In this document: piece by piece, positions 1-64,000 of the stretch
Numbering within the stretch: position 1 is the stretch's first letter
Layout of the letters: every line of letters starts with the position of its first letter
Assembly (NCBI GenBank): GCA_045628045.1
Contig: JAZQOV010000003.1
Span: 85,773-149,772, forward strand
Source of the DNA: Bacilli bacterium
GTDB lineage: Bacteria; Bacillota_I; Bacilli_A; RFN20; CAG-826
Reading direction: 5' to 3'
Length of the DNA: 64,000 nt
The notes under the pieces: generated by a model
Seen by the model: only the letters and a program-made list of their open reading frames with translations
What the model was told of the DNA's origin: nothing
Database searches by the model: none
Translations under genes and position numbers: made by a program

Positions 1-258
1 TCTTGGAGCATGTACTAAAACTATAGTTTTAGCACCGTACATAACATCTCTTTTTTCTAAAGTTTTTCCGAGTTCTCTCAAAGCCTCTATTTTAGACGCT
101 CTTCTTACCGCTGTAATTTTAGCAATTTGTCTATTCATTGCGCTTGGAGCGCTTTGACCTGCGAGTAAAATCTCATTTAATTTTTTAGGAGAAACTTTCT
201 TATCACTATATTCTCTACAAGAAACTCTTCCCTTAATAACATCAATAACTTTTGCCAT
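1..258 (-). CDS. Nitroreductase family protein (N-terminal part; runs off window start)
   Basis: Manual translation from ATG 258: MAKVIDVIKGRVSCREYSDKKV...ILLAGQSAPSAMNRQ, matching nitroreductase R-S-x-R-x-Y and APSAxNxQ motifs; GGAG RBS upstream. Confidence 0.85.
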   Translation of the reverse strand, partial: MAKVIDVIKGRVSCREYSDKKVSPKKLNEILLAGQSAPSAMNRQIAKITAVRRASKIEALRELGKTLEKRDVMYGAKTIVLVHAPR

Positions 259-291
259 AAATAATTCTCCACTATTAATTTTTTCTACAAT

Positions 292-1146
292 TTATTCAAT
301 CTCCTCATAATAATATGAAGTATCGATTCCTTTCATAAATAATTCTCTATCATCGATTTGATCAGTTAATGCATTTTTAAGAAGGAATTTAATTTTATTA
401 TCTTTTATTTGGCTTTCTTTCATAGCATCGAAATAATCTGCTTTTTCTATCTTAGACCAATCTACACACTTTTTAAGATTTTTAATAAAAATTAAATCTA
501 GCCAAATACGCGTCGATCTTCCATTACCTTCCATAAAAGGATGTGCAATATTCATTTCAACATACTTTTCTACAATGTGATCAAATGTGTCTTCAGGCAT
601 TTTATCTATTGTTGGAAGAATCTGAGGTAAAAAATCACCATTCGCAAAAACAAAACCACCTTTAGAAATTGTTTTTGATCTTATCTGACCGGCGAAAGGA
701 TATAATCCTTCAAATAAATAAGCATGTATTTTTTGAAGACAAACAGTTGTCCCAATTTCATCGCTATAAATAAGTTCTGTTTTGTAAAATTGATAAGCTT
801 TTCTTTTACTTTGCTCATCAATTGGATCAAGCATTCCTTTTATCCAATCGCTGATTTCTTTTTTATATTTTGAAGGAATTATTGTAATTAAAAGTCTAAC
901 CCCTTCTTCATTAATAACTTCAGAAAGATATTTTTTACCATCGTCAGCATACAATTTCAGTTGTCCACAAAATGAAGACAACTCAGGATTTCTCACTTTA
1001 ACATTATTCCAATACCTACGCGGAGAATTAGGGTCTACTAAAACTGCGATAAAATCAACTGCTGAATACCACCAGATTGACTTTTCATTATCCCAAACAG
1101 CTTGTATTTGTTTATTGTTAAAATATCTGATTGGATGTTTTATCAT
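292..1146 (-). CDS. BRO-N-like domain + Fic domain protein (class III-like AMPylase)
   Basis: Fic motif HPFMEGNGRSTR; C-terminal SYYYE inhibitory-helix-like motif; N-terminal BRO-like segment (WWYSAVDFIAVL...RRYW). Start placed at ATG 1146, 7 nt after TGTTATCAT. Confidence 0.85.
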   Translation of the reverse strand: MIKHPIRYFNNKQIQAVWDNEKSIWWYSAVDFIAVLVDPNSPRRYWNNVKVRNPELSSFCGQLKLYADDGKKYLSEVINEEGVRLLITIIPSKYKKEISDWIKGMLDPIDEQSKRKAYQFYKTELIYSDEIGTTVCLQKIHAYLFEGLYPFAGQIRSKTISKGGFVFANGDFLPQILPTIDKMPEDTFDHIVEKYVEMNIAHPFMEGNGRSTRIWLDLIFIKNLKKCVDWSKIEKADYFDAMKESQIKDNKIKFLLKNALTDQIDDRELFMKGIDTSYYYEEIE

Positions 1147-1213
1147 ATTATATATGATAACATAACATAATTCAGTTGTCCACAAAATTGGACAACTTAA
1201 AAGACCACAAAAC

Positions 1214-3331
1214 TTATTTAGTGATTGTTATTTTTGTTGAACTATCACTATAAACATAGACAGTACCGTGACTATATTTGGTCTCTGTTTGTAATGCAGA
1301 TCCATCAGGAAGTGTAATGGTAAAAACGCCAGAACCCGAAATGCTTAAAGTATATGAATTAATTCCGGAACCTTTTGTTGGTGTTTTCTCAGTTTTTCCA
1401 AAAGCAATAAAGGTACCACCATTAATTGTCGCAGCTCCATCTGTGTCTAAACCTGTGGACATTCCACCGTTTGCACCTTTAGTGATAACAGTCCCACCAG
1501 TTTGTAAGAATGAACCATTTGAATCAATGCCATCAACGTCTTGTCCATTTACTGTGACATCAAGAATTCCACCAGTTACTCTAATTTGTGGAGTTTGATT
1601 AATTTTCTCTGATGCATTTATTCCGTCATCTGTTGCATACACTTTAGTGTATCCACCATCAATATTAATGAAGTTTGCTTCTAAACCTTCATAGGCGTTT
1701 TTAACGTCTATAGTTCCATCGCTTATTGTTAAAGTGTTATCAGCATGAATGGCATCATCTGATGAATAAATTTCATATGTGCCACCACTAATTTTTATGT
1801 TGCCTACTCCAGTTGAACCATTTTCAAGAGCGGTTCCGTTATTTGCGTGAATTCCATCATCATAAGATTTAATGAAATATTTCCCTGCACTTAAGATAAT
1901 TTCATTTTCAGCTTTAATTCCTTTTGCAGAGTAATCGGCTTTATCATTGTTCCCTTCACTCATTCCACCTGGGCCACCACCTGGACCACCTCCAGGTCCA
2001 CCTTGTTGAGATGATTGATAATTTGACCAGCCAGATGTTGTAATACTTGATGTAGAAGCTGAAACATTAACTGTGTCATACGAAGTGCTTAAAGTAGCAA
2101 AATTGCCCATCTTGCTTGTAGCATTTTCTTCAGTCAAATCTGTCACACTGTTAGCGAATAAGCACAGCTTAAATGATGTGGCACCACTTGGTCTAGTAGC
2201 TTGATAATAGTAGTTTCTAGAGAAACCGCCTTGGCCACTAGTGACTGCGGTAGCTTTAGTCCAATATGTTTCATAATTAGAATTCAAATACTCAACTCCA
2301 AAGAAATAATTTCCAATATTGGAACTAGTTTTAATATAAAGTTTTGAATCGCTGGATTCGATAATATCGCTAGTATATTCAGAATATTTTGAAGTATAGA
2401 TGTTAATAATTGGATCATCTCCACCTTCTACTTTGCTAATTTCGATATTATATGACGCCTCAATTGCGTCTTTTGCGCTATATATGTCTAATTGTCCACC
2501 AGTGATTGAAATGGTTCCTCTTTGTTTGCCTTTTGAAGATACATCTGTGTTCTCTGTTTTCACTGCGTTTCCACCAGTAGAAATTAAAACCATATTTCCA
2601 CTTTCAATTTCAATTGAGTCATTTCCTTTTAAACAGTTATTGACTGCTTTGATTTGAACTGATGAATTGTTATTTACTTCTGGTTTAATTTTTAAATCAT
2701 CTTTGGTGTGAATTCCGTTGTTGTAATTTCCAATCACAGCAAGAGATCCTTTACCGCTTAATTTTAAGTCACAATCACTAGTGATTGCACCATTACCTTG
2801 TGCGTCATTATCTTCGGTTTTAATAGATCTAGTGTCATAAACAAAATTTTCAGTTCCTTTTTTAATTGAAACTTGTAATTCACTAGCATTTACACATTTT
2901 ATTGGAGAATCAGTGTTTGATTTAATTGTAAAACCTTCTAATGAAATTTTTACTTCATCATCGTCTCCAGCATTGACTAATATGTTTCCTTCAAATTGTC
3001 CTTTGAATGAAAATTCTCCAGCGGCAGAAATAATAAAAACTTTATTAGTACTATCATAAGATATTCCGTCTTTTATTGTTGTGATTTCACCAATTTCAGA
3101 ATCGGTAATCTCTACATCATCTACATCATCATCAATTTTAATTTCAATTTCTGTGTCGCTTGTTTCGCTACCTATTCCTTGATCTTGATGAAATGATTCT
3201 TCATTGTTACCAAAATGACTTGAAAACCATTGATCAATCTTGGAAAACGGATTTAATGGGCTTTCATCTTTTAGACCACACGCTGTCAAAAGAAAAACTG
3301 GCATTAATAATAAAAATTTCTTTTTCCTCAT
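1214..3331 (-). CDS. Cthe_2159/DUF4353-like beta-helix carbohydrate-binding lipoprotein
   Basis: Lipobox LLTAC; repeated DGIHA/DAIEA/DGIDSNG and I-x-GG-x-I-x-I beta-helix motifs; GGPG low-complexity linker. Confidence 0.8.
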   Translation of the reverse strand: MRKKKFLLLMPVFLLTACGLKDESPLNPFSKIDQWFSSHFGNNEESFHQDQGIGSETSDTEIEIKIDDDVDDVEITDSEIGEITTIKDGISYDSTNKVFIISAAGEFSFKGQFEGNILVNAGDDDEVKISLEGFTIKSNTDSPIKCVNASELQVSIKKGTENFVYDTRSIKTEDNDAQGNGAITSDCDLKLSGKGSLAVIGNYNNGIHTKDDLKIKPEVNNNSSVQIKAVNNCLKGNDSIEIESGNMVLISTGGNAVKTENTDVSSKGKQRGTISITGGQLDIYSAKDAIEASYNIEISKVEGGDDPIINIYTSKYSEYTSDIIESSDSKLYIKTSSNIGNYFFGVEYLNSNYETYWTKATAVTSGQGGFSRNYYYQATRPSGATSFKLCLFANSVTDLTEENATSKMGNFATLSTSYDTVNVSASTSSITTSGWSNYQSSQQGGPGGGPGGGPGGMSEGNNDKADYSAKGIKAENEIILSAGKYFIKSYDDGIHANNGTALENGSTGVGNIKISGGTYEIYSSDDAIHADNTLTISDGTIDVKNAYEGLEANFINIDGGYTKVYATDDGINASEKINQTPQIRVTGGILDVTVNGQDVDGIDSNGSFLQTGGTVITKGANGGMSTGLDTDGAATINGGTFIAFGKTEKTPTKGSGINSYTLSISGSGVFTITLPDGSALQTETKYSHGTVYVYSDSSTKITITK

Positions 3332-3777
3332 TTTTTAATTCTCCCTATATTTTCTACAAGATACTCTATATATCTTTTCAAGAATGAAATAGATATATCT
3401 ATTTCTTCTTTTTGAAATCGTTTAATATCCTCTTCCTCAAGCTTAATGATGTTGTCGTATTTCTCATCCCACACCTTAAGACCTAGTTCGGTTAATTCAA
3501 TTCTTTTAACTCGTTTATCTTCTGGATCAACATTGAGTTTAATTAATCCTTGTTTTTTAAATTTTAGAACAACATTATGAACAACTTGTTTTACTTCGTT
3601 TGTAAATATGACTAATTGTTTTTGAGTAAGCTCACCATGTCCTAAGAAAATAAGGTGCATTACTTTAAACTCAAAAGGATTCACTCCAAAAATCTTTGCT
3701 GCTTCAGTGTATACAGCATTTAGTGAATAGTAGGTTTTCTTTAATTCAATTAGTTCTTTTTTCATAAAATTAGTCAA
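3328..3777 (-). CDS. MarR family transcriptional regulator
   Basis: LTQKQL...DPEDKRVKRIELTELG winged-helix signature; alternative ATG start at 3765. Confidence 0.85.
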   Translation of the reverse strand: MTNFMKKELIELKKTYYSLNAVYTEAAKIFGVNPFEFKVMHLIFLGHGELTQKQLVIFTNEVKQVVHNVVLKFKKQGLIKLNVDPEDKRVKRIELTELGLKVWDEKYDNIIKLEEEDIKRFQKEEIDISISFLKRYIEYLVENIGRIKK

Positions 3778-3926
3778 TATTCTTTACTAATTTAGAATAT
3801 ACAAAATCTAATTTTTTGCAATTATTTATTTAAATTTTGTTTATATATATCAATTAAATTGATATAAAATAATTATCAAATACCAAACCTAATGCAATTA
3901 TAAACTGCATTGATTTCACATTAAAT

Positions 3927-4610
3927 TTACCTTTTCTGTTTATTTCTTCTTTTTCTAAGAAACACGAATAAGAAAGCACCACAAGTTACAACGGCTACAC
4001 CACTTACTACACTTATAATAATGATTGAACCATCACTAATAAATGCCCCTACATTATTTGATTTATCACCGTAATAACGGATTGTAATTGATTTAATACA
4101 TTTATCAAAACCACCATTGCCAAATACTACAAAGCAAGGATTACTAATAGATGCATTTTCATCCTCTACAAAGTTTTGATTAGGATCATTAAAAAACAGG
4201 ACTCCAGACTTGTCATTTAAAGTATAAGAAATGGTTACATATGAATCGTTAAATCTCTCAGCATAAATAGAATAAATATTGTTCAAAGTTAAATTTAAGC
4301 TATAACCCCAATCTGTTTCATTTGCAAAAGAAATATATTCTGGCGTTGTTGCAATTAAACAACTAGAAGTGCACTTAAACGGAATTTTTTGGCCTACATC
4401 ATCAAAAATAAATCCTTTATAAATAGGTTTTTCATTCGGGAAATGATTATGCTCATAGTCGAAAATAATAGTCCTTAATTTGCTCTCATCAATTTTTCCG
4501 TCAGCCGAAGCTGGTAAAGGTTTTAAATTTCCTAAAAATGCTAGACCACCCACTAATGCTAGTGACGCAAAACATATTGCTAATTTTTTGAATATATTTT
4601 TCATTTTCAT
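3927..4610 (-). CDS. Secreted protein with C-terminal membrane anchor
   Basis: Signal peptide ending PASA; C-terminal TM helix plus basic tail RKRRNKQKR; ATG overlaps the upstream TGA (ATGA). Confidence 0.7.
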   Translation of the reverse strand: MKMKNIFKKLAICFASLALVGGLAFLGNLKPLPASADGKIDESKLRTIIFDYEHNHFPNEKPIYKGFIFDDVGQKIPFKCTSSCLIATTPEYISFANETDWGYSLNLTLNNIYSIYAERFNDSYVTISYTLNDKSGVLFFNDPNQNFVEDENASISNPCFVVFGNGGFDKCIKSITIRYYGDKSNNVGAFISDGSIIIISVVSGVAVVTCGAFLFVFLRKRRNKQKR

Positions 4611-5257
4611 GCCTCGCATTTAGCATTATTATCGTTTTTACATATTCTTTTTATTAAGAACATGAATGGAACAAACACTAATGAAGGTAATAAGAAAGCA
4701 ATAACATAGTGATTGCACACTGCAAAGTAGTTATAAATTGAATGATATATTATAGCGACAGCCACAAGACCAACAGAGCCCGAAACAAAAAGTTTCTTTC
4801 TGTTTAAGATGAATGATAAGCCAAAACCAACCGCCAGAGTGGTAATAACATGCATCATTCCTGAACCGAACGCTCTTAATATTGCGGTAATTACATCAAT
4901 TTGTTCAGCACGAGATGCAATAACAAATGCGTTTTCTAATATTGCAAAACCAACACCGATTGCAATTGATCGCTCAATTAAATCTTGTCTTGAAGGATGC
5001 ATAACGAATGTACAAATAAAAATAGGTATAATTTTAAGTATTTCCTCAATTATTGGAGAAAATGTTGTGACATATGTTGCTTGTGAATATTTTGTATTCT
5101 TAAAAATAATTCCATTAATTTCACCACATAATAATGCAACAGTTAATCCAATAATAACAAAGCAAACGAGTGATTTTGTCTTACTCTTGGTCATTATAAG
5201 TACAATAAGTAAAGGGACTGTAATACTTAAATACAAAAACAGATTTAAAAATTCCAT
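4607..5257 (-). CDS. PrsW family glutamic-type intramembrane protease
   Basis: SPIIEEILK (EExxK), GVGFAILEN (FxxxEN), MMH and HSIYN motifs; start at MEFLNL (ATG 5257). Confidence 0.85.
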   Translation of the reverse strand: MEFLNLFLYLSITVPLLIVLIMTKSKTKSLVCFVIIGLTVALLCGEINGIIFKNTKYSQATYVTTFSPIIEEILKIIPIFICTFVMHPSRQDLIERSIAIGVGFAILENAFVIASRAEQIDVITAILRAFGSGMMHVITTLAVGFGLSFILNRKKLFVSGSVGLVAVAIIYHSIYNYFAVCNHYVIAFLLPSLVFVPFMFLIKRICKNDNNAKCEA

Positions 5258-5889
5258 TTTTTTGCTCCCTTTGCGCTTGTATAAGATAGACCTAAAATTA
5301 TAAGTGCGATTAGTAAATCGCCCACACCAGATAAGATTCCAGTCTTTAACCAACTTAAAATATCTAAATTAACAAAAACACAATAAAGTAAAATGAAAAT
5401 ATCATTCAACAATAAACCATTTTTTAGGCCAAGTTCATCATTTTGAGACAATAAGCGTTTAACAACAAAATATACTACAAAAGCTAGTGGAATTTGAATC
5501 GCAACAAAAAGATAAAATACAAAATTTGTAGGCTTAAAACAAAAGAAACCAACAACAAAAGAAATGCCGAATTGAAGTAAACCAGATATTGCACTAATTA
5601 TGATGTATTTAGTTTTTGGCTTATCAAATAACTTCTCTAAAGCGCCCCTATTTGCGCAAAATAAGAAAATGTTGCAACCAAGCAATCCAAAGAAACTTGT
5701 ATTGAAATAAATCTCATTAATATTGCAACAAGACATTACGATACCTGTTAAATAAAAAAGTAAAAAACATCCAATTGCACAAACAATAATTTGAAAATAC
5801 AGAGGCTTTCCTTTTCTCCAAAGTGTTATGACACCAAAAATAAAGGAGATTAATAATATTGAAAGTGTAGCAATCTTAAAACCAATCAT
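5245..5889 (-). CDS. Multi-pass membrane protein, unknown function
   Basis: About 7 hydrophobic segments; overlaps the prsW-like start. Confidence 0.7.
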   Translation of the reverse strand: MIGFKIATLSILLISFIFGVITLWRKGKPLYFQIIVCAIGCFLLFYLTGIVMSCCNINEIYFNTSFFGLLGCNIFLFCANRGALEKLFDKPKTKYIIISAISGLLQFGISFVVGFFCFKPTNFVFYLFVAIQIPLAFVVYFVVKRLLSQNDELGLKNGLLLNDIFILLYCVFVNLDILSWLKTGILSGVGDLLIALIILGLSYTSAKGAKKWNF

Positions 5890-5909
5890 TTTTAATGTCA
5901 GAACTAAGA

Positions 5910-7337
5910 TTAATTCTCAGCTCGATTACTAGCTCCTTTTCTTTTCTTAAAATATAAAATCATAAATCCAACCGTTGTTACAAGGAATACTCCTGCAGTG
6001 ACGGAGAGCAAAATAATAAGCGAACCGCTTGACATAAGGGTTCCGTTTCCGTCAGAAGGCGTATTATTGTAAAAGGTACAATCTTTTGTAAATGTAAAAT
6101 CATCACTTGAAGCATAGACAAGATAGTATGCGCCGCCTTCTTTTGATGCTTTGCAATCATGTATTTCTAAACACCATAAAGATTGATTTCTATCATTTCC
6201 ATATACGCCACCGCCGTATTCTGCAGAACAATTAAATATTGTTATGTGGTCTAAATCGTTATTAAATCCAGAAGCGTAAATGCCACCACCATATCTACCA
6301 GCTTCACAACCCGAGATTTCTAAAAATGAAGACAAACTTCCATACAAACTTCCTTGCTCACAATCGCTATAAATAGCACCACCATCAAATTTGGCAGTAC
6401 AATCCTTAATTGATGTTTTGTCAAAAGAGCATCTTTGAAATGCATATTGACTTCTTTGATAATCGTAAGCCAAGTTATCTTCTATATAAATAGCACCACC
6501 ATAATATGCTGAACAACCTTCAAAAGTTGATCCTTTTACAGTAAGAATTGGATTGTTACCACCATGAATGATATCTTCAAGATAAACCGCGCCACCATAA
6601 TATGATTGACAATCATTAAATGTGCACCCAGTTAAAGATATGGTGTTGATTTTTTCCATGCAAATTGCACCACCATATCCTGTCGAACAACAATTTTCGA
6701 ATTTACAATTTACAAAACTTGCATCATGACAACCGTCACCCATTGCAAATATTGGGTAAGATAAATTAGTTTTGAAACCAAGAATTGTGGTGTTATACAC
6801 GTCTAATCTACCGGTATCAACCCAAATTGAACAATTGTATTCATCGCCTGAACGTGAAGTTTTAATTGTTCCACCGTCGCCATTAATGGTAAGACTATAA
6901 TCTAATTTCCAATAGTCGCCGTGATTTATTTCTAAGGTTTTTCCGTGTAAATTGATTGTTATCGGCATAGGTAAATTATTACAAAGTTTCAAACTTCTGA
7001 TGACATAGTCTTTTTCAAGATCAATAATACACTTTAACGAGGTTTTTTCACTCCAATAACTATAATAATTTGAATGCATTTCTTGAAAGGTATAATCCAT
7101 GTTTTTATCTTTGAGTTCATAAATCATGTCTTCACCTTCATATACTCTAACTACTAATCCACTAACATCTAAGTGTGGAATATCTTTAGAAATCCCAATT
7201 GTTCTAACTGGCATTTCAGATTCAGTGTCAGCATGTACAGGAGCTATTTTATTAGAACTTCTTATGCATAAATTTGTGCCAACAACCATAAACGTGCAAA
7301 ATAAACCAACTAAAATTGTTTTTGTTATTTTTCTCAT
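5910..7337 (-). CDS. Right-handed beta-helix (Pmp-like GGAIY repeat) surface protein with C-terminal anchor
   Basis: Signal peptide ending VHA; repeats F-x-x-C...YGGAIY/GGAVY/GGGIY; C-terminal TM plus KKRK. Confidence 0.8.
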   Translation of the reverse strand: MRKITKTILVGLFCTFMVVGTNLCIRSSNKIAPVHADTESEMPVRTIGISKDIPHLDVSGLVVRVYEGEDMIYELKDKNMDYTFQEMHSNYYSYWSEKTSLKCIIDLEKDYVIRSLKLCNNLPMPITINLHGKTLEINHGDYWKLDYSLTINGDGGTIKTSRSGDEYNCSIWVDTGRLDVYNTTILGFKTNLSYPIFAMGDGCHDASFVNCKFENCCSTGYGGAICMEKINTISLTGCTFNDCQSYYGGAVYLEDIIHGGNNPILTVKGSTFEGCSAYYGGAIYIEDNLAYDYQRSQYAFQRCSFDKTSIKDCTAKFDGGAIYSDCEQGSLYGSLSSFLEISGCEAGRYGGGIYASGFNNDLDHITIFNCSAEYGGGVYGNDRNQSLWCLEIHDCKASKEGGAYYLVYASSDDFTFTKDCTFYNNTPSDGNGTLMSSGSLIILLSVTAGVFLVTTVGFMILYFKKRKGASNRAEN

Positions 7338-7545
7338 TTTAAATTTAACCTCGAAATTTACGTTATTTTATTTTATAGTATTTTATACTAAAAGTACAAT
7401 AGATTTGTAACCCTCATGCTCGTTATATCGTAAAAGAAATTAAACGTCAAAAATCTATAGAAAAATAGAATTTTCTTGGCCAAATTTCAGAGAAGACATC
7501 GAGTATATTTCTTCTCGTTACGACGGTTAACCATCAGTTCTTCCT

Positions 7546-7688
7546 GGAGGTTCGCTAGGTTCAAGCCTCTAAACCAAACAAAAAGACACCAAAAGGTGTC
7601 TGTTATTGTCTTGTCTTGCTGCAACAAAGTTAATATTTTTTATAACAAGTGCAACGAAGTTAATAGATTGAACGCGACGAAGTTAATA
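7546..7688. repeat. Module A copy 1: hairpin + terminator + TGTCTT + three 15-bp direct repeats
   Basis: TGTCTT at 7607/7612; GCAACAAAGTTAATA 7621, GCAACGAAGTTAATA 7651, GCGACGAAGTTAATA 7674; homologous to 10285-10425. Confidence 0.9.
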
Positions 7689-8195
7689 TATTCTTTCCAA
7701 TATTGGAGTAACTTCAATTATATTTTTACTTTTATCAAGATGGTTTTTGTCCAAAACTGTCTTTGGTCTAACGCAGTATTTAGCATCAATAAAACCAATA
7801 GTACATTCTCCATTAGTAGTTGCAATAGTACATGAGACTTTGCCTTTTTCAAATTTTTCTTGGAATAATAATTTTTGTTCAAATACTGAATCAAAATTAA
7901 CAAGATGTTTGAGCTTTTGCCTAACAAAACCTTTTATTTCTTTTGATGAATCACAATCAAAATCGTCTTCCGCAATAGACTCATTAACACATCTATCAAA
8001 AAACTCTTCAGCACTTAAATTAGTTTTTACACCAGTTAGATGTAGAAAATTAGTCTTATAAAATCTCAAAATATATTTGTCAGAAACAACAAAAAGATTT
8101 GAAGAAACAGTTATTTTTACATTTAATAATTTTGAATAACTTTTTGCTGCATCAACTAGTTGATTTCTTGTTCTTGTTTTAAATGAGATCTGCAT
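7683..8195 (-). CDS. PBECR4 domain protein (predicted BECR-fold RNase)
   Basis: FYKTNFLHLTGV, F...C, QKL and P-K-T-V-L motifs typical of PBECR4; likely start ATG 8195 (MQISFK) after the leader U-tract. Confidence 0.75.
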   Translation of the reverse strand: MQISFKTRTRNQLVDAAKSYSKLLNVKITVSSNLFVVSDKYILRFYKTNFLHLTGVKTNLSAEEFFDRCVNESIAEDDFDCDSSKEIKGFVRQKLKHLVNFDSVFEQKLLFQEKFEKGKVSCTIATTNGECTIGFIDAKYCVRPKTVLDKNHLDKSKNIIEVTPILERIY

Positions 8196-8202
8196 AAGTA
8201 AT

Positions 8203-8303
8203 AAAAAAAGCGTTTTAAGGTGCGCCACCACGACTTGGACAGGTTTAAGGTCTCTGGCCCGACGAATTGGGTGGTCTTTTTATGTCTCCCATCCCTCTTG
8301 ACA
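8203..8303 (-). ncRNA. Putative structured leader/antitoxin RNA with ~2.7 degenerate pseudoknot-like repeats
   Basis: GC-rich ~100 nt between the promoter and a U7 tract; repeated GAGAC, ACCUUAAA and CCAA(U/G)UCGU; last unit GGUG-GCG-CACC-UUAAAA-CGC can form an H-type pseudoknot. Confidence 0.6.
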
Positions 8304-8308
8304 CTTAG

Positions 8309-8337
8309 ATTATAACAAAGTAATAAAAAAGATGCAA
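8309..8337 (-). promoter_or_regulatory. Sigma-70/SigA promoter for the leader RNA and PBECR4 gene
   Basis: TTGCAT-17 nt-TATAAT with extended TG; -35 lies inside palindrome AGATGCAATTAAATGCATCT. Confidence 0.8.
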
Positions 8338-8359
8338 TTAAATGCATCTCAAATTTTCT

Positions 8360-8435
8360 TGTCTTATTGCAACGAAGTTAATATTTCAAATCTTCACTGC
8401 AACGAAGTTAATAGTCGCTAGCAACGAAGTTAACA
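8360..8435. repeat. Module A copy 2: TGTCTT + three 15-bp direct repeats
   Basis: TGTCTT at 8360; GCAACGAAGTTAA(T/C)A at 8369, 8399 and 8421; a degenerate single-site copy lies at 8525-8548. Confidence 0.9.
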
Positions 8436-8738
8436 TATGTTTTTCGCGCTTTTCGACACTAAAATGATAACTTTTATAATTTAATGTTTCAACAACCAAT
8501 TATCATAATTTCATTGTATTAATATGTCTTGTTGTAACAAAATTAACACAATCAATTTAAATTTTTAAAAAAATAAAACTGTTATGATTACTTGTCTCAT
8601 CTTTATCGCAATAATGATTTTTTAACCAAAACGAACGGACATGATAACTTTATCTGAACAACAATCTTATATCACAGATTTTCAATAAAAAAGCAGGACT
8701 ATAAGTCCTGCTAAATACATCAAACATCTATTGTGATA

Positions 8739-9983
8739 TTAAACACCATTATCAACGTTTGATATGCATGGATTAAGCAGCCTCTTGTAGCTCAAATTCA
8801 TAACAAGAGAACTTAATGGCGCAGTTATTAAAATAGATAAAGCAGAAACAGAAAGCACTATAATACCTGCAGCAATAACAGCTTCTGCTCTAGAATTACC
8901 ATTAGCAAGCATTTGATTTCCTAAATCTAATAGTCCACCACCAATCGAGGCTTGAACTGTGGCTTTTGGCAAATAAGAAATAGTGACAAAAGACCTCTCT
9001 TTAAAGTTTAAATCAGTTTTAATTAAGCATCCTTGAACCATTAGTGATCTTGCGGTTAATGAGATTGCTAAGATTACTAGAGCCGGCAAAATGTAAGTTG
9101 GAACGTATTCTAATCTAATTGAAGCTCCAACTAAGAAAAATAGGAACATCTCAGCAGGAATCCATACTTTAGAAGCTTTAGCACTTAATGCTGTAGCCTT
9201 TTCTTTTCTAAACATTCTAATTACGATACACATAGAGATTGTTGCAAGTAAAGATGAGAAGCCTACATAAGGACTAATTACTTCTTCTAAAGCTACAAAG
9301 CCTATACCTATAGCGATTATTAAGAGTAATTTCATTGAATCTCTCATGTGCACCTTTCCAAAAATAAGCTTTAATAAGAAGCCAAAACCTACACCAATTG
9401 CAACACCAATAACGATAGATAACAAAATGTTTACAAAAGCCATGGCGTTTACATTACCGCCAGCTTCAATACTTATAAAAGTCTGATAAAAGACAATCAT
9501 TACGATGTCATCAATGCTACTACCAGCTAAAACTAATTGAGGAATACCCTTCTTAGTTCCAACTTTTTCATCCATTAGTCTTGTCATCATTGGAATTACT
9601 ACTGCAGGAGACACTGCACCAAGTACTGAACCAAGTAAAAAGGACTCAACATATGTTAAATCAAAGAATAAAGGGGCAACTAAGCCTACAACAATCATTT
9701 CAACTACTGCAGGCATAAAAGACATCATAATAGCAGGCCTTCCTACTTTCTTTAAGTCTGCTATATCAAGCGATAAACCAGCTTTAACTAAAATAATAAT
9801 TAAAGCAATTTTCCTTAAGTAAGGTGAAATTGCAGCAAGATTAGGATCAAATGCTCCTATTGCATTAATCAAAATGCCTAATAAAAGGTAACCAATTAAT
9901 GCTGGAACCTTAATCTTATTAAGTAATAGGAAAATTATTGCTCCACCACCTAGAATGATTAATAAGTCTAGAAAGAATAACAT
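8739..9983 (-). CDS. Cation:proton antiporter (NhaP/NHA-like)
   Basis: LGAVSPAVVIP, GSSIDD and LPKATVQA motifs; about 12 TM; GGAGG RBS before ATG 9983. Confidence 0.9.
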   Translation of the reverse strand: MLFFLDLLIILGGGAIIFLLLNKIKVPALIGYLLLGILINAIGAFDPNLAAISPYLRKIALIIILVKAGLSLDIADLKKVGRPAIMMSFMPAVVEMIVVGLVAPLFFDLTYVESFLLGSVLGAVSPAVVIPMMTRLMDEKVGTKKGIPQLVLAGSSIDDIVMIVFYQTFISIEAGGNVNAMAFVNILLSIVIGVAIGVGFGFLLKLIFGKVHMRDSMKLLLIIAIGIGFVALEEVISPYVGFSSLLATISMCIVIRMFRKEKATALSAKASKVWIPAEMFLFFLVGASIRLEYVPTYILPALVILAISLTARSLMVQGCLIKTDLNFKERSFVTISYLPKATVQASIGGGLLDLGNQMLANGNSRAEAVIAAGIIVLSVSALSILITAPLSSLVMNLSYKRLLNPCISNVDNGV

Positions 9984-10029
9984 TTTGATACCTCCCAAAG
10001 TAAATAAAAACTGATGTATCTAAAACAAT

Positions 10030-10088
10030 GTCTAGATATCATCAGCATCAAATGCGGTTTGATTTAATCAGGGAGATATCATTCCCGA
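10030..10088 (-). ncRNA. Fluoride riboswitch (crcB motif) with overlapping terminator
   Basis: Minus strand GGGAAUGAUAUCUCCC...AAACCGC...GCUGAUGAUAUCUA fits the fluoride aptamer consensus; its 3' part pairs with UAGAUACAUCAG followed by a U-tract. Confidence 0.85.
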
Positions 10089-10284
10089 GATGTATGTATC
10101 ATAACAAATTTATTTTAAAAAACAAGAACTTGTCTCTCTTCCTGAACTTGTTTCTCTTCCTTGCCTATTGAAATTCAATAGCTTTACTTTTCAGAATTCC
10201 GTACAATAAAAGCCGGCTCATTAACTAGTGATTGCTTCTACTTTGTTACGAATCAATTGGGATTAGTTAATGAGTTTTTATTAT

Positions 10285-10425
10285 GGAAGGTCGCTAGTTC
10301 AGCCTCTAAGCCAAACAAAAAGGACACATAGTGTCCTGTTATTGTCTTGTCTTGCTGCAACAAAGTTGATAGTTTTTAAAGTCATCGCAACGAAATTGAT
10401 AGTTACAAAAGCAACAAAGTTGATA
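10285..10425. repeat. Module A copy 3
   Basis: Homologous to 7546-7688; TGTCTT at 10343/10348; GCAAC(A/G)AA(G/A)TTGATA at 10357, 10387 and 10411. Confidence 0.9.
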
Positions 10426-10509
10426 GTCATGTTTTTGTAACTTTTTATTTTATATATAAGATATTGAATTTTTACAATAAAATTCGTCTATCCTGCCCTC
10501 ATCAAAGGG

Positions 10510-10528
10510 TGCGGAGGTAGGATTTGAA
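10510..10528 (-). repeat. tRNA-fMet 3' fragment (att-like)
   Basis: TGCGGAGGTAGGATTTGAA is identical to 14457-14475 and 18/19 identical to tRNA 14656-14674. Confidence 0.85.
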
Positions 10529-10537
10529 TTTCTTCAT

Positions 10538-11197
10538 TTATACGGCTTTTGACTGGTACTTATACCAAATTAGGCCATCCAACTTCTTAACTGTTAAGTG
10601 AGGATACTCTGCTTTTAGAACATTAACTGCATCCTTCATTAAACTCTGGCATTCAGCATTTGAAATGTCATACCCAATAGCATCTCTTATACAATGGTGA
10701 ATATGAACGTCTGGTTTACATCTATCATCTGTGCCAGCCAGCATAAATAAATAATCAGCACCAGCATCGCCCATTCCTTTAACTGAATGAATAACAACCT
10801 CAAGCAACTCAGGATGCTTAAAGTTTTTAAAGTCATCCATGGTATTAATGCCTAAATCTAATAGATACTCTGCTAATTTATAAATAACAGCAGATTTTCT
10901 GTTATGCCCAATAACCTGCATGTTCTTTAAAATATTCTGAGCAAATTTTTCTGTGCCACCTGCTTCATCAATGTGGTTAATAAGTTGTTTTAAATCATCA
11001 CCTGTAGCATATTTATCACCATTCATGTATGTTTTTGCATATCTATCAACAATTGGAACAGTAACTGCAAAATATTTAGCCCTTAAAGAATAAACACAAT
11101 CAATTAAACAAACAGACATTGATGAATATCCATTCGCGTAGTGCTTTTGATTTAAATCAAAATTAGTTTTACAAAATTGAACAAATTCTTCAATCAT
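10538..11197 (-). CDS. HhH-GPD superfamily DNA glycosylase-like protein
   Basis: HhH-like VKGMGDAGADY followed by KPDVHI (catalytic-Asp-like position); LIDCVYS and LDGLIW motifs. Confidence 0.6.
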   Translation of the reverse strand: MIEEFVQFCKTNFDLNQKHYANGYSSMSVCLIDCVYSLRAKYFAVTVPIVDRYAKTYMNGDKYATGDDLKQLINHIDEAGGTEKFAQNILKNMQVIGHNRKSAVIYKLAEYLLDLGINTMDDFKNFKHPELLEVVIHSVKGMGDAGADYLFMLAGTDDRCKPDVHIHHCIRDAIGYDISNAECQSLMKDAVNVLKAEYPHLTVKKLDGLIWYKYQSKAV

Positions 11198-11201
11198 AGT
11201 A

Positions 11202-12290
11202 TTAATTTTTATAAAGTTTAAAATCTCCTATTTCCTTAGTTCTTGAGTTAATAGTTTTTAAAGAAATTTCAGATGCATCCATACCAACCCAAGTCCTTGA
11301 ACGTAATTTTGATGCCCACAATGTTGTTCCGCTACCGGCAAAGCAATCCATAACAATACTATTTTCAGAAGAAGATTCATCAATAATTCTGAGAATCATA
11401 TCAAGATTTTTTTCTGTTGGATATCTTGGATATTGAGGATCTTTAAATGTCCAGACATCTTGTATTTTTTTACCTTTATGTTCATCAGCATATTTTTTAA
11501 TTCTAGGGTTTCCTGTTTTTGACCATTCAATTAATCCTTTGGAATCCAATTCATCAAAAACTGCAGGATCGGTTCTCCAATGTCTACCTTCAGGAGGCAT
11601 CATACCGCGCCATTCCTTCCCTGTAACGCCATTCGTCTCTCCTGGAGCATGTAACGGTATAGTTGTATAGCGCCTTCCATTTTCATCAATTTTAGGAAAC
11701 AATTTCGCCAGCTCTTCATCGGAAGCTTTTTCCTTAATTTCATTCCATAATTGGTTTTTACCGTTTTTACAATAAAAGAAAATGACATCTTTTTCGTTTC
11801 CGTATGCTTTTCTATCAAAATTTTTTGGATTAGATTTAATTCTTGTAATATCATTTCGATAATTTTCTTCTCCAAAAATTTCATCCATTAATATTTTTAC
11901 ATAATGACCAATTTTGTAATCTATATGTAGATAAATGCTGCCTCTATCAGTTAAAAGCTCTCTTATAATGATTAATCGTTCTCTTAAGAATTCTAAAAAT
12001 TCACCTTTAGTCATTTCGTCAGAATATGCAACCTGTCCTTTTTTTGATCTGCTAATTGTGCTGCACCTTCCTTCTGATACAGCAAATGATTGATTTGTAT
12101 TAAAAGGTGGATCTATATATACCAAATCAATACAAGGGCCGCATGTATTTAATAGTTTAGAGAGTCCTTCAAAATTATCTCCAAATATAAAATTATTTTG
12201 GTTTAAATCTAAATCTTCAAACTTATCAAAATTTCTTGATTGTTTGAGAATTTCACTCTCACTTAATTTTTCATCGAATTTTAATTGCAT
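11202..12290 (-). CDS. Site-specific DNA methyltransferase (N6-A/N4-C, beta class)
   Basis: Motif IV YIDPPF precedes motif I DCFAGSGTT; YPTEK motif. Confidence 0.95.
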   Translation of the reverse strand: MQLKFDEKLSESEILKQSRNFDKFEDLDLNQNNFIFGDNFEGLSKLLNTCGPCIDLVYIDPPFNTNQSFAVSEGRCSTISRSKKGQVAYSDEMTKGEFLEFLRERLIIIRELLTDRGSIYLHIDYKIGHYVKILMDEIFGEENYRNDITRIKSNPKNFDRKAYGNEKDVIFFYCKNGKNQLWNEIKEKASDEELAKLFPKIDENGRRYTTIPLHAPGETNGVTGKEWRGMMPPEGRHWRTDPAVFDELDSKGLIEWSKTGNPRIKKYADEHKGKKIQDVWTFKDPQYPRYPTEKNLDMILRIIDESSSENSIVMDCFAGSGTTLWASKLRSRTWVGMDASEISLKTINSRTKEIGDFKLYKN

Positions 12291-12292
12291 AA

Positions 12293-13096
12293 TTATAACG
12301 AATATAAAAAGTCTCTTAATACTAAAGCAGAAACAATAATGTCATCAGGATTATTTTCTAGGTACTTATGCATTTTATTTTTGCCTTTTATATATAAAAC
12401 ACCGTCCATAATAGCTATTTTTACAACTTTAACATCCTTTGCTTTTCCGCCTTCTAAAATAGAGTGTGTGGTTGAAATAGCATCATCAAATTGAGCGTCT
12501 TGGTGACCACCAAAATCAGTTAAGAATTTAGCCTCACCAATTACATATGTATTGTTGAAACGAGCAATAAAGTCAAGTCCTTTATCTCTATTAAAACCAA
12601 AGTACTCCTTTGCAAAATTTTTCATTTCTGCATCGCTAATATTAAGAATCGCGTTTCCTTTGGATAATAAAAATTCCGGTACATTTTTATAGACTGGGGC
12701 TCCTAAACATCCTTTGTCTATCCAATTCTTAAACATTGGACCAATTTGTCTATTCGTTTCTTTTGGTTCTGTACAATTATCATAAATTTCATCAAGCCCC
12801 ATTTCGTAGAGCATTCCACTAATACGATCGATTGTATTAGGATTTCTTTCAATAGCTGTTCTATCTCTTTTCAAGTAAGCAATATAAGAATCCTTAATTG
12901 GGAAAATATCAAAATCGCACAAAGCTTTAATTAAATCTATATTATTTTTGTGTTCAAAATTATATTTAACAGTATTCCATTCTTTATCCCCAATTTCTCT
13001 CCTTGCATTAGCAGACATTGGGTATACTTTGTAAAGTAAATCTAAATAATTCTTTTGGTTCGCTAAATCAACACTTTGTTTTGTCCAGAAGTTCAT
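12293..13096 (-). CDS. Type II restriction endonuclease, Tsp45I-like
   Basis: KGLDF...IGEAKFLTDFGGHQDAQF PD-(D/E)xK core and YLDLLYKVYP N-terminus recalled from the Tsp45I family; adjacent MTase; GGAGG RBS before ATG 13096. Confidence 0.8.
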   Translation of the reverse strand: MNFWTKQSVDLANQKNYLDLLYKVYPMSANARREIGDKEWNTVKYNFEHKNNIDLIKALCDFDIFPIKDSYIAYLKRDRTAIERNPNTIDRISGMLYEMGLDEIYDNCTEPKETNRQIGPMFKNWIDKGCLGAPVYKNVPEFLLSKGNAILNISDAEMKNFAKEYFGFNRDKGLDFIARFNNTYVIGEAKFLTDFGGHQDAQFDDAISTTHSILEGGKAKDVKVVKIAIMDGVLYIKGKNKMHKYLENNPDDIIVSALVLRDFLYSL

Positions 13097-13198
13097 AAAA
13101 GCCTCCTTATTTATATATCTTTGTGCTAAATAAGTCACAAAGAAATAAAGTATGGCAATATTATACTCCTCGTTTATACTTTTTTAAATTATTTTGAC

Positions 13199-13753
13199 TT
13201 ATAACAATGACATATTAATAATTTCATCTATCGAAACTTTGAAAATAATAGAAAATTTATAAATTAGCTCGAGTGAAGGCAATCTATGACCTTCTGTGAT
13301 TGCTACTATAGTAGATCTGTCAACGCCGATCATACTAGCGAATTCCGTCTTGCTTGAATAGCTTTCTTTAATAAGAAGTTCAATCTCCTTACCCAAAAGA
13401 ATCGGATTGATTTGTTTATAAATTGTGTTGTTTTTATTAAAAAATATCATCAGCCACTTGTCGTATGCCGATGATATTGATTGATAATAGAATTTAGGTT
13501 CTTCTTCATCCTTATGATGCCATTCAAGATAATCTATAGCATCCTTTTCATATTGAGTGAGAAGATTATCGTATTCTTTATATAATAAAGTGTATTTAGT
13601 TTTTTCTATTTTATCTTCAAATGTATCTGGTTCACTTTGATTAAGAAATCTGTATCTTTTTGAATCAGATCTAAAGTCTCTAATGTATTCCTTAATAAAT
13701 TTCTTAAATCCGTTTTTACTTTTTGCAAACACATAAGCGCAACTTATCTTCAT
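13199..13753 (-). CDS. XRE-family HTH domain protein
   Basis: C-terminal SKTEFASMIGVDRSTIVAITEGHRLPSLE HTH. Confidence 0.8.
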   Translation of the reverse strand: MKISCAYVFAKSKNGFKKFIKEYIRDFRSDSKRYRFLNQSEPDTFEDKIEKTKYTLLYKEYDNLLTQYEKDAIDYLEWHHKDEEEPKFYYQSISSAYDKWLMIFFNKNNTIYKQINPILLGKEIELLIKESYSSKTEFASMIGVDRSTIVAITEGHRLPSLELIYKFSIIFKVSIDEIINMSLL

Positions 13754-14387
13754 AAATATCCATCACCCTATTAGATATATTCAATAAGTCTAGATACTCT
13801 GCAAGTAAAATATAAACTTTTCGCGGATATCTGATTTCTCTAATGCATTTTTCAAAGACATGATCACTATAGTGTTTCATCAATAAAGTGCCAATAACAG
13901 CTCTATAAGCGAGTTTATCACTTTCTGGCATCTCATCTCTTAAATAGATTAATTCCATCGCTTCCATGATGAATTGAATATCAATAAGATAAAAATCATT
14001 TTTCGTTTCGTATAATTGAATATTTAATTGTTCAATCAATTTATTTCCATCGGTATAACTCGTTATTATTTCAGCAAGTGATGGTTCATCATAAATAAGT
14101 TCGTGTTCATACAAAAGAGATCTACCACATTTTAGGCCTCTATAATTTTTTGTGTAAAATTCAATAACTCTATCCCTATCGCTTAAATCTGAATCGCCAA
14201 TTAAATAAATGCCTTTTGAAATTTTCCTTAATATGCCTTCTTTAGAAATTCTAGAAATATATTTTCTTAGATTATCAATGGAAATGTCAGGAAATACATG
14301 CGTTGATACATAGCTAAAATCTAAAACACCACCCAAGTGGTTTCTCAAGTAAAGTCTTATTTGTTCAGTATCTGTTAGTCTTGCCAT
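13716..14387 (-). CDS. DUF6088/AbiEi-like winged-helix protein
   Basis: LRKYISRISKEGILRKISKGIY wHTH; palindrome AGAGTGAATTTAATTCACTCT in the promoter; leaderless start 6 nt after TGTTAGAAT. Confidence 0.65.
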   Translation of the reverse strand: MARLTDTEQIRLYLRNHLGGVLDFSYVSTHVFPDISIDNLRKYISRISKEGILRKISKGIYLIGDSDLSDRDRVIEFYTKNYRGLKCGRSLLYEHELIYDEPSLAEIITSYTDGNKLIEQLNIQLYETKNDFYLIDIQFIMEAMELIYLRDEMPESDKLAYRAVIGTLLMKHYSDHVFEKCIREIRYPRKVYILLAEYLDLLNISNRVMDIYEDKLRLCVCKK

Positions 14388-14456
14388 ACTCATATTCTAA
14401 CATAAGAGTGAATTTAATTCACTCTTTTTTTGAAAAAGTTCACTTAACTCATAACC

Positions 14457-14475
14457 TGCGGAGGTAGGATTTGAA
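14457..14475 (-). repeat. tRNA-fMet 3' fragment (att-like)
   Basis: Identical to 10510-10528. Confidence 0.85.
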
Positions 14476-14651
14476 ACCTTTCCCACATCCTGCCGAGGTA
14501 ATTTTTAAGAATGAAGCAATTTTATCACAAATTTAAAAAACGAGACATTGTCCTGTTTTTGGCTATAAATAATTATGTAATATTATATACATAGTATATA
14601 AGCATGAAAAAAGACAACCTCACTGATGTAAGATCGTCTCGTTTTCTCGAA

Positions 14652-14729
14652 TGGTTGCGGAGGCAGGATTTGAACGCTGCGACCTCAAGGTTATGGGCCT
14701 TGCGAGCTACCAGGCTGCTCCACTCCGCG
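14652..14729 (-). tRNA. tRNA-fMet (CAT), atypical
   Basis: CGCGGAG...CTCCGCA-ACCA with C1:A72 mismatch; anticodon arm CAAGG-CCCATAA-CCTTG; extra C in the T-stem. Confidence 0.85.
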
Positions 14730-14848
14730 ATGTGGTTTATATAATAATATAATTAAAAGTTCTTTTCAAGTTATAGATTTTTTTACAAAACTATTTTTAC
14801 TTATTTTAAGAAATATATATAATATATAAGCACTTTAGAGGAAGAAAT

Positions 14849-15733
14849 ATGGATAAACATTCATTAATTAATCTTGTAAAAGAGCTTATTGCTTTAGAAG
14901 ATTTATCAACAAGAGGTGAGGATCTCCTTTTTATTAAAAAAGAATATAGATACTTACTAAATAAAGAAGAAGAATCATTTTATGAATCAAGTCTTACAAA
15001 TGAATTCATGTCTTTGTATGATGAACTCGCTAAAAAGGCACCAAAACTTAATCAAACATCTTTAGATGAAAAGAAAGAAATCATCGAACTTACCAAGAAA
15101 CTTCTTGAAAGAAAAGACATTGTAAAAGCTGGTAAAGACTTAGAAGCTTATTCAGAAGCTTTTAGAAAAGCTGGTAAATGCACTCAAGAACAAGATGATG
15201 CATTATGGGCAGAATTTAAAGTTTTAAAAGATAAATATTACGAAAATAGAAGAGCACACTTCGAAGCAATTGATAAATCAAATGCAGAAAAGAAAGCTCA
15301 AAAAGAAGCAATTATTGAGCAAGCAAAAGAACTTCTCGTAATTAAAAACATTAAAGAATCCAATGAAAAAATGGATGCATTAATGAATTCTTGGAAAGAA
15401 GTCGGTTTCTCTGGAAAAGATAACGACGAAGAACTTTGGCAAAAATTCAGTGAAGTTCGTAAAGAATTTAACTTAAAGAAGAAAGAACATTACGAAGAAA
15501 TGCAAAAAATCTTTGAAGAAAGAGCAGCCAAAAAAGAAGAAATGATTAAAGTTGCTAAAAAGATTCTTGCAGACAGTGATTTCTCTAAAGAAGAAGTTCA
15601 AAAAATTAAAGATCTTAGAAGCGAATTTAATGCAATCGGATTTACTGGAAAAGATAAAGACGATGACTTATATGAACGTTTCAACGAAGTAATTAAAAAA
15701 TACTTCGATGACATGAAGTTCTACACATTCTAA
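14849..15733 (+). CDS. DUF349 domain protein
   Basis: Three repeats of W/F-x-x-x-G...D-D-x-L-W/Y-x-x-F; all-helical and charged. Confidence 0.85.
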   Translation: MDKHSLINLVKELIALEDLSTRGEDLLFIKKEYRYLLNKEEESFYESSLTNEFMSLYDELAKKAPKLNQTSLDEKKEIIELTKKLLERKDIVKAGKDLEAYSEAFRKAGKCTQEQDDALWAEFKVLKDKYYENRRAHFEAIDKSNAEKKAQKEAIIEQAKELLVIKNIKESNEKMDALMNSWKEVGFSGKDNDEELWQKFSEVRKEFNLKKKEHYEEMQKIFEERAAKKEEMIKVAKKILADSDFSKEEVQKIKDLRSEFNAIGFTGKDKDDDLYERFNEVIKKYFDDMKFYTF

Positions 15734-15756
15734 AAAGAAAAGGGCTTAAGCCCTTT

Positions 15757-16614
15757 TTATTTTAATAATTTTCTAGCCTCTACAGCATTCTCTAGGAAGT
15801 GATGAGCAACTGCCAAGAAATCAAATCCATGCACCGCTCCTTCTCCACGGTAATGCTTAATAATAGCAACTAAATACCATTGAAGAGAAATGTCGATTCT
15901 CCATAATGCATAACGTTTTAAACCATCTTTAAGAGGAACAAGTTTTTCATATTCTTCAAGAAGTTTTTTACCTTCAAGAACATCGCCATTTCCGAATGTT
16001 CCAATGTCATAAACCGGATCATTATTTGCAGCGAACTCAAAGTCAATAAACATGTAATTATCATCGTTTGTTTTTACAATATTGCTTCTTTGAGCATCGT
16101 TATGTGCAAGTGTTAATTCTTGAGAAAGTAGGAACTCTTTATTGTTTTGAATTAACTCATAGAGTTCATAGAACTCTTTATCAAATTCTTTAACGTGAGT
16201 TTCTGCTTCTTTTTTAAAGTTCGCTAGACGAGTTAAAGGATCATAATAAACACTTGCTTTCTTTTTCGAAGAATGAAGCTTGACCATTAACTTTGCGACT
16301 TTTTTGTAATCAAATTCATCAACAAGATTAATAGATTTTCCATCAATAAAACGATTAATCTTTACTCCTTTTTCAAGGTCAAAATAAATGTTTTCAGAAG
16401 TTATTCCTAAATCAAACGCAATATTTTGAGTTTCTTTTTCTAACTTTCTGTCCACCATTTCGTTTGCTTGAGCAGTTGAAATGTAATAAACAAATTTTCC
16501 TTTGCTAGATTTAACAATGTAGGCTTCGTTCATCATTCCACCTACAAGTTCAGAAACAATTTCAGCATCATTTCCAATAATGCTTTTTAATAAATTAAAA
16601 TTTTCTTCTTTCAT
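15757..16614 (-). CDS. Choline/ethanolamine kinase-like phosphotransferase
   Basis: GGMMN, HNDAQRSN (Brenner-like) and IDFEFA motifs. Confidence 0.85.
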   Translation of the reverse strand: MKEENFNLLKSIIGNDAEIVSELVGGMMNEAYIVKSSKGKFVYYISTAQANEMVDRKLEKETQNIAFDLGITSENIYFDLEKGVKINRFIDGKSINLVDEFDYKKVAKLMVKLHSSKKKASVYYDPLTRLANFKKEAETHVKEFDKEFYELYELIQNNKEFLLSQELTLAHNDAQRSNIVKTNDDNYMFIDFEFAANNDPVYDIGTFGNGDVLEGKKLLEEYEKLVPLKDGLKRYALWRIDISLQWYLVAIIKHYRGEGAVHGFDFLAVAHHFLENAVEARKLLK

Positions 16615-16618
16615 AAAA

Positions 16619-17644
16619 TTACCATTTATTAGTTACTTTTTCCGCAAAACCTAACATGTTTTCGAAATAGTATTCCTTTCCATCAACCAAAACATAACCT
16701 GAGAATTTTCCAAACACTTGATTTTGAAGCGATTGAATTACTCCAGCATTCATATTCGCATGTCTATTTAGAATTGGCGTAAACGTAATGTTAATGTCGC
16801 CTGAAATACTTCTAAATTTCCATGGTTCTAAGAATGAATCACCGCCGCTTTTACTAATTGGAATATCAAAGTGAACATCTTCAAGTTTCCAGGACTTATC
16901 TTCATAAAAGAAGATATTTTCAGAATGTGTCGCGTTATTTCCGAATCCATAACCTAAGTTAAATCCGATTCGTTTTCCTTCAAATTCTCCTGACATGCTG
17001 GACCAATACCAAGTATTCTTGTATGTCCAGACTCCACGCCCCCAATCTAAAACACCATAAGTTTTTTCATTAAAATCAATAATTTCATCGCCAACTTTAA
17101 CATAACCATTAGCTTTTAGAAGGTTGATCTTTTGGTTGTAATAGAAATGCTTGTCTTTATTAAATGGGGTGGCAACCACCATTGAATCTTTGTTTGTTTC
17201 CTCAAGATATAAATCAAGTCTTAAATCTTTTTTGTCTTTGGTAAATTTTTTCCAAAAACACTCAAGATGTCTTTTACCATTTTCATGCTTAAATGTCATG
17301 AAAACAGTTTTATCGTGATAAATCACATCTCCTTCTTTTGAGGAAGATGGTAAATTAGTTTTACCAAAGGTAAAAAATTTCATTACTGACTTAGTAATGT
17401 CGTAAGGTTTTTCAAAATCAAGAAAAGATAAGGAACATAAAGACATGTAAGAATTATCTGCAATTGTAAGTGCGATTCCATACTTAGAATTACCAACATA
17501 ATAGTAATCCCATTCCTTAATTCTCCACTTCTTTGCTTTAATATCTAAACGGTTATATTCCTTCACTAATGAATTAGCATAGCCAGCCTCAAAAAGGTTG
17601 CCTTCTTCATTAAGTAGTTTTCCTGGTTCTAATTTAATCTGCAT
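16619..17644 (-). CDS. DUF2804 domain protein
   Basis: KEWDYY, LDWGRGVW, QNQVFGKF and GFAEKV motifs. Confidence 0.85.
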   Translation of the reverse strand: MQIKLEPGKLLNEEGNLFEAGYANSLVKEYNRLDIKAKKWRIKEWDYYYVGNSKYGIALTIADNSYMSLCSLSFLDFEKPYDITKSVMKFFTFGKTNLPSSSKEGDVIYHDKTVFMTFKHENGKRHLECFWKKFTKDKKDLRLDLYLEETNKDSMVVATPFNKDKHFYYNQKINLLKANGYVKVGDEIIDFNEKTYGVLDWGRGVWTYKNTWYWSSMSGEFEGKRIGFNLGYGFGNNATHSENIFFYEDKSWKLEDVHFDIPISKSGGDSFLEPWKFRSISGDINITFTPILNRHANMNAGVIQSLQNQVFGKFSGYVLVDGKEYYFENMLGFAEKVTNKW

Positions 17645-17788
17645 ATACTTCTCTTTATACGTTTAAGTATTACTTATAAGCGTAAATAAAATTATAGCAC
17701 TCGCACAATATAAACAAAAATTATTTATTGAAAATAATCTTTAAGTGCTAAAATGAAATTGCAAGTTACTCAAAAGGAGAAACTAATT

Positions 17789-19234
17789 ATGAAAAATAAA
17801 AGGGTATTACTTTTAGTGCCAGCACTTATCTCGCTTGGACTTGGAGGATGCAAAAACGAAGAGAAAAAAGAATGCTACTCCAAAGCAAATCTAAGTGAAA
17901 TTTTACCAAACAGTAGAATTTTTGAAGTTAACTACGACAAAGTTGATTACGAAGCTGGAGATGAATTCTGGGCAGTAAATAATGACAACTGGGCAGGCGG
18001 ATGCTCTGCAGTCACTAAAAATATTGATGGCCATCGTATTGTCGGACGTAACATGGACCTCAATTATTCAAACAAAGCCGCCTACATTTTACGTACGGGG
18101 GCAAACGAAAAAGGATACAAGACCATAGGTCTTGCATATACATTCCGTGACTATGCAATGGATTATTCTGTTGTTAAAGAAAAAGGTCTCACAAATGAAT
18201 TTAGAGACATTCTTCCATTCCTTTGTGATGATGTTATGAATGACCAAGGACTTCATATTGAAGTCAACATGAGACACGCTGAAGTTGATTTCTCAGGGTT
18301 TGATCAATTCTCACTTGAAGGCACAAATCCAGGTAAACATAGAATTCATATGTTTGAACTTCCTCGTTACATTGCAGAAAATTGTAAAACCGTTGAAGAA
18401 GCAAAAAATCTAGTAAATAACGAATTAGATATTTACTCAAAGAATGGATATTGGGACTATTGTTTCGTTATTTCTGATTCAAATGAAGATGGCTCTGTTC
18501 AACATTCTTCCCTTCTTGAATTCTCCGCAATTGGAGATCTCGGTTATATTTATAACTCACTTCCAGAAGAAGCAAAAAGACCTGGTATTAGCGAAGTTAA
18601 AGCAGTCAACTGGATTGATGAAGAAGATATCGACAAAGTCGATTGGTTAAGAACTGGTCCAACCGGAAATGAAACCTTCTACAAGATGAACGCTTTAGCA
18701 CAAACAAACTTCTACATTAACTGGTGGGCATTTGAAAGACAAGATGTCAAATCAGGTGAAGGTAGATTTATCACCATGCAAAAACTTATTCCAAGTGTAA
18801 ATTCTAAAGAAGATATGTACAATCTTATGAGAAGAATTTCTTATTCATCATTTTATGATGAATATGATATTGTTAACGATTATCACTTTGATCCAAGAAG
18901 TGAAAACTTAGGTGAAGGACAAGGTTTAACTTATGATTTCCTCTTCTCTGATGAGTATTTTCCAATTGTTAAAGAACTTCTTAATGCTTCAATTGCACCA
19001 CAAAAAGAATATGGTTTTGAAGAAAGAATTGAAAATCATATGTGGGAATCAACATTTACAGAAGTTGTAGATGTAACTGAAAGAAATATTGAAGTTAGAT
19101 TCTTTGAAAACGAAGACTTTAGATTCAAAGTAGATTTCGAAGGAACTACTAAATTAGAGAAGTTAGATGCTGTTGATTGGACTCAATTTACAAAAGTAAG
19201 TGAGATTCCGCTACCAGCGCTTGATAAGGAATAA
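17789..19234 (+). CDS. Linear amide C-N hydrolase (Ntn hydrolase, C59-like) lipoprotein
   Basis: Lipobox LGGC; internal GGCSAV...VGRNMD nucleophile motif; DVMNDQGL and QTNF; AAGGAG RBS. Confidence 0.8.
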   Translation: MKNKRVLLLVPALISLGLGGCKNEEKKECYSKANLSEILPNSRIFEVNYDKVDYEAGDEFWAVNNDNWAGGCSAVTKNIDGHRIVGRNMDLNYSNKAAYILRTGANEKGYKTIGLAYTFRDYAMDYSVVKEKGLTNEFRDILPFLCDDVMNDQGLHIEVNMRHAEVDFSGFDQFSLEGTNPGKHRIHMFELPRYIAENCKTVEEAKNLVNNELDIYSKNGYWDYCFVISDSNEDGSVQHSSLLEFSAIGDLGYIYNSLPEEAKRPGISEVKAVNWIDEEDIDKVDWLRTGPTGNETFYKMNALAQTNFYINWWAFERQDVKSGEGRFITMQKLIPSVNSKEDMYNLMRRISYSSFYDEYDIVNDYHFDPRSENLGEGQGLTYDFLFSDEYFPIVKELLNASIAPQKEYGFEERIENHMWESTFTEVVDVTERNIEVRFFENEDFRFKVDFEGTTKLEKLDAVDWTQFTKVSEIPLPALDKE

Positions 19235-19247
19235 TTCAAACTTTAAG

Positions 19248-19309
19248 AAAAAATCGGCTATAAGCCGATTTTCTTTTTGACTAATGTCTTTAGTGGACTG
19301 AAATAATAC
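19248..19309. repeat. Module B copy 1: terminator + TGTCTT + TGGACTGAAATAATAC
   Basis: Hairpin AAAATCGGC-TATAA-GCCGATTTT; TGTCTT at 19285; 16-mer at 19294 identical to those at 21588 and 21617. Confidence 0.85.
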
Positions 19310-19311
19310 AT

Positions 19312-19349
19312 TTTAATTGCATATTTTTCACGAATTTTATGCAATTAAA
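19312..19349. repeat. 38-bp palindromic direct repeat, downstream copy (contains Fic stop codon)
   Basis: TTTAATTGCATA-14 nt-TATGCAATTAAA; 37/38 identical to 20422-20459. Confidence 0.95.
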
Positions 19350-20385
19350 TTTTGTAATATTTAGCGTATTTGCCACTCTGAATCATTTGAATTTTTAATG
19401 AATCAGTTAACTCTTTTAATGATTTTTCAATTGTGGTTCTAGATAAATTAATTAAAACTTCCTCAATTTCAGCTTTTGTTATAGGTAGTTTTGAATCATT
19501 AATAACTTTAAGCACCTTATCGTTTGCAACACCACTCATGTTGTTGGTTTCAATAATATATGCGAGTTTTTCATAACCTTCCTTGAGACATTTGAGCATA
19601 AAATGGGTAAAGAATGCATAATCATTTTTGTCTTCATGCCAACCTATTGATGATTTTTCTAAGGTTTCATAGTATTCATTCACGTTGCTTAAAATAACAT
19701 ACGACAAAGAATAATATTGATCTAATTCATAACCATACTTTAGCAAAAGGAATGTTGTTAATAATCTAGAAATGCGGCCATTGCCATCATAAAAAGGGTG
19801 AATACATAAAAAATCAGTAATAAAGACAAAGATTGTTAATAATTTGTTACAATCTGGATCTTTCATGCATTCGTTAAATTGATAGACAAGGTTTCCCATT
19901 AAATCATCAACCTCTTCTGGTTTTGAAGGGATAAAGACTGTTCTAACCAAATTTCCTTTTGAATCAAACTCTCTAATATAGTTTTGTTCAACCTTGTATT
20001 TACCGCCAAATTCTGGAGTAATTGATTGATATAAAAAGTAATGTAAATCCTTAATGTAAGACTCAGAAAGAGATTGATATTTGTAAACTTGAAATACATT
20101 CTCTAATGCATTGTTGTAGCCTAGCAAGAAATATTCTTCTTTGGTTTCAGGGTCCATATGTTTTAGCAAAATATCATTTTCTCTATATTTTTCAACTTTA
20201 ATGCCCTCAATTTCATTTGAACTAGTTACACTTCTTCTTTTATTTAAATCATGTAAACGGTTCAATTTAATCTTTGACGGTAAATTAAAAGTTTTGCCTC
20301 TATTAACCTCAACTGATTGGATCATTGAAATTATCAGCGGATCATTTAGTTTTAACACTTGTTCTTTAAGATTTATGAATTTCAT
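19345..20385 (-). CDS. Fic family protein (class II-like) with C-terminal wHTH
   Basis: HPFYDGNGRISR; N-terminal SNEIEG inhibitory motif; promoter TTGACT-17-TATTAT 6 nt before ATG 20385. Confidence 0.9.
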   Translation of the reverse strand: MKFINLKEQVLKLNDPLIISMIQSVEVNRGKTFNLPSKIKLNRLHDLNKRRSVTSSNEIEGIKVEKYRENDILLKHMDPETKEEYFLLGYNNALENVFQVYKYQSLSESYIKDLHYFLYQSITPEFGGKYKVEQNYIREFDSKGNLVRTVFIPSKPEEVDDLMGNLVYQFNECMKDPDCNKLLTIFVFITDFLCIHPFYDGNGRISRLLTTFLLLKYGYELDQYYSLSYVILSNVNEYYETLEKSSIGWHEDKNDYAFFTHFMLKCLKEGYEKLAYIIETNNMSGVANDKVLKVINDSKLPITKAEIEEVLINLSRTTIEKSLKELTDSLKIQMIQSGKYAKYYKI

Positions 20386-20421
20386 GTCTATATAATAATA
20401 TAGCCAAAAATCTGAGTCAAG

Positions 20422-20459
20422 TTTAATTGCATATTTTTCGCGAATTTTATGCAATTAAA
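20422..20459. repeat. 38-bp palindromic direct repeat, upstream copy
   Basis: Matches 19312-19349; abuts the Fic -35 box. Confidence 0.95.
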
Positions 20460-20474
20460 AATTTTAAATAAAAT

Positions 20475-20525
20475 AAAATCCCTCCTTCTTTTGCCTCAAT
20501 CTTAGGCAAAATTTTGGGGGAGGAG
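20475..20525 (-). terminator. Hairpin H copy (homologous to the tRNA-His trailer hairpin)
   Basis: CCCTCC...TTTTGCCT-CAATCTT-AGGCAAAA-TTTTGGGGG; same design at 51518 and 52569. Confidence 0.75.
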
Positions 20526-20665
20526 TTTCAATTGCGATGGCAAAGGTGAATAGAAATGATACAATGATACCTCTTCCCAGGAGAAAAACGCGACATAATC
20601 CTGAATTCAGCCAGTTTAGTACCCTGTTCTACCTTACGAATCGGTAAAACATACGCTTCCTCCAA

Positions 20666-21265
20666 TCAGTCCAACGTAGGCAGAACACGGAACCTGAACA
20701 CGCATGGTTTCCGCCCCTCGGTATCGTGGGGAGAAGATACGATTTCCATCAGTTCAAGCTTCACATTCAACATGATCTCATAGTGAAACTTGAAATGCCC
20801 TCCACAGCAATAGCAGTATTCGCGAGGAATGGCATATTCCAGCTTCACCTTGCTGACCGTTGGGCAAACGCATTGATACTTTCCATCCGCGTAAACGCTC
20901 GCGCCCGTGACGATGATATCGCCGTTTTCGTCAAGATGTGCCTGCCCCATGTAAAGCTCAGGTTTTTTGCTGATAAGTGCAAGCTTTTCTTCCAATGTAA
21001 GATCTGCATTTTCTTTTGCGAAGGATTTCGACGCTTTTTCTCTGGTACCGCACTTGCAGCAGGCATTGGCTTCGAAAATTTTCTGTACACGCTCCCGAGG
21101 AAGCCTTTCATTCATCACATCAAGTGCCCGCTTAAAAAAGGCGGATTTGATTTTCTTGTTCGTCTTGGAAACAATCCCGTCAAAGCCCTGATATATTTCA
21201 TCAATAATATCCTGACTGACCCTAAAATCGTCTAAAGTTTTTCTGAATTTTTCCGGTGATGCCAT
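20666..21265 (-). CDS. Cys-rich DUF6144-like protein, GC-rich
   Basis: ACCKC, CVCP, YCYCCGGHF and PCVF motifs; AGGAGG RBS; visibly higher GC than its flanks. Confidence 0.65.
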   Translation of the reverse strand: MASPEKFRKTLDDFRVSQDIIDEIYQGFDGIVSKTNKKIKSAFFKRALDVMNERLPRERVQKIFEANACCKCGTREKASKSFAKENADLTLEEKLALISKKPELYMGQAHLDENGDIIVTGASVYADGKYQCVCPTVSKVKLEYAIPREYCYCCGGHFKFHYEIMLNVKLELMEIVSSPHDTEGRKPCVFRFRVLPTLD

Positions 21266-21526
21266 ACTGTTATTCCTCCTGACTATGATAGAGTTAAAAA
21301 TACAAGGTAACCTCTAATAATTAGGTTATCAATTAAATTTTATCGGTTTTCGTGTTTTTTGAACAGCAAATTCCAAAACCGAGATCATTGAGTGTTAATA
21401 TTATTAATAAGCGCTAATAGTCCAAGTGAGCGCTATTAAGATTTAACTGATTTTCAGTTGTTTAAAATAAACGACTAAATGCTAGTCTCAATTGCGAAAA
21501 ACCTATAAAAAATTCAATTAAATAAA

Positions 21527-21632
21527 GAAAAAGGCTGATTTTATCGTTTCCGATTGTATCAACCTTATTCTACTTTGATGTCTTTCGTGGACTGAAATAA
21601 TACGGATTCCCAACATTGGACTGAAATAATAC
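21527..21632. repeat. Module B copy 2: terminator + TGTCTT + two 16-bp repeats
   Basis: TGTCTT at 21579; TGGACTGAAATAATAC at 21588 and 21617. Confidence 0.85.
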
Positions 21633-21722
21633 AAATTTTCGCCATTTTTGTGTGTTTACAAATATTTTTTTAATTTTATTTTTAGATAATCTATTAGGGT
21701 TCGAACTCTAATAGTTAAGCAA

Positions 21723-22658
21723 TTACAACGAGAAAAATGCTTTTTTAAGTAAAAAGTCTTTTACCTTATTATTTTTTGATTCATAGAATTCTACTAATAA
21801 CAATTTGTATTCTTTATCTAAATTATCTGGAACTGAGATATATCCAAGACCATGACTAATTAAATAGGTATTTGCAAATATAAGAGCAGTTCTTTTATTA
21901 CCGTTACTAAAAACTTTAGTTTTTACAAGATAACAAAGCAAATCAATTGCTTTTGCAACGTCATCATTTTTACTATTTAAAATTTGATTAATATTTTGAA
22001 TAACTCTTTCTTTTGTAGGAATTTCAGGTCTATACGAGCAGCCTCCAATAATTACATTGGTTGTTCTAATTTGATCTGGATAAGAAATTTGTCGATCATT
22101 AACATATCCTGCAATCGTGCAAAGTACATCAAAGGTTGTTCCTCTCCTAACTGTGTCTTCATCAAGAACGTATTGCCAAGCATTTTTTAAATTTAAAATT
22201 GTTAATGTATCATCAAAACTAACATTTTTAGAAGAACCCTTTTCCAAGATTTCTTCTGTATCTAAAAACGTAGCACTTACCCCTTCAACTATTGCTTGAC
22301 CGTAAATTATCGTATTTAAGTTATTTCTTACAAAATCTAAATTTATTAAAACTTTAGAATCAAGATCATTTATGTTTACACCAAGTTTAGCTAGTTTTGT
22401 TTTAACACTGCGTAATTTGAAATTTAATTCTTTTACACTTTTTGTTAATTCTTTTAAATCATTATAGAAAGATTCAGTGTAAACTCCAGCATATTTAGAA
22501 GATAAACGATCATATTTCTTATATCTAAGATATATATATTTCTTTCCGCTAATTTCTTTTACTTCTGGATAACCTTTAAAATTAATTTCTTTTAATTGAA
22601 ATTCTAGATCTTTCTTTTGAGTAAGAAGTTCATTAACTAAATCATTACTATTTCTCAT
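21723..22658 (-). CDS. Fic/Doc family protein with non-canonical active-site motif
   Basis: TKVFSNGNKRTA lacks the catalytic His; QAIVEG motif; basic N-terminal domain (KEISGKKYIYLR). Confidence 0.8.
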   Translation of the reverse strand: MRNSNDLVNELLTQKKDLEFQLKEINFKGYPEVKEISGKKYIYLRYKKYDRLSSKYAGVYTESFYNDLKELTKSVKELNFKLRSVKTKLAKLGVNINDLDSKVLINLDFVRNNLNTIIYGQAIVEGVSATFLDTEEILEKGSSKNVSFDDTLTILNLKNAWQYVLDEDTVRRGTTFDVLCTIAGYVNDRQISYPDQIRTTNVIIGGCSYRPEIPTKERVIQNINQILNSKNDDVAKAIDLLCYLVKTKVFSNGNKRTALIFANTYLISHGLGYISVPDNLDKEYKLLLVEFYESKNNKVKDFLLKKAFFSL

Positions 22659-22863
22659 TTAGGGTGATTTCTCCTTACTTATATTATACTATTTTCTCCC
22701 TAAAAGTAAAGAACTATTTAGGGTGATTTTCATCATTTCTAATTCTATCATTTTCTCCCTAAAAATCAATCTTTTGACGTTTTATAAGAAATAAAAAAAT
22801 CAGCATAATACCGATTTCTTTAAGTTTATGTTTAACTCGTCTAATTTGGACGGGGCAACATTC

Positions 22864-22952
22864 TGGCGGAGAGATAGGGATTCGAACCCTAGGTAGGCAA
22901 GGCCTACAACGGTTTTCAAGACCGCCGCTTTCGACCGCTCAGCCATCTCTCC
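22864..22952 (-). tRNA. tRNA-Ser (TGA)
   Basis: GGAGAGA.../long variable arm/GCCA; anticodon loop CTTGAAA. Confidence 0.97.
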
Positions 22953-22958
22953 ATTATT

Positions 22959-23033
22959 TGGTGGACCCAGTAGATCCTGACACTACAACATATCGGTTAT
23001 GGGCCGAGTGCTCTTCCTTTGAGCTATGGGTCC
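22959..23033 (-). tRNA. tRNA (CAT), probably Ile2, with aberrant T-loop
   Basis: GGACCCA/TGGGTCC-ACCA acceptor stem; anticodon loop CCCATAA; T-arm GTAG-TGTCAGGAT-CTAC lacks TTC. Confidence 0.7.
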
Positions 23034-23114
23034 AGATGGTCCGGCAATAAGAATAACACAATTTTACTTAATTAGTTAGTAAATTTTTATTTTATTGCCG
23101 GAATTTTAATTTAA

Positions 23115-26100
23115 TTAATCACCAAATAAACTTCTGAAGAAATCTGCAATTGCATCAAAAATCTTTTTAAAGAATGCGACAATTGCGTTTTCTTCCTTCT
23201 TTTCTGGTTCTGGATCTGGTGTTGGATCAGGAGTTGGACCAGCATTATCTTTTACAGTAATTGTTGCAGTAGCAGTTTTTGCTCCATCAACAGTTGTCAC
23301 TGTGACTGTTGCTTCACCTGCACCAACAGCAGTAACAACACCATTATTTACAGTTACAACACTTTCATTACTTGATGCCCAAGTAACTGCATTATTAGTT
23401 GCATTATTTGGAGTAACTGTTGCAATAAGAGTGTAAGTTTCACCTTTATTCAAAGTAACACTTGTGTTACTTAAACTAACTGAAGTTACAGGAACGTCTG
23501 TTGAAGTTGCATTAACTGTAATTGAACATGTTGCAGTTAATCCACCATCAGCTGCTGTTACGGTAATAACACAATCACCACTAGCGATTGCTGTTACATT
23601 ACCATTTTGATCAACTGTTGCAACACCTACATTACTTGATGAATAGGAAACATTTTTAATTGTTGCATCATTTGGAGCAATTGTTGGAGTTAATTTAAAT
23701 GTGTCATTAACTTCAAGTTCCTTTGAGGTAATATCAAGAGTGATTCCAGTAACATGAACAACTGGAGCCTCTTTAACTGTTACAACACATGTATCGAAAT
23801 TATCTTCTGGTTTATTTTGTGCTGCGCAAGTGATTGTAGCAGTTCCTGGTTTAATACCAGTAACAACACCTTTATCATCAACAATTGCAACCGATTCATC
23901 ACTTGAAGTATAGGTTACTTTAGTGTTTGATGCATTAGCTGGAAGTACAGTTGCTGTTAATGCATGTGTGCAACCAGCGTTTACTTCAAATGAATGTTCA
24001 CTTAATGTTACTGATTCAACTTGAAGATAAATCCTAATATGTTCAAAATCACTATAAGTGCCATCAAAAGATGTAGCAATGACATCAACATAACCTGGAG
24101 CAAGTCCAGTTACATTTCCGTTTTGATCAATTGATGCAAGAGTTGGATCTGAAACTGACCAAACAAGAGGTTCTCCTTCTGGAACTTCGTAATGATCATT
24201 TAGATGTGCTTGGTAAGTTTCTCCAACAAGAATTGGATCTTTACAAACAACATCAAATGCTTGAGTTTTTCCTTTTACAAAAATGGAGAATTCTTTAATG
24301 ATTTGATGTCCGTTTTGACCATAACCAATCTTTCCAACTGCAGTTCCGATCTTTGAAGTATCTGGCATTTCAATTATTGAATAGCCACCAACAGGAACAA
24401 TTTTTGAAGCTCCGCCAGAGTAGTTAGCTTTAACAATTAATGCTGAAGTCCATGGGAATTGTTCACCGACAGTAACTTCATCCATTCCTTCATAGAAGGA
24501 AACTGATAATGATTGAACTTCACTTTGTAATGGTTTTTCGTTGTTTCTAAAAAGCATAATTGGAGTATAGCTGCTTCCTTTTGCATAGAAACCAAATTTA
24601 CCATCCTTATTAAAGTAAAGTTGTTTATCTTGATGAGGTTTGCTTGAAACAACCCATTCTTCATAATCTTCATCATAAGATAATGTAAATAAGCATTCAT
24701 CTGGTAATGTTGAAGAAGTTTCAAGTGCGTATTGGAAAACGTCATTTGTAAATGACCAATAAGCAACTTTAACTTCTGCAGTTGTTGTTCCTGCATAACC
24801 ATCTGCTGCTGTATAAAGTGTGAATGTAAATTTATTATTTTCTAAATCTGAAATACCAACAATGTAGTCAGTGTAACCACTAATATAATCCATTGAACTA
24901 AAGACATTAGCATAGCTAAAGTCTGGACTTGTTGATGTTTTCATAGTGACAACGTAGCTTGATCCACCAATTGTAACTGGCATGTTAAATTCATAGTGAC
25001 CATCGCCAGCATCATAAATTGATTTTGTGTCTGGTTTATTAAAGCCAAGTGTTGAATTGTCACCTTTTAAGAAATAACCTGTGTCCTTGTCTTTAAGTGT
25101 GTAATAACTACCTTCTTTTCCGACTTCTAAAACCACATCACCTTTTGGCATATAACCAAAGTTAGAATAGACAAATCTTGTATCATCATAAGAAAGCTCA
25201 GTTCCACCAGTGATTTCGTATGGATTATAACCAAGAGTTCCAATAACAATCTCATCACCTACGCCAACATAGTTAGCAGCAACATAAGGACTTTCTTTAA
25301 CTTCTATTGATTTTTCGTAGTAAACAGTAGGATCTTTTGCTAAAGCAATTCTTACTTTAGTTGTGGTTTCTTCGATTCTTTCTGGAGTTACTACATAATC
25401 ATCTTTTGTAAGAGTTTTTGGAATGTCTTCTTCACCAGGAAGTTTGTATGTAATTTGAACTGATAAATAATTTTTATTTATCTTTTCACCAACAGCGTAT
25501 GTATCTGTTAATCCACTAATAACAAATGTTGAGGCATCACCTTTATAAACTTGGATACCATTCATTTCAATATTTCTTAGAGAACCACCAATTTCGACTG
25601 TTCCATAAGCTTTTGTACCAGCCACTAATGTGCTCCAAGTGATTCTATTAGTTATGTCAACCTTTGCACCGTTATCAAATAAAGCATTAACTTTTGAATT
25701 AAGTGGATTTAATGTATCTCCAACAAAGTATTGTTTCTTTGTAGGTAATTTTTCAATTTCAAAACCAGTGTAAGCACCAACTTTCATTAATTTAATGTGA
25801 TCTTGAGTTCCTGTTGCTCCACTATAAGCAAACCAAGTTCCTGTGGATGCACCTGGATTACATGAAAGGGTGTTTCCGGTTACGCTATAAGCGAACGTAA
25901 ATGAGTCATCATCATTCTTTGTAACAATCCAATATTTTGAACTATCACTTGATAAATCAAGTGAAGAGTTCTTAATTGATGGATTGTGGAATAAATAATT
26001 TGAACCATTGCTAATTGAATAGGTGTCTCCGTCAGCTCCAGTATTTGTGATTGTCCACATCTTTGTTGTATCAGTGTAATCTGGGGTTGAAACATCTTCC

Positions 26101-27632
26101 AAATCAACATTTAAAACATGCGATCCGCTAAAGTCAGTAATAAAATATTCACCATTTTCAATAAGAGCATCTTTTTTAGCAATTACTGTAACAACGCAAG
26201 TAGCAACTAAATCATCGTTTCCATTTGCTTTTACAGTGACGGTTGTTGAACCAGCTTTTAATCCTTTAACAACTACGCTTGAACCGATCGCACTTCCTTC
26301 AATAGAAAGAACTTGAGAATCTCCAACAGCCCATAAATAAGAAGTAGCTGTAAATCCTTTAGTTTCACTTATAAGTGAAATTGAAGAACCTTCTATAACT
26401 GAGGCGGTTGCTGGAACGCTAATCTTTTCAGCGCCACTTGAGTACTTATAAATTGATGTTTCTGAAACACCTGATGATGCTTTGTAAGCTCTAAATGTAT
26501 TTACGTTATAACGTAAATAAACATAAGAATCATAAGCTTGGTTTGCAATATTTGATTTGATATTTAATGAAGCAGCTCCAAGGTCCACTGTCCATGAAGA
26601 CGCAGCGTCCTTTGTATCAACAAATTTTAAGCCATCTTTATCAATTGCATATGTTGATAAATATTTGCCCGATGCATTTTTAAATGCATAGGTTCCATTA
26701 ATTGAACCGGCTTCAACTGTATAAACACCAACTTCATCAGTCGATAAAACATTAACTTGATTATTTGAAATTGAGACACTTGTTGTATCTAGATAGTGTT
26801 TATATGCAACATCTGCAGTTGTTAATGTTGCTTTTGCTGCCTTAGATGCGCTGTCATTTACAAACAAAATTTGATCACCAACTTCAATTGATGATGCTTT
26901 TGTATAAACTGTTGGCTTTTCACCTTGAGTTACAGACACTGTAAATGTTGTCGTAACATCTTCACCACTAGTGGTGGTTGGAGTGTTACTCGCTTTATAA
27001 GTAACTGTAACAACTTGTGGTCCAACTGTATTTAAAATGGTTCCTTCTGCAGGTGAAAATTCGCATTTTGATGCAACATTATACGTTTCTTCATTGCTTA
27101 ATGTTGCGATAACTTTGACACCACTATAAGAAATTGCAGTTCCGGTTTGCACAGCCTTTGGAGCTGATTCGACTGCTAAAGAAGATACGGTTCCATCAGA
27201 AACAGCAAATGTCACAGTAATCGAATTAAATCTCACTTGTTTTGACATCGTGTGTGACCAAGTAAAATCATTAACTCCACTTACACCATTTACTAAAGAG
27301 GATTCAGAATAGGAAGAATTCATGTCAAAGGCAATGCTGCCAATCTTGTAGTTCTTTGAACTAATAGTGAGTTTTTTGCCACTATAAACACGTAAAACAC
27401 CATTTGTGGCATAGCCACCAGTAGTTGAAACTGTTACATCATTGCTAGTGTAAGAAAATGACGATCCACTTCCACCATTCGATGAACCTTTATCTGCAAA
27501 AGAATTAAAGGTAACAGAATTAGAATCTTCAGCTTTAACTTCGCAAACTGTTTTATTAACGAAAACACTTGGAACTGCGAGCAATCCACCAAGTAATGCT
27601 AATGCAAATAATTTGATTTTATTTCTTTTCAT
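23115..27632 (-). CDS. Large surface protein with bacterial Ig-like (Big_2/Big_3) domains
   Basis: Signal peptide ending VKA; four C-terminal W/Y-x-SSxxxVAxVDxxGxVT repeats; PTK..Y..GD Big_3-like units; PTPDPEP linker. Confidence 0.85.
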   Translation of the reverse strand: MKRNKIKLFALALLGGLLAVPSVFVNKTVCEVKAEDSNSVTFNSFADKGSSNGGSGSSFSYTSNDVTVSTTGGYATNGVLRVYSGKKLTISSKNYKIGSIAFDMNSSYSESSLVNGVSGVNDFTWSHTMSKQVRFNSITVTFAVSDGTVSSLAVESAPKAVQTGTAISYSGVKVIATLSNEETYNVASKCEFSPAEGTILNTVGPQVVTVTYKASNTPTTTSGEDVTTTFTVSVTQGEKPTVYTKASSIEVGDQILFVNDSASKAAKATLTTADVAYKHYLDTTSVSISNNQVNVLSTDEVGVYTVEAGSINGTYAFKNASGKYLSTYAIDKDGLKFVDTKDAASSWTVDLGAASLNIKSNIANQAYDSYVYLRYNVNTFRAYKASSGVSETSIYKYSSGAEKISVPATASVIEGSSISLISETKGFTATSYLWAVGDSQVLSIEGSAIGSSVVVKGLKAGSTTVTVKANGNDDLVATCVVTVIAKKDALIENGEYFITDFSGSHVLNVDLEDVSTPDYTDTTKMWTITNTGADGDTYSISNGSNYLFHNPSIKNSSLDLSSDSSKYWIVTKNDDDSFTFAYSVTGNTLSCNPGASTGTWFAYSGATGTQDHIKLMKVGAYTGFEIEKLPTKKQYFVGDTLNPLNSKVNALFDNGAKVDITNRITWSTLVAGTKAYGTVEIGGSLRNIEMNGIQVYKGDASTFVISGLTDTYAVGEKINKNYLSVQITYKLPGEEDIPKTLTKDDYVVTPERIEETTTKVRIALAKDPTVYYEKSIEVKESPYVAANYVGVGDEIVIGTLGYNPYEITGGTELSYDDTRFVYSNFGYMPKGDVVLEVGKEGSYYTLKDKDTGYFLKGDNSTLGFNKPDTKSIYDAGDGHYEFNMPVTIGGSSYVVTMKTSTSPDFSYANVFSSMDYISGYTDYIVGISDLENNKFTFTLYTAADGYAGTTTAEVKVAYWSFTNDVFQYALETSSTLPDECLFTLSYDEDYEEWVVSSKPHQDKQLYFNKDGKFGFYAKGSSYTPIMLFRNNEKPLQSEVQSLSVSFYEGMDEVTVGEQFPWTSALIVKANYSGGASKIVPVGGYSIIEMPDTSKIGTAVGKIGYGQNGHQIIKEFSIFVKGKTQAFDVVCKDPILVGETYQAHLNDHYEVPEGEPLVWSVSDPTLASIDQNGNVTGLAPGYVDVIATSFDGTYSDFEHIRIYLQVESVTLSEHSFEVNAGCTHALTATVLPANASNTKVTYTSSDESVAIVDDKGVVTGIKPGTATITCAAQNKPEDNFDTCVVTVKEAPVVHVTGITLDITSKELEVNDTFKLTPTIAPNDATIKNVSYSSSNVGVATVDQNGNVTAIASGDCVITVTAADGGLTATCSITVNATSTDVPVTSVSLSNTSVTLNKGETYTLIATVTPNNATNNAVTWASSNESVVTVNNGVVTAVGAGEATVTVTTVDGAKTATATITVKDNAGPTPDPTPDPEPEKKEENAIVAFFKKIFDAIADFFRSLFGD

Positions 27633-27753
27633 AACGAATACCTCGATAAATAATAAAAAAATGCGATTAGTCCTTTGGATTAATCACATTCTTACGTATT
27701 TCATATTTTTATTATACACGTAAAGCACAAAGTAACCAACTTAAAATAAAATT

Positions 27754-28368
27754 TTATCTATTCTGATGCTCTCTTATTTTATTAACGACAGCGTCTTTAA
27801 CTTCCACTTCATCTGCGTCCCCAATAAAAGGTGAGAAAATTTTACCAGATGTATTTGGATGTTCTTTAGCGTCCATAATCATTGCATTTTTTAACAACTT
27901 CCATTTTGAAGAAAAAATATCAACGCAAATCTCAAGAACAACTTTTAAAATGAACATTAATAACGACAAAGTCGTTAAAACAATAGAAAACGGTTTTATT
28001 GCATCACCAGCAGTTGCTGAATAAAGAGTGTAAAAAGAGCTCACTAAAGCAGCAGCATTTAATAAAATTCTAATCCATGCATAGATGAATCTAAGTTTCT
28101 TATTTGGGTCAGGTTTTTTAAGTTTTTTGAAAATTGCATCTAAGACTGCGTAAATAATTAGAACACATATCAAAATAATATTGATTATTAAGTTACCTGT
28201 ATTTGTGACCAAATTATAAATAACGGTTCCTAATGAGAAAACTAAAAATATCCACTTAATTACCACTAGATAACGTTTAAAATCCTCAACAATAAGTTCA
28301 ATAGCTGTCTTCGTGTTTGAGACTCTTTCTTTTACAAATGAGCCTGCTAATTTTGAAAAAATTCCCAT
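27754..28368 (-). CDS. Membrane protein, unknown function
   Basis: Four TM segments; full-length ORF with RBS. Confidence 0.7.
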   Translation of the reverse strand: MGIFSKLAGSFVKERVSNTKTAIELIVEDFKRYLVVIKWIFLVFSLGTVIYNLVTNTGNLIINIILICVLIIYAVLDAIFKKLKKPDPNKKLRFIYAWIRILLNAAALVSSFYTLYSATAGDAIKPFSIVLTTLSLLMFILKVVLEICVDIFSSKWKLLKNAMIMDAKEHPNTSGKIFSPFIGDADEVEVKDAVVNKIREHQNR

Positions 28369-28388
28369 TTTTGTACCTTCTTTAAATA

Positions 28389-30146
28389 TTATTTAAACTG
28401 TAACTCGTAGAGTTTGTAGTAATAATTTTTGTTTTTTAACAATTCTTCATGAGTTCCGCTTTCGACAATTCGTCCATGTTGCAAACAGATAATTTTATCT
28501 GCATGTTGAATTGTTGAAAGTCTATGCGCAACAACAAGCATTGTGCCAAGCGTGGACATTTTGTTAAGTGAATCTTGAATTAAAACTTCAGTTTCTGTAT
28601 CAATGTTTGCTGTTGCCTCGTCAAGAAGTAAAATCTCTGGTTTATGAAGTATAGTTCTTGCGAACGAAAGGAGTTGCTTTTGACCTTGTGAAAAGTTGTC
28701 ACCACGTTCCACCACATCTTCTTCTAAACCATTATCAAGTTTTTTAATAAAATGATTTGCATTAACATATTCACAAGCTTGATTAATTTCTTCATGAGTA
28801 AATTTGTCCTCGAAAAGTGTAATATTAGCTTTAATATCTCCAGAGAAAAGGAAAACGTCTTGAAGCATTTGTCCAATGCCTTTTCTTAAAGATGATATTT
28901 TAATATCATTTATATCAACATCATCGATTAAGATTTGTCCTTTTTGTGGAACATAAGCCTTAGTTAAAAGCGAGAAAATTGTTGTCTTTCCAGCGCCTGT
29001 TGCACCTACAAATGCACACGTTTCTCCCTTCTTAACAACAAAGCTAACATCCTTCAAAACCCAGTTACGATTGTCATAAGAAAACCAGACATTTTTGAAT
29101 TCGATTTTTCCTTTAAAGTGAGGAACGTCTTTAGCATCAACCTTATCCACTACTTTTGGAGGAACATCAAGTAAAGAGAATAATCTTTCACATGATGTTA
29201 AGGCTCTTTCAATGTGAACATATTGATGAGAAATTTCTTCAATTGGATTAAAGAATTTCGAAATATAAAGATAGAATGCAACAACTGCACCAGCGCTTAA
29301 ACCAACATTTGCAGAGAATAAAAAGACAACAGCAATGCAAAGATAAAGTAAGAAATTAATAAATGGTTTATAAATAGAGAATGAAATCATCATTGAGTAA
29401 CGAGTATCTCTCATCCTTTTATTTTTCAAATAAAATTCATCTTTCATTTTATTTTCTTGATTGAAAATTTGAATGATTTTCATACCTTGAATATCTTCAC
29501 TTAATGCAGTGTTTAAATCAGAAATATAACCTTTTTCTAATCTAAATAATTTTGATGTTCTTCTTCTAAAGAAAATTGAAACAATAAGAACGATTATTGC
29601 AAACCCTAAAACAATTAATGAAAGTTTGACCGAAATCGAAAGCATAATCGCGTATATTCCAACAACTGTCACTAAATTACGAATTAAGTTAACGATTTGA
29701 CTTGTGAAAAGATCACTTAATTGAGATGTGTAAGAACAAACTCTAGTAACTAATGAGCCTGTTGGCATCATGCCAAATTGATCAAGGGACATACCTTGAA
29801 TATGTTCAAATGTTTCAACACGAAGGTTGTATACTACCTTATTGCCGGCTTTTTGCAATAACCAAGTCTCTAAAAATCTAAATGCTTGGTTAATAAGAGA
29901 AATTCCAAAATATGAAATAGCGATAGATATAATAATCTTCAATTGAATATTAACTGGATCTTGTAAATTATCAACAACTTGCTCGATAAATAATGGAAGT
30001 ATAATATCTAAACCAACATTAATAAAGACGACTAAAAGGGCTAATATGATTAGCCAACGAACCGCTTTGAAATACTTGTAGCATTTCTTTAAAAGTTCCT
30101 TAAAAGGGTACTTACGATCGCCAACAAGCTTTTCTTTGTCGTCCAT
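28389..30146 (-). CDS. ABC exporter ATP-binding/permease (heterodimer subunit, consensus site)
   Basis: TMD plus GATGAGKT, FSQGQKQ, LLLDEAT and AHRLST. Confidence 0.93.
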   Translation of the reverse strand: MDDKEKLVGDRKYPFKELLKKCYKYFKAVRWLIILALLVVFINVGLDIILPLFIEQVVDNLQDPVNIQLKIIISIAISYFGISLINQAFRFLETWLLQKAGNKVVYNLRVETFEHIQGMSLDQFGMMPTGSLVTRVCSYTSQLSDLFTSQIVNLIRNLVTVVGIYAIMLSISVKLSLIVLGFAIIVLIVSIFFRRRTSKLFRLEKGYISDLNTALSEDIQGMKIIQIFNQENKMKDEFYLKNKRMRDTRYSMMISFSIYKPFINFLLYLCIAVVFLFSANVGLSAGAVVAFYLYISKFFNPIEEISHQYVHIERALTSCERLFSLLDVPPKVVDKVDAKDVPHFKGKIEFKNVWFSYDNRNWVLKDVSFVVKKGETCAFVGATGAGKTTIFSLLTKAYVPQKGQILIDDVDINDIKISSLRKGIGQMLQDVFLFSGDIKANITLFEDKFTHEEINQACEYVNANHFIKKLDNGLEEDVVERGDNFSQGQKQLLSFARTILHKPEILLLDEATANIDTETEVLIQDSLNKMSTLGTMLVVAHRLSTIQHADKIICLQHGRIVESGTHEELLKNKNYYYKLYELQFK

Positions 30147-31942
30147 TATTTGCCCTCCTTTAATTCATCTTCAAGTTTTTGAAGGTACACCATTTTCTTA
30201 TATGTTGGAGAAATTTTTAATAAATTTGCAGGTGTATCAAATGCCTCAACTTTTCCTTCATCTAATACTAGAATTTTATCCATTTTATTAACTGTAGATA
30301 TTCTAGATGCAATGACGATTGTGGTTTTTCCTTTGCGTAATAACGCAATATTTTCCAAAATTTCTTCTTCTGTTTTAATATCAACAGCACTAACTGAGTC
30401 ATCTAAAATCATAATTGGAGCACGTTTAACATAGGCTCTTGCGATTGCAATTCTTTGTTTTTGACCACCAGAAAGAGAAATACCTCTTTCTCCAGTTAAT
30501 GTTTGGAATTTGTTCTCAAATCCATCAATATCTTTTTTAATTTCAGAAAATTCTGCACCAGCTTCGATAAGAGGGAAAGCTGTATCTTTATTACCAAACC
30601 TAATATTGTTTTCAATCGTGTCTGAGAATAAATAGTTTTCTTGAGGAACTACTGCAATCGCCTGACGCACAGATTTTGTAGTACATTTCATAATATCTTT
30701 ATCATCGATAAAGATTGTGCCTTCTGAAACGTTATATAGACGCGACAAAAGATTAAGAATTGTGGTTTTACCTGAGCCAATTCTTCCAACAATACCAACT
30801 GTTTCTCCAGCGTTTATTTTAAAAGAAATATCTGACAAATAATTTTTACTCTTACCAGGATAAGTGAAATAAAGATGCTTAAATTCAACATTCCCTTTAA
30901 CATTTTCGAGTTCTTTTGCATTCTTGCAATCAGAAATTGTTTCTGGAGCAAACAAGAAATTTTCAATTCTATTTAAAGATGTTTTTGCTCTTGAATGCAT
31001 TGTGATAACTTGTCCAAGTGCGATAAGTGGCCAAACAAGATTTGCGAAATATGAAAAGAAAACAACCAAAGTTGCAGCATCTAATTTAACAACATGCCCA
31101 AATAAAGAAAATCCGCCATCTTTAACTGTTTTAAAAACAAAAAATCCACCAAAACCAAGGATCATAGAGATAACTGCGGCTATGATAATTTCAATACAAA
31201 TATCAAAACCAACACCATACATACCCAAGGTGATATCAGCTTTTTCGTTCTTTCTTGCAATTTTGGAGAATCTAATAAGTTGATGGTTTTCCTTTAAGAA
31301 AGCTTTAATAACTCTAATTCCAGAAAATCCTTCGTCTGTAAAATCATATAGTTCATCAAGCGCTTTTTGTCTACTTAAGTACTTTTCAGACATGATTTTT
31401 TCAACATATAAACCCCAGAAAACAATTAAAATAACTGGTATAAAAATTATGAGTGAAATAACCCAATCAAGAAGAAGCATCTTAATAATACAAAGTATTG
31501 TTAAGAAAATGCCATCAACAAGCATGACTGTGCCCCATCCAAAGTATTCTTGTATTTCTTCTGTATCTTGCGTAATCCAAGACATTAAAGTTCCGGTCTT
31601 AACGTTATGATAATATTCAACATCTAAACGCTCAGCTTTCTCAAACATTTCTTGTCTAAGGCCAAACGCTACACCAGTGGAAACTCTAAATAAGGCTGTT
31701 CTAAATAAAATACGCCCAACAAACATCATGGCGGAAATTACAACTATCTGAATACAAATCTTAGAAACATCGTTGAAAATCTCACTTGCAACATAGTTTT
31801 CATCAAAAAGACTAACAATGTCTCCAAGTAATTCAGGAATATATAAAGAAAGCCAATCAACGCCAATAAGGAAAAGAACACTTACTAATAATAGTAAAAT
31901 ATAGTGTTTATAATACTTTTTTAGTGATTTCCCTAATAACAT
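30146..31942 (-). CDS. ABC exporter ATP-binding/permease (heterodimer subunit, degenerate site)
   Basis: GRIGSGKT and LSGGQKQ; ILDDSVS (E to D) and ASRIS (no switch His). Confidence 0.93.
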   Translation of the reverse strand: MLLGKSLKKYYKHYILLLLVSVLFLIGVDWLSLYIPELLGDIVSLFDENYVASEIFNDVSKICIQIVVISAMMFVGRILFRTALFRVSTGVAFGLRQEMFEKAERLDVEYYHNVKTGTLMSWITQDTEEIQEYFGWGTVMLVDGIFLTILCIIKMLLLDWVISLIIFIPVILIVFWGLYVEKIMSEKYLSRQKALDELYDFTDEGFSGIRVIKAFLKENHQLIRFSKIARKNEKADITLGMYGVGFDICIEIIIAAVISMILGFGGFFVFKTVKDGGFSLFGHVVKLDAATLVVFFSYFANLVWPLIALGQVITMHSRAKTSLNRIENFLFAPETISDCKNAKELENVKGNVEFKHLYFTYPGKSKNYLSDISFKINAGETVGIVGRIGSGKTTILNLLSRLYNVSEGTIFIDDKDIMKCTTKSVRQAIAVVPQENYLFSDTIENNIRFGNKDTAFPLIEAGAEFSEIKKDIDGFENKFQTLTGERGISLSGGQKQRIAIARAYVKRAPIMILDDSVSAVDIKTEEEILENIALLRKGKTTIVIASRISTVNKMDKILVLDEGKVEAFDTPANLLKISPTYKKMVYLQKLEDELKEGK

Positions 31943-32066
31943 ATATAATAAATTTTATTTCAACTTTAGATTTATCTAGCGAATAAATATACGATTATTG
32001 TGAATGTTTATTTACCAATTGTAAAGTTTTTAAATAAAAAAGACCAAATTGGTCTTATTATTTCAT

Positions 32067-32143
32067 TGGTAGCTGAGGTCGGATTTGAACCAACGATCTT
32101 GGAGGTATGAGCTCCCTGCTCTAACCAGCTGAGCTACTCAGCC
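32067..32143 (-). tRNA. tRNA-Met (CAT), elongator
   Basis: GGCTGAG acceptor stem; anticodon loop CTCATAC; canonical T-arm; ACCA end. Confidence 0.92.
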
Positions 32144-32152
32144 AAATAAAAA

Positions 32153-32228
32153 TGGTGGATCTGAAGAGGATCGAACTCTCTACCTCCTGAATGCAAATCA
32201 GGCGCTCTCCCAGATGAGCTACAGACCC
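32153..32228 (-). tRNA. tRNA-Ala (TGC)
   Basis: G3:U70 pair; anticodon loop TTTGCAT. Confidence 0.97.
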
Positions 32229-32299
32229 ACGAGTTATAAGCGATTTCCGCTTACAAGTTATGTATTATACATACAATATTTTCAATAAACAAGAAAAAT

Positions 32300-33265
32300 C
32301 TACTTTTTAACTCCTTGGTATTTTCTTATTGGTAAATATCTAAAAACTTGTTTTTGATAAGTCTCATATTCAACATACTTTTTAACAGAAATACCTTCCG
32401 CCATTCTTGAACTTCCCATAAAAATCATTAAAAGAAGCATCGAACCAACAATTGACCAGTTAAAAATTCCCCCGGTAGCTACACCGCTTCCAATTACAAA
32501 TGTATATAATGAAACCCAAATTCCTTGTTCTCCTAAATAATTAGGATGTCTTGAACGACTCCAAAGTCCACTTGTATTAAATCCACGATTATAAGGTTCA
32601 GGAAGTTCATTAAGTTTTTTGCCTTTATTCAAATACTCATATTTCTTAACTTGGAACTTATTTTGCTCTTTGTCTGCAATAACTTCTAAAAGAAGGAAAC
32701 CAAACATACAGATTGTTGCAATAACATCAACAACTCCAAATTGTTTTGTGCTTTCCATAATCGCAAGTGCTGGAAGAGTTGTGCCTAAGACAACAATATT
32801 TTGAACACCGCTTATGAAAAATAAGTCAAAAAATCCCCAAATAACTTTGTTATCTAAAGGTTTTTGTTTTCTTAAATAAATCCAGCGATAATCTTCTTCT
32901 CCGGTCCAAAATTTAATAGAATAAGCACCTTTTTTAGCGAAGTTATAGGTTAATCTTACACCCCAAAGTGTCACAATAATTGCGATTATTACTAGTCTAA
33001 TTTTCATCTCACCCATTGCTGCGATAACCCAAGTATATACGATTGGAAGAATGCTCCAAAGTTTATCCATTTGTGAGTTATTTCGACTTATTTCACCAAC
33101 AATAAAACAATAAGCCATGCTTGAAACACAAATAATTAAAAGAATATTGAGTGTTTCTTTTTGAAGTTCTGTTAAATTAACTCCTTGGACAAACCCAAGA
33201 ACAATGAAAGCTATTGCAAGAAATAAACTGATAACTAATTTAATTGTTTTCATAGTGCTACCCAC
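32300..33265 (-). CDS. DUF1295 (steroid 5-alpha-reductase-like) membrane protein
   Basis: DKLWS, EDYRW and GLWSRSRHPNYLGE motifs. Confidence 0.9.
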   Translation of the reverse strand: MGSTMKTIKLVISLFLAIAFIVLGFVQGVNLTELQKETLNILLIICVSSMAYCFIVGEISRNNSQMDKLWSILPIVYTWVIAAMGEMKIRLVIIAIIVTLWGVRLTYNFAKKGAYSIKFWTGEEDYRWIYLRKQKPLDNKVIWGFFDLFFISGVQNIVVLGTTLPALAIMESTKQFGVVDVIATICMFGFLLLEVIADKEQNKFQVKKYEYLNKGKKLNELPEPYNRGFNTSGLWSRSRHPNYLGEQGIWVSLYTFVIGSGVATGGIFNWSIVGSMLLLMIFMGSSRMAEGISVKKYVEYETYQKQVFRYLPIRKYQGVKK

Positions 33266-33326
33266 CTAACTAATTTAATTATATATTTTCAAATAAAAAA
33301 ACTCCAATAGGAGTTTATTTTCTAAA

Positions 33327-33403
33327 TGGTCGGGGCGACAGGATTTGAACCTGCGACCTTTTGTTCCCAAAACAAACGCGATACCAAGCTACGCTACGCC
33401 CCG
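33327..33403 (-). tRNA. tRNA-Pro (TGG)
   Basis: CGGGGCG acceptor stem; anticodon loop TTTGGGA. Confidence 0.97.
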
Positions 33404-33427
33404 ATAAATATTTCTGTTAGCTAGAAC

Positions 33428-33504
33428 TGGCGCGCCTGAGATGACTCGAACATCCAACCCTCAGATTCGTAGTCTGATACTCTATCCAGTTGAGCTACAG
33501 GCGC
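33428..33504 (-). tRNA. tRNA-Arg (ACG)
   Basis: Anticodon loop CTACGAA; GCCA end. Confidence 0.97.
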
Positions 33505-33573
33505 GTTTTTTAATTTAAGCGCTCAATTATCTTATCACTATTGATTTAATAATCAAGCGCTTATTAATCTAAA

Positions 33574-33647
33574 TGGAGGTTCCTGTCAGAGTTGAACCGA
33601 CGCTCATTGAGTTGCAGTCAATTGCCTTACCACTTGGCTAAGGAACC
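33574..33647 (-). tRNA. tRNA-Cys (GCA)
   Basis: Anticodon loop CTGCAAC; U73 discriminator. Confidence 0.95.
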
Positions 33648-33693
33648 AGCGCGATAAATTATATCACTCACATAAATATCTAACAAGTTAGAA

Positions 33694-35304
33694 TTATTTT
33701 CTTGCTTCTTCGAGTTTCTTTCTGATTATTTTCTTCGAAACGAAATATGCGATTAAAACAAGTAATGCAACGCCTTCTACGCAAAAGACAATAATTGCCC
33801 ATGTTGGAAGTGCGTTTGTACGAACAGATTCCCACATATCAAGAAGTTTGGCAGTGTCCTCTTCTGGGAAATTGTTCATAATTGCGCATCTATCAAGAGT
33901 TTCCTCAAGAGGATATTGAGCACTTAATTCTCTTCCAACATAATCTGGATCTGCGTATAAAACACAATCTTCTTCAGTGTATTCTTCTAAAGAATCTTTA
34001 AAGAAATACGATAAATCGTATTTAATATAATCTTCATCTTCTACAAGATCTTCCACTAATGTAATTTCACCAGTTTCTTCATCTTCAATTTCGGTTGCAC
34101 CAACAACGCCACGAACATCGTAGCAATCATACATATAATCAAGCATTGCGTCGCCAGCAACTGCAGGTGTGTAACCAACACAATAACAGTTTTGTGCAGC
34201 AATTTCTGGAGTACACATGAACTCAATAAATTCTTCTGCCAATGCATATTGTGCCTTTTCTTTATCGGTTTGATTGGCTTCATCTTTTGCATTTTTTGGC
34301 ATGCAGAAGCAGTCAAACCATAGGTTAGAAGCACCTTTTCCATCTTCTCCTTGATAAGTTGTCGGAATGGAATAATAGAGTTCAAGATCATTATCTCTTG
34401 CTTCAGTAATTGCCCAAGTTGCATCACCACTCCAGCACATATTTGCACCTATTTTTTGAGTGGTCATATCAGTTTTTCCGGAGTCTGTTTCAAAACCAAA
34501 CGCATTGGCCTTAAGTTCGTTCATGTCTTTCTTAACTTCTTCAAAAGTTTGATCGCTATGACGATTAAAAATATCGGTTAATTCTTCATAAGAAGAAACA
34601 TTTGCAATTTCCTCGCCATAAGTATGAATTAATGAAACAGCAAAAGCATCACGAACCGAATCTTTAATTGAGAATGTTCCTTCAAGAACCTCGCCATAAA
34701 GCGAATCCCAGTCTTTCATTAATTCATGAATTTCATCAACTGAAACACCACGATTTTCTTCGTAATATGCTGGGTTATACATAATGCCCATTGTTCCCCA
34801 CATGTATGGAACAGAATAATCAGCAATTTTTGCGGTTACATTATCAACTAAATTTGTTGATTCGATCTTTCCATAAACATCATCGATAAATGGAGAAATG
34901 TTTACCCAAATGTCATCTTTCTTCACAAATTTGTGAAGCATATCATTTGCATAAAGCTTTTGAACCATGTAGTCAGAAGGAATGCAAATGTCGTAAGTTG
35001 TTTTACCAGTTTTGAGTTCATTAAACATGGTTTCGTTTGTATCGAAAGTATCATAAATTACTTCGATTTTTTCACCATATTTTTCGAAATAGTAATCAGC
35101 AAATTGGTCAATCATATCTTCTTGATAATCATGTTCACCAACAGCGTATTCCTCATCGCCTTCTTCATATTCATAAATATAGTCTTCAGAATTTAAAATT
35201 CTGAGGACTCTAGTTTCATTTTTATCATTTGAACAACCTGCTAAAAGAGTTGATGTAAGTAAAGCAAGAGGACAAAGCGAAATTAATTTTTTAAATTTAA
35301 ACAT
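33694..35304 (-). CDS. potD: Spermidine/putrescine ABC transporter substrate-binding lipoprotein
   Basis: Lipobox LAGC; DTNETM, PSDYM, PYMWGTMGI and WSGDA motifs; extra C-terminal TM; operon context. Confidence 0.9.
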   Translation of the reverse strand: MFKFKKLISLCPLALLTSTLLAGCSNDKNETRVLRILNSEDYIYEYEEGDEEYAVGEHDYQEDMIDQFADYYFEKYGEKIEVIYDTFDTNETMFNELKTGKTTYDICIPSDYMVQKLYANDMLHKFVKKDDIWVNISPFIDDVYGKIESTNLVDNVTAKIADYSVPYMWGTMGIMYNPAYYEENRGVSVDEIHELMKDWDSLYGEVLEGTFSIKDSVRDAFAVSLIHTYGEEIANVSSYEELTDIFNRHSDQTFEEVKKDMNELKANAFGFETDSGKTDMTTQKIGANMCWSGDATWAITEARDNDLELYYSIPTTYQGEDGKGASNLWFDCFCMPKNAKDEANQTDKEKAQYALAEEFIEFMCTPEIAAQNCYCVGYTPAVAGDAMLDYMYDCYDVRGVVGATEIEDEETGEITLVEDLVEDEDYIKYDLSYFFKDSLEEYTEEDCVLYADPDYVGRELSAQYPLEETLDRCAIMNNFPEEDTAKLLDMWESVRTNALPTWAIIVFCVEGVALLVLIAYFVSKKIIRKKLEEARK

Positions 35305-36154
35305 TTTCTCTCCCCTTTCTTACCTTGGCTTTTTTATCTTGTTTGTTCTTATAGAACATAACTCCAATGGCAACAAGTAAAACGACAACAAAAATGATTA
35401 ATGTTAATGGACGCATTTCTGGAGGAATTGGTCCTTTCTTTAATTTTGACTGAATTAAAGTTGATAAAGTTTCAATTGTTTTTTCTCCAGAAAGAAGTCC
35501 TGCACCACGAGTAAATGCAGTGACAATAAAGTCATCAAGTGACAAAGTCACTGATAAAAGGAATCCAGATAAAATTCCTGGCATAATTTCAGGAATTATA
35601 ACCTTATATAAACCTTGTCTTGGAGTTGCACCTAAGTCTAAAGCAGCCTCGTAAAGGAATGGATCCATTTGTTGAAGTTTTGGTTTAACTGAAAGATAAA
35701 CAAATGGAAGACCTAAAATTACATGGCCAATAAGTAAGGTCCAGAAATTAAATTCAACTCCAACAAAAACAAACATAACAACGAGTGAAAGTGCAATAAC
35801 AATTTCAGGGTTTGAAACTGGAATTTGAGTTGATAATTCAATAGCTTTTTGAGCTTTCTTCTTTGAGTAGAAAGCGCCAATTGCTCCAAGAGTTCCTAAA
35901 ATTGTTGCGACTAATGCTGAAACAACTGCAACAATGACTGTGTTGCCTAAGGCAACCCAAATCTCATTTGCTATTTTTGTATCACTAAAAAGATTTTGCC
36001 AATAAATTAGCGAAAACCAACTTTCTCCTTCTGCTACACCATCGCCAATTGAGGTGACTCCAGAAAATGAGAAAGCAATTAAAACTAAAATAGGAAGATA
36101 CATCAAAAGTAAAATTAGATAGATGTAACTTTTTGCGAGTATTTTCTTTACCAT
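35297..36154 (-). CDS. potC: Spermidine/putrescine ABC permease
   Basis: EAALDLGA and TLSLDDF motifs. Confidence 0.92.
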   Translation of the reverse strand: MVKKILAKSYIYLILLLMYLPILVLIAFSFSGVTSIGDGVAEGESWFSLIYWQNLFSDTKIANEIWVALGNTVIVAVVSALVATILGTLGAIGAFYSKKKAQKAIELSTQIPVSNPEIVIALSLVVMFVFVGVEFNFWTLLIGHVILGLPFVYLSVKPKLQQMDPFLYEAALDLGATPRQGLYKVIIPEIMPGILSGFLLSVTLSLDDFIVTAFTRGAGLLSGEKTIETLSTLIQSKLKKGPIPPEMRPLTLIIFVVVLLVAIGVMFYKNKQDKKAKVRKGRENV

Positions 36155-36939
36155 AATCCACCTCGCACTTCCTCTGACTTACGACCATTGGTTCCCCACA
36201 TGGTAAGTAAGACAAGAATTAATAAAAGTAATGCAGTAAATGAACCATTATTCCATTGTGAGTTAGCAAAGCTAAGGTAAATAGAATTACCAATTAAAGT
36301 AATGTTTCCTTCACTAAGTGCATCAGAGATAACATAAGATGACATAACTGGCATTAATGTCATTGTGATAGCAGAAATAATTCCTGGTAATGATTGAGGA
36401 ATTACGTTTCTCACAAAAACATTAAATGGAGAAGCCCCTAAGTCTGCTGCTGCTTCCATTTGGCTTCTATCTATTTTTAACATTGTGGAATAAAGAGGAA
36501 GAATAACAAATGGAAGATAGTTATAAACCATTCCAATAAGTGTTGCAGCGTATGGATGATCTCCACCTGTAATTCCAATTGCGAAAAGAATGTCTCTTGT
36601 GGCTGCAGTTCTTAAAACGAAGTTAATCCACATTGGCATTATAAATAGCATTACAAGTACAATATTTTTATTATATTTCTTGCTAGCAAGAAAATAAGCA
36701 ATTGGATAACCAATTAATAAACAAATTATTGTGGTTTGAACTGCTATAAATAGCGATACCATAAGAACATGGAATTTTGATGTATCACTAAAGAATTTTC
36801 TTGCAGCATCAAAAGACAATGATCCTGAAGCATCACTAAATGCATAGTAAGCAATAAGAACCATTGGAATTATGATGAAAAGTGCCATGAAAATGACATA
36901 AGGAATAGAGAAATACTTTCTCTGAAACCTAAATTTCAT
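36148..36939 (-). CDS. potB: Spermidine/putrescine ABC permease
   Basis: [15 protein letters not shown] and EAAADLGA motifs. Confidence 0.92.
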
Positions 36940-38437
36940 ATTCAGAAATATCTCCTTTTAATCTAATAGAAACATCTTCTTTTTCAACTTTTAAAGTAAC
37001 GATGTCGTTTTCATGAAGTTCATATTGAGTATCCATGACAAATTCGTCATCTTCTTCGGTTCTTACGATTACTGCGTAGTGGTCTCCTTTATAAAGGATG
37101 CTCACTACTGTACCCTTAATTTGACCTTCATCATTATCATAAATATCGATTTTCTCTTTATCAATTTCGACAGTGAGTTTAGCGCCTTCTAAATCGTATT
37201 TTTTGTTGCCTTTTACAAGATAACCTTCTTCATCAATTTTTGATCCCGGAAGAAGCTTAGTTAAATCAACGTCTAAATAACCATTTGCAACTTCAACAGT
37301 ATTATCTTTTTGAACTTCACAGTTAGGAAAAACGTTTCTAATTTCAAACTTTTTCATAACATGAATTCCATCTGGAACAATGTCGATTGCAAGTTCTTTA
37401 TCTTCATAATTCACAGTTGATTTTGCAACCATTTCATTTTTACCAATTTGAATGAAATATTCGTAATAAATTCCCTTGAAAACCTTTGATGTAACTTCGC
37501 CAAAAATTTTGGAATCTTTAGATTTCTCCGAAATAATTACGTCTTCTGGACGAACGACAACATCAACACGTTCATCTTTGGCGTAATCATCTAAACATTT
37601 CCATTCTTTTCCAAGGAACTTAACCATCTTTTCACCAGTCATTACACCATTTAATAAGTTTGATTCACCAATAAAGTCAGCAACGAAAACGTTCTTTGGT
37701 TCGTTATAAATTTCTTCTGGAGTTCCAACTTGTTGAACAACACCATGATTCATAACAACAATAATGTCTGACATAGTCAAAGCTTCTTCTTGATCATGCG
37801 TAACATAAATAAATGTAATGCCAAGTTTCTTGTGCATTTCTTTTAATTCAATTTGCATGTCTTTTCTCATCTTTAAGTCAAGAGCACCTAAAGGTTCGTC
37901 AAGCAAAAGAATTTCTGGTTTATTAATAATACATCTTGCTATAGCAACACGTTGTTGTTGACCACCCGAAAGAGTTGTGATGTCTCTATCTTCAAGTTCA
38001 TCAAGATCAACAATCTTTAAAGCTCTGGTGACCATTTCGTCAATTTCAGCAGCTTTATAGTGTCTATATTTTGTGACTTTTTCACCTTTTCTATTTGTGG
38101 CTTCGTATGGAACTTTTTTAAATTTAAGTCCGAATGCAACGTTATCATAAACGTCTAAATGTGGAAACAACGCATAGCGTTGGAAAACTGTATTAATTGG
38201 TCTTTTATAAGGTGGAAGTTTTGTGATGTCTTCACCATTTAAAAGAATTGTTCCTCCAGTTGGGAGTTCAAATCCACCAATCATTCTAAGTGTTGTGGTT
38301 TTACCACATCCTGAAGGTCCAAGTATTGTGACAAATTGACCTTTTTTAATGTCTAAAGAAAAATGGTCGACCGCGTTAAAGTCGCCATAACTTTTTACGA
38401 CATTACTTAATGAGATAATTACTTCTTCGGATGCCAT
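36929..38437 (-). CDS. potA: Spermidine/putrescine ABC ATPase with extended TOBE region
   Basis: [27 protein letters not shown] and [10 protein letters not shown] motifs. Confidence 0.95.
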
Positions 38438-38652
38438 AAGCTACCCTCCATAACCAAGACAATAAATACGGGAAACAAACTTAATCAAAAATCTAAGTCG
38501 CAAAAATAATAAATAAACCCATCAAAAAAAGCAACAAAATTTTATCAAAAAATTGTACGCTAATATCTAGGGGGTAATCAAAGATTCCCCCCTCTATATT
38601 GTGAATTTTTGTCACTTGTGAAAATTAAAGAAAAAATGTATAATAATTTCCA

Positions 38653-39714
38653 ATGAAAAATTTAGCGAGATTTTTACTCCCAATTGTAATCCTTGGATCT
38701 ACAAATTTAGTAGGCTGCAAAAACAAAGAAGACAAACGCATTCTTCTTTCTTTTGGCGATGTTCATACTGATGGTTATAAATCGATTACAGTTGATGAAC
38801 TTAGTAATGCCATCATTAATAAAGAAAGTTTTATTGTTGTTATTAATACTGAAACATGCGGTTGTTGGGACAAATTTGAACCTAATTTAGCTAAATACGT
38901 TAAAGACAACAAGCTTTTGTGTTATAAAGTTTCCGCTAATGATTTCCTTCACCTTCCAATGAATAATCGTTATGGTCTTTCTGAAGTTACTAGTAGCACC
39001 ACTACTTTTGCAATTTTTGAACAAGGAAATTTGAAACAATCACTCAATACAAATAAGAATAGCGACATCATGTATGAATACAAAAACTTCGAAAAATACA
39101 TGAATGAAACAGTTGTTCTCCCAAAAGTCTTTTTCATAGAAAAAGATGACGTCAATATCATTAAAGAATCCGGAAAAAATGCCATTATTTATTTTGAAAG
39201 AAATGGATGTGGAGATTGTAATACTTTAAATCCAACTATCCTTTACTCATACATTAAAAATAATCCGAATATGAACAACATTTATGTCTTGGATTGCCAA
39301 GATTATTATCGCAAATCAACTGACCCATATTTTGAAAATTATGTTGCATTTAAAAATGAAATGGGGATGGCTATAGAAAATAATCCAGTTTATGGATTTG
39401 GTGCTGGAGTATTTCCGTTCTTCAGTTTTATTGAAAACAAAGAATATAAATCCGGTTGTGTCATTTATAATGACGAACTTGAAACTGTTGATGGAAAAAC
39501 CACAATTAAAAATTCATATTACACCACCGAAAGAAATGAGGTTCTTGATTACACAGATGTTGTGCTTCAAGGAAAAGAAATTCCAGAAAGTGAATTACAA
39601 ACTAATGCTTATGGCTTTAAATCTTGGAGTTATGAATTCCAAAACAAATGCTACGAAGGAATTCTGAAATCATTCCTTGATACAAAATTACCTTTGGTAA
39701 ATTACCTATTCTAA
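38653..39714 (+). CDS. Lipoprotein with two thioredoxin-like segments
   Basis: Lipobox LVGC; TCGCW and GCGDC motifs. Confidence 0.6.
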   Translation: MKNLARFLLPIVILGSTNLVGCKNKEDKRILLSFGDVHTDGYKSITVDELSNAIINKESFIVVINTETCGCWDKFEPNLAKYVKDNKLLCYKVSANDFLHLPMNNRYGLSEVTSSTTTFAIFEQGNLKQSLNTNKNSDIMYEYKNFEKYMNETVVLPKVFFIEKDDVNIIKESGKNAIIYFERNGCGDCNTLNPTILYSYIKNNPNMNNIYVLDCQDYYRKSTDPYFENYVAFKNEMGMAIENNPVYGFGAGVFPFFSFIENKEYKSGCVIYNDELETVDGKTTIKNSYYTTERNEVLDYTDVVLQGKEIPESELQTNAYGFKSWSYEFQNKCYEGILKSFLDTKLPLVNYLF

Positions 39715-39771
39715 AATAAAAATCCGCGATTTGAAGTGACCCCCAATTTGGACACTTAAATAAAAAAGACT

Positions 39772-40590
39772 TTATGAACAGGAATCGCTAAGGTTCCTGT
39801 TTTTTAATCGTTTTGTGTTATAAAATTCAATCCATTCTTCGACAAGTTGAATATAATGATCCAAAGATGTGATATTATTGTTATACAAAGTTTCTTTTTT
39901 AAGGATTCCGTGCCAACTCTCCATTGGGGAGTCATCAATTGGCGTTCCCTTTCTGCTCATAGAAATGAGAATGCCGTTGGAATCGCAAATAGCTTTGTAC
40001 TGAAAAGATGTGTATTGAAATCCTTGGTCACTGTGAATGATAAGATTGGATACATTCTTTTCTTTTTTTAGGGCTTTATTTAACGTGTCGATAACTAATC
40101 TCAAATCGTTAAATTTTGATATTTGATATGCAACAACGTGACGATCATATAAATCCAAAATCGTTGACAAATATGCTCGTTTATTTCCCCATGATAAATA
40201 AGTAATATCTGTACACCATATTTGATTAAAACCTTTGGTTTTGAATTGTCTTTTCACTAAATTTGGTCGAACATTTTCCTCAATTCTTTTATAACCTAAA
40301 TTTGGTCTAATTCGTTTAATATATTCTGGTTTTAGATTGTATTTTTTCATTATTCTTTGAATTTTCTTATGATTGTAAACAATCCCGTATTTCTGCTTTA
40401 GGCCTTCTTGGATTCTCCTATATCCATATGTGCCTTTTGATTCATCAAAGATTTCTTTTATAAGTATGTAATCAAAATAATCAGGGTCTTCCTTATTTCG
40501 AAACTTATAGTAAGTTCTTTTTGAAATCTCTAAAGCTGCACATAGGTTCGAAAGCTTGTAATCATTTATATGTATTGAAATAAATGTTAC
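39772..40590 (-). CDS. IS3 transposase OrfB (DDE), expressed by -1 frameshift
   Basis: WCTDITY, HSDQGFQY and MESWHGILKKE motifs; frame open up to the AAAAAAG site near 40590 (TYGYRRI motif). Confidence 0.92.
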   Translation of the reverse strand, partial: VTFISIHINDYKLSNLCAALEISKRTYYKFRNKEDPDYFDYILIKEIFDESKGTYGYRRIQEGLKQKYGIVYNHKKIQRIMKKYNLKPEYIKRIRPNLGYKRIEENVRPNLVKRQFKTKGFNQIWCTDITYLSWGNKRAYLSTILDLYDRHVVAYQISKFNDLRLVIDTLNKALKKEKNVSNLIIHSDQGFQYTSFQYKAICDSNGILISMSRKGTPIDDSPMESWHGILKKETLYNNNITSLDHYIQLVEEWIEFYNTKRLKNRNLSDSCS

Positions 40591-40889
40591 TTTTTCCCGT
40601 GTCGAGCTTCTAAGAAGGCCTGGTATTTTTTTAAGATTTCATACCTCTCTTTGTAATCTTCTAAAGTTAGATTCTGTAATTTGTGTCTTCCAGAGTTACC
40701 TTTCCAGTGATCTACTGTTACATCAATGCCGCGCTTGCGCTTAGAAAGCCATGTTTTAATTGTGTTATAACTTATTCCGTATTTTCGCCCCAATGTTCTA
40801 ACAGAGCCAAAACCATCATCATACTCTTTGAGTATTATTAGTTTCAACTGAGGCGCGACTTTTTGAAATTTTTGCCCTTTACTAGCCAT
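40587..40889 (-). CDS. IS3 transposase OrfA (HTH)
   Basis: SVRTLGRKYGISYNTIKTW HTH; ends GKK* at the A6G motif. Confidence 0.9.
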   Translation of the reverse strand: MASKGQKFQKVAPQLKLIILKEYDDGFGSVRTLGRKYGISYNTIKTWLSKRKRGIDVTVDHWKGNSGRHKLQNLTLEDYKERYEILKKYQAFLEARHGKK

Positions 40890-40972
40890 AATAAAAACCT
40901 CCTATCAGAATTATACGATAGAAGGTCTTTTCTTTCTTGTGAACTAAATGGGGTTCAGTTCAATTGCGGATT

Positions 40973-41344
40973 TTATTTTTTGCCAAGAAGTTCTTCTTTC
41001 TTTTTATCCAAATCTTCTTTTGTAATTAAATTCTTTTTGTATAAATCTTCATATTGTTCATAAAGCTTTTGTTCTTTTGATTTTGGAAGATCTTTTACAT
41101 CTACAATTTTAACTGTGACCTTTGGTCCTTTATCAGAATTAAATCTATTTTCCCTTGATTGGTTCACTAATCTTAAGATTAAAACAATCACAGAAACAAC
41201 ACCAAGGAATGATGCTACATAAAAGAAAATATTGCTCAAATTAACAATTTTGAAAATTTCTAAAATTGTAGCAGCAAACGCTGATGCAATTCCGAGCACC
41301 ACAGAAACTAATCCAATGTAATATAAAACTTTATCTTTATTCAT
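40973..41344 (-). CDS. SHOCT domain membrane protein
   Basis: Two TM plus LYKKNLITKEDLDKKKEELL. Confidence 0.75.
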   Translation of the reverse strand: MNKDKVLYYIGLVSVVLGIASAFAATILEIFKIVNLSNIFFYVASFLGVVSVIVLILRLVNQSRENRFNSDKGPKVTVKIVDVKDLPKSKEQKLYEQYEDLYKKNLITKEDLDKKKEELLGKK

Positions 41345-42600
41345 GATCTTAATCTATCTGTAACTTCTTGAGCTTTTGCAAAAATATCATCAACTTTTTC
41401 ATTTAAGAAAAATTCGTGATTGTAATATAAAATCTTGCCGTTAATCATTGTCATTTTAACGCAATCTTTCGATCCTGAATAAACAATGTTTTTGGCAATA
41501 TTATTTAAAGGCTGCATAGCAGGATTCTTCAAGTCAATCATAATTATATCTGCATATTTGCCTTCTTTAAGAATGTCAGAATTACTAAGTCCTAAAGCAT
41601 GTGCACCATTAACTGTGGCCATCTTTAAAACATCAAGTCCATTCATAATCGAAGCATCTTTATTTGTGACTTTTTGAAGTGTTGAAACAAGATACATTTC
41701 TCTAAACATATCTAAAGCATTATTTGATGCTGCTCCATCAGTTCCAATAGCAATAGGTAAACCTGCTTTTTGATATCTTGCTAAAGGAGCAATTCCTGAT
41801 GCAAGTTTTAGGTTAGAACATGGACAAGTTACAACGTAGCAATTATGTTTCTTAAAGATTTCGACTTCTTCATCAGTGAAATAGTTACAATGGAATCCAC
41901 CGCCACCATAATCAAAAAATCCTAATGAATCTAGATATTTAACTGGGGTCATTCCGTGTCTTTCAACACAACCATTTACTTCATTTTCTGTTTCACCAAC
42001 ATGTAAATAAATTGGAGCTTTAAGTTCATGTGCTAAAGCAACAACATCTTTAATTCTTTCTTCCTTAGTTGTGTATTCAGCATGAATACCTAAAAAGTAA
42101 GAGCAAAGAGCATCTTTTTTATTAATTGTTAAGTATCTTTCTCTTAAAAGAGAAATTGGTTCTTGATCACTTGTTGCAAGTATTACTGATCTAAAGCCCA
42201 TTTCTTCGCTAGCTTTAACAATTTCTGGAACATGGAAGTACATGTCAAAAGCTGCCGTAATACCAGAAGTTAAGTATTCTAAAATACCAACTTTTGTGAG
42301 GTGATAAATATCATTATCTTGGAATTTTGCTTCCATCGGAAAAATAGTTGTTGTGAGCCAATCCCAAAGAGGTAAATCGTCTGCTGCAGAACGGGCAAAA
42401 ATCATGGCAGTATGAGCGTGTGCATCTTTAAAACCTGGCATTAGCAAATTGCCTTCACAATCTATAATTTTGTCAGGTTTTTCCCCATTATATTTGTTTC
42501 CAATAAAGGAGATTTTGTTATCTTTAACTGCAAGTTCACCAGAGAAAATTTCAGTATTTTCCATGGTTAAAATGCGAGCATTTTTAAAAAGTGTAATCAT
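41341..42600 (-). CDS. mtaD: Amidohydrolase, MTA/SAH deaminase-like
   Basis: DAHAH, HAEYT, HVGET, SNLKLASG and GTDGAASNN motifs. Confidence 0.8.
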   Translation of the reverse strand: MITLFKNARILTMENTEIFSGELAVKDNKISFIGNKYNGEKPDKIIDCEGNLLMPGFKDAHAHTAMIFARSAADDLPLWDWLTTTIFPMEAKFQDNDIYHLTKVGILEYLTSGITAAFDMYFHVPEIVKASEEMGFRSVILATSDQEPISLLRERYLTINKKDALCSYFLGIHAEYTTKEERIKDVVALAHELKAPIYLHVGETENEVNGCVERHGMTPVKYLDSLGFFDYGGGGFHCNYFTDEEVEIFKKHNCYVVTCPCSNLKLASGIAPLARYQKAGLPIAIGTDGAASNNALDMFREMYLVSTLQKVTNKDASIMNGLDVLKMATVNGAHALGLSNSDILKEGKYADIIMIDLKNPAMQPLNNIAKNIVYSGSKDCVKMTMINGKILYYNHEFFLNEKVDDIFAKAQEVTDRLRS

Positions 42601-42603
42601 TAA

Positions 42604-42738
42604 TTAACGCTCTTCTTCATCCTTATCTTCGTAAGGAACTAACATTTCTTTTGGAGCACCACAAATTGGGCAACTGCCATCTGGAAGTGGTTTAACAATT
42701 TGACCACACATTCTGCAACGATATTTTTGTTCTGACAT
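42604..42738 (-). CDS. Rubredoxin-like small protein (44 aa; absent from the ORF track)
   Basis: MSEQKYRCRMCGQIVKPLPDGSCPICGAPKEMLVPYEDKDEEER with two CxxC motifs; AAGGAG RBS. Confidence 0.85.
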   Translation of the reverse strand: MSEQKYRCRMCGQIVKPLPDGSCPICGAPKEMLVPYEDKDEEER

Positions 42739-42879
42739 AAATTTAACTCCTTGATATTTATATCAATAATAGTATTAATTATTTTACGCGTATTTGCAAT
42801 TTCTTTCGCAAATAAACGTAGTTTCTTTCCAAAGGGATGAAAATACAAAAAAGCCTTGGCGAATTACCAAGGCAATGTT

Positions 42880-44076
42880 TTAGATCTTAAATATTTCGGT
42901 TCCGATTTTCACTAGTTCTTCCATTTCTTCTAGAACTGCAAATTCGTATGGTCCATGGTGATTATAAGAACCAGTTCCAAGATTTGGAGTTGGACAACCC
43001 ATGTAAGAAAATGTTGTTCCGTCCGTTCCACCTCTAATTGGAGCATAATCAAATGGAATTCTTAGCTTATCATAAACGTGTTCGATGTGTTTTTTACAAG
43101 CTGGTTTATCCATGATTACAGATAACATATTCTTATAAGAATCGGATAATTTCAATTCGATTTTTGCACCAGGATATTTTTTCTCTAACTTAGAAGCAAT
43201 TTTCCTAAATGTTGCTTCTTGTTTATTAAGCTTATCCATATTGTGATTTCTTAGAATGTAATGCATTGAAGCTTTTTCAACACATCCTTCAATTTCTGTA
43301 AGATGATTAAAGCCTTGATGGTTTTCAGTTAATGAAGGAATCATTTTCTTTGGAAGCATTCCAATAAATTCCGCTAAAACTAAGGCTGCATTTACCATTA
43401 TGCCTTTGGCATCTCCAGGGTGAATTGCTTTTCCAACAACGTTAATTTGAGCAGCTTTAGCATTGAATGTTTCAATGTTAATTGTTTCTGGTTCAGAGCC
43501 ATCAAAAGTATAAGCAAATTTAGCTTTGAATTTATTTCTATCAAATATTTCTGCGCCTCTTCCAATTTCTTCATCTGGTGTGAATAAAATGTACATTGGT
43601 CGTCTCTTTGATATGTCGAGTTTTAAAACTTCTTCAATAATTTCCATTATGATTGCAACACCGGCTTTATCATCTGCGCCTAAAAGTGTTGTGCCGTCTG
43701 TTACAACTAAAGTATTGCCGACTTCTTTATAAAGTCTTGGGTATTCATTTGGAGATAAAACACGATCAGTTTTTCCTAACTTAATATCGCTTCCATCGTA
43801 GTTTTTAATCACTTTTGGATTTACATTGGCTCCTGAAAAATCAGTTGCTGTATCCACGTGAGCACACAAACCAATTGCATCAAATTTTTCGTTGCCAGGA
43901 ACAAAAGCATAAAGTCTTCCGGTGTTTGTAAGTTCTGCAGAAACTCCTATTTTTCCAAGTTCTTTTAATAAAAGATTAAGCAAATCAAATTGCTTTTTTG
44001 TGGAAGGGGTTGATGTACTTCCTTCATCAGATTGAGTGTCAATCTTAACATAAGTTAAAAATCTTTCTAGTAACAT
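42880..44076 (-). CDS. pepT: Peptidase T (tripeptidase)
   Basis: AHVDT, LLGADDKAG, PDEEIG and IRGGTDG motifs. Confidence 0.95.
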   Translation of the reverse strand: MLLERFLTYVKIDTQSDEGSTSTPSTKKQFDLLNLLLKELGKIGVSAELTNTGRLYAFVPGNEKFDAIGLCAHVDTATDFSGANVNPKVIKNYDGSDIKLGKTDRVLSPNEYPRLYKEVGNTLVVTDGTTLLGADDKAGVAIIMEIIEEVLKLDISKRRPMYILFTPDEEIGRGAEIFDRNKFKAKFAYTFDGSEPETINIETFNAKAAQINVVGKAIHPGDAKGIMVNAALVLAEFIGMLPKKMIPSLTENHQGFNHLTEIEGCVEKASMHYILRNHNMDKLNKQEATFRKIASKLEKKYPGAKIELKLSDSYKNMLSVIMDKPACKKHIEHVYDKLRIPFDYAPIRGGTDGTTFSYMGCPTPNLGTGSYNHHGPYEFAVLEEMEELVKIGTEIFKI

Positions 44077-44087
44077 AATTTTTCTCC

Positions 44088-44720
44088 TTATTCATGAACA
44101 ACATCATCAGCAACAAGCCAGATAACATCAATATCTAATTTTTCTATGCCTTCTTTGTAGTAAAGGGTTCTATAATCATCATTTTCCTTGAAAATCCAAT
44201 TTGGATAATTTGGAACTTCATAAAATGAAATGCCGTCTATTTTTCCAGCTTCGCTTTCTTCATTTTTCTCAATTGGTTGAAATGTATCACCAAAAACAAT
44301 GTATTTAGTTTCGTTTATTGTTACTCTATATTCGTCGGTTTTCCCATTCGCAAGTAATGAATCTGGAACACCGCCACAGTCCTTTGAGGCGTATAAATAA
44401 GTTGCATCTTTTTTACCGAGTCTATTGACAAATTCAACAACTAAAAATTCAGGTTCTTCGTAATTTGCAAATTCAAAGAATTTGTAAGATGTTGTTGTTT
44501 TTCCGTTAAGTGCCCCAATGTTTTCACCTTTTTTTACTTCGTTAGAAGCCAAATAAACACGAGCATAATCCTTTTCGTTATAGTAAAAGAAATTTGTGTA
44601 ATCCTTTAAAAAGTAATCAGCACAAAAATCAACTCTACCAAATTCATAAACTCCATTTACTACACCAACACACGAACAAAGAGCGGGTAAAGCGATAAAA
44701 GAAAGTATAATTTTCTTCAT
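44088..44720 (-). CDS. Hypothetical lipoprotein
   Basis: Lipobox LCSC; leaderless start after TGTTATAAT. Confidence 0.6.
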   Translation of the reverse strand: MKKIILSFIALPALCSCVGVVNGVYEFGRVDFCADYFLKDYTNFFYYNEKDYARVYLASNEVKKGENIGALNGKTTTSYKFFEFANYEEPEFLVVEFVNRLGKKDATYLYASKDCGGVPDSLLANGKTDEYRVTINETKYIVFGDTFQPIEKNEESEAGKIDGISFYEVPNYPNWIFKENDDYRTLYYKEGIEKLDIDVIWLVADDVVHE

Positions 44721-44821
44721 AAAGATAATTATAACACTTATTTATTTTAAAAATAAATCAAGACAATAAAATCTTTACATTTTTGCATTTTTACATAGGA
44801 TAACTTATTAATTTAATAACA

Positions 44822-44896
44822 AAAAACCCACCACTTTTTGAAATGGTCGGTTCCGGTATACTTGTGATATATCAGCATAATATTCTGATATCTAAA
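44822..44896. repeat. Module D copy: terminator + GGTTC..CTTGTGATATATCA..TATT(C/G)TGATA
   Basis: Homologous to 48140-48216 and partly to 8716-8748. Confidence 0.75.
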
Positions 44897-44978
44897 GTAA
44901 GAATTAATGTTTGATTTAACTTACATTAGTTCAATCAAAATAACAATAACTCGCACGAATCCTCATGTTCGCTTTTTA

Positions 44979-47345
44979 TTATTCATCTTTATATAATTCA
45001 ATCAAAGATACTTTCTTAATTTTTGTTCTAGAAATTAACAAAACAATTGCAAATGATGCTAATCCAATGCCTATACAAAGTGGAAAAATCCAAATCGGGA
45101 ACACATACTGCACGAATTGAAGCATAGTTTTATAATCAATCTTTGTTATATACACGTAAGTGAAACTTCTCGAAACTGGCATTGCTATAATTAACGACAG
45201 AACAAGCACGATAAAAGACGGAATATTAAAGCTGTTCATAATTTCTTTATCTGTCATTCCAAGAATCTTAAACAATGCGATATTTTTAGTATTCTTGTCC
45301 ATTAAGTGTCTCGTTAATAAAAACATCATTAATACATAAACAGCCGTTCCTGCTACTATAACCATGATTGAAATAGTATTATAAGTTTTAACCATCATTT
45401 TAGCATCTGCTTCTAACGTTGAAGGGGTTATTATGGATTCAATATGTTCATCTTCAAAACAATCTAAGACATGATCAGAAAAGTATCCGTTTAAAATAAT
45501 ACCTTTCAAATCATATTCTATTCCATAAAACTTCAAAATTCTTTCAATAGACCCTTCATAAGGTTCAATTCTATTTTTATAAATTAGATTCGAGGTAGTC
45601 CTAATTGGAGCAAACAAACAAGCACTAGAATAATATTTGTATATTCCGGCCACTTTATAAGTAATGTTTGTTCTTGAATTTGAATCGAAAAATGTTAATT
45701 TGCTATTAACACCAACACCATATTTATCTTGGAAAGCGGATGAAATGAAGACAGTATCTTCTTCATAATTTGAAAAATCAATATCTATGTATTTGCTATT
45801 ATCAATTATGCCATACATTGATATGGTGCTTTGTTTATAACCGGCTTGTTCATAATCAAATGAATACATTCCAAATTTTTCAACATTTGGTTCATTACAT
45901 TCTACCGGCAATTTTAGTAAATACATGTTTTCACAAAAAGCTTCATTTACTACATTCTTTACTTGATTATCGACACAAGTCTTAAATGAGACTCCAGTCG
46001 TAAAAAGGATTGAACCAAGAATAACACCTATAAATAAAAATAGGTAATTTGCGAAATTTTTCATGAAAATTCTTTCTCTTAGTCTTGCGAAAAATCTCTT
46101 TTTATTTTTCAACACTTTTGTTCCTTGCTGAGAAGCATGTTCAATTTCCCCTCTTAAAAATTGAGATGTTGGTTTTTGAATAAATAAAACAACTATCAAA
46201 AACGAAATCGCAAACAATATTACTGATGGAACGATTGTGGTTAAAACAAAAATATCCCAATAGAAAGGTATCGAAATTAATTTAAAAGAAAATAGTTCTG
46301 TGAAAATATCAGCAAATATTGGTGCAAAAACATGATAACCTAACAAATTACCAACAATTGACGAGACAAGAATTACAAATAAAGGTAATAATAAATAAAA
46401 CGATGTGAGTTGTGTTCGTGTAATTCCTGTCGCTCTTAAAGTGCCAATTACTTTCGATTCTTCGATTATTCTTGAAGTTGTATCAATAGAGAAAACAAAC
46501 GCTATAATAGCAATCATAACGTACACAAATGCTAGAATAATAGGTGTATATTGTGAGGCATAATTTTTAGGAGTGATTATATTTTTATTTTCATTTGCTG
46601 GTAAAAACTTAATGACAAAATTCATGTCTTTTTTTGTCAAATTATTAATAGAGTTTTTTATTTCGGCAGAAACAGCATTTTTTTCTTCATCGCTTAATTG
46701 TTTGTTAAATTTATATGCGTATGAAAAAGTTAAATCGTTAACTGGAAATTTAGAAAAAGATTCATTATTTACATATCCAAGTAAAAATTCTTCAAATTTA
46801 AAAGCTACATCAGCACTGGATTTTCTAATACTAGGATAATCAGAGAAATAGCCTCTACCAACTATGTTAAATTGATAACTATTTATTGAAATGGTTTCAC
46901 CAATCTCGTATTTATTATAATCTGAGTAACTTTCTTCTAATAAAATTTCATCAACAGCATTTGGCATACGCCCACTTGAAAGTGATATTTTATTAATTTC
47001 ATTTCTATTTGTGTATACATTTACATAATTATTCTCGTTATTTTTGTTGACAAATTTAACGTTATAATATGAATTTTCTTCAATATTTAAATCGAATTCT
47101 TCTTCAATAGTTTTAATATTTTTGTCGCCAAATTTAAAGAAAGTAGAAAATTCACCATCTTCAGTATTTTGTGAACTTAACATTGAATAATATGATTGGT
47201 CAACCGCTTGAGTTCCTATTAAATAACCGGAGACAAAAGAAAACAAAATAATGAGAAAAAAATGCAAAATAAAAAACTTGAGGTAATTCTTTTTATACTC
47301 ACGCGGTGCTCTTTTTAATATGGTTTTTGAAAAAATGCCTACCAT
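44979..47345 (-). CDS. FtsX-like ABC transporter permease
   Basis: IGTLRATG and IALFKILG FtsX motifs; two TM clusters. Confidence 0.88.
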   Translation of the reverse strand: MVGIFSKTILKRAPREYKKNYLKFFILHFFLIILFSFVSGYLIGTQAVDQSYYSMLSSQNTEDGEFSTFFKFGDKNIKTIEEEFDLNIEENSYYNVKFVNKNNENNYVNVYTNRNEINKISLSSGRMPNAVDEILLEESYSDYNKYEIGETISINSYQFNIVGRGYFSDYPSIRKSSADVAFKFEEFLLGYVNNESFSKFPVNDLTFSYAYKFNKQLSDEEKNAVSAEIKNSINNLTKKDMNFVIKFLPANENKNIITPKNYASQYTPIILAFVYVMIAIIAFVFSIDTTSRIIEESKVIGTLRATGITRTQLTSFYLLLPLFVILVSSIVGNLLGYHVFAPIFADIFTELFSFKLISIPFYWDIFVLTTIVPSVILFAISFLIVVLFIQKPTSQFLRGEIEHASQQGTKVLKNKKRFFARLRERIFMKNFANYLFLFIGVILGSILFTTGVSFKTCVDNQVKNVVNEAFCENMYLLKLPVECNEPNVEKFGMYSFDYEQAGYKQSTISMYGIIDNSKYIDIDFSNYEEDTVFISSAFQDKYGVGVNSKLTFFDSNSRTNITYKVAGIYKYYSSACLFAPIRTTSNLIYKNRIEPYEGSIERILKFYGIEYDLKGIILNGYFSDHVLDCFEDEHIESIITPSTLEADAKMMVKTYNTISIMVIVAGTAVYVLMMFLLTRHLMDKNTKNIALFKILGMTDKEIMNSFNIPSFIVLVLSLIIAMPVSRSFTYVYITKIDYKTMLQFVQYVFPIWIFPLCIGIGLASFAIVLLISRTKIKKVSLIELYKDE

Positions 47346-48040
47346 TCGATTTCACTTATTGCTTTCTTATTATTATTAACTTCGTTAGAGACAATAACTC
47401 CATCTTTTAAAGTTATAACTCGATCCGCCATTTCTTTAAGTGCGGCATTGTGAGTTACCATTATTATTGTCGCTTGATATTTTTGATTTATTTTTTCAAA
47501 TATGGACAAAACTTCTTTACTAGACTTATAGTCTAATGCCCCAGTAGGTTCGTCTGCTAAAATGATATCAGGATTTTTTGCAATGGCTCTACCAATAGAA
47601 ACACGCTGTTGTTGGCCGCCACTAATTTGACGAGGAAATTTTTCTTTATGGTCAGTTAAACCAAGTGAATCAATTATTTCATCAATATCTAAAGAGTCTT
47701 CTACAAGTGAAGCACTTAACGCTATGTTCTCACGTACTGTTAAATTAGGAACTAAATTATAATTCTGAAAAACAAAACCAACATTTTTTCTTCTATATTG
47801 AGTCGCTTTAGTTTCACTTATATCAAATAAAGAATATCCATTAATTGTAGCTTCACCATCATCAAACTTATCAATTGCACCTAAGATGTTTAACAAAGTT
47901 GACTTGCCACATCCTGAAGGGCCAAGAATGACAACAAATTCCCCTTTGCCAACAGAAAAGGAAACATTTTTAAGAGCATAAAATAAATTATATTTTGAAT
48001 CACCGTATGTTTTATTCAAATTTTTTATTTCAAGTAGCAT
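47339..48040 (-). CDS. ABC transporter ATP-binding protein (LolD/MacB-like)
   Basis: GPSGCGKS, ISGGQQQR and ADEPTGALD motifs. Confidence 0.95.
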   Translation of the reverse strand: MLLEIKNLNKTYGDSKYNLFYALKNVSFSVGKGEFVVILGPSGCGKSTLLNILGAIDKFDDGEATINGYSLFDISETKATQYRRKNVGFVFQNYNLVPNLTVRENIALSASLVEDSLDIDEIIDSLGLTDHKEKFPRQISGGQQQRVSIGRAIAKNPDIILADEPTGALDYKSSKEVLSIFEKINQKYQATIIMVTHNAALKEMADRVITLKDGVIVSNEVNNNKKAISEIEW

Positions 48041-48139
48041 AACGAATCCCCTCCTTATAGTTTAATTCCGAAACGACAGAATTAATTGTTTTTTGATGAC
48101 AACATTTTATTTCTTTCATATTTTACTACACAGGCAATG

Positions 48140-48216
48140 AAAAACCTATATATTTTTAAATAATAGGTTCTGACATGCTTGTGATATATCAACTAACTAT
48201 TGTGATACTAAACACC
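48140..48216. repeat. Module D copy
   Basis: Hairpin AACCTAT...ATAGGTT followed by CTTGTGATATATCAACTAACTATTGTGATACTAAACACC. Confidence 0.75.
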
Positions 48217-48239
48217 ACTAAAATGTTATTTGTATACAT

Positions 48240-49136
48240 CTACTTCAAAACAGACTTGATCGGAATCCAAATTTGAGTGTGATAATCAGAATCTGTCTTT
48301 TCACCATTAACACAATCATACCATTCAATGTTACCATCGCCTCTTAATTCGAATTCTTTGTTAAGTGGTAACCATTCTTTGAATATTTTTGTGTTAAGTT
48401 CTTGTAATTTTTCTGGACAAGGTCCTATGCAATCAAAGATTGCCCATTTTCCAGCTGGAAATTCGTAAAGCATCATTCCTTCTGGAACTTTTCCTCCAGC
48501 GTATCTTCCAGCTATTAAATATTTGAATTTTGTGCCTTTACATTCAATACAAACTCCGAATTCTCCAATGCAATTATCAACAATTGTTTGTTCATAATCG
48601 TTTTCGGCTGGCAAACCTCTATAAATATGCGGAAAACAATACTTCTCACATATTTCATCCCAAAATAATGGGATTTCCTTATAAGAAGATTCCATATCGA
48701 ATTCTTTAACAAATCCAATTAATTTAATTGGAAACATGTCAGTAACTTTATAATTCATATTAGATAAAATTCCTCCTTTAATTTGAATATCTATTGTCAA
48801 GGGATCAAATCTTTTAATTTTATGTTTCTTAATTTGCGATGGATTAAACTCGTGAAATCTTTTAAAGGCCTTGGTAAAAGATTCTGGAGTTTCATAACCA
48901 TACTCTAAAGCAACATCAACGATTTTTTTATTGTCTTTTAAATCTAAGGCTGCTAAATATAGTTTTCGGTTTCTTATATACTCACCTATTGAATAACCAG
49001 TCATGATATTAAAACCTACTTGAAGATAATAACTTGAAACATAAGAATTATTCGCTACATCTTGGATGTTTATGTTTTCTTTTATATGATCTTCTATGTA
49101 ATCAATAGATGCTTTAATGCAACTCAACCACTCCAT
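48240..49136 (-). CDS. AraC family regulator with GyrI-like effector domain
   Basis: EYIRNRKL...YGYETPESFTKAFKRFH; C-terminal IFKEWLP...QIWIPI. Confidence 0.93.
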   Translation of the reverse strand: MEWLSCIKASIDYIEDHIKENINIQDVANNSYVSSYYLQVGFNIMTGYSIGEYIRNRKLYLAALDLKDNKKIVDVALEYGYETPESFTKAFKRFHEFNPSQIKKHKIKRFDPLTIDIQIKGGILSNMNYKVTDMFPIKLIGFVKEFDMESSYKEIPLFWDEICEKYCFPHIYRGLPAENDYEQTIVDNCIGEFGVCIECKGTKFKYLIAGRYAGGKVPEGMMLYEFPAGKWAIFDCIGPCPEKLQELNTKIFKEWLPLNKEFELRGDGNIEWYDCVNGEKTDSDYHTQIWIPIKSVLK

Positions 49137-49257
49137 TATTAATCTCCTGACAACATTATACTACTTGCTTTAAACAATATAATCTTGTTAAAAAATATAA
49201 TGATTTGTCTTAATACTATTTTGTTGGCCAAAAATAAAACACCCTTTTGGATGTTTC

Positions 49258-49398
49258 AATGTCAAGCAGGCAGCCTAATTAAGGAAACTACTTATTCGCT
49301 CCAGGTGTTAAGTGGATTCGTTTAACCCCTGCATCGCATGTAATACCAATTCTATTGAATGCGCCGCGGTCGCACGCTGAATTTCCACCTTTGACATT
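49258..49398 (-). ncRNA. Structured element, probably Clostridiales-1 RNA motif-like
   Basis: Closing stem AATGTCAA/TTGACATT with internal hairpins; minus strand UGUCAAAG..GGAAA..GCGUGCGAC..GCAUUCAA..GGGUUAAACG..AAGUAGUUUCC..GGCUGC resembles the recalled Clostridiales-1 consensus (unverified); strand uncertain. Confidence 0.6.
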
Positions 49399-49404
49399 TT
49401 GTAT

Positions 49405-50394
49405 TTAATTTAATAAGTCGCTAAAGATTTCTTTATAAACTAAAGTATCCTCAATACGAGTAATGGCGGTAATTTTATTTCCAGAATCTTTACTCGAAGA
49501 TCCACAATGGAAAATCATTTCGTTAATTAATCCATAGTCTAAAACAATGTATCTATCATGAAACTTTCCATTATTTGATTTTAATTCAACAATATTTTGA
49601 GTTTCAGTTTCAAAATCTTTTATATAATCATTACTTATATTATTTCTAGCTTTATTGTCTGAAATAATCGTAATTTTGACATTTTTCTTACACGATTTTA
49701 ATAATTGGAATGTTTTAAGATCAATATAATCATCAACAATCAAAATTGTTTTTTTAGCTTTGCTATAAATAGATTGATAAGCAACATCTGCTTCAATTTT
49801 ATTTCCATCTAATATTAAGAAATGTTTAAAGGAAGAAGAATCTATAAACTTATCAAATACGATTTTCAGTTTCTTCTCATGTTTCTCTAATTGAAAAGTG
49901 TGTTTGCTTACTGTGTTAGTTAATTTTAATAACTCTGAAATAGAAATAAGATTCTGATTATTAACAATATAATCTTTCATTTCTTTAAAAGTTTTAATAA
50001 GCAAAATGCTTTGTTTAGTTGCAAGCTCACCTTTCAAAACGGTCATTAACATATAAACGCCCTGTTCAGTGAAAGCGTATGGAATGTGCCTATCACCACC
50101 CCAACTTGCGGTCGCAATTTGCGACTTCAAGTTTTTTTCACTGTGTGAACTTGCAGTCGAATTTTTCAATTTTAAGATTGTTTCCCATTCCTTTTTGTTT
50201 AATTGAAATCTAAAAGTTTCATCAAATTTTTCTAAATTTCGTTTAACTTGTTCGTTAAATCTTTTTGTTTCGTATCCATAAAATTCAGAGAGTTCAAAAT
50301 CAAGCATAACCTTTTGACCACGAACTTCATAAATCATTGAGTTAATGCTTTTATCTAAAGATAAAGTTTGTTCTTTTAATTTTATTTCTTTCAT
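49405..50394 (-). CDS. ORF6N domain protein with C-terminal PLD-like domain
   Basis: RGQKVMLDFELSEFYGYETKRFNEQVKRN and PYAFTEQGV; C-terminal FHDRYIVLD...GSSSKD. Confidence 0.9.
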   Translation of the reverse strand: MKEIKLKEQTLSLDKSINSMIYEVRGQKVMLDFELSEFYGYETKRFNEQVKRNLEKFDETFRFQLNKKEWETILKLKNSTASSHSEKNLKSQIATASWGGDRHIPYAFTEQGVYMLMTVLKGELATKQSILLIKTFKEMKDYIVNNQNLISISELLKLTNTVSKHTFQLEKHEKKLKIVFDKFIDSSSFKHFLILDGNKIEADVAYQSIYSKAKKTILIVDDYIDLKTFQLLKSCKKNVKITIISDNKARNNISNDYIKDFETETQNIVELKSNNGKFHDRYIVLDYGLINEMIFHCGSSSKDSGNKITAITRIEDTLVYKEIFSDLLN

Positions 50395-50456
50395 GCTTAT
50401 AATGTATCATTTATGCTGAATAACAACATAAATGATACTGAAAGGAATAAAAAAAT

Positions 50457-50499
50457 AAAAAACAGGCGTGTGTCAAACCTGTTGTTATCTAATGTCTTT
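50457..50499. repeat. Module C copy 1: terminator + TATCTAATGTCTTT
   Basis: AAAAACAG...CTGTTGTTATCTAATGTCTTT, homologous to 52449-52492. Confidence 0.8.
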
Positions 50500-50537
50500 C
50501 TAATAAAGAAATGATCAAAATAAGCCAAATTAAATTG

Positions 50538-51326
50538 TTACTTCTTCTTGCATATGTAAATTAAATGATTGTTTCTACCAAGTAATTCTCTTTTTTCAGA
50601 AAAATGAATATGCCAATTTATGTATGATTTAAATTCTTCATCAGTAAAATGAAAGTCAGTTCTTTCTTCTAATGATTCTAAACTGCCATCAGTTCCTACA
50701 GTTGTTATATATTCTACAAACTTATTCTTAAATAGATTTTCAAATTCACAAACATCATATCCAGTAAATAATTGTTCCTCGAAATGCAGTACATTCATTT
50801 TATCATCATAATTTTCTTTTAATCCTGCGCTCCATTTGCCATACATATAGTTAGAGTCCATAATTCCATAAATTGAAATAAAAGCAAACATTAAAATACC
50901 ACCAGATTTTGTTACTCTAATTGCTTCATCAATTGCTTTGTTTATATCTTTGCAATCGTATAAGTGATAAAAAGGACCGAATGATAATGTTAAATCAAAA
51001 TAATCATCTTGAAATTTAGATAAATCAACCGCATCACCAAGATACGATTTAAGATTGATTATTCCACAGGAATTTTTTTGTAATACTTTTAAATTATTTT
51101 CAACTAATTCAATTGCCGAAACATCATATCCTTCTTTTGCCAAAGCAATTGAATATTTACCAGTGCCGGCACCAATTTCGATTATCTTAGCACTTTTATT
51201 TATATACTTGTGTATAAAATGCATTGTGGTAGCATATTCTAGTTGTCCGTGTCTGCTTCTAATTAATCTTGTATCTTCATTAGTTTTATCATAGAAATCT
51301 TTTAAATATTCTTTTCTTCTACTCAT
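50538..51326 (-). CDS. Class I SAM-dependent methyltransferase
   Basis: IIEIGAGTGKYS and FGPFYHL motifs. Confidence 0.92.
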   Translation of the reverse strand: MSRRKEYLKDFYDKTNEDTRLIRSRHGQLEYATTMHFIHKYINKSAKIIEIGAGTGKYSIALAKEGYDVSAIELVENNLKVLQKNSCGIINLKSYLGDAVDLSKFQDDYFDLTLSFGPFYHLYDCKDINKAIDEAIRVTKSGGILMFAFISIYGIMDSNYMYGKWSAGLKENYDDKMNVLHFEEQLFTGYDVCEFENLFKNKFVEYITTVGTDGSLESLEERTDFHFTDEEFKSYINWHIHFSEKRELLGRNNHLIYICKKK

Positions 51327-51517
51327 ACTATTTCTTCAGTCTCCAAAATCCCGTTTTATTATTTCTTTATTATATCATGATTAAATCATTTACTCAGAAG
51401 AAGTATAGATGTTTTAAACATAAAATTTTTACTTAGTCTCGAATGTGTTATCTCATAATCTTTCACAAACCTCAAATTTTTTTATTTTTTGAATGAACAT
51501 TAATATTCTTGTAAAGA

Positions 51518-51637
51518 AAAAATCCCTTCTGTTTTGACTAATTTTAAGTCAAAATTTTGGGGGAATTTTTATCCTTATGTCTTTTTGCAATGATACCAAT
51601 ACACGTTTTTTTCAAATTAGATATGATACCAATACAC
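51518..51637. repeat. Hairpin H + TGTCTT + two 15-bp repeats
   Basis: H hairpin at 51518-51568; TGTCTT at 51578; ATGATACCAATACAC at 51590 and 51623. Confidence 0.85.
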
Positions 51638-51646
51638 TAAGACTAA

Positions 51647-52393
51647 TTAGTATCTTTTTTTGTCTTTGTGCTTTTTCCACCACTTTTTAAGTGGTAAATC
51701 GTGAGTTTTATAATCCTCAATTATTTTCTTCAATTTTTCTTCATTTAACACTTTGTGGAAAAAGAATGTAGGTTTGTTTCCGCTTTCTTTATCACTAGCC
51801 ATCTCAGATAATTTGAATTGTTCAAACTTAATAACCAAGTTATTTGAGATTTTTTTAAGTTTAAATCCTAAATGTAAGGAATAAGCAAAATCAACAACCA
51901 TCATTCCGATTACTAAACCTACAAAATAATCATAGATTGGGTAAGTTGAAATCGTTTCAATAGCATTAACTAATAATGGATTCAAAAAGAAATAATATAA
52001 ACTACCGGCAACAAACCAAATCAATGAAAATAAAGGACAAATAACACCCTTAAAGTTTCCCCATCGATCTGAATAATCCCACAGTTTCAAATGCATTCCC
52101 TTAATAAAGATTAAACCAGCAACAAGTTCTATTAGTGTCATCATTATTCCAATAATAGCGAGAATTATTATTGTTTTTAGCGCTTTAGAAAGTTCAAGAT
52201 TAGCAATTCCAAAATTTGAAATTGCAAATAATAAAATTACACCAAAACCATAAAGTGGAATGTATGGTCCAACTAAAAATCCTGGATTGACCCAACGTTT
52301 TTGAGAGACAAATCTTCTATAAAAGAGTTCAATAACATAGCCAATTATTGATCCGATAACAAACAATGTAGAAATAACTACTAAAACTTCCAT
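51647..52393 (-). CDS. Putative ABC transporter permease (CmpB-like membrane protein)
   Basis: GFLVGPYIPLYGFG and LWDYS..WGNFKGVICP motifs. Confidence 0.85.
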   Translation of the reverse strand: MEVLVVISTLFVIGSIIGYVIELFYRRFVSQKRWVNPGFLVGPYIPLYGFGVILLFAISNFGIANLELSKALKTIIILAIIGIMMTLIELVAGLIFIKGMHLKLWDYSDRWGNFKGVICPLFSLIWFVAGSLYYFFLNPLLVNAIETISTYPIYDYFVGLVIGMMVVDFAYSLHLGFKLKKISNNLVIKFEQFKLSEMASDKESGNKPTFFFHKVLNEEKLKKIIEDYKTHDLPLKKWWKKHKDKKRY

Positions 52394-52448
52394 GTGTTTA
52401 TATTAGCATTTTACAAGAAAATCACCATCTATAATCTTTTATAGTTGT

Positions 52449-52502
52449 AAAAACAGAGCCAAAATAAGGTTCTGTTGCTATCTAATGTCTTTTAAGTATC
52501 AA
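52449..52502. repeat. Module C copy 2
   Basis: AAAAACAG...CTGTTGCTATCTAATGTCTTTTAAGTATCAA. Confidence 0.8.
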
Positions 52503-52568
52503 AATCAATAATTGGCGATAAATTCAATTTTACATATTTACGCTTTTCTCTAGTGTTATTTGCATATA

Positions 52569-52620
52569 AAAAACCCTCCTCTATTTTAACCAATTTTGGT
52601 CAAAATTTTGGAGGGAATTT
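52569..52620 (-). terminator. Hairpin H / tRNA-His terminator
   Basis: Long bulged stem starting 8 nt after the tRNA CCA, ending in a U-tract on the minus strand. Confidence 0.75.
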
Positions 52621-52628
52621 CACTTTAA

Positions 52629-52706
52629 TGGGGCGAGTGATGAGATTCGAACTCACGAATGACCGGTTCACAGCCGGTTGTGTTTGGCCTCTTCACCACA
52701 CTCGCC
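52629..52706 (-). tRNA. tRNA-His (GTG)
   Basis: G-1:C73; anticodon loop CTGTGAA. Confidence 0.96.
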
Positions 52707-52751
52707 AAGACCGACAAATATAATAGCCACTAAAGTGCTTTTTGTAAAGAA

Positions 52752-54059
52752 TTATTTATTCTTTTCTTCTGAATCTTCGTAGATATGTTTCATCCAAGGG
52801 AAGTTCGGCCAAACGTTATAATGGAATCTTGAGAATTCTTCGACCATAAGTAGTAACTTACCAATAACTGGTTTTGGAGGAATTACTTCTAAATATTCTC
52901 CATTTACATAAAGACCAGTAAATGTACAATCTGTAACAATAACCAGAGTCCAGAATTGATCATATGTAAGCTTAAATGAGAATGGTTTTCCATCTCTTTC
53001 ACCATCGAAGAAGAAACCTTCGTGGTTACATTTTACTGTGCCTTTTCCACAAGGAATTGAAGTGCGCTTGTGTGTTAAATATTTGTATTTTGGAAGTTCC
53101 CCTAAAACACAATTTTCTACGATAAATTCGTACTTTTCATCAGATTTAATGCGCTCAAACTCAATCTTTCTTTCCATATCAACCCACTTCGAAAGTGACT
53201 CTGGAATAATAGCGTCTTTAGATGGATGAAATTCATATTTATCATCTAGGGTCGCACCGTTTCCGCAATTATTACAGTGAATTTCATTTCCCTTAGTTTC
53301 GATTGTAAATTCTTTACCACATTTTGGACAATGATAAGCAAGATCCTCAAAATGGGAAGTTGCATTTTCCATGTTTTTGAAATGATATTTTTTAACTTTG
53401 TTCCATTCGTAATCATCTTGCCAAAGGTATTCATTTATCTTTGCATCAATTTCTTCTGCAGACAGAGTCTGAATTTGTTCAGGACTAAATAAACAAACAA
53501 GTTCTGCTTCCATCATTCCAGGACGATTATCTAAGCAAACTTTATGATTTACTAAGTAAGCTCCTTGAGACTTCATGGCATAAACTGGAACATTAAAATG
53601 TTTTAAGAATTTTCCCGCAGGAACAATTGGCTGACTATGTCCACAAATTGAGGACATTCCTTCAGGTGAAAAACATACAATTCCACCATCTTTAATGATT
53701 TTTGTCATCGCTTTAATTGAGACTAAATCTGTAGTGAAATTTTTCTTAGGAATTGCGTGGATTAATTTGAAAATTAATTTGAAATGTGATCTAAAAAATT
53801 CATTATAACCAATGACAAAATTAATTCTTTGACCTTTGGTCATTTTTATAATGTTAACCCAGTCAAATCTTGATTGGTGATTATAAATAATGAATTTTGC
53901 TCCACCATATTTTGTAATTTCATCTTTAACATTAAGTATTTGTTTTCCGTATTGTTTCATTACTAAAGGTGCAATACAATGCGCTAAAAACCACCACAAA
54001 ACTTTGTTTGGTCTTTTATAAACTCTTGTTGCGACATCTTCTTGAATTGTTTTTTTCAT
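52752..54059 (-). CDS. PlsC-like lysophospholipid acyltransferase with Zn-ribbon extension
   Basis: NHQSRFD and FSPEG motifs; CPKC...CNNC. Confidence 0.85.
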   Translation of the reverse strand: MKKTIQEDVATRVYKRPNKVLWWFLAHCIAPLVMKQYGKQILNVKDEITKYGGAKFIIYNHQSRFDWVNIIKMTKGQRINFVIGYNEFFRSHFKLIFKLIHAIPKKNFTTDLVSIKAMTKIIKDGGIVCFSPEGMSSICGHSQPIVPAGKFLKHFNVPVYAMKSQGAYLVNHKVCLDNRPGMMEAELVCLFSPEQIQTLSAEEIDAKINEYLWQDDYEWNKVKKYHFKNMENATSHFEDLAYHCPKCGKEFTIETKGNEIHCNNCGNGATLDDKYEFHPSKDAIIPESLSKWVDMERKIEFERIKSDEKYEFIVENCVLGELPKYKYLTHKRTSIPCGKGTVKCNHEGFFFDGERDGKPFSFKLTYDQFWTLVIVTDCTFTGLYVNGEYLEVIPPKPVIGKLLLMVEEFSRFHYNVWPNFPWMKHIYEDSEEKNK

Positions 54060-54060
54060 A

Positions 54061-54576
54061 TTAATTTTTCCCTATCATTTTCTTCGCTAATTTTAGAATT
54101 GGAAGTTCTCTTTGCTTGACTATTTTTCCAACCAAAACATTCTGCATATTTTCATAAAGTTTAATTGCTTCATCAATTGGAACCCAGATTATTTTTTCAA
54201 TACGAATTTGTTCGTCAGGTTCTAGATGTTGTTCAACTTTTTCAAGACGTTTTACTAAGTAAAAATGATTATGATTTTTTCTAAAAATTAAATTGTAATA
54301 ATCATCAACATCTGCAATTGGAGCAATGACTTTGCATTTATAACCGACTTCTTCCTCTATCTCTCTTTCAAGGGCTTGAACATGTGTTTCACCAGCTTTA
54401 ATTCCACCACCAGGAGTTTCATAATAATCCCTTGGACCAAAACCATCATCATCTAGAATTTTTTCAAGACAAACGTTATTTTTATCGTCAATTAAAATGG
54501 CTCTCGCAATTTCTCTTTCGTGATTAATACCTTTGAACATGTATTGATCATCTCTGTACTTGAATAGAGGTGTCAT
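54061..54576 (-). CDS. NUDIX hydrolase
   Basis: GGGIKAGETHVQALEREIEEEVG Nudix box. Confidence 0.93.
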   Translation of the reverse strand: MTPLFKYRDDQYMFKGINHEREIARAILIDDKNNVCLEKILDDDGFGPRDYYETPGGGIKAGETHVQALEREIEEEVGYKCKVIAPIADVDDYYNLIFRKNHNHFYLVKRLEKVEQHLEPDEQIRIEKIIWVPIDEAIKLYENMQNVLVGKIVKQRELPILKLAKKMIGKN

Positions 54577-54622
54577 GGCATATATTGTATCAAAATTATA
54601 GAATTATGCTATAATTTCAAGC

Positions 54623-55219
54623 ATGAAAGCCAAGGTTTCGTTAAAAGAATACATCCAAATATTTCTTACTTTTCTTAAGTTAGGGTTCCTTTCAATTGGC
54701 GGCGGAAACACAATGGTTTCAATGCTTGAAGGTGAACTTATTGATAAGAAAAAATGGATCACTACAGAAGAATTAATTGAGATGATTGCGGTCGCCGAAG
54801 TAACTCCTGGTCCAATTGCTATAAACATTGCAACCTACATTGGTTATAAAAAAGGAAAAGTTTTAGGTGCACTGATGACAACTTTAGGAATCATTATTCC
54901 ACCAGTCATCTGCATGTTTTTAATCGCAACTTTCCTTGATAAACTCGTCCAATTTAATTTTATTAATTATGCTTTAAATGGCGTAAAATGTGGAGTTGTT
55001 TTATTACTTATTACTGTCATTATTTCTTTAATAAAGAAAACAAAACTTGATGTGTTTGGAATTCTTGGAATTGTTTTGGCAGTTTCTGCAAGAATTTTAT
55101 TAGCTTTGTTTAATGTGAATTTCTCTGCAATCTATTTTATTTTAATAGGTGCAGTTTTAGGTATTTTAATTTACGGAATAATTCCAAAACACAAACATAA
55201 AAAGGAGGAGAAAAAATGA
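54623..55219 (+). CDS. Short-chain chromate transporter subunit
   Basis: SIGGG and TPGPIA motifs. Confidence 0.9.
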   Translation: MKAKVSLKEYIQIFLTFLKLGFLSIGGGNTMVSMLEGELIDKKKWITTEELIEMIAVAEVTPGPIAINIATYIGYKKGKVLGALMTTLGIIIPPVICMFLIATFLDKLVQFNFINYALNGVKCGVVLLLITVIISLIKKTKLDVFGILGIVLAVSARILLALFNVNFSAIYFILIGAVLGILIYGIIPKHKHKKEEKK

Positions 55220-55797
55220 TTTATTTATGGCTCTTCCTTGAGTTTTTAAAGATTGGTTTATTCACCTTTGGTGGCGGCTATGCAATGATTCCGCTTGTTC
55301 AAGAAGTTATTGAAAAACATGGTTGGTTAACAGAATCTCAATTCGCGTACATGATTGGCCTATGTGAAGTTACTCCAGGACCAATTGCACTTAATATGGC
55401 AACATATGTTGGAGCAACAAATGGAGGATTCCTCGGAGGGCTTGTTGCAACAATTGGAGTTGTTATACCATCCTTTGTTATCATGTGCATTATCGCTGCA
55501 CTTTTATCAAAGTTTGCAAAAAATCGTTACGTTACAGCAGCCTTAAAAGGAACTATGGCTGTTGCAATTGCATTAATTATATGCGCGACCCTCACAATGA
55601 TTAATGAGGTTCTCTTCCCTGGAAAAGTTTCAATCAAAAACTTCAAAATTACTGCAAACATAGAAATGATTAAGATGTTTGTGATTATTCTTGAAGGCTA
55701 CAGTTTATTAAGAGTAATCCGTAAGAAAAAACCAGATCCAATTTCTGTCATTATTATGGCAGCAATCATTGGAATTATAGTTGGATATTTAAATTAA
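55216..55797 (+). CDS. Short-chain chromate transporter subunit
   Basis: TFGGGYAM and TPGPIALN motifs. Confidence 0.9.
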   Translation: MIYLWLFLEFLKIGLFTFGGGYAMIPLVQEVIEKHGWLTESQFAYMIGLCEVTPGPIALNMATYVGATNGGFLGGLVATIGVVIPSFVIMCIIAALLSKFAKNRYVTAALKGTMAVAIALIICATLTMINEVLFPGKVSIKNFKITANIEMIKMFVIILEGYSLLRVIRKKKPDPISVIIMAAIIGIIVGYLN

Positions 55798-55820
55798 AAA
55801 GGACCATAAGGTCCTTTTCT

Positions 55821-58800
55821 TTATTCGTTTGAACGAAGTGCAACAACTGGATCTTTATGAGCTGCGCTTTGTGAAGGAACAAGTCCTGAAACCACGCTAA
55901 GTACAACTGAAACAAGGATCATTATTGCAGCAGCAATTATTGTTAAGTGCATGAGTGAGAAATGAATGATTCCCTCTAAGATTGGGTTAACAATTAACTC
56001 AATAATGAAGGTTATAACGATCCCAAACACTCCAGAGAATAATCCGGTTAAGAATGTCTCGGTGACAAATAAATTTGCAACGTCACGTTTTCTTCCACCA
56101 AGTGAACGAATAACGCCAATTTCTTTGATTCTTTCAACAACAGAAATGTAAGTAATAACTGCAATCATGAAGCAAGAAACAACAAGTGAAAGAGATGTAA
56201 ATGCAACCAATGCAATGGTTATACCATTGATTAAGGAAGTAATGATGTCTACAATAATTTCAATTGTATCGCTATAAGAAATTTCTTCACGATCTGTTCT
56301 TGCTAAAACCTTATCACCAATTGTTAAATCAACATCTTCATTCCACTTATCAAGATAAGAAGTAATATTTTCTTTTGCTTCAAATGATTCTGGATAAATG
56401 GTTAATCCATATGGAAGATCATCAAATTCTGCACCAATAAATTCTTCGTTTTCATCATAAATAGGAATTGTTTTTAAACCAGAAACACAGCGAAGTGAAC
56501 TTGTGTTCTTTTCAAAATAATTAACACCAGTAATTCCTGAGAATAAATCATTCATCGCAGAATCAAATCCACCATTTAATGATGGTGCATAACCACCATG
56601 TACTAATACACCATCTATTTTATCTTCGGAATAATCTAGATAATCATATGTAACGTAAGCTTCTCTATAATTGGTTTGATAAGTTGCAGGGTTCTTTAAG
56701 AAATCACATAGAGCTTTTGTTACTCTTCCATCGGCTGAATCAGCACGGAACTTATCAGCAAATGCTTTTGTGTAATATAAACCAGTTTGTAAGCAACCAA
56801 AATGTTTATCTTTTTGGAGTTGAACAATTGATTTGATTTTAAGAATTTCCCCATCGACACCTTCTGCTTTTGGATTTTTAATCCAATCATCATCCGCAAC
56901 AGCGCTATATGAATAACCTGTAATTGGATTTGATTTCTCTGTGATAATTGGGGAAATAAAGTGAATTTCAGTTGGATTTAAGGATGAATTTAATTTACTA
57001 AAAAGAACTTGGAAAGTTGGATCTTGTGAATTTAAAACAAAACCAAATTCTAATTTTGGAGCGAGCTCTGAAATTAATGTTTCATCATCAAAGTTTGCGC
57101 CTCTTGCAAATAAATCCAATAAGACTTGTTGGTCAAAAGCGTACCATGTTCCATCGAGTTCTTCTTTTTTAGTAACATCTTTTTTATAAAGAATATCTGC
57201 ATTTATACAAGCGATTGTTTTTGTTTCATATTCATTTTTATCGTTTTTATAAATTGTGTTTCCATAAAGTAAGTTGAAACCAAATAAACTTTGGAAAGAT
57301 AAAGAAACAAAACGGTTAAGGTCTCCACTTTCAATTACGGAGATTGAAATATCAAAAGAAATTTCATTTTCTGCAACGGCTTGCTTTTCTTCACTATAAA
57401 TAGTGTTTTGTGGGAAATAATAGAAATCAGAATTCAAAACATCTTCCATTGAGAAAGAACGACGATAAGGATTTGCTTCGCGAATTTTGCTTAATTCTTC
57501 GTTAACTTTTTCATTAGACCAGCTTGGGTAATCTTCTTGTTTCTTTAACTCTTGTTCTGCTAAAGCACATCTAGCGACATTAATAAATTCGTCATGTTCA
57601 AAGAAACCAAGTTGTGCAAACAAAACATCAGTTAAAGTAACATCATCGCCAACAACAAGGACTAAATCATTTTGTTCAAATCCTTCTAACTTATCTCCGG
57701 CGATAACATCGTATTGATTGCTAACATAATCGAGATTTTCTGGCAATTCGTGCATTGAAGATCTAAATAAATCTGCGAATTGTGAGTAAGTTGAGAAGCC
57801 TTTTACGGTATTTAATTCTGAAACATATCTTTGAGTAATTCCGTTGAATGTAATGTATTGATCTTTTTCACTTCTAGAGTCATTCCATTTACCGAAAATG
57901 TTATTTGTAACATCGATTCCGTAATTTTCTCTTATGACAGGAGCATCTTCTTTTGAAAGACCTCTAACATAAGCGATTAAATCATCATCAATTTTATTAG
58001 TTTTAACATTTGTTAAATCTGAATAAGTATTCATCAAATAATTAATCATTGAATCAACACCAACTTCAGGTCTTTCAGGATTAAATTTGAACTCTTCTTT
58101 TACTTTATTTTTATCTAATCCACTCATTAATGCTGTGTAATCAACCGCTTCTTCTTGAATTGTAATTGGATAATTTGAAAGCATGTCATTTTGAAGTACA
58201 CCAATGTAATCCTTAACACCACGGCTAACAGCTAAAACAGCTGAAACACCAATAATGCCAATTGAACCTGCAATTGTAACGAGAATTGTTCTTCTTAATT
58301 TTGAAAGTAAATTTGATGTAGAAAGTCCAATCGATGTAAAAAGCGACATTGAGGTTTTCTTTTTCTTTCCTTTGGAACTAACATCGATTTGTTCTATTTT
58401 TTCCACACCATCAAAAGGATTTGAATCATCTGTAAGAAGTCCATCGGACATCTTAATGATTCTTGTTGAATATGTATATGCTAAATCAGGGTTATGAGTA
58501 ACCATGATGACAAGTCTATCTTTAGCAACATCTTTTAAAAGTTCCATAATTTGGATTGATGTTTCTGAATCAAGAGCACCAGTTGGTTCGTCTGCTAAAA
58601 GAATTTCTGGGTTATTAATTAATGCTCTTGCAATAGCAACTCTTTGACATTGGCCACCAGAAAGTTGGTTTGGTTTTTTCTTTTCCATACCTTCAAGGCC
58701 AACCTTTTTAAGAGCCTCCATAGCTCTAGCTTTTCTCTCTTCTTTACTAACTCCGGCAATGGTTAATGCGAGCTCGACATTCTTAAGAATATTTTGGTGT

Positions 58801-59093
58801 GCAATTAAATTATAAGTTTGGAAAATAAAACCAACAGAATGATTACGATAAGTATCCCAATCTCTATCTGTATATTTTTTAGTGGATTTTCCATTTATTT
58901 TTAGATCACCTTTTGTGTATCTATCAAGTCCACCGATGATGTTTAATGTTGTTGTTTTACCACAACCAGATGCACCTAAAATTGAAACGAATTCGTTCTT
59001 CCTAAAATTGACCGAAATTCCCTTCAAAGCATGAGTGACGTTATTACCATTCACATAGTCTTTTGCAATATTCTTTAGTTCGAGCATAATCAA
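55821..59093 (-). CDS. MacB-like fused ABC ATPase/permease
   Basis: GASGCGKT, LSGGQ, ADEPTGALD, large extracellular domain and ERIKEIGVIRSLG. Confidence 0.92.
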   Translation of the reverse strand: MIMLELKNIAKDYVNGNNVTHALKGISVNFRKNEFVSILGASGCGKTTTLNIIGGLDRYTKGDLKINGKSTKKYTDRDWDTYRNHSVGFIFQTYNLIAHQNILKNVELALTIAGVSKEERKARAMEALKKVGLEGMEKKKPNQLSGGQCQRVAIARALINNPEILLADEPTGALDSETSIQIMELLKDVAKDRLVIMVTHNPDLAYTYSTRIIKMSDGLLTDDSNPFDGVEKIEQIDVSSKGKKKKTSMSLFTSIGLSTSNLLSKLRRTILVTIAGSIGIIGVSAVLAVSRGVKDYIGVLQNDMLSNYPITIQEEAVDYTALMSGLDKNKVKEEFKFNPERPEVGVDSMINYLMNTYSDLTNVKTNKIDDDLIAYVRGLSKEDAPVIRENYGIDVTNNIFGKWNDSRSEKDQYITFNGITQRYVSELNTVKGFSTYSQFADLFRSSMHELPENLDYVSNQYDVIAGDKLEGFEQNDLVLVVGDDVTLTDVLFAQLGFFEHDEFINVARCALAEQELKKQEDYPSWSNEKVNEELSKIREANPYRRSFSMEDVLNSDFYYFPQNTIYSEEKQAVAENEISFDISISVIESGDLNRFVSLSFQSLFGFNLLYGNTIYKNDKNEYETKTIACINADILYKKDVTKKEELDGTWYAFDQQVLLDLFARGANFDDETLISELAPKLEFGFVLNSQDPTFQVLFSKLNSSLNPTEIHFISPIITEKSNPITGYSYSAVADDDWIKNPKAEGVDGEILKIKSIVQLQKDKHFGCLQTGLYYTKAFADKFRADSADGRVTKALCDFLKNPATYQTNYREAYVTYDYLDYSEDKIDGVLVHGGYAPSLNGGFDSAMNDLFSGITGVNYFEKNTSSLRCVSGLKTIPIYDENEEFIGAEFDDLPYGLTIYPESFEAKENITSYLDKWNEDVDLTIGDKVLARTDREEISYSDTIEIIVDIITSLINGITIALVAFTSLSLVVSCFMIAVITYISVVERIKEIGVIRSLGGRKRDVANLFVTETFLTGLFSGVFGIVITFIIELIVNPILEGIIHFSLMHLTIIAAAIMILVSVVLSVVSGLVPSQSAAHKDPVVALRSNE

Positions 59094-59308
59094 AGCCTCC
59101 TAACTTAAAGCAAGTAATAATATAAACTAATTTGAAAATATAACAATAAATATTTACGTTTTTTTCATAAATAAAATTTATAGAAAGTATAGGCAATAGG
59201 CTATATATAGTTTTTAATTCGTAAAATTAAGATTAAAATATGAAAAGATAATAAAATCTTTCATTTTATGAAAATAAGGATTATAATATATTCAAAGAGG
59301 CTAACAAA

Positions 59309-59641
59309 ATGAAACATTTATTATTTGTCGTTTTAGAGAACAAAAAAGAAACACACGATTTAATTCGCAACCTTTCGAACAATGGTTTTAATGGAACAGT
59401 ACTCAGTTCTACTTCCCTAAACCATGTTATTCATGATGAAGATGAAGATACACCAAGTTTCTTCTCTTTAGCACATATTTCGGAAAACAAATTTGTGCAT
59501 AACACCACCATCTACTTTATTTTAGAAGAAAAAGAGCTTAAAGAAGTTCAAGCTTTAATACGTGAATACACAGAAAATTTTAAAAAAGTTAAGGGTGGAA
59601 TGTTCACTACTCCAGTAGAAAGCTTCGAAGGTAGTTTCTAA
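59309..59641 (+). CDS. P-II-like small protein
   Basis: 110 aa with LLFVVL...GFNGTVL...GGMFTTPV beta-alpha-beta pattern. Confidence 0.55.
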   Translation: MKHLLFVVLENKKETHDLIRNLSNNGFNGTVLSSTSLNHVIHDEDEDTPSFFSLAHISENKFVHNTTIYFILEEKELKEVQALIREYTENFKKVKGGMFTTPVESFEGSF

Positions 59642-59644
59642 TTT

Positions 59645-60898
59645 ATGAATCAACTTCTTTGCATTGCAATTGCTCTTTTTGTTGGCTTACTTAGTTCTCG
59701 ATTAATGAAAATTTTAAGATTGCCAAATGTAACTGGCTATTTAATTGCCGGTATTCTTTTTGGCCCTTATGTTTTAGGCAAATTTATTGGAGGTTGGTCA
59801 GTAGATCCAACATCTTCCACAAACATAAATACAATTAAATGGATTAGTGATATCGCTTTAGGTTTTATCGCTTTCACAATCGGATGTTCTTTCAAAAAAG
59901 AAGCATTACAACATGTTGGCAAAAGAATCGTAATCATCACATTATGCGAAGCATTAGGTGGAGCAATTGTTACGATTGTTGGCTTATTTATTGCTAAAAT
60001 TTTTCTTAAAGATCAACTTCCGCTTTCATTAATTTTAACCTTTGGTGCAATCGCTTGTGCGACCGCTCCAGCAGCAACGTTGATGGTTGTTAGACAATAT
60101 AAAGCAAAAGGTCCTGTCGTAGACACATTAATTCCAGTTGTTGCATTTGACGACGCCGTTGCCCTTATTGCGTTTGCCATTCTATTTTCTATTTCAAAAT
60201 CTCTGTCAGGAGCTGGAAAATTAACATTTGAAGATTTGGTTTTATTCCCACTTCTCGAAATTCTTTGTTCCATTGGGCTTGGAACAGTTCTAGGAATTCT
60301 AGTTTCTTTTGGTTGCAAACTTTTTAAATCAAGAGCAAATCGTTCAATTATGGTTATTTGTTCAATCTTTATTGTAGTCGGATTATCCGCATTAGCCACA
60401 AAATTAGAATGGAAAATTGAAATTTCGTCCCTTCTCGCTTGCATGATGATTGGGGCAATGGTTATTAATTTAAGAAGCGATGCTTCTAGACTTATTGAAA
60501 GAATTGATAATATTACTCCACCAATCTATATGCTCTTCTTTGTCATTTCTGGTGCAAGCCTAAATATCACGAAATTTGCAGAAAAAGGCGCAGGAATTCT
60601 AATAATTATCGCATCAGTTTATATCGTATTTAGATGTATCGGAAAATGGGGCGGCTCATACGTTTCTTCGAGAATTACCAATGCGGAACCAACCGTTCAA
60701 AAATATTTAGGATTCACTTTATTCCCACAAGCAGGCGTTGCAATTGGTCTTGCAACAACCGCAAATGCCGCATTCCCGATTTCAGAACAAGGTGAGACTA
60801 TCCTTGCAGTTATCTTATTTGCAACAATTGTCTACGAACTTCTTGGACCAGTAATAACAAAAATTTCCCTTAAGAAAGCGGGAGAAATTCAAGAATAA
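59645..60898 (+). CDS. Cation:proton antiporter (CPA2-like)
   Basis: LPNVTGYL, ATAPAAT, VAFDDA and PQAGVAIGLA motifs. Confidence 0.9.
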   Translation: MNQLLCIAIALFVGLLSSRLMKILRLPNVTGYLIAGILFGPYVLGKFIGGWSVDPTSSTNINTIKWISDIALGFIAFTIGCSFKKEALQHVGKRIVIITLCEALGGAIVTIVGLFIAKIFLKDQLPLSLILTFGAIACATAPAATLMVVRQYKAKGPVVDTLIPVVAFDDAVALIAFAILFSISKSLSGAGKLTFEDLVLFPLLEILCSIGLGTVLGILVSFGCKLFKSRANRSIMVICSIFIVVGLSALATKLEWKIEISSLLACMMIGAMVINLRSDASRLIERIDNITPPIYMLFFVISGASLNITKFAEKGAGILIIIASVYIVFRCIGKWGGSYVSSRITNAEPTVQKYLGFTLFPQAGVAIGLATTANAAFPISEQGETILAVILFATIVYELLGPVITKISLKKAGEIQE

Positions 60899-60918
60899 AA
60901 GAGGCGATGCCTCTTTTA

Positions 60919-61572
60919 TTATACATTCTTTTCTAAGTCTTTAACTGATTTAATTGATTTTGTTACCTTCTTAAACCAAGGCTTATCATAAAAGCCATAA
61001 CCGTATTCACAAATAAGACAATCTATTCCCGCGTTATGGGCAGTTTGATAATCATATTCTGAATCGCCAATATAAATACAATCACTAGATTCAACACAGC
61101 ACTTTTTCATGATATCAAACACAATTGTTGGATCAGGTTTTTCTGGTTTATTTGGTCTTTCTCCAAACACTGCTTTAAACTCAATTTCTGGAAATAATTT
61201 CTTAACAATTGGCTCAAGTAAAATCTGTGGTTTATTCGATGCAATCGTCAAAATATGCCCGTTTTCCTGGAGATTTTTTAAAACTTCAATCATCCCTTTA
61301 AATGGTTTTGCGCGCTCAGATTGAATCTTATCATAGTTAATAAGGAAGCGTTCCATAACCTCAGCTTCTTTCTCTGGAGGAATGTTCTGTCCCTCCATTG
61401 CACGTTGAGCAAATTCGAGTGCTCCAGCACCAATAAAATATTTAGCTTCCTCATATTTTCTTTCAACATTGTAACCAAGTTGTTTAAAAGTTAAGTTGAC
61501 TGCATCTAAAATACCTTGAAGTGAATCGATCAAGGTTCCATCCATATCAAAAATCAAACATTTATATCTCAT
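60919..61572 (-). CDS. HAD family hydrolase (phosphoglycolate phosphatase-like)
   Basis: FDMDGTL, SNK, KPDP and IGDSEYD motifs. Confidence 0.92.
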   Translation of the reverse strand: MRYKCLIFDMDGTLIDSLQGILDAVNLTFKQLGYNVERKYEEAKYFIGAGALEFAQRAMEGQNIPPEKEAEVMERFLINYDKIQSERAKPFKGMIEVLKNLQENGHILTIASNKPQILLEPIVKKLFPEIEFKAVFGERPNKPEKPDPTIVFDIMKKCCVESSDCIYIGDSEYDYQTAHNAGIDCLICEYGYGFYDKPWFKKVTKSIKSVKDLEKNV

Positions 61573-61577
61573 AATTC

Positions 61578-61654
61578 TGGCGCCCCAAGAAGGATTCGAA
61601 CCCTCAACACCCAGATTCGAAGTCTGGTACTCTATCCAGTTGCGCTATTGGGGC
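61578..61654 (-). tRNA. tRNA-Arg (TCG)
   Basis: Anticodon loop CTTCGAA; GCCA end. Confidence 0.95.
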
Positions 61655-61713
61655 GTAGCAATATTATAACCAAATAATTTTATTATGCTCAATAATATGT
61701 TAAAATCTATCGC

Positions 61714-62829
61714 ATGAAAGTAATTGTTATTGGAGCAGGTGCATCAGGTATTGCTGCGACAATTAACTATAAAAGAAATCATAAACAAGATGATGTTTTA
61801 GTTATTGAACACCTTGATAAACCATTAAAGAAAATCCTTGTTACCGGTAATGGTAAATGTAATTTAGGTAACTCTAATATCAATTATGATTTATATAAAA
61901 ATCCTAAATTTGCGGAGCAAATTATCGACAGCTACAATTATAAAGAATTTTTCGAATCTATTTCTATCAAAACAAAACTTGTCGATGCATTAGCTTACCC
62001 TGTAAGTGAATCAGCGGTTTCTGTTAGAGAAGCTTTGCTTAATGAGGTTTCTAGATTAAAAATCAAAATCAAATTATCGGAGAATTTTATTGACTACAAA
62101 ATCGGAAATAGCATTACAGTTAAGACTGATAAAGCGTCATATGAATGCGACAAATTATTCATTGCAGGAGGATTAAAATCATCTCCAAAGCAAGGAAGTG
62201 ACGGAACAGTTTTTGCTATTTTAGCAAAACACGGTTATAAATTTAGAGAACCAAATCCTGGATTAACTCCAATTTTCACAAAAGAAAAAACAAAAATTTT
62301 AGACGGAATAAGAGTAAAAGCAAACGTCACATTAATAAAGGATAATAAAATCATCCATTCCGAAAAAGGAGAGGTGCTTTTTAAGGAACATGGATTATCT
62401 GGAATTGTTATTTTTAACACCGCTTCTATAATCGCTAGAGACACAAAATCTAATTATAAAATTCGTTTAGACATTCTCCCTGACTTTGATGAAAAAACGC
62501 TTAATGAATTTGCGTTATCACATGGCGTCAACGAATTCCTTTTAGCGTACATAAATCCTAAACTAGGATCTTATTTAAAAGACAATTTTAAAATTAATAA
62601 CATAGTAAAAATCTGCAAAAACTTGGTGTTCACATATGATAAATCATATGGATTTGAATTTTCACAAGTTTCTGTAGGTGGAATTTTAGATTCAGAACTT
62701 GATGAAAACTTAATGTCAAAAAAAGAAAAGAACGTCTTTATTATTGGCGAACTTTTAGATAATGACGGCCCTTGTGGAGGCTACAATTTGACTTGGGCTT
62801 TTGCATCAGCTATTAAATCCACAAACTGA
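61714..62829 (+). CDS. HI0933/YhiN-family flavoprotein oxidoreductase
   Basis: GAGASG, TGNGKCN and GELLDNDGPCGGYNL motifs. Confidence 0.92.
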   Translation: MKVIVIGAGASGIAATINYKRNHKQDDVLVIEHLDKPLKKILVTGNGKCNLGNSNINYDLYKNPKFAEQIIDSYNYKEFFESISIKTKLVDALAYPVSESAVSVREALLNEVSRLKIKIKLSENFIDYKIGNSITVKTDKASYECDKLFIAGGLKSSPKQGSDGTVFAILAKHGYKFREPNPGLTPIFTKEKTKILDGIRVKANVTLIKDNKIIHSEKGEVLFKEHGLSGIVIFNTASIIARDTKSNYKIRLDILPDFDEKTLNEFALSHGVNEFLLAYINPKLGSYLKDNFKINNIVKICKNLVFTYDKSYGFEFSQVSVGGILDSELDENLMSKKEKNVFIIGELLDNDGPCGGYNLTWAFASAIKSTN

Positions 62830-62872
62830 ATTTGTTGATTTATTTATTTTATAAAGTATAATCTCACTCGTT

Positions 62873-63403
62873 ATGACTCCGAGATTTAAGTTAGCAACTT
62901 TTATTTATAGTTTAGTGTGCGACATCCCTGTCTCATTCTTTTTGTGCTTAGCTTCTGCTATAACTGCACAATCTAACTTAGACTCTGGAATTCTCACAAT
63001 TAATTTCAATACAATTGATTGGGCAAACTTCGCTATTAACTTTGTTATTGCGTTAGCTTTATCACTTGTTATTTCTAACTTTATTCCACTAACTTCCATA
63101 GGAAGATGGTTTGCGGCACTTTTCAAAATTCCAAACGAAACTTATACAGGTAATGTTAGATATCGTTTACTTGCAACATTAATTACCACCGTTATTTTCT
63201 TTATCATCATTTCACCAACACTAACATTATTTAATTGTGTTATTTATCCAATAATTGTCGGAACTGAGGTTTTAAGTTGGAAACAAGCCTTATTTAACTT
63301 TCTAGTTAATATGCCAATCCTTCTTATTGTTGGTTTTATCTCTTCATTAATCAATGACTTAGCAGCTTATAAGGCTGCTCACCACATTGATAATTCATTC
63401 TAA
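62873..63403 (+). CDS. Membrane protein, unknown function
   Basis: Four TM segments. Confidence 0.65.
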   Translation: MTPRFKLATFIYSLVCDIPVSFFLCLASAITAQSNLDSGILTINFNTIDWANFAINFVIALALSLVISNFIPLTSIGRWFAALFKIPNETYTGNVRYRLLATLITTVIFFIIISPTLTLFNCVIYPIIVGTEVLSWKQALFNFLVNMPILLIVGFISSLINDLAAYKAAHHIDNSF

Positions 63404-63459
63404 TTTTTATTTAATTTTAACAAAAATTGTATTAAAATATACGCATCGGAGGAAAAAGA

Positions 63460-63684
63460 ATGGCACAAGAGAAAAAAGACTATTTAGAATTTTCACCACT
63501 TGTAAGTTTAATTCTTGCAATTATTCCAATAACCTCATGGGCTCTCGGAATTGTTACAAGATTTCAAGAAAAGAAATATGTTGCCGCAATTGTTAGAATT
63601 TTTGTTGGCTTCAACATTATTTGGCTTCTTGACCTTGTGATGATGGTCTTACATGGTCACATCTTCAGAATTCTTGATCTTTAA
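63460..63684 (+). CDS. Small membrane protein
   Basis: GGAGG RBS; two hydrophobic segments; downstream terminator. Confidence 0.7.
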   Translation: MAQEKKDYLEFSPLVSLILAIIPITSWALGIVTRFQEKKYVAAIVRIFVGFNIIWLLDLVMMVLHGHIFRILDL

Positions 63685-63790
63685 TTTCTAAATTAAGAAT
63701 TAATATAAAAGTGCTATATAAGCACTTTTTTATTATAAAAAACGACCTAATAATAGGTCGTAAATGTGCAAATTTGCCTGCCATTCATGA

Positions 63791-64000
63791 TTGAACTACC
63801 CCCACTTAAACATTTAAAATGTTTTGAAGATGGGGGATTCCTACTCAAGAATCCTCAGTGATTCAGTATCGATAGGCTAACCCCGTAGTTCCTACGGTTT
63901 GGTGGACTACCACTATTGTTTTTGAAGTACTAATCTAATTCCTTCTTTTTTGATATTGATTGCAGCATTAATGTCTCTATCATGCACTTTACCACAGATA
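63791..64000 (-). mobile_element. IS200/IS605-family right end with omegaRNA scaffold
   Basis: After the tnpB stop: ACCGTAGGAACTACGGGGTTAGCCT, then subterminal hairpin CCCCCA...TGGGGG ending in TTCAA. Confidence 0.85.
63913..64000 (-). CDS. tnpB: TnpB C-terminus (partial)
   Basis: ICGKVHDRDINAAINIKKEG, the Zn-finger end plus RuvC-III motif. Confidence 0.9.
   Translation of the reverse strand, partial: ICGKVHDRDINAAINIKKEGIRLVLQKQ

Follow-up and report, generated by a model that had tools for sequence, protein, structure and literature searches.

The window (the whole stretch of 64,000 nucleotides analysed here) belongs to a host genome of 1.07 Mb and contains three accessory tracts, which lie 3' of tRNA-fMet, tRNA-Ser and tRNA-His (Table 1). 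The tracts consist of small units that carry no recombinase and have the same DNA ends as prophages of relatives; the stacks begin precisely at the CCA ends of the tRNA genes. Their cargo includes restriction-modification, Fic/Doc and PBECR4 genes as well as transporters. The original prediction described this cargo as co-oriented with the tRNA, which is true of the window, where most genes are on the minus strand anyway, but not of relatives, in which opposite-strand cargo occurs.

Table 1. Units, ends and target tRNA genes of the three tracts (window coordinates).
Feature	Coordinates	Strand	Description
Spacer + terminator	7546..7611	-	Directly abuts tRNA-fMet in G033; abuts end TGTACG in G017
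Unit, 748 bp	7612..8359	-	Family-A end; PBECR4 nuclease gene
Unit(s)	8360..10347	-	Family-A end at 8360, degenerate end at 8525, module-D fragment at 8729; Na+/H+ antiporter gene; own terminator + spacer, repeated at 7546-7611
Unit, 4.3 kb	10348..14651	-	Family-A end at 10348; second T-arm-like copy at 10508; unknown ORF, N6/N4 methylase, Tsp45I-type endonuclease, HTH protein
tRNA-proximal end, newest fMet unit	14425..14651	-	Terminator, spacer, tRNA T-arm-like copy at 14455
tRNA-fMet(CAT)	14652..14729	-	CCA end is target of tract 1 (TGG on plus strand; TG at 14652)
Unit, 1253 bp	19285..20537	-	Family-B end; Fic gene flanked by two 42-bp palindromes; hairpin H
Unit, 1041 bp	20538..21578	-	TGGCAAAGG end
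Unit, 1285 bp	21579..22863	-	Family-B end; Fic/Doc gene
tRNA-Ser(TGA)	22864..22952	-	Target of tract 2
Probable older unit	44859..48175	-	Module-D end (TA replaces TG at 44859); ABC/FtsX transporter genes
Probable older unit	48176..49259	-	Module-D end (TG at 48176); AraC/GyrI regulator
Probable older unit	49260..50492	-	Conserved 141-bp TGTCAAG...TTGACA element; ORF6N gene
Unit, 1085 bp	50493..51577	-	SAM methyltransferase
Unit, 908 bp	51578..52485	-	Family-C end; CmpB-type membrane protein gene
Ends-only unit, 143 bp	52486..52628	-	Truncated family-C end; hairpin H
tRNA-His(GTG)	52629..52705	-	Target of tract 3

At each junction a TG links two neighbouring units, one contributing its terminator and spacer and the following one its repeat-bearing end. 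The original prediction listed nine TGTCTT positions (7612, 8360, 8525, 10348, 19285, 21579, 50493, 51578 and 52486), and all of them are where it placed them, as are the three repeat families (A, B and C), hairpin H at 20475, 51518 and 52569, and module D at 8716, 44849 and 48166. The hexamer is common among the ends but, contrary to the original prediction, not constant: TG alone is invariant, and variant ends occur both in the host (TGTGTT on C6, TGGCAAA at 20538, TGTCAAG at 49260, TGCTTG in module D) and in relatives (TGTCTC, TGTCCT, TGCCTT). With 40 copies on the plus strand and 30 on the minus strand of the window, TGTCTT alone is uninformative. The hairpin thought to be missing at 8360 and 8525 is present at 8360, while 8525 is indeed a degenerate end without a clear one. 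Likewise, of the three stop codons believed to lie within repeats, the one at 7683 falls in a family-A repeat and the one at 8739 in module D, but that at 19345 is part of a 42-bp palindrome at 19312, of which a second copy is found at 20422, rather than of a family-B repeat. The reading of TGTCTT as a short AAAGACA RNA is not supported.

A family-blind scan of the 1.07-Mb genome, with a pattern combining TGT[C/G]TT, a direct repeat and a terminator, returned 8 hits that represent 7 distinct junctions. The complete grammar does not arise by chance: all 8 are situated at most 10 kb 3' of a tRNA gene and on the correct strand, against a baseline of 9.4%; the hits are not independent, because they are distributed over four tracts, three of them in the window and the fourth at a tRNA-Arg gene on C6. 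The repeat sequences diverge fast, with matches to the family-A pattern in 7 of 401 genomes of the order and to the family-B pattern in 2 of 301 genomes of the family. A contig search gave 16 matches, and among the 12 examined in context 10 show the junction grammar and two (L034 and L037) are chance matches. Later counts leave out L032, L035, L039 and L042 as well as five of the six metagenome matches (L049 was kept).

Comparison with relatives revealed alternative alleles that switch exactly at the TG of the modules, so that strain breakpoints fall where the original prediction expected them. The crossover is confined to these 2 bp, with no longer duplication and no target duplication, and the left halves of the junctions abut the TGG of fMet, Ser, Trp, Gly, Pro or Arg tRNA genes. 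For example, the left half of 7612/10348 is joined to tRNA-fMet (L002) or to another end (L006), that of 21579 (the proximal end of unit 20538..21578) to tRNA-Ser (L202, L217) or tRNA-Trp (L212), that of 22864 (the proximal end of unit 21579..22863) to tRNA-Ser or TGTCTT (L036, L195, L223), and that of C6:58923 to tRNA-Gly (L199). The tRNA-fMet site itself has an alternative allele in relative G033 (L002), with contig joints of 7592/7601 to 14651/14652, and an exact empty tRNA-Ser site, 19284 joined to 22864, is present in one public contig. No alternative alleles of 8525, 51578 and 52486 were found among the loci compared, nor a clean empty site in the His tract on aligning sequencing runs that covered less than 40% of the stretch. 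Breakpoints exactly at TG bear out the proposed site-specific system, with its enzyme outside the units, that accretes cassettes at tRNA 3' ends.

Whole units recur as well. A 4.5-kb Feo unit is found at tRNA-Trp (L041) and at tRNA-Pro (L046) with the same ends at both, and the proximal terminator travels along with the unit. In G008 the Fic gene of 19285..20537 is immediately adjacent to tRNA-Ser(TGA), and in G030 it belongs to a tRNA-Gly(CCC) tract; the SAM methyltransferase unit recurs, with another left neighbour, in the tRNA-Leu(CAA) array of G024, whose tRNA-His array also contains family-C ends (L254); and the 748-bp PBECR4 unit has a different left neighbour in L033. These occurrences of the same units at different tRNA genes suggest, as far as sequences can tell, independent movement. 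The 141-bp element is located 3' of tRNA-Glu in G030, of tRNA-Arg in G005 and, as a partial copy, of tRNA-Thr on C6; it has no Rfam match, no folding signal (z 0.37) and weak covariation. Two module-D junctions lie inside prophage G003:C21, away from any tRNA.

A domain search of the host genome found no intact large serine recombinase (LSR) or resolvase domain, only a 127-aa LSR relic (90.5% identical) in a tRNA-Ser(GGA) island, and two of its three tyrosine recombinases are in a Xer-type core context. The units keep both att sites and have no integration or transfer genes, as do CIMEs. Recombinase-less, the term used in the original prediction, describes the units themselves but not the system as a whole, since the same ends bound three complete prophages of ~47 kb and two islands of 23-26 kb, all carrying tandem LSRs. 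Prophage G003:C21 (47.4 kb, at tRNA-fMet) is a complete element with a family-A end and an LSR pair of 571 and 542 aa, prophages G630:C1 (tRNA-Cys) and G618:C12 (tRNA-Leu) both end in TGTCTT plus repeats, and islands G007:C48 and G298:C14 are complete LSR-pair elements at tRNA-Ser(GGA). Over 79 bp, the family-A end at 8360 shares 92% identity with the distal end of G003:C21, whose proximal end, there followed by the LSR pair, is homologous to 14425..14651 (local alignment score 147; shuffle maximum 106, n = 200). The TGGCAAAGG end, which had been overlooked, follows an LSR pair in prophage G003:C2, and the seven cargo genes of G003:C21 recur at tRNA-Pro (L036) as a unit without the phage body.

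The LSR pair adjoins an element end in both layouts, and the second LSRs of both form one clade (SH-aLRT 97; quick tree of 18 rows). Both proteins have the domain content of LSRs (Pfam PF00239 and PF07508, with PF13408 in the first) and keep the catalytic YxR[VI]S motif in all rows; a domain search found no DUF4368 match in either. One LSR clade has at least 11 tRNA types plus tmRNA as targets, and one element (LSR 98% identical) was found at both fMet and Arg(TCT). Of the best 11 LSR loci at family level, 8 terminate in a tRNA CCA, 2 run into a contig end that reads TGG and 1 is cut within the gene; 13 further class-level loci comprise 5 at tRNA and 1 at tmRNA, 3 with a TG-repeat end and 4 without an assigned end. 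For the G249 prophage a distal end could be assigned only tentatively, and a search for the distal end of the G127 element found none. The LSR profile had no match in 2 of 5 module-bearing genomes. Viral contigs scanned by junction pattern and by LSR yielded nothing, five phage records with LSR pairs contain no recognisable tRNA or TG-repeat junction, and the best phage matches have coverage below 80% and identity of ~36%.

Across 113 tRNA junctions, the invariant positions, counted from the T of TG, are 1-3 (TGG) and 16-24 (the T-loop), and in 29 element ends conservation also reaches position 24. The right half of the junctions is thus conserved to position 24, whereas the left half carries at most 1 bit. 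According to one study, an LSR half-site spans 25 bp, the outermost part being a 9-bp zinc-domain motif (PMC3783163). When the core is numbered 0, the T-loop occupies 14-22, which is intermediate between the motif positions of canonical attB (11-19) and attP (16-24) sites. Judged by position, the invariant TGG and T-loop appear to fall within the zone that the LSR zinc domain reads, with the other half-site nearly unconstrained; canonical LSR sites, in contrast, have two conserved inverted half-sites of ~25 bp. One junction of the island family (G252:C1) has a dyad around TG; the family-A, -B and -C junctions have none. The 16 proximal ends contain 16 T-loop-like motifs (shuffle mean 1.4, maximum 5; n = 200), a count that refers to a pattern picked after seeing the data and to ends that are kin.

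We propose, with a probability of about 0.78, that the tracts are stacks of units joined at TG/CA, likely integrated successively at tRNA CCA ends by a tandem LSR pair that related prophages and islands encode, which we infer to be the enzyme. A circle with the junction spacer-TG-repeats would recombine with spacer'-TG-tRNA across the 2-bp core; the tRNA would stay intact and acquire the terminator of the element, and older units would be displaced outward. TGG and the invariant T-loop together would form the half-site of one LSR and the first repeat that of the other, whereas the spacer half would be bound with low specificity; additional repeats, like the T-loop-like copies in the proximal end, would be putative accessory binding sites. 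Recombinase-less units would be internal-deletion derivatives with both ends, which a visiting phage could move in trans or carry along in cis. To a broader version we give even odds: a two-protein serine recombinase may target any tRNA or tmRNA gene, with one half-site made up solely of the encoded CCA and the invariant T-loop and the opposite half nearly free. Every tRNA gene would then be the entry of an integron-like array, and visiting phages would exchange cassettes of less than 1 kb between tRNA loci and between host genera, with the tRNA untouched and no duplication.

The same enzyme may have acted while the small units are immobile relics, left by decay in place of large LSR elements and moving at most in cis with an intact neighbour, by CIME accretion. 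This mechanism is described for tyrosine-integrase elements and suggested for Dehalococcoides (PMC5704250 and PMC3146451, respectively). The 127-aa relic in the host, the disrupted LSR genes that relatives carry at tRNA-His and tRNA-Lys, and the existence of an ends-only unit of 143 bp all fit it, and circles of small units are not demonstrated by the back-joints seen in contigs, which are equally compatible with tandem arrays. However, the ends are well conserved, and the same units sit with both ends in place at different tRNAs (Feo at Trp and Pro, Fic at Ser and Gly, the methyltransferase at His and Leu); this recurrence therefore needs independent mobility or repeated identical deletions, and we consider immobility unlikely.

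Integration of Tn916 and CTnDOT involves a mismatched overlap, and direct repeats beside the core are typical of tyrosine integrases. A phage-borne tyrosine recombinase of 317 aa could accordingly have made the junctions with 2-bp homology and a mismatched overlap, the direct repeats being arm-type sites. A tyrosine recombinase of ~300-317 aa is present in all seven tRNA-targeted prophage regions queried, and positions -1 to -5 do vary somewhat: 6 of 13 different-partner pairs have 1-3 differences, G003:C21 and G007:C26 differ at 2 of 5 positions, and there is a 2-base indel at the Ser end. Yet the other 7 of the 13 pairs are identical there, and only TG is shared with the tRNA, contrary to the tyrosine-recombinase overlap once considered for TGTCTT. 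The protein is found in 1 of 4 island regions, a homologue is absent from the complete islands G007:C48 and G298:C14, and, with SAM-like and catalytic domains only, it lies 1.6 kb inside the element, unlike the end-adjoining LSR pair. Homologues (34-35%) occur in single-LSR prophages of G003; because the prophage of one of them sits within a rumA-type gene, the enzyme does not track the target, and its role here seems improbable. Ends of a Tn7/Mu/IS21-like DDE transposon with a tRNA-reading target selector, also raised in the original prediction, are far-fetched. They would match a TGT followed by iterated sites, with family-A repeats that we take to resemble TnsB sites, but a second TG end on the tRNA side and a 5-bp duplication are both absent, the proximal terminator moves with the unit, the one rve domain of the host genome is an IS3-type fragment, and no such transposase was seen at the ends of the five complete elements. 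TniQ had 0 matches in 6 genomes and Mu-C one weak match in 5, in searches whose positive controls were silent too and which do not enter the argument.

Integrases at tRNA genes are usually tyrosine recombinases with one tRNA each, and they leave a partial duplication that is used by island finders. The elements described here leave only TG behind, and they and their cassettes would therefore escape such tools. If the LSR-pair reading is true, recognition by the pair of features shared by all tRNA genes would account for the ability of one phage to find harmless sites across bacterial families. The junctions also provide a testable case for the division of half-sites between two LSRs, an open point for CcrA/CcrB, and the pair could be a portable tool for non-disruptive bacterial integration.

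Integrons hold arrays of small recombinase-free units, the newest beside a fixed site, with stop codons sometimes within the site. The tracts share the small recombinase-free units in arrays, on our reading the position of the newest unit beside a fixed site, and the occasional stop codon inside the site, but they have no IntI and no attC, their units have their own promoter regions and a terminator, and the enzyme is likely a phage serine recombinase pair; the prophage tyrosine recombinase reaches 36 bits where the integron cut-off is 265, and the junctions do not form palindromes of the attC kind. Site-specific accretion at tRNA 3' ends, including decayed elements with att sites, is common to our tracts, to tycheposons and to CIME accretion, which is described at tRNA and gene 3' ends (PMC5704250). 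However, CIMEs and tycheposons have tyrosine integrases, one tRNA each and partial tRNA duplications (PMC5704250; 10.1101/2020.12.28.424599), and serine-recombinase IMEs are listed as gene-disrupting or low-specificity (PMC5704250). Multi-targeting LSRs resemble our pair in that one cluster has many target sites aligned on a 2-bp core, but they are single enzymes, mostly with DUF4368 and AT-rich targets, and the main text of that study does not mention tRNA (PMC10083194).

In the ssrA-specific islands of Dehalococcoides, DsiA and DsiB are co-transcribed beside the RNA gene and read toward ssrA, islands occur in tandem, and 15 have no integration module (PMC3146451). Two serine recombinases beside an RNA gene, tandem islands and units without an integration module are thus shared; those islands, however, have ssrA as their one target, a T-loop crossover, a 20-bp duplication and a DsiA of 200 aa (PMC3146451), whereas here two full-length LSRs, a CCA crossover and many targets are found, with only TG shared. 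Staphylococcal cassette chromosomes (SCC) have a tandem LSR pair (CcrA/CcrB) that exchanges strands at a central dinucleotide, and they include composite SCC as well as cassette islands without ccr (PMC13739063). Our system is alike in its LSR pair, central dinucleotide, intact gene 3' end, outward accretion and recombinase-less units. SCC has one target (rlmH), a GA core, the 8-bp motif TATCATAA, which all four att sites contain, and inverted half-sites that are degenerate (PMC13739063); our system has a TG/CA core, at least 11 tRNA types plus tmRNA, one nearly free half-site, direct repeats, and tailed prophages among its carriers. Neither the enzymes (45-121 bits against Ccr cut-offs of 700-900) nor the sites (tRNA/tmRNA CCA ends with a TG core, instead of rlmH with a GA core and TATCATAA) are those of SCC/SCCmec. 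We found no description of CCA-targeting, isotype-independent LSR pairs in the literature searched, which lay outside subscription journals and supplements.

The gene cassettes at tRNA CCA ends form a real system, and sequence comparison points to a mechanism that is probably phage-driven and uses pairs of large serine recombinases (LSRs; probability about 0.78). In our genome (1.07 Mb, GC 33%, completeness 96%; window C3:85773-149772), the nine TGTCTT sites, the direct repeats, hairpin H and module D described in the original prediction were all recovered in place, and 13 bases after hairpin H the sequence reads either TGG of tRNA-His (52629) or TGTCTT (51578). TGTCTT alone is frequent in the window (40 on the + strand, 30 on the - strand); a genome-wide scan with the full grammar placed 8/8 matches, non-independent since they represent four tracts, no more than 10 kb 3' of a tRNA, against a baseline of 9.4%, in keeping with the proposed tRNA anchoring. 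The fourth tract lies 3' of tRNA-Arg(TCT) on contig C6. The module-sharing genomes bear titles of Bacilli or Firmicutes MAGs.

Alternative alleles in relatives confirm that the breakpoint is a TG; breakpoints thus fall at the modules, as had been anticipated for related strains, and TG, not the whole hexamer once taken to be constant, is the invariant part. In two relatives, the left half of 7612/10348 adjoins tRNA-fMet (G033) or an end that reads TGTACG (G017); that of 21579 adjoins tRNA-Ser or tRNA-Trp, that of 22864 tRNA-Ser or TGTCTT, and that of C6:58923 tRNA-Gly, while the right half of repeat family A has at least eight distinct left partners. One public contig (depth 5.5) carries an exact empty tRNA-Ser site, with 19284 joined to 22864 and 3579 bp absent. 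Units also recur: two genomes carry a 4.5-kb Feo unit with the same end pair, at tRNA-Trp in the first and at tRNA-Pro in the second, and the Fic and methyltransferase units of the window reappear in tRNA-Gly and tRNA-Leu arrays, respectively. Accordingly, a unit spans from the spacer and terminator through the repeat-bearing end and shares only TG with its target; its spacer and terminator take the place of the tRNA's own. The same comparison among relatives yielded no alternative alleles for 8525, 51578 and 52486; family-C ends are present in a tRNA-His array of G024. Contig back-joints (22861 to 21576 and to 19282; 14645 to 7622) fit circles or, equally, tandem arrays. Locus L088 (G356:C8) joins a terminator of the tRNA-Ala type to an LSR-pair end at a TG that lies several bases farther from where the CCA would be, which may reflect a deletion or an exchange out of register.

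Coordinates of features in the window or, where named, on C6 of the same genome and in relatives (G, genomes; L, module-bearing loci; X, contig sets of public read runs)
Position	Feature	Remarks
8360-8438	Match to distal end of prophage G003:C21	92% identity over 79 bp
10000-10110	Leader upstream of Na+/H+ antiporter gene	Looks structured; no Rfam match at gathering score
14425-14654	Match to proximal end of prophage G003:C21	
14455; 10508; L003 near 200; L036 near 11490-11590	tRNA acceptor/T-arm-like copies without TGG	In proximal ends
19312-19357; 20422-20467	Two copies of a 42-bp palindrome	Flank Fic gene; also in relatives
22962-23033	tRNA-like gene just upstream of tRNA-Ser	Rfam, 43 bits; no ARAGORN call
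39772-40889	Broken IS3-type transposase	HTH and rve fragments
44859-48175	ABC transporter unit	Contig depth ~10x left flank in X1; elevated in X5, X7
49260-49400	Conserved 141-bp element	Inverted hexamers TGTCAA/TTGACA at termini; present in five or more relatives within the genus (twice in G017), partial copy at C6:29700
C6:195703-207800	Island 3' of tRNA-Ser(GGA)	Radical-SAM and TIR-like genes, 301-aa tyrosine recombinase, cysteine-rich small ORF, 127-aa LSR relic
G003:C21:15855-15977 (L105); 20129-20212 (L106)	Module-D junctions	Flank a three-gene block

The 141-bp element behaves like a further unit end and may contain a small RNA; it had no match in an Rfam search and no signal in a folding test. 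The depth pattern of the ABC transporter unit suggests broad spread on other elements.

A domain search of our genome returned no LSR or resolvase domains; its single rve domain lies in the IS3-type fragment, two of its three tyrosine recombinases have an Xer-type core context and the third sits in the tRNA-Ser(GGA) island, and a 127-aa relic derives from an LSR of the layout that has the pair at the repeat end. Among module-bearing relatives, LSRs occur in 5/5 of a first set, chiefly as tandem pairs, and 3/5 of a second set match the LSR profile. G003:C21 is a whole prophage of 47.4 kb (terminase, portal, protease, capsid, tail protein) that starts at the tRNA-fMet CCA with a terminator, followed by an LSR pair, and finishes in a family-A end. 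The seven cargo genes at its distal side are found without the phage body at tRNA-Pro (L036), and the element itself also at tRNA-Arg in G007 (LSR identity 98%). Within the class, two further families have prophages of this plan, at tRNA-Cys and tRNA-Leu, with ends of TGTCTT plus different repeats, and a 5.9-kb unit sits behind one of them. The second layout, the one with the pair at the repeat end, is represented by complete islands of 25.7 and 23 kb at tRNA-Ser(GGA).

Targets adjoining LSR pairs comprise fMet, Arg(TCT), Thr(GGT), Leu(TAG), Leu(GAG), Gly(CCC), His, Trp, Cys, Lys(CTT), Ser(GGA) and tmRNA; the target was unrecognisable at 4/13 class-level loci. The query LSR had matches in 52/201 family genomes (E<=1e-60), a count that takes in unrelated LSRs, and the profile in 12/300 class genomes (1e-120). 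A quick tree built from 56 LSRs, which leaves out the broken genes of the Lys case and one His case, unites the second proteins of both layouts (support 97, 18 rows) and likewise the first proteins (support 90, 10 rows); the single LSRs, of which two are inserted in rumA-type genes, lie outside the pair groups. Another pair clade, its target past the contig end, precedes a TGGCAAA end of the type seen at 20538.

Across 113 tRNA junctions from related genomes, counted from the T of TG, positions 1-3 and 16-24 (T-loop) are invariant; conservation reaches position 24 in 29 element ends, and the left half of the junctions carries at most 1 bit. One LSR would thus read CCA plus T-loop and the other the first repeat, with the spacer side loosely bound. 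The 16 proximal ends together hold 16 T-loop-like motifs, where shuffled sequences average 1.4 (post hoc test), an enrichment that would fit accessory sites. Elements of the Tn916 type exchange coupling sequences; as a rule for this system that was rejected, 7 of the 13 different-partner pairs (among 20 similar pairs) being identical at -1 to -5, four having one difference and two having three. LSRs contact half-sites of 25 bp in which, with the core as 0, the 9-bp motif for the zinc domain occupies 16-24 of attP but 11-19 of attB (PMC3783163); on that count the T-loop occupies 14-22, within the zinc-domain zone but in neither canonical register.

One-sided sites are atypical of LSRs and count against the LSR-pair reading, as do the class-level loci with unrecognisable targets and the two module-D junctions inside prophage G003:C21, which have no tRNA nearby. 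The block that these junctions flank may be an array that was captured, or may reflect a second system of recombination. Less probably, the enzyme would be a prophage-borne tyrosine recombinase of ~300 aa, which is encoded in every tRNA-targeted prophage region examined; however, it also occurs in rumA-type prophages with a single LSR and is missing from two complete islands.

No description of LSR pairs targeting tRNA CCA ends was found in the literature covered, subscription journals being outside it. The main text of a large LSR survey lacks the word tRNA, and its supplements may list such targets (PMC10083194); the accessible part of 10.1101/2025.09.16.676606 adds nothing further on this targeting. 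In its workings the tRNA cassette system resembles SCC, with its CcrA/CcrB recombinases and its islands that lack ccr (PMC13739063), and the ssrA islands of Dehalococcoides (PMC3146451). It belongs to neither, because its proteins are not Ccr, its targets are more than one and duplication is absent. It also differs from CIME and tycheposon accretion at tRNAs, which, in the sections available, relies on tyrosine integrases each serving one tRNA (PMC5704250, 10.1101/2020.12.28.424599). The tRNA CCA-end system is likely a variant within the known kind of LSR-pair cassette systems.

Follow-up and report, generated by a model that had tools for sequence, protein, structure and literature searches.

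Repeat triads at the far ends of gene cassettes stacked on a tRNA-Met gene, likely attachment arms of a phage serine recombinase pair

The window, a stretch of 64,000 nucleotides from a Bacilli bacterium (contig JAZQOV010000003.1), carries three phased triads of a short direct repeat, which raises the question of what these triads are and how they came to lie in a row. Our best explanation, to which we give a probability of about 0.8, is that they are the far ends of cassettes stacked at the terminal CA of a tRNA-Met gene, and likely the attachment arms of a phage serine recombinase pair acting in trans. All nine repeat copies reported in an earlier note on this DNA are present on the + strand with the spacings it gave: triad 1 (7612..7688; TG core 7612-7613) has repeats at 7621, 7651 and 7674 (spaced 30 and 23), triad 2 (8360..8435; TG core 8360-8361) at 8369, 8399 and 8421 (30 and 22), and triad 3 (10348..10425; TG core 10348-10349) has half-site repeats at 10357, 10387 and 10411 (30 and 24). 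Every copy lies within one mismatch of GCAACRAAGTTRATA, and TGTCTT opens each triad, at 7612, 8360 and 10348. At up to three mismatches the window holds 31 repeat matches, against 14.0 ± 3.8 in shuffles; at up to two mismatches the whole genome holds four triads, against none in five of five simulated genomes. Our loose pattern search includes chance matches (24 for the real pattern, 8 for the reversed control), and two Prevotellaceae-titled matches (L042, L046), which lack the TG core, were set aside. Several one-mismatch matches fall inside open reading frames. Rfam at gathering level returned nothing in the triad and cassette region.

Three features absent from that note place the triads in context: an anchoring tRNA, a decayed fourth end and a second array elsewhere in the genome. 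The anchor is a tRNA-Met(CAT) gene at 14652..14729 on the - strand, called by ARAGORN and absent from the Rfam list at gathering score, and its terminal CA (14653-14652) would be the crossover dinucleotide. Directly after the tRNA CCA begins cassette A (10348..14651, - strand), which is closed by triad 3 and encodes an AbiEi-like protein, an HTH protein, a Tsp45I-type restriction enzyme, a methyltransferase and a 219-aa ORF. Its tRNA-proximal arm (14426..14651, - strand) is a decayed copy of a prophage left arm, alignable over ~225 nt and, in a 47-nt stretch, 85% identical to the prophage arms of genomes G003 and G007; it also holds a terminator-like hairpin and a tRNA-3'-like motif at ~14458-14498.

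Cassette B (8360..10347, - strand) opens with a displaced tRNA-Met trailer (10274..10347, - strand; a terminator hairpin and an inverted tRNA remnant), 76% identical over 78 nt to the sequence directly after the tRNA-Met CCA in G004, and is closed by triad 2. Between triads 2 and 3 we found the predicted riboswitch and antiporter: a match to the fluoride riboswitch at 10026-10095 (33 bits, just below the 34-bit cut-off, E 1.4e-6), followed by a Na+/H+ exchanger gene (PF00999) at 8739-9998. The decayed end, a single repeat with three mismatches facing the same way (8525..8548, + strand), also lies in this cassette and may make 8360-8524 a 165-bp empty unit. Cassette C (7612..8359, - strand) consists of a terminator, a conserved leader at ~8205-8320 and a PBECR4 gene (PF18813; 7683-8231, - strand), and is closed by triad 1; the stop codon of PBECR4, TAA, does lie inside the innermost repeat of that triad. 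A comparison of three leader sequences revealed a compensatory change in 0 of 18 pairs. Beyond cassette C lies another displaced tRNA-Met trailer (7543..7611, - strand), with a terminator hairpin at 7585-7600 and an inverted, decayed tRNA-Met 3' half (7543-7576, + strand). The similarity noted earlier to the left of triads 1 and 3 is real, reaching 80% identity over 147 nt with the triad included; the shared ~60-bp flank is by its sequence a displaced tRNA-Met trailer and separate from the repeat unit. The letters AGACA after both triads, considered as a 5-bp duplication, were rejected as such, the same letters standing directly after the tRNA-Met CCA in G004. The second array, on contig C6, has four ends stacked behind a tRNA-Arg gene. 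Repeat number per end ranges from one to three, so a full triad may not be needed.

That the triads bound mobile cassettes, as had been proposed, is borne out by relatives and gut metagenome contigs, in which boundaries, junctions, target range and gene content can be read directly: the same cassettes or flanks abut precisely, in varied order, a CA that belongs to one tRNA or another or to the end of another cassette. One leader follows the CCA of tRNA-Pro (L044), the CCA of tRNA-Arg-TCG (L047) or a cassette ACA (L045), and a feoB unit is found behind tRNA-Pro in L045 and behind tRNA-Trp in L040. Cassette C is 95% identical over 742 nt to a copy in L043 that has different neighbours, and its homology limits, 8361 and 7612, are kept in metagenome contigs, where it is joined to another tRNA 3' end (X1) or to other arms with TTGATAC/TTAATAC at 17-23 (X2, X3), and in X2 stands before the cassette B trailer instead of after it. 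Alleles lacking cassettes were also seen: two contigs join 10349 to a tRNA-Met 3' end (X4), and in another (X7) the tRNA, at 14652, is joined to 7416-7555, which flanks triad 1. A single strain (X2, record 12) has the antiporter without triad 2 after it; cassette B may therefore be captured host flank that rarely moves. At all junctions the CA is common to the tRNA CCA and the end ACA, while the next base varies; what prophage and cassette junctions have in common is CA or CATT and no more, in agreement with the earlier statement that there is no 5-bp target duplication. One short X4 contig has TA in place of the TG core. Among the contigs of five metagenome runs, a kind of data that cannot show absence, no circle junction was seen.

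A candidate for the enzyme comes from relatives in which pairs of large serine recombinases adjoin the element end. On contig C21 of G003, a whole prophage (terminase, capsid, tail) runs from the tRNA-Met CCA to a triad plus ACA and carries two large serine recombinases (544 and 571 aa; PF00239 and PF07508) with the catalytic serine motif intact; contig C2 of G236 holds a second one, built alike, which starts at tRNA-Thr and has two copies of a repeat of its own. The right end of the G003 prophage is 92% identical to triad 2 over 79 nt, so that both ends of this prophage have a match in the window, the other being the tRNA-proximal arm of cassette A. The exact triad was found on only one whole autonomous element, that of G003. 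In these two prophages, 11 and 10 of 14 positions of the first repeat are mirrored across the CA in the opposite arm, against 3-7 of 14 when shifted, and the mirror is only modestly element-specific (11 and 10 for cognate pairs, 8 and 8 for crossed ones). The available text of PMC3783163 describes pseudo-palindromic 25-bp half-sites for serine integrases, and the mirrored arms of both prophages agree with such an attP of ~2 x 25 bp. In a tree of 73 rows built with FastTree from the first 380 residues, without a clade test, the clade of the tRNA-proximal recombinase has 17 of 19 members facing a tRNA 3' end, across eight tRNA types, the other two lying at contig edges. Near-identical enzymes (89%/98%) occur at tRNA-Met and tRNA-Arg-TCT, and others at tRNA-Met and tRNA-Trp. 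To our knowledge, large serine recombinases have rarely been linked to tRNA genes. The window's own genome, G000 (96% complete), has zero PF07508 matches; the case for the enzyme therefore comes from relatives, and cassettes here would be mobilised in trans. We could not place a far end for the elements in G130, G053 and G289. Scanning viral contigs with a single protein brought up no relative, and the far ends of five viral records, being fragments or truncated records, were uninformative.

From these sequences we infer the identity of the enzyme, a circular intermediate and a binding register. A circle whose junction reads repeats-AGA[CA]-arm would recombine with the tRNA end, ...AC[CA]-trailer, at a 2-bp CA overlap; the tRNA would be kept whole without duplication, the DNA formerly flanking it would be pushed behind the new ACA, and repeated insertions would yield a stack facing one direction. 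At 9-22 bp from the core, the first repeat would be the recombinase half-site, leaving the second and third repeats as extra putative binding sites; the triads likely bind protein, as first suggested, and would do so as part of a recombination system. In the tRNA, the T-loop would stand in for the outer motif of the half-site at an equal distance (17-22), and this would account for the use of many tRNAs. A model of the A118 family places the attB motif 5 bp further inward than in attP (PMC3783163, available text); no such shift is present here, the T-loop TTGAAC/TCGAAC at 17-22 lying at the distance of TTRATA in the arms. The half-site motif occurs in 6 of 21 flanks overall and in none of the four window flanks, including the openers of cassettes B and C and the flank beyond triad 1; arms without it are unpredicted by the standard attP x attB model.

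Tentatively, and with more doubt than confidence, we suggest a broader possibility: one enzyme might read the T-arm and acceptor end of almost any tRNA and the other the triad, so that only the halves left of the core would be needed and the DNA right of the CA would be free. Any host DNA between a tRNA trailer and a triad could then be a movable cassette, and the system an integron-like capture platform for which every tRNA gene is a harmless landing site. Since near-identical enzymes sit at different tRNAs, what they recognise may be the conserved end of the tRNA itself. If true, this would be a gene-preserving integrase system that requires no landing pad, by which small-genome gut bacteria exchange restriction, toxin-antitoxin-like and stress genes cassette by cassette; the claim is directly testable, since the two whole prophages supply attP, attB and enzymes.

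Other origins of the triads have to be weighed. The enzymes that usually target tRNA genes are tyrosine integrases (PMC4383910), and the triads could be arm-type sites of such a recombinase, either the ~315-aa prophage enzyme or a host Xer-like protein, with crossover at the tRNA end: the prophages of G003 and G236 encode a tyrosine recombinase of Xer size (PF00589), the G130 island also contains a PF00589 gene, three such genes are present in G000, and tRNA-like fragments lie at 14458 and 10512. We consider this improbable. None of the three G000 genes adjoins either array, and the same gene type is also present where a serine-recombinase element faces no tRNA (L092, L093). Tyrosine recombinases use an overlap of 6-8 bp, and the CA common to all junctions falls below this. 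Both tRNA-like fragments are internal and lack CCA, and the one at 14458 belongs to the prophage arm, where it lies right after the stop codon of the serine recombinase; reading 10512-14480 as an ordinary integrase islet between tRNA fragments was rejected in part on this ground. The displaced 3' tRNA fragment of an Islander-type far end is absent, the far ends consisting of repeats, ACA and trailer. A second account, which we also hold to be improbable, takes the ends as true attachment-site relics and the small cassettes as immobile products of deletion and homologous recombination between tRNA loci. It would accord with the lack of such a recombinase in G000, the host-type trailers that open the window cassettes, the decayed end at 8525 and the antiporter found without triad 2. 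Against it stand the 95% identity of cassette C across contexts, including another tRNA gene, with exact limits at both CA cores; the varying cassette order among strains; and a one-operon cassette between tRNA-Arg and tRNA-Ala in G343.

The earlier note had pointed to TnsB-binding ends of Tn7-like transposons, here steered to tRNA genes and left by repeated insertion. Tn7-like elements do target tRNA genes, and we take the TGT followed by a repeated site at 8 bp to resemble Tn7 ends in register and sequence. This reading is very unlikely, as all ends face one way, the 5-bp duplication is lacking and insertion is at distance zero from the tRNA CCA. The proposed opposite-facing end at 8641-8663 did not hold up, having no TG core at the right distance and no conservation among 18 aligned ends. 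Among scanned proteins beside the ends there is no transposase family except an IS3-type rve gene in the feoB unit; searches run without a positive control found PF09299 in none of one genome (G000) and in one of five carriers, there on another contig, and TniQ (PF06527) in 0 of 5. Whole autonomous prophages with such an end and paired large serine recombinases largely refute it. Phased direct repeats, and a promoter-like hexamer pair seen by eye inside the end of triad 2, might instead suggest operators of a chromosomal regulator, a reading to which we give almost no weight: the copies are all on the 3' side of genes that are unrelated and variable, ahead of terminators, and only in the two tRNA-linked arrays.

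Attachment arms of a serine recombinase pair, our preferred reading, can be set beside several known systems. Integron and integrase-less cassette arrays, from general knowledge, likewise have one- to few-gene cassettes in one direction, stops at or inside the site, and defence and stress cargo; integrons use attC hairpins and IntI, whereas here the ends are direct repeats with serine-recombinase autonomous partners, the cassettes carry their own terminator and promoter region, and the anchor is a tRNA end. In the available texts on accretion of ICEs, IMEs and cis-mobilisable elements and on tycheposons (PMC5704250; bioRxiv 2020.12.28.424599), newcomers also displace older elements from the tRNA and recombinase-less units retain att ends; unlike here, those enzymes are mostly tyrosine integrases (910 of 937 tycheposon-type elements in the bioRxiv text), each specific to one tRNA, and partial tRNA copies are left. 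The Dehalococcoides ssrA islands (DsiB/DsiA), as described in the available part of PMC3146451, share a serine recombinase at tDNA, tandem islands and islands (15) that lack an integration module; they have one target (tmRNA), an inferred T-loop crossover and a 20-bp duplicated fragment, whereas here the crossover would be at the terminal CA, nothing is duplicated, many tRNAs serve as targets and there are two full-length enzymes. Multi-targeting large serine recombinases (Durrant et al. 2022; PMC10083194) resemble ours in having close enzymes at different genes and a 2-bp core; the available text describes a clade mostly with DUF4368, which was not found in the enzymes here, and 'tRNA' occurs 0 times in the main text, supplements aside.

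By this comparison the system operates as staphylococcal cassette chromosomes do, except that its targets are many tRNAs and the overlap is 2 bases long. The available texts on SCCmec, ACME and ECC (CcrA/CcrB; PMC6222049, PMC7029739) describe two large serine recombinases in tandem beside the anchor gene, elements that enter a conserved gene at its 3' end and leave it intact, ~50-bp att sites with dyad symmetry, and composite islands with several attR and stacked recombinase-less modules, all as here. CcrA/CcrB or CcrC orthologues were not recognised among the enzymes here, which scored 42-140 bits against cut-offs of 700-900 (91-140 bits against 900 for CcrB). The target here is the CCA end of at least eight tRNA types, compared with the rlmH 3' end and its TATCATAA core in SCC/ECC, and the shared overlap is 2 bp in place of a 15-bp direct repeat. 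Unlike those of SCC/ECC, the enzymes here are borne on siphophage-like prophages, the far end has up to three half-site copies, and cassettes are as small as 0.75 kb.

Re-inspection of the sequence confirmed the earlier note exactly: nine repeats, spaced as it had described, form three triads that open with TGTCTT at 7612, 8360 and 10348. These repeat clusters are a real feature: the source genome (1.07 Mb, 96% complete) contains four triads, versus none in each of five simulated genomes. A looser search of this genome revealed one more, decayed end at 8525 and, on contig C6, a second array with ends at 58923, 60732, 63337 and 65589, all in the same orientation. All eight ends have a same-strand tRNA gene upstream within 8 kb, as do 8.0% of strand positions; because they are grouped in two clusters, we count them as two events. 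ARAGORN identified the anchors as tRNA-Met (14652–14729, minus strand) for the window array, a gene absent from the Rfam matches at gathering score, and tRNA-Arg(TCT) for the C6 array, and found no tmRNA gene in this genome. In the tRNA direction, the unit plan runs from a terminator-hairpin-like flank through one to five genes that share the strand of the tRNA, then one to three repeats, to ACA; in the window, cassettes A (10348–14651), B (8360–10347) and C (7612–8359) are stacked behind the CCA of tRNA-Met, each with a triad at its far end. We put the probability that the repeat clusters are attachment ends of serine recombinases at about 0.8. The cassette ends resemble those of Tn7.

We compared the window locus with assembled contigs from five of 20 listed metagenome runs (X1–X4 and X7, from four studies), whose alleles may stem from related species and some of whose joints are short. 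Contigs of X1, X2 and X3 lose homology to cassette C at 8361, and in X2 and X4 contigs the homology begins at 7612. Beyond 8361, X1 continues into the 3′ end of another tRNA, its last bases matching those of the other tRNA-Met, and X2 and X3 continue into different arms (the sequence across the core from the repeats) with TTGATAC or TTAATAC at 17–23 bases from the core. The X2 allele places cassette C before the trailer (the sequence following a tRNA CCA) that opens B, the opposite of the window order. Intervening cassettes are absent from two X4 contigs that join 10349 to a tRNA-Met end and from one X7 contig that joins the triad 1 flank to the tRNA. In one X2 contig the antiporter is present but triad 2 is missing, which counts against full mobility of cassette B.

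With at most one mismatch, the end pattern occurs at 24 places (11 exact) in 15 of 351 family genomes; a reversed control gave 8 hits. An exact double-repeat scan returned 11 stretches from species genomes and one viral contig, in records mostly titled Bacilli. Every anchor that the contigs include is a tRNA (Met, Arg-TCT, Arg-TCG, Pro-TGG or Trp); loci L037, L043 and L051 have no anchor within the stretch examined. One 350-bp leader directly follows CA, the inferred crossover dinucleotide, in three settings: the CCA of tRNA-Pro (L044), the CCA of tRNA-Arg (L047) and a cassette ACA (L045). A feoB unit likewise follows CA at tRNA-Pro in L045 and at tRNA-Trp in L040. Cassette C recurs in L043 with different neighbours (95% identity over 742 nt), and the relative G343 has a triad-bearing DUF2442 operon between tRNA-Arg and tRNA-Ala.

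Records titled Hallerella and Gastranaerophilaceae (L050, L051) bear the same ends; mis-binning is as likely as transfer, since L050 has neighbours similar to those at Bacilli loci. The Prevotellaceae-titled loci L042 and L046 (~9990–10045) hold two similar direct repeats in an intergenic element with inverted symmetry and no TG core, likely unrelated to the cassette ends. The PBECR4 cassette of L043 is flanked by a second family of ends, whose repeats follow the type AGTATCTAAC/TGC (10690–10780, 11900–12060).

No large serine recombinase is encoded in the source genome, whose three tyrosine recombinase genes all lie far from both arrays. On contig C21 of the relative G003, a 47-kb prophage runs from a tRNA-Met end through two large serine recombinase genes, both oriented toward the tRNA, to a triad, ACA and a terminator; its right end is 92% identical to triad 2 over 79 nt, and its left arm can be aligned to the one behind the window tRNA-Met. 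The same recombinase pair (89% and 98% identical to that of G003) and the same arm lie behind tRNA-Arg(TCT) in G007, and in a second case near-identical enzymes with a common 300-bp arm are found at Met in G124 and at Trp in G289. A second whole prophage (G236, contig C2) lies at tRNA-Thr; past the holin it ends in a 19-nt repeat of its own, present twice at a spacing of 42, followed by ACACA and a terminator.

A profile search with the tRNA-proximal enzyme gave matches at E ≤ 1e-90 in 56 of 351 order genomes; we examined 30 recombinase loci among the matches listed and others from further searches. In a FastTree phylogeny of 73 rows, 17 members of a 19-row clade (support 99) face a tRNA 3′ end at 180–804 bases and two lie at contig edges; the tRNAs are Met, Arg-TCT, His, Thr-GGT, Thr-CGT, Leu-CAA, Leu-TAG and Trp, two labels coming from partial tRNAs. 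None of the 19 other order rows faces a tRNA within the available 0.8–2.9 kb; one truncated locus, L370, was excluded. More distant pairs likewise point at tRNA or tmRNA ends in 25 of 271 loci, 223 of which have enough flank; these cases, 21 of them distinct and one or two doubtful, are scattered in the tree.

When both are followed outward from CA, the first repeat matches the opposite arm in 11 of 14 positions for G003 and in 10 of 14 for G236, versus 3–7 when shifted and 8 when crossed. RATA stands at 19–22 in 12 of 17 clade arms versus 2 of 44 trailers of the source genome, and TTGATA (at most one mismatch) at 17–22 in 8 of 21 distant arms versus 1 of 44; the tRNA T-loop supplies TTGAAC at 17–22. 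Serine integrases use a 25-bp half-site with an outer motif at 16–24 and an attB shifted 5 bp inward, according to portions of PMC3783163; the mirrored motif positions fit this, but the inward shift does not. In flanks following an end the motif occurs in only 6 of 21 cases (0 of 4 in the window), a misfit to a plain attP × attB model. Cassettes B and C start with host-type trailers; C nevertheless moves with exact limits. The half right of the core may be dispensable, with extra repeats compensating. Alternatively, units with host-type trailers might be carried along by their neighbours in the manner of cis-mobilisable elements (PMC5704250, in part). Arms also contain tRNA-3′-like motifs without CCA (window 14458–14498 and 10512–10532; L053 ~180–235; the L044/L045/L047 leader), which in prophages lie just past the recombinase stop codon. 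These motifs are similar to the ends of Met, Arg-TCT or Trp tRNAs, their match to the occupied tRNA is not constant, and they are possibly extra recombinase sites.

The cassette stacks share the working plan of SCC/ECC composite islands, as sections of PMC6222049 and PMC7029739 describe it, but do not belong among them because their enzymes fall far below the Ccr cut-offs and the target differs. Among tDNA cases the nearest is the Dehalococcoides ssrA islands (PMC3146451, in part). A literature search mostly outside subscription papers yielded no account of serine recombinase pairs at the CCA ends of many tRNAs; nor do the available parts of PMC10083194, PMC12884075 and PMC10484663 describe them, and supplements and the TIGER database may list the enzymes.

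By annotation, cassette A encodes an AbiEi-like protein, an HTH protein, a Tsp45I-type restriction-modification pair and a 219-aa ORF (10538–11197) without Pfam, NCBIfam or PADLOC match; cassette B a fluoride riboswitch and Na+/H+ exchanger; cassette C PBECR4; and other loci Fic, AAA-DUF4143, DUF488/DuOB, an ABC exporter, feoB and methyltransferases. The same 6.9-kb defence-like cargo occurs at the G003 prophage right end (L034, 5451–12323) and in a lone cassette behind tRNA-Pro (L044, 4481–11330), which suggests exchange between phage ends and cassettes. A conserved leader precedes PBECR4 (window 8205–8320; L043 10585–10700; L032 11985–12105), with no covariation among the three sequences; high summed depth for parts of it in run X3 suggests many copies. 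In L035, a two-repeat leader with words similar to the PBECR4 leader stands before a 151-aa ORF, an arrangement reminiscent of type III toxin-antitoxin loci. The AbiEi-like gene and the HTH gene after it (13199–14393), with no evident AbiEii partner, are possibly a broken toxin-antitoxin pair. Three Fic-domain genes lie within 292–22658.

The 60-bp flank common to triads 1 and 3 is a tRNA-Met trailer, found directly after CCA in the relative G004 (76% over 78 nt). This trailer (window 7543–7611 and 10274–10347; behind tRNA-Met in L097 of G028 and L112 of G004) is a long imperfect palindrome: a terminator hairpin, then a decayed tRNA 3′ half in inverted orientation that ends in ACCA; in G028 and G004 this copy appears to carry its own genome's tRNA variants. 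Candidate explanations for the arrangement are an antisense element, a spare inverted target site and a template-switch scar. The window tRNA-Met itself has one additional base in the T-stem region, common to several genus relatives.

Follow-up and report, generated by a model that had tools for sequence, protein, structure and literature searches.

A predicted PBECR4 endoribonuclease behind a tandem pseudoknot array: a probable type III-style toxin-antitoxin system with gene-less copies in phages

Introduction

In the genome of a member of the Bacilli (GCA_045628045.1), a gene for a predicted nuclease of the PBECR4 family lies behind a short leader of repeated units, and the question raised by this locus is whether the leader RNA is an antitoxin to the nuclease. 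Type III toxin-antitoxin loci are defined by a layout of promoter, repeats, terminator and toxin gene (PMC12283969). As of October 2026, the pseudoknot-repeat type III families described still number three, and a single toxin fold is conserved in all of them (PMC13682666, PMC12283969). The systems with an RNA antitoxin that are named in the accessible text of recent accounts are ToxIN, CptIN and TenpIN, plus AvcID, AbiF and AbiV (PMC12283969, PMC13682666, PMC13064643).

The window referred to here is the whole stretch of DNA that was analysed, 64,000 nt of contig JAZQOV010000003.1 (positions 85,773 to 149,772), and coordinates are those of the window unless a locus is named.

Results and Discussion

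Layout of the locus

All of the elements of the module are on the minus strand:

8337-8332, minus strand: -35 element TTGCAT, weak (3/6 consensus), within an upstream terminator-like hairpin called by the scan at 8350-8329
8317-8309, minus strand: extended -10 element TGTTATAAT, perfect match
8314-8309, minus strand: -10 element TATAAT, 17-nt spacer to TTGCAT
8303-8269, minus strand: pseudoknot unit 1, S1 UGUC/GACA, S2 GGG(A)UGG/CCACCC, A-rich long loop
8263-8237, minus strand: pseudoknot unit 2, the family core unit, S1 GUC/GAC, S2 GGG(C)CAG/CUGUCC, loop CUUAAAC
8231-8209, minus strand: pseudoknot unit 3, S1 GUG/CAC, S2 GGCG/CGCU, loop CUUAAAA
8209-8203, minus strand: U7 tract; a U tract is kept in 28/28 own-clade loci
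8195-7683, minus strand: PBECR4 (PF18813) open reading frame, ATG start, 170 aa, no Shine-Dalgarno (SD) sequence, predicted endoribonuclease

The preliminary description of this locus had called TTGCAT-17-TATAAT a strong promoter. Both elements are present, but TTGCAT agrees with the consensus at only 3/6 positions and the promoter scan of the window made no call at this site; any strength of the promoter is due to the perfect extended -10 and not to the -35. Transcription is predicted from the sequence to start near 8304-8302, and a -10-like element just upstream of unit 1 is conserved in 20 aligned leaders. The GC-rich leader (53 % GC, against 32 % for the window), the U7 tract and the ATG without an SD were all confirmed. 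It is likely that the U7 tract is a leaky terminator built on S2 of unit 3; the terminator scan of the window called nothing at this position, where a 4-bp stem and U7 are present with no canonical terminator hairpin. A translation start at GTG 8231, inside the leader, had been raised as a reading that would count against the module. This codon is in frame in only 5/28 own-clade loci and was rejected as the start.

The module is flanked by a second kind of repeat:

8325-8433, minus strand: upstream flanking repeat, three TTAACTTCGTTGC boxes, a separate feature that is not general to the family
7577-7686, minus strand: downstream flanking repeat with a hairpin and three boxes, forming with the upstream copy a direct repeat of 90 nt at 72 % identity
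7621-7686, 8369-8433 and 10357-10423, minus strand: box triplets, found also at C6:58944-58996 of the genome

In each triplet, a 13-base box recurs at a spacing of about 22-30 nt and is followed by a hairpin. The downstream copy is retained only in a 93 %-identical relative (L001), and the triple-box repeat was rejected as a part of the family, being present among the homologue loci only in the source genome and in this relative. The triplets flanking the module are possibly cassette boundaries or recombinase sites. Elsewhere in the window, a DNA methylase, a Tsp45I-family restriction enzyme and an HTH gene are found at 10538-14729 (minus strand), downstream of a tRNA-Met (about 14652-14729), and Fic-domain genes are at 292-1185 and 19345-20454. 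It is likely that the module sits in an island region.

The predicted nuclease

The open reading frame had been described as PBECR4, and this was upheld: PF18813 was its sole profile match (E 6.4e-19; 69.5 bits against a curated cut-off of 27), all 42 of the 42 aligned members match the same profile, and the top clusters of the ESM Atlas agree. The protein had no match in PADLOC, NCBIfam or the PDB sequence searches. BFVD gave two strong matches, both without names, PHROGs gave matches to unknown families only, and an annotated phage collection contained no match to the protein and none to a sister-clade array.

The AlphaFold2 model (pLDDT 96) consists of helices and then a four-strand meander. 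Among 42 close homologues, there is no variation at His52 (in NFLHLTG), Lys94 or Pro144, and at least 90 % have Thr146, which is less conserved in the wider alignment; in the model, His52 is in a helix (47-54) and Thr146 in a strand (142-149). A helix with a four- to five-strand sheet, a histidine in the helix and a serine or threonine in a late strand, the features by which a BECR fold is recognized, were all found in the model. The predicted topology, with its conserved His and Thr, is BECR-like. Compared at full length with the PDB, the model gave no meaningful match, only helical-bundle noise. When the core (residues 44-156) was used, the colicin D tRNase came top (Z 4.3, rmsd 2.6, 68 aligned), the next rows were BrnT, CdiA-CT toxins and RelE-type toxins, and the first row in Foldseek was RelE (E 0.42). 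These fold scores are weak (Z at most 4.3), yet all point to BECR, and the core is predicted to be BECR-like. The rows listed by the fold searches included no chain of ToxN, CptN, TenpN, MazF or Kid. Likewise, no family named for ToxN, AbiQ, CptN or TenpN was listed at E <= 0.1 for the 42 members in Pfam, NCBIfam and PADLOC, libraries that may differ in the models they hold.

The pseudoknot array

The leader contains three complete H-type pseudoknots, each beginning GUC or GUG, with 5-nt linkers between them (AAUUC and AAGUC). The approximately 2.7 degenerate units of the preliminary description were therefore out of register, its first unit being without its 5′ half. For unit 3, the H-type knot that it proposed stands but the GGUG/CACC register does not, as this is broken in 3/15 variants; the register GUG(8231)/CAC agrees with the other units. 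The A-rich runs, previously read as linkers at which the toxin processes the RNA, are positioned between the 3′ strands of S1 and S2. In every pseudoknot they form the long loop, and they were rejected as linkers and as cut sites. Compensatory variants of S2 of unit 1 occur in loci L031, L059, L061, L018 and L063, and S2 of unit 3 varies among relatives as GACG/CGUC, AGCG/CGCU, CGGCG/CGCCG and AAGGCA/UGCCUU. Unit 2 was scored at E 1.6e-6 by the RNA model R1, the training set of which included the unit of the 93 %-identical relative.

Pairing in a single sequence proves little alone: as many as 2321 units and 3 triple arrays of the 1.07-Mb genome satisfy a loose pseudoknot descriptor, which is not specific. 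Nested minimum free energy folding of the leader was worse than that of shuffles (z +2.09) and gave no support, ViennaRNA being unable to form pseudoknots. The case for the pseudoknots rests on conservation and covariation instead. In Rfam, there was no match to the array in the window, in 12 homologue loci or in 20 phage loci, nor to the drum or DUF3800 RNA motifs in window positions 7300-8800 at E <= 5.

Conservation and covariation of the units

Homologous loci were gathered from genomes and metagenomes. Two or more units are present in 63 of the 70 distinct homologue leaders (each at least 120 nt), and by the same pattern in 1 of the 777 open reading frame leaders of the source genome, which is likely to be that of this gene; the contrast is somewhat inflated, because the unit pattern was derived from these loci. 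Five leaders have no unit by the pattern. Two of these (L044 and L045) belong to other PBECR4 clades with other RNAs, and in L025 a variant unit is visible by eye. In the remaining two (L020 and L064) the array is absent from the sequence examined, and these are the only two members of the clade in which an intact frame is without the RNA.

The common design of the unit is an S1 of 3-4 bp (GUC/GAC), about one G, an S2 of 5-7 bp, one A and an A-rich loop of 6-7 nt. Covariation was assessed in 48 non-redundant units that share the most frequent geometry, chosen by the S1 core, the spacing and two As only. By MI-APC, six of the top seven pairs among 630 are predicted pairs and the remaining one is one column off. 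Across the 48 units, 88 % of cells are paired, variation on both sides is seen at each of the six S2 pairs and both stems covary strongly. Double-sided changes number 101, against 31.7 +/- 4.8 in shuffled units, and the covariation score is 0.552 and, on sliding, never exceeds 0.203; such counts are inflated by related sequences. An A is found four bases 5′ of S1 in 36/48 units. The preliminary description had made its proposal depend on a conserved structured RNA upstream of the homologues, and this was found, with strong covariation. On this comparative evidence, the repeats are predicted to fold as H-type pseudoknots.

Array layout and gene loss in bacteria

The arrays contain 1-4 units. 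RNA type tracks the protein tree (70 rows, with 8 near-duplicates dropped and L066 labelled by its identity to L069). In the sister clades, the promoter is followed by repeats, a separate hairpin terminator with a U tract, often an SD, and the gene. The type III-like layout proposed for this locus is complete in those clades, and here too a putative toxin gene lies behind a promoter and tandem RNA repeats, which is a mark of type III loci. In the subclade of the window, the last stem and U tract probably take the place of the terminator hairpin, and an SD is present at 0/28 own-clade loci, against 330/653 open reading frames of the genome. A more distant clade has near-exact direct repeats of about 45-55 nt, every one closed by a pseudoknot of this kind. 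What is established is how the loci are laid out, that the units are conserved and covary, and that they are tied to one PBECR4 clade.

RNA model R1 alone was searched in 151 family genomes. Twenty loci were recovered at E <= 1.3e-3 (two further matches had no locus), with the gene downstream in ten. Of the other ten, eight were full gene-less arrays, one had the start of its gene broken and the last was a single unit next to a tRNA-like sequence. At several loci, an intact RNA stands before a broken gene. Judging by these sequences, the RNA outlives the gene, and such one-way loss, with arrays kept, matches the expectation for an antitoxin-toxin pair. An intact promoter, array and U tract without the nuclease gene was seen in bacterial loci L109, L113, L115, L120, L121, L123, L124, L126 and L131. 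Three RNA runs yielded short contigs of relatives only, and one RNA-library contig joins an array to the last codons of a gene.

These data bear on a different reading of the array, as a cis-acting leader (attenuator or operator) through which the expression of PBECR4 would be controlled by PBECR4 itself or by a ligand, with no free antitoxin. The array is always 5′ of the gene and on the same strand, it ends in a U tract or terminator and, in the subclade of the window, the last stem adjoins the SD-less start, all as expected of a cis leader; riboswitches, too, can fold as small H-type pseudoknots whose loops are A-rich, and a likeness to SAM-II is described (PMC4627078). However, a copy number of 1-4 and exact tandem repeats fit such a leader poorly, as do arrays that remain intact after loss of the gene and phage copies that lie before unrelated genes or in tRNA clusters. 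In addition, the terminator of the sister clades is a separate hairpin with, by eye, no evident competing stem. A purely cis-acting role is therefore considered unlikely, and an antitoxin RNA is the preferred reading.

Presence of the module is patchy, with 17/301 genomes of the order and 3/15 others in the genus carrying it, and the protein profile search returned 328 clusters at 50 % identity (E <= 1e-10). A named, cultured source is the Clostridium estertheticum plasmid of L107, where a complete three-unit module lies near a SIR2-family gene (L107:1202-2710 and 3995-4714). In L002, the gene is followed in tandem by a second array and gene, and in L015 a second promoter and the start of an array are behind the gene. 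The module of L030, counted among the sites with two tandem modules or arrays, is between two tRNA-Leu genes.

Gene-less copies in phages

An RNA-only pattern matched 84 sites on viral contigs, and the reversed-pattern control matched 0. The gene is within 900 nt downstream at 3/84 sites and a broken copy at 1, leaving 80 without the gene. When 50 phage records were searched whole, PF18813 was found in the positive control only, and in 0/12 of the records that are at least 90 % complete. Gene-less copies are thus present in phages as well as in bacteria. The 80 orphan loci form about 31-36 clusters, taken as independent phage contexts.

In the orphans, the three S2 pairs on which the pattern sets no condition are kept in 81/102 cells, against 58.3 +/- 3.4 in shuffled sequences, and these pattern-free pairs covary. 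A second family unit is in register in 32/60 orphan contexts, against 20/3096 background positions, and seven of those 32 second units are of the terminal kind that typifies arrays linked to the gene; often, the bacterial array is reproduced, with terminal unit and 32-34-nt spacing. The orphan form is that of the sister-clade unit. The phage pattern has no match in the source genome, and a pattern for unit 3 of the subclade of the window matched 1 viral stretch only. A pattern for the long-repeat type matched 8 viral-contig sites, 4 of them with the gene.

Only 3/62 orphan contexts are inside an open reading frame. There are tRNAs within 1.5 kb in 24/62, and all 106 of these tRNAs are on the strand of the unit. 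Portal, scaffold, tail, endolysin, integrase and anti-repressor genes are among the orphan neighbours (31/56 ORFs from 20 loci scanned). Many orphans precede head, scaffold or other genes, a position that would also fit a cis role. By analogy with pseudo-ToxI, it is likely that the phage orphans act as decoys. In L164, a DUF3800-XI RNA (L164:1600-1647) is behind orphan pseudoknot units, a hint that several decoy RNAs may be clustered. One provirus record (L208 and L228) has gene-less short-unit and long-repeat arrays a few hundred bases apart.

Orphans are found between tRNAs, and also between genes of the phage, on the strand that is transcribed. Such positions could also be those of a general element for RNA end protection or processing, with which phages would mature or stabilise their tRNA and late transcripts, PBECR4 being a harmless, maturase-like RNase that cleaves at the units. 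PBECR RNases have been proposed, by analogy with RegB, to serve phages (PMC5512222). Such an element would be expected to recur as punctuation, yet there is mostly one site per phage record, the nuclease is missing, the positive control apart, from the 50 phage records searched whole, and the orphans often mirror a bacterial array down to its terminal unit and spacing. Among 401 genomes of the host class, the phage pattern occurs in only one, at a gene-less array, and the unit is therefore no housekeeping signal in the class. This explanation, too, is improbable.

Alternatively, the module could serve for addiction through an RNA antitoxin, carried in mobile cassettes and playing no part against phages, its gene-less copies being decayed remnants or anti-addiction elements. 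Close relatives have different neighbours (the adjacent genes differ even in the 93 %-identical relative), a same-strand tRNA gene is just upstream in 7/65 loci, one copy is on a Clostridium plasmid and complete modules are present on some viral contigs. However, the orphan units of about 31-36 phage contexts keep covarying pairs and sit in tRNA clusters and in operons of structural genes, and this argues for selection in phages. Addiction without defence is therefore very improbable, and the decoy reading is retained for the phage copies.

Comparison with known systems

Like CptIN, ToxIN (AbiQ) and TenpIN, the module has a promoter, tandem H-type pseudoknots (identical or not) and a single gene for a predicted RNase, with a clear terminator between them in the sister clades and a likely leaky one in the window (PMC12283969, PMC13682666). 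The closest known unit is CptI, which is likewise H-type with a one-G short loop and an A-rich long loop (PMC4627078). The units here are about 27-35 nt with a GUC/GAC stem of 3-4 bp, whereas ToxI is given as 36 nt and CptI as 45 nt. The array also differs from those of the three known families in having linkers that are not A-rich and no Rfam match and, in the subclade of the window, no separate terminator hairpin and no SD. The putative toxin is a PF18813 protein with a predicted BECR-like core, whereas the known type III pseudoknot toxins are described as ToxN-like Kid homologues (PMC4627078). It does not belong to the ToxN, CptN or TenpN toxin families and, because the toxin family differs, the locus is outside ToxIN, CptIN and TenpIN.

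Toxins of a fold other than that of ToxN under an adjacent ncRNA, as predicted here, are also found in AbiF/RbiF, AbiV and AvcID, and the AbiF RNA is upstream of its gene as it is here; those toxins are HEPN nucleases or a deaminase, and tandem pseudoknot repeats are not described for them in the accessible text (PMC13064643, PMC12283969). The pseudo-ToxI of phage TE is a set of phage-borne antitoxin repeats without a toxin, as the orphans would be. It is reported from one phage and became effective after repeat expansion in escape mutants (PMC3475682), whereas the gene-less units here are natural and span about 31-36 phage contexts, with a putative decoy role.

The PBECR domains of PMC5512222 are of the same Pfam family and have a helix histidine and a C-terminal threonine or serine, to be compared with His52 and Thr146. 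They are described there as phage and mobile-element effectors in polyvalent proteins, and the accessible part of that paper describes no associated RNA, toxin-antitoxin or host-defence role. PBECR4 is mentioned in an Enterococcus transcriptome study, and the accessible text of a 2026 preprint on BECR classification mentions neither pseudoknots, ncRNA nor type III systems. No description of PBECR4 linked to an RNA was found in the accessible literature; supplements and most subscription papers could hold one.

Other PBECR4 clades are preceded by other RNAs. The drum RNA (RF02958), a terminator-ended ncRNA tied to a neighbouring protein gene and without known function (PMC5737381), is directly upstream of a distant PBECR4 gene at L044:2119-2228 (minus strand), and L023 and L026 are drum-like by eye. 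Drum has no match in the window or in the pseudoknot-array loci scanned. Further unrelated promoter-ncRNA-terminator leaders precede the PBECR4 genes of L045, L048, L010, L042, L043 and L047; L045 and L048 share one leader, and L045 has no Rfam match. Because other clades follow leaders of this kind, one of them drum, RNA control across the PBECR4 family is suggested, and drum may be the antitoxin of another clade.

Proposed mechanism

It is probable that this is a type III-style toxin-antitoxin system in which a predicted BECR-fold RNase is silenced by the pseudoknots encoded upstream, that its role is anti-phage, and that the gene-less copies in phages are decoys. We infer toxicity, RNA binding, cleavage, an RNA target and defence along the following lines. 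One promoter would give an abundant short RNA that mostly ends at the U tract, and rare read-through together with the missing SD would keep the level of toxin low. The toxin may cleave the 4-5-nt linkers, where the conserved A lies four bases before each S1, and the released pseudoknots would stay on the enzyme and block it. On shut-off of transcription by a phage, the RNA would be depleted and the RNase freed to act on tRNA or mRNA, aborting the infection. Phage look-alike units, expressed from tRNA clusters and late operons, would then keep the RNase blocked, in the manner of pseudo-ToxI (PMC3475682).

The broader proposal of a fourth pseudoknot-repeat type III family, with a BECR RNase and not the ToxN fold, against which dozens of phage lineages carry decoys in tRNA clusters or late operons, is given slightly better than an even chance.

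Implications

The module would belong to an undescribed family of RNA-controlled anti-phage toxins. If so, antitoxins built as pseudoknot arrays can have partners of a second enzyme fold, that of the BECR nucleases. Mimicry of RNA antitoxins by phages has one clear precedent in the accessible literature, pseudo-ToxI, and would here be common in nature; RNAs of 30 nt would suffice for a direct test. Should the enzyme share the sequence specificity of other type III toxins, it could serve as a new tool for cutting RNA. For the PBECR4 domain, a concrete function would be provided and, as PBECR4 may be a toxin family in which each clade is under a different ncRNA, perhaps one for the drum RNA also.
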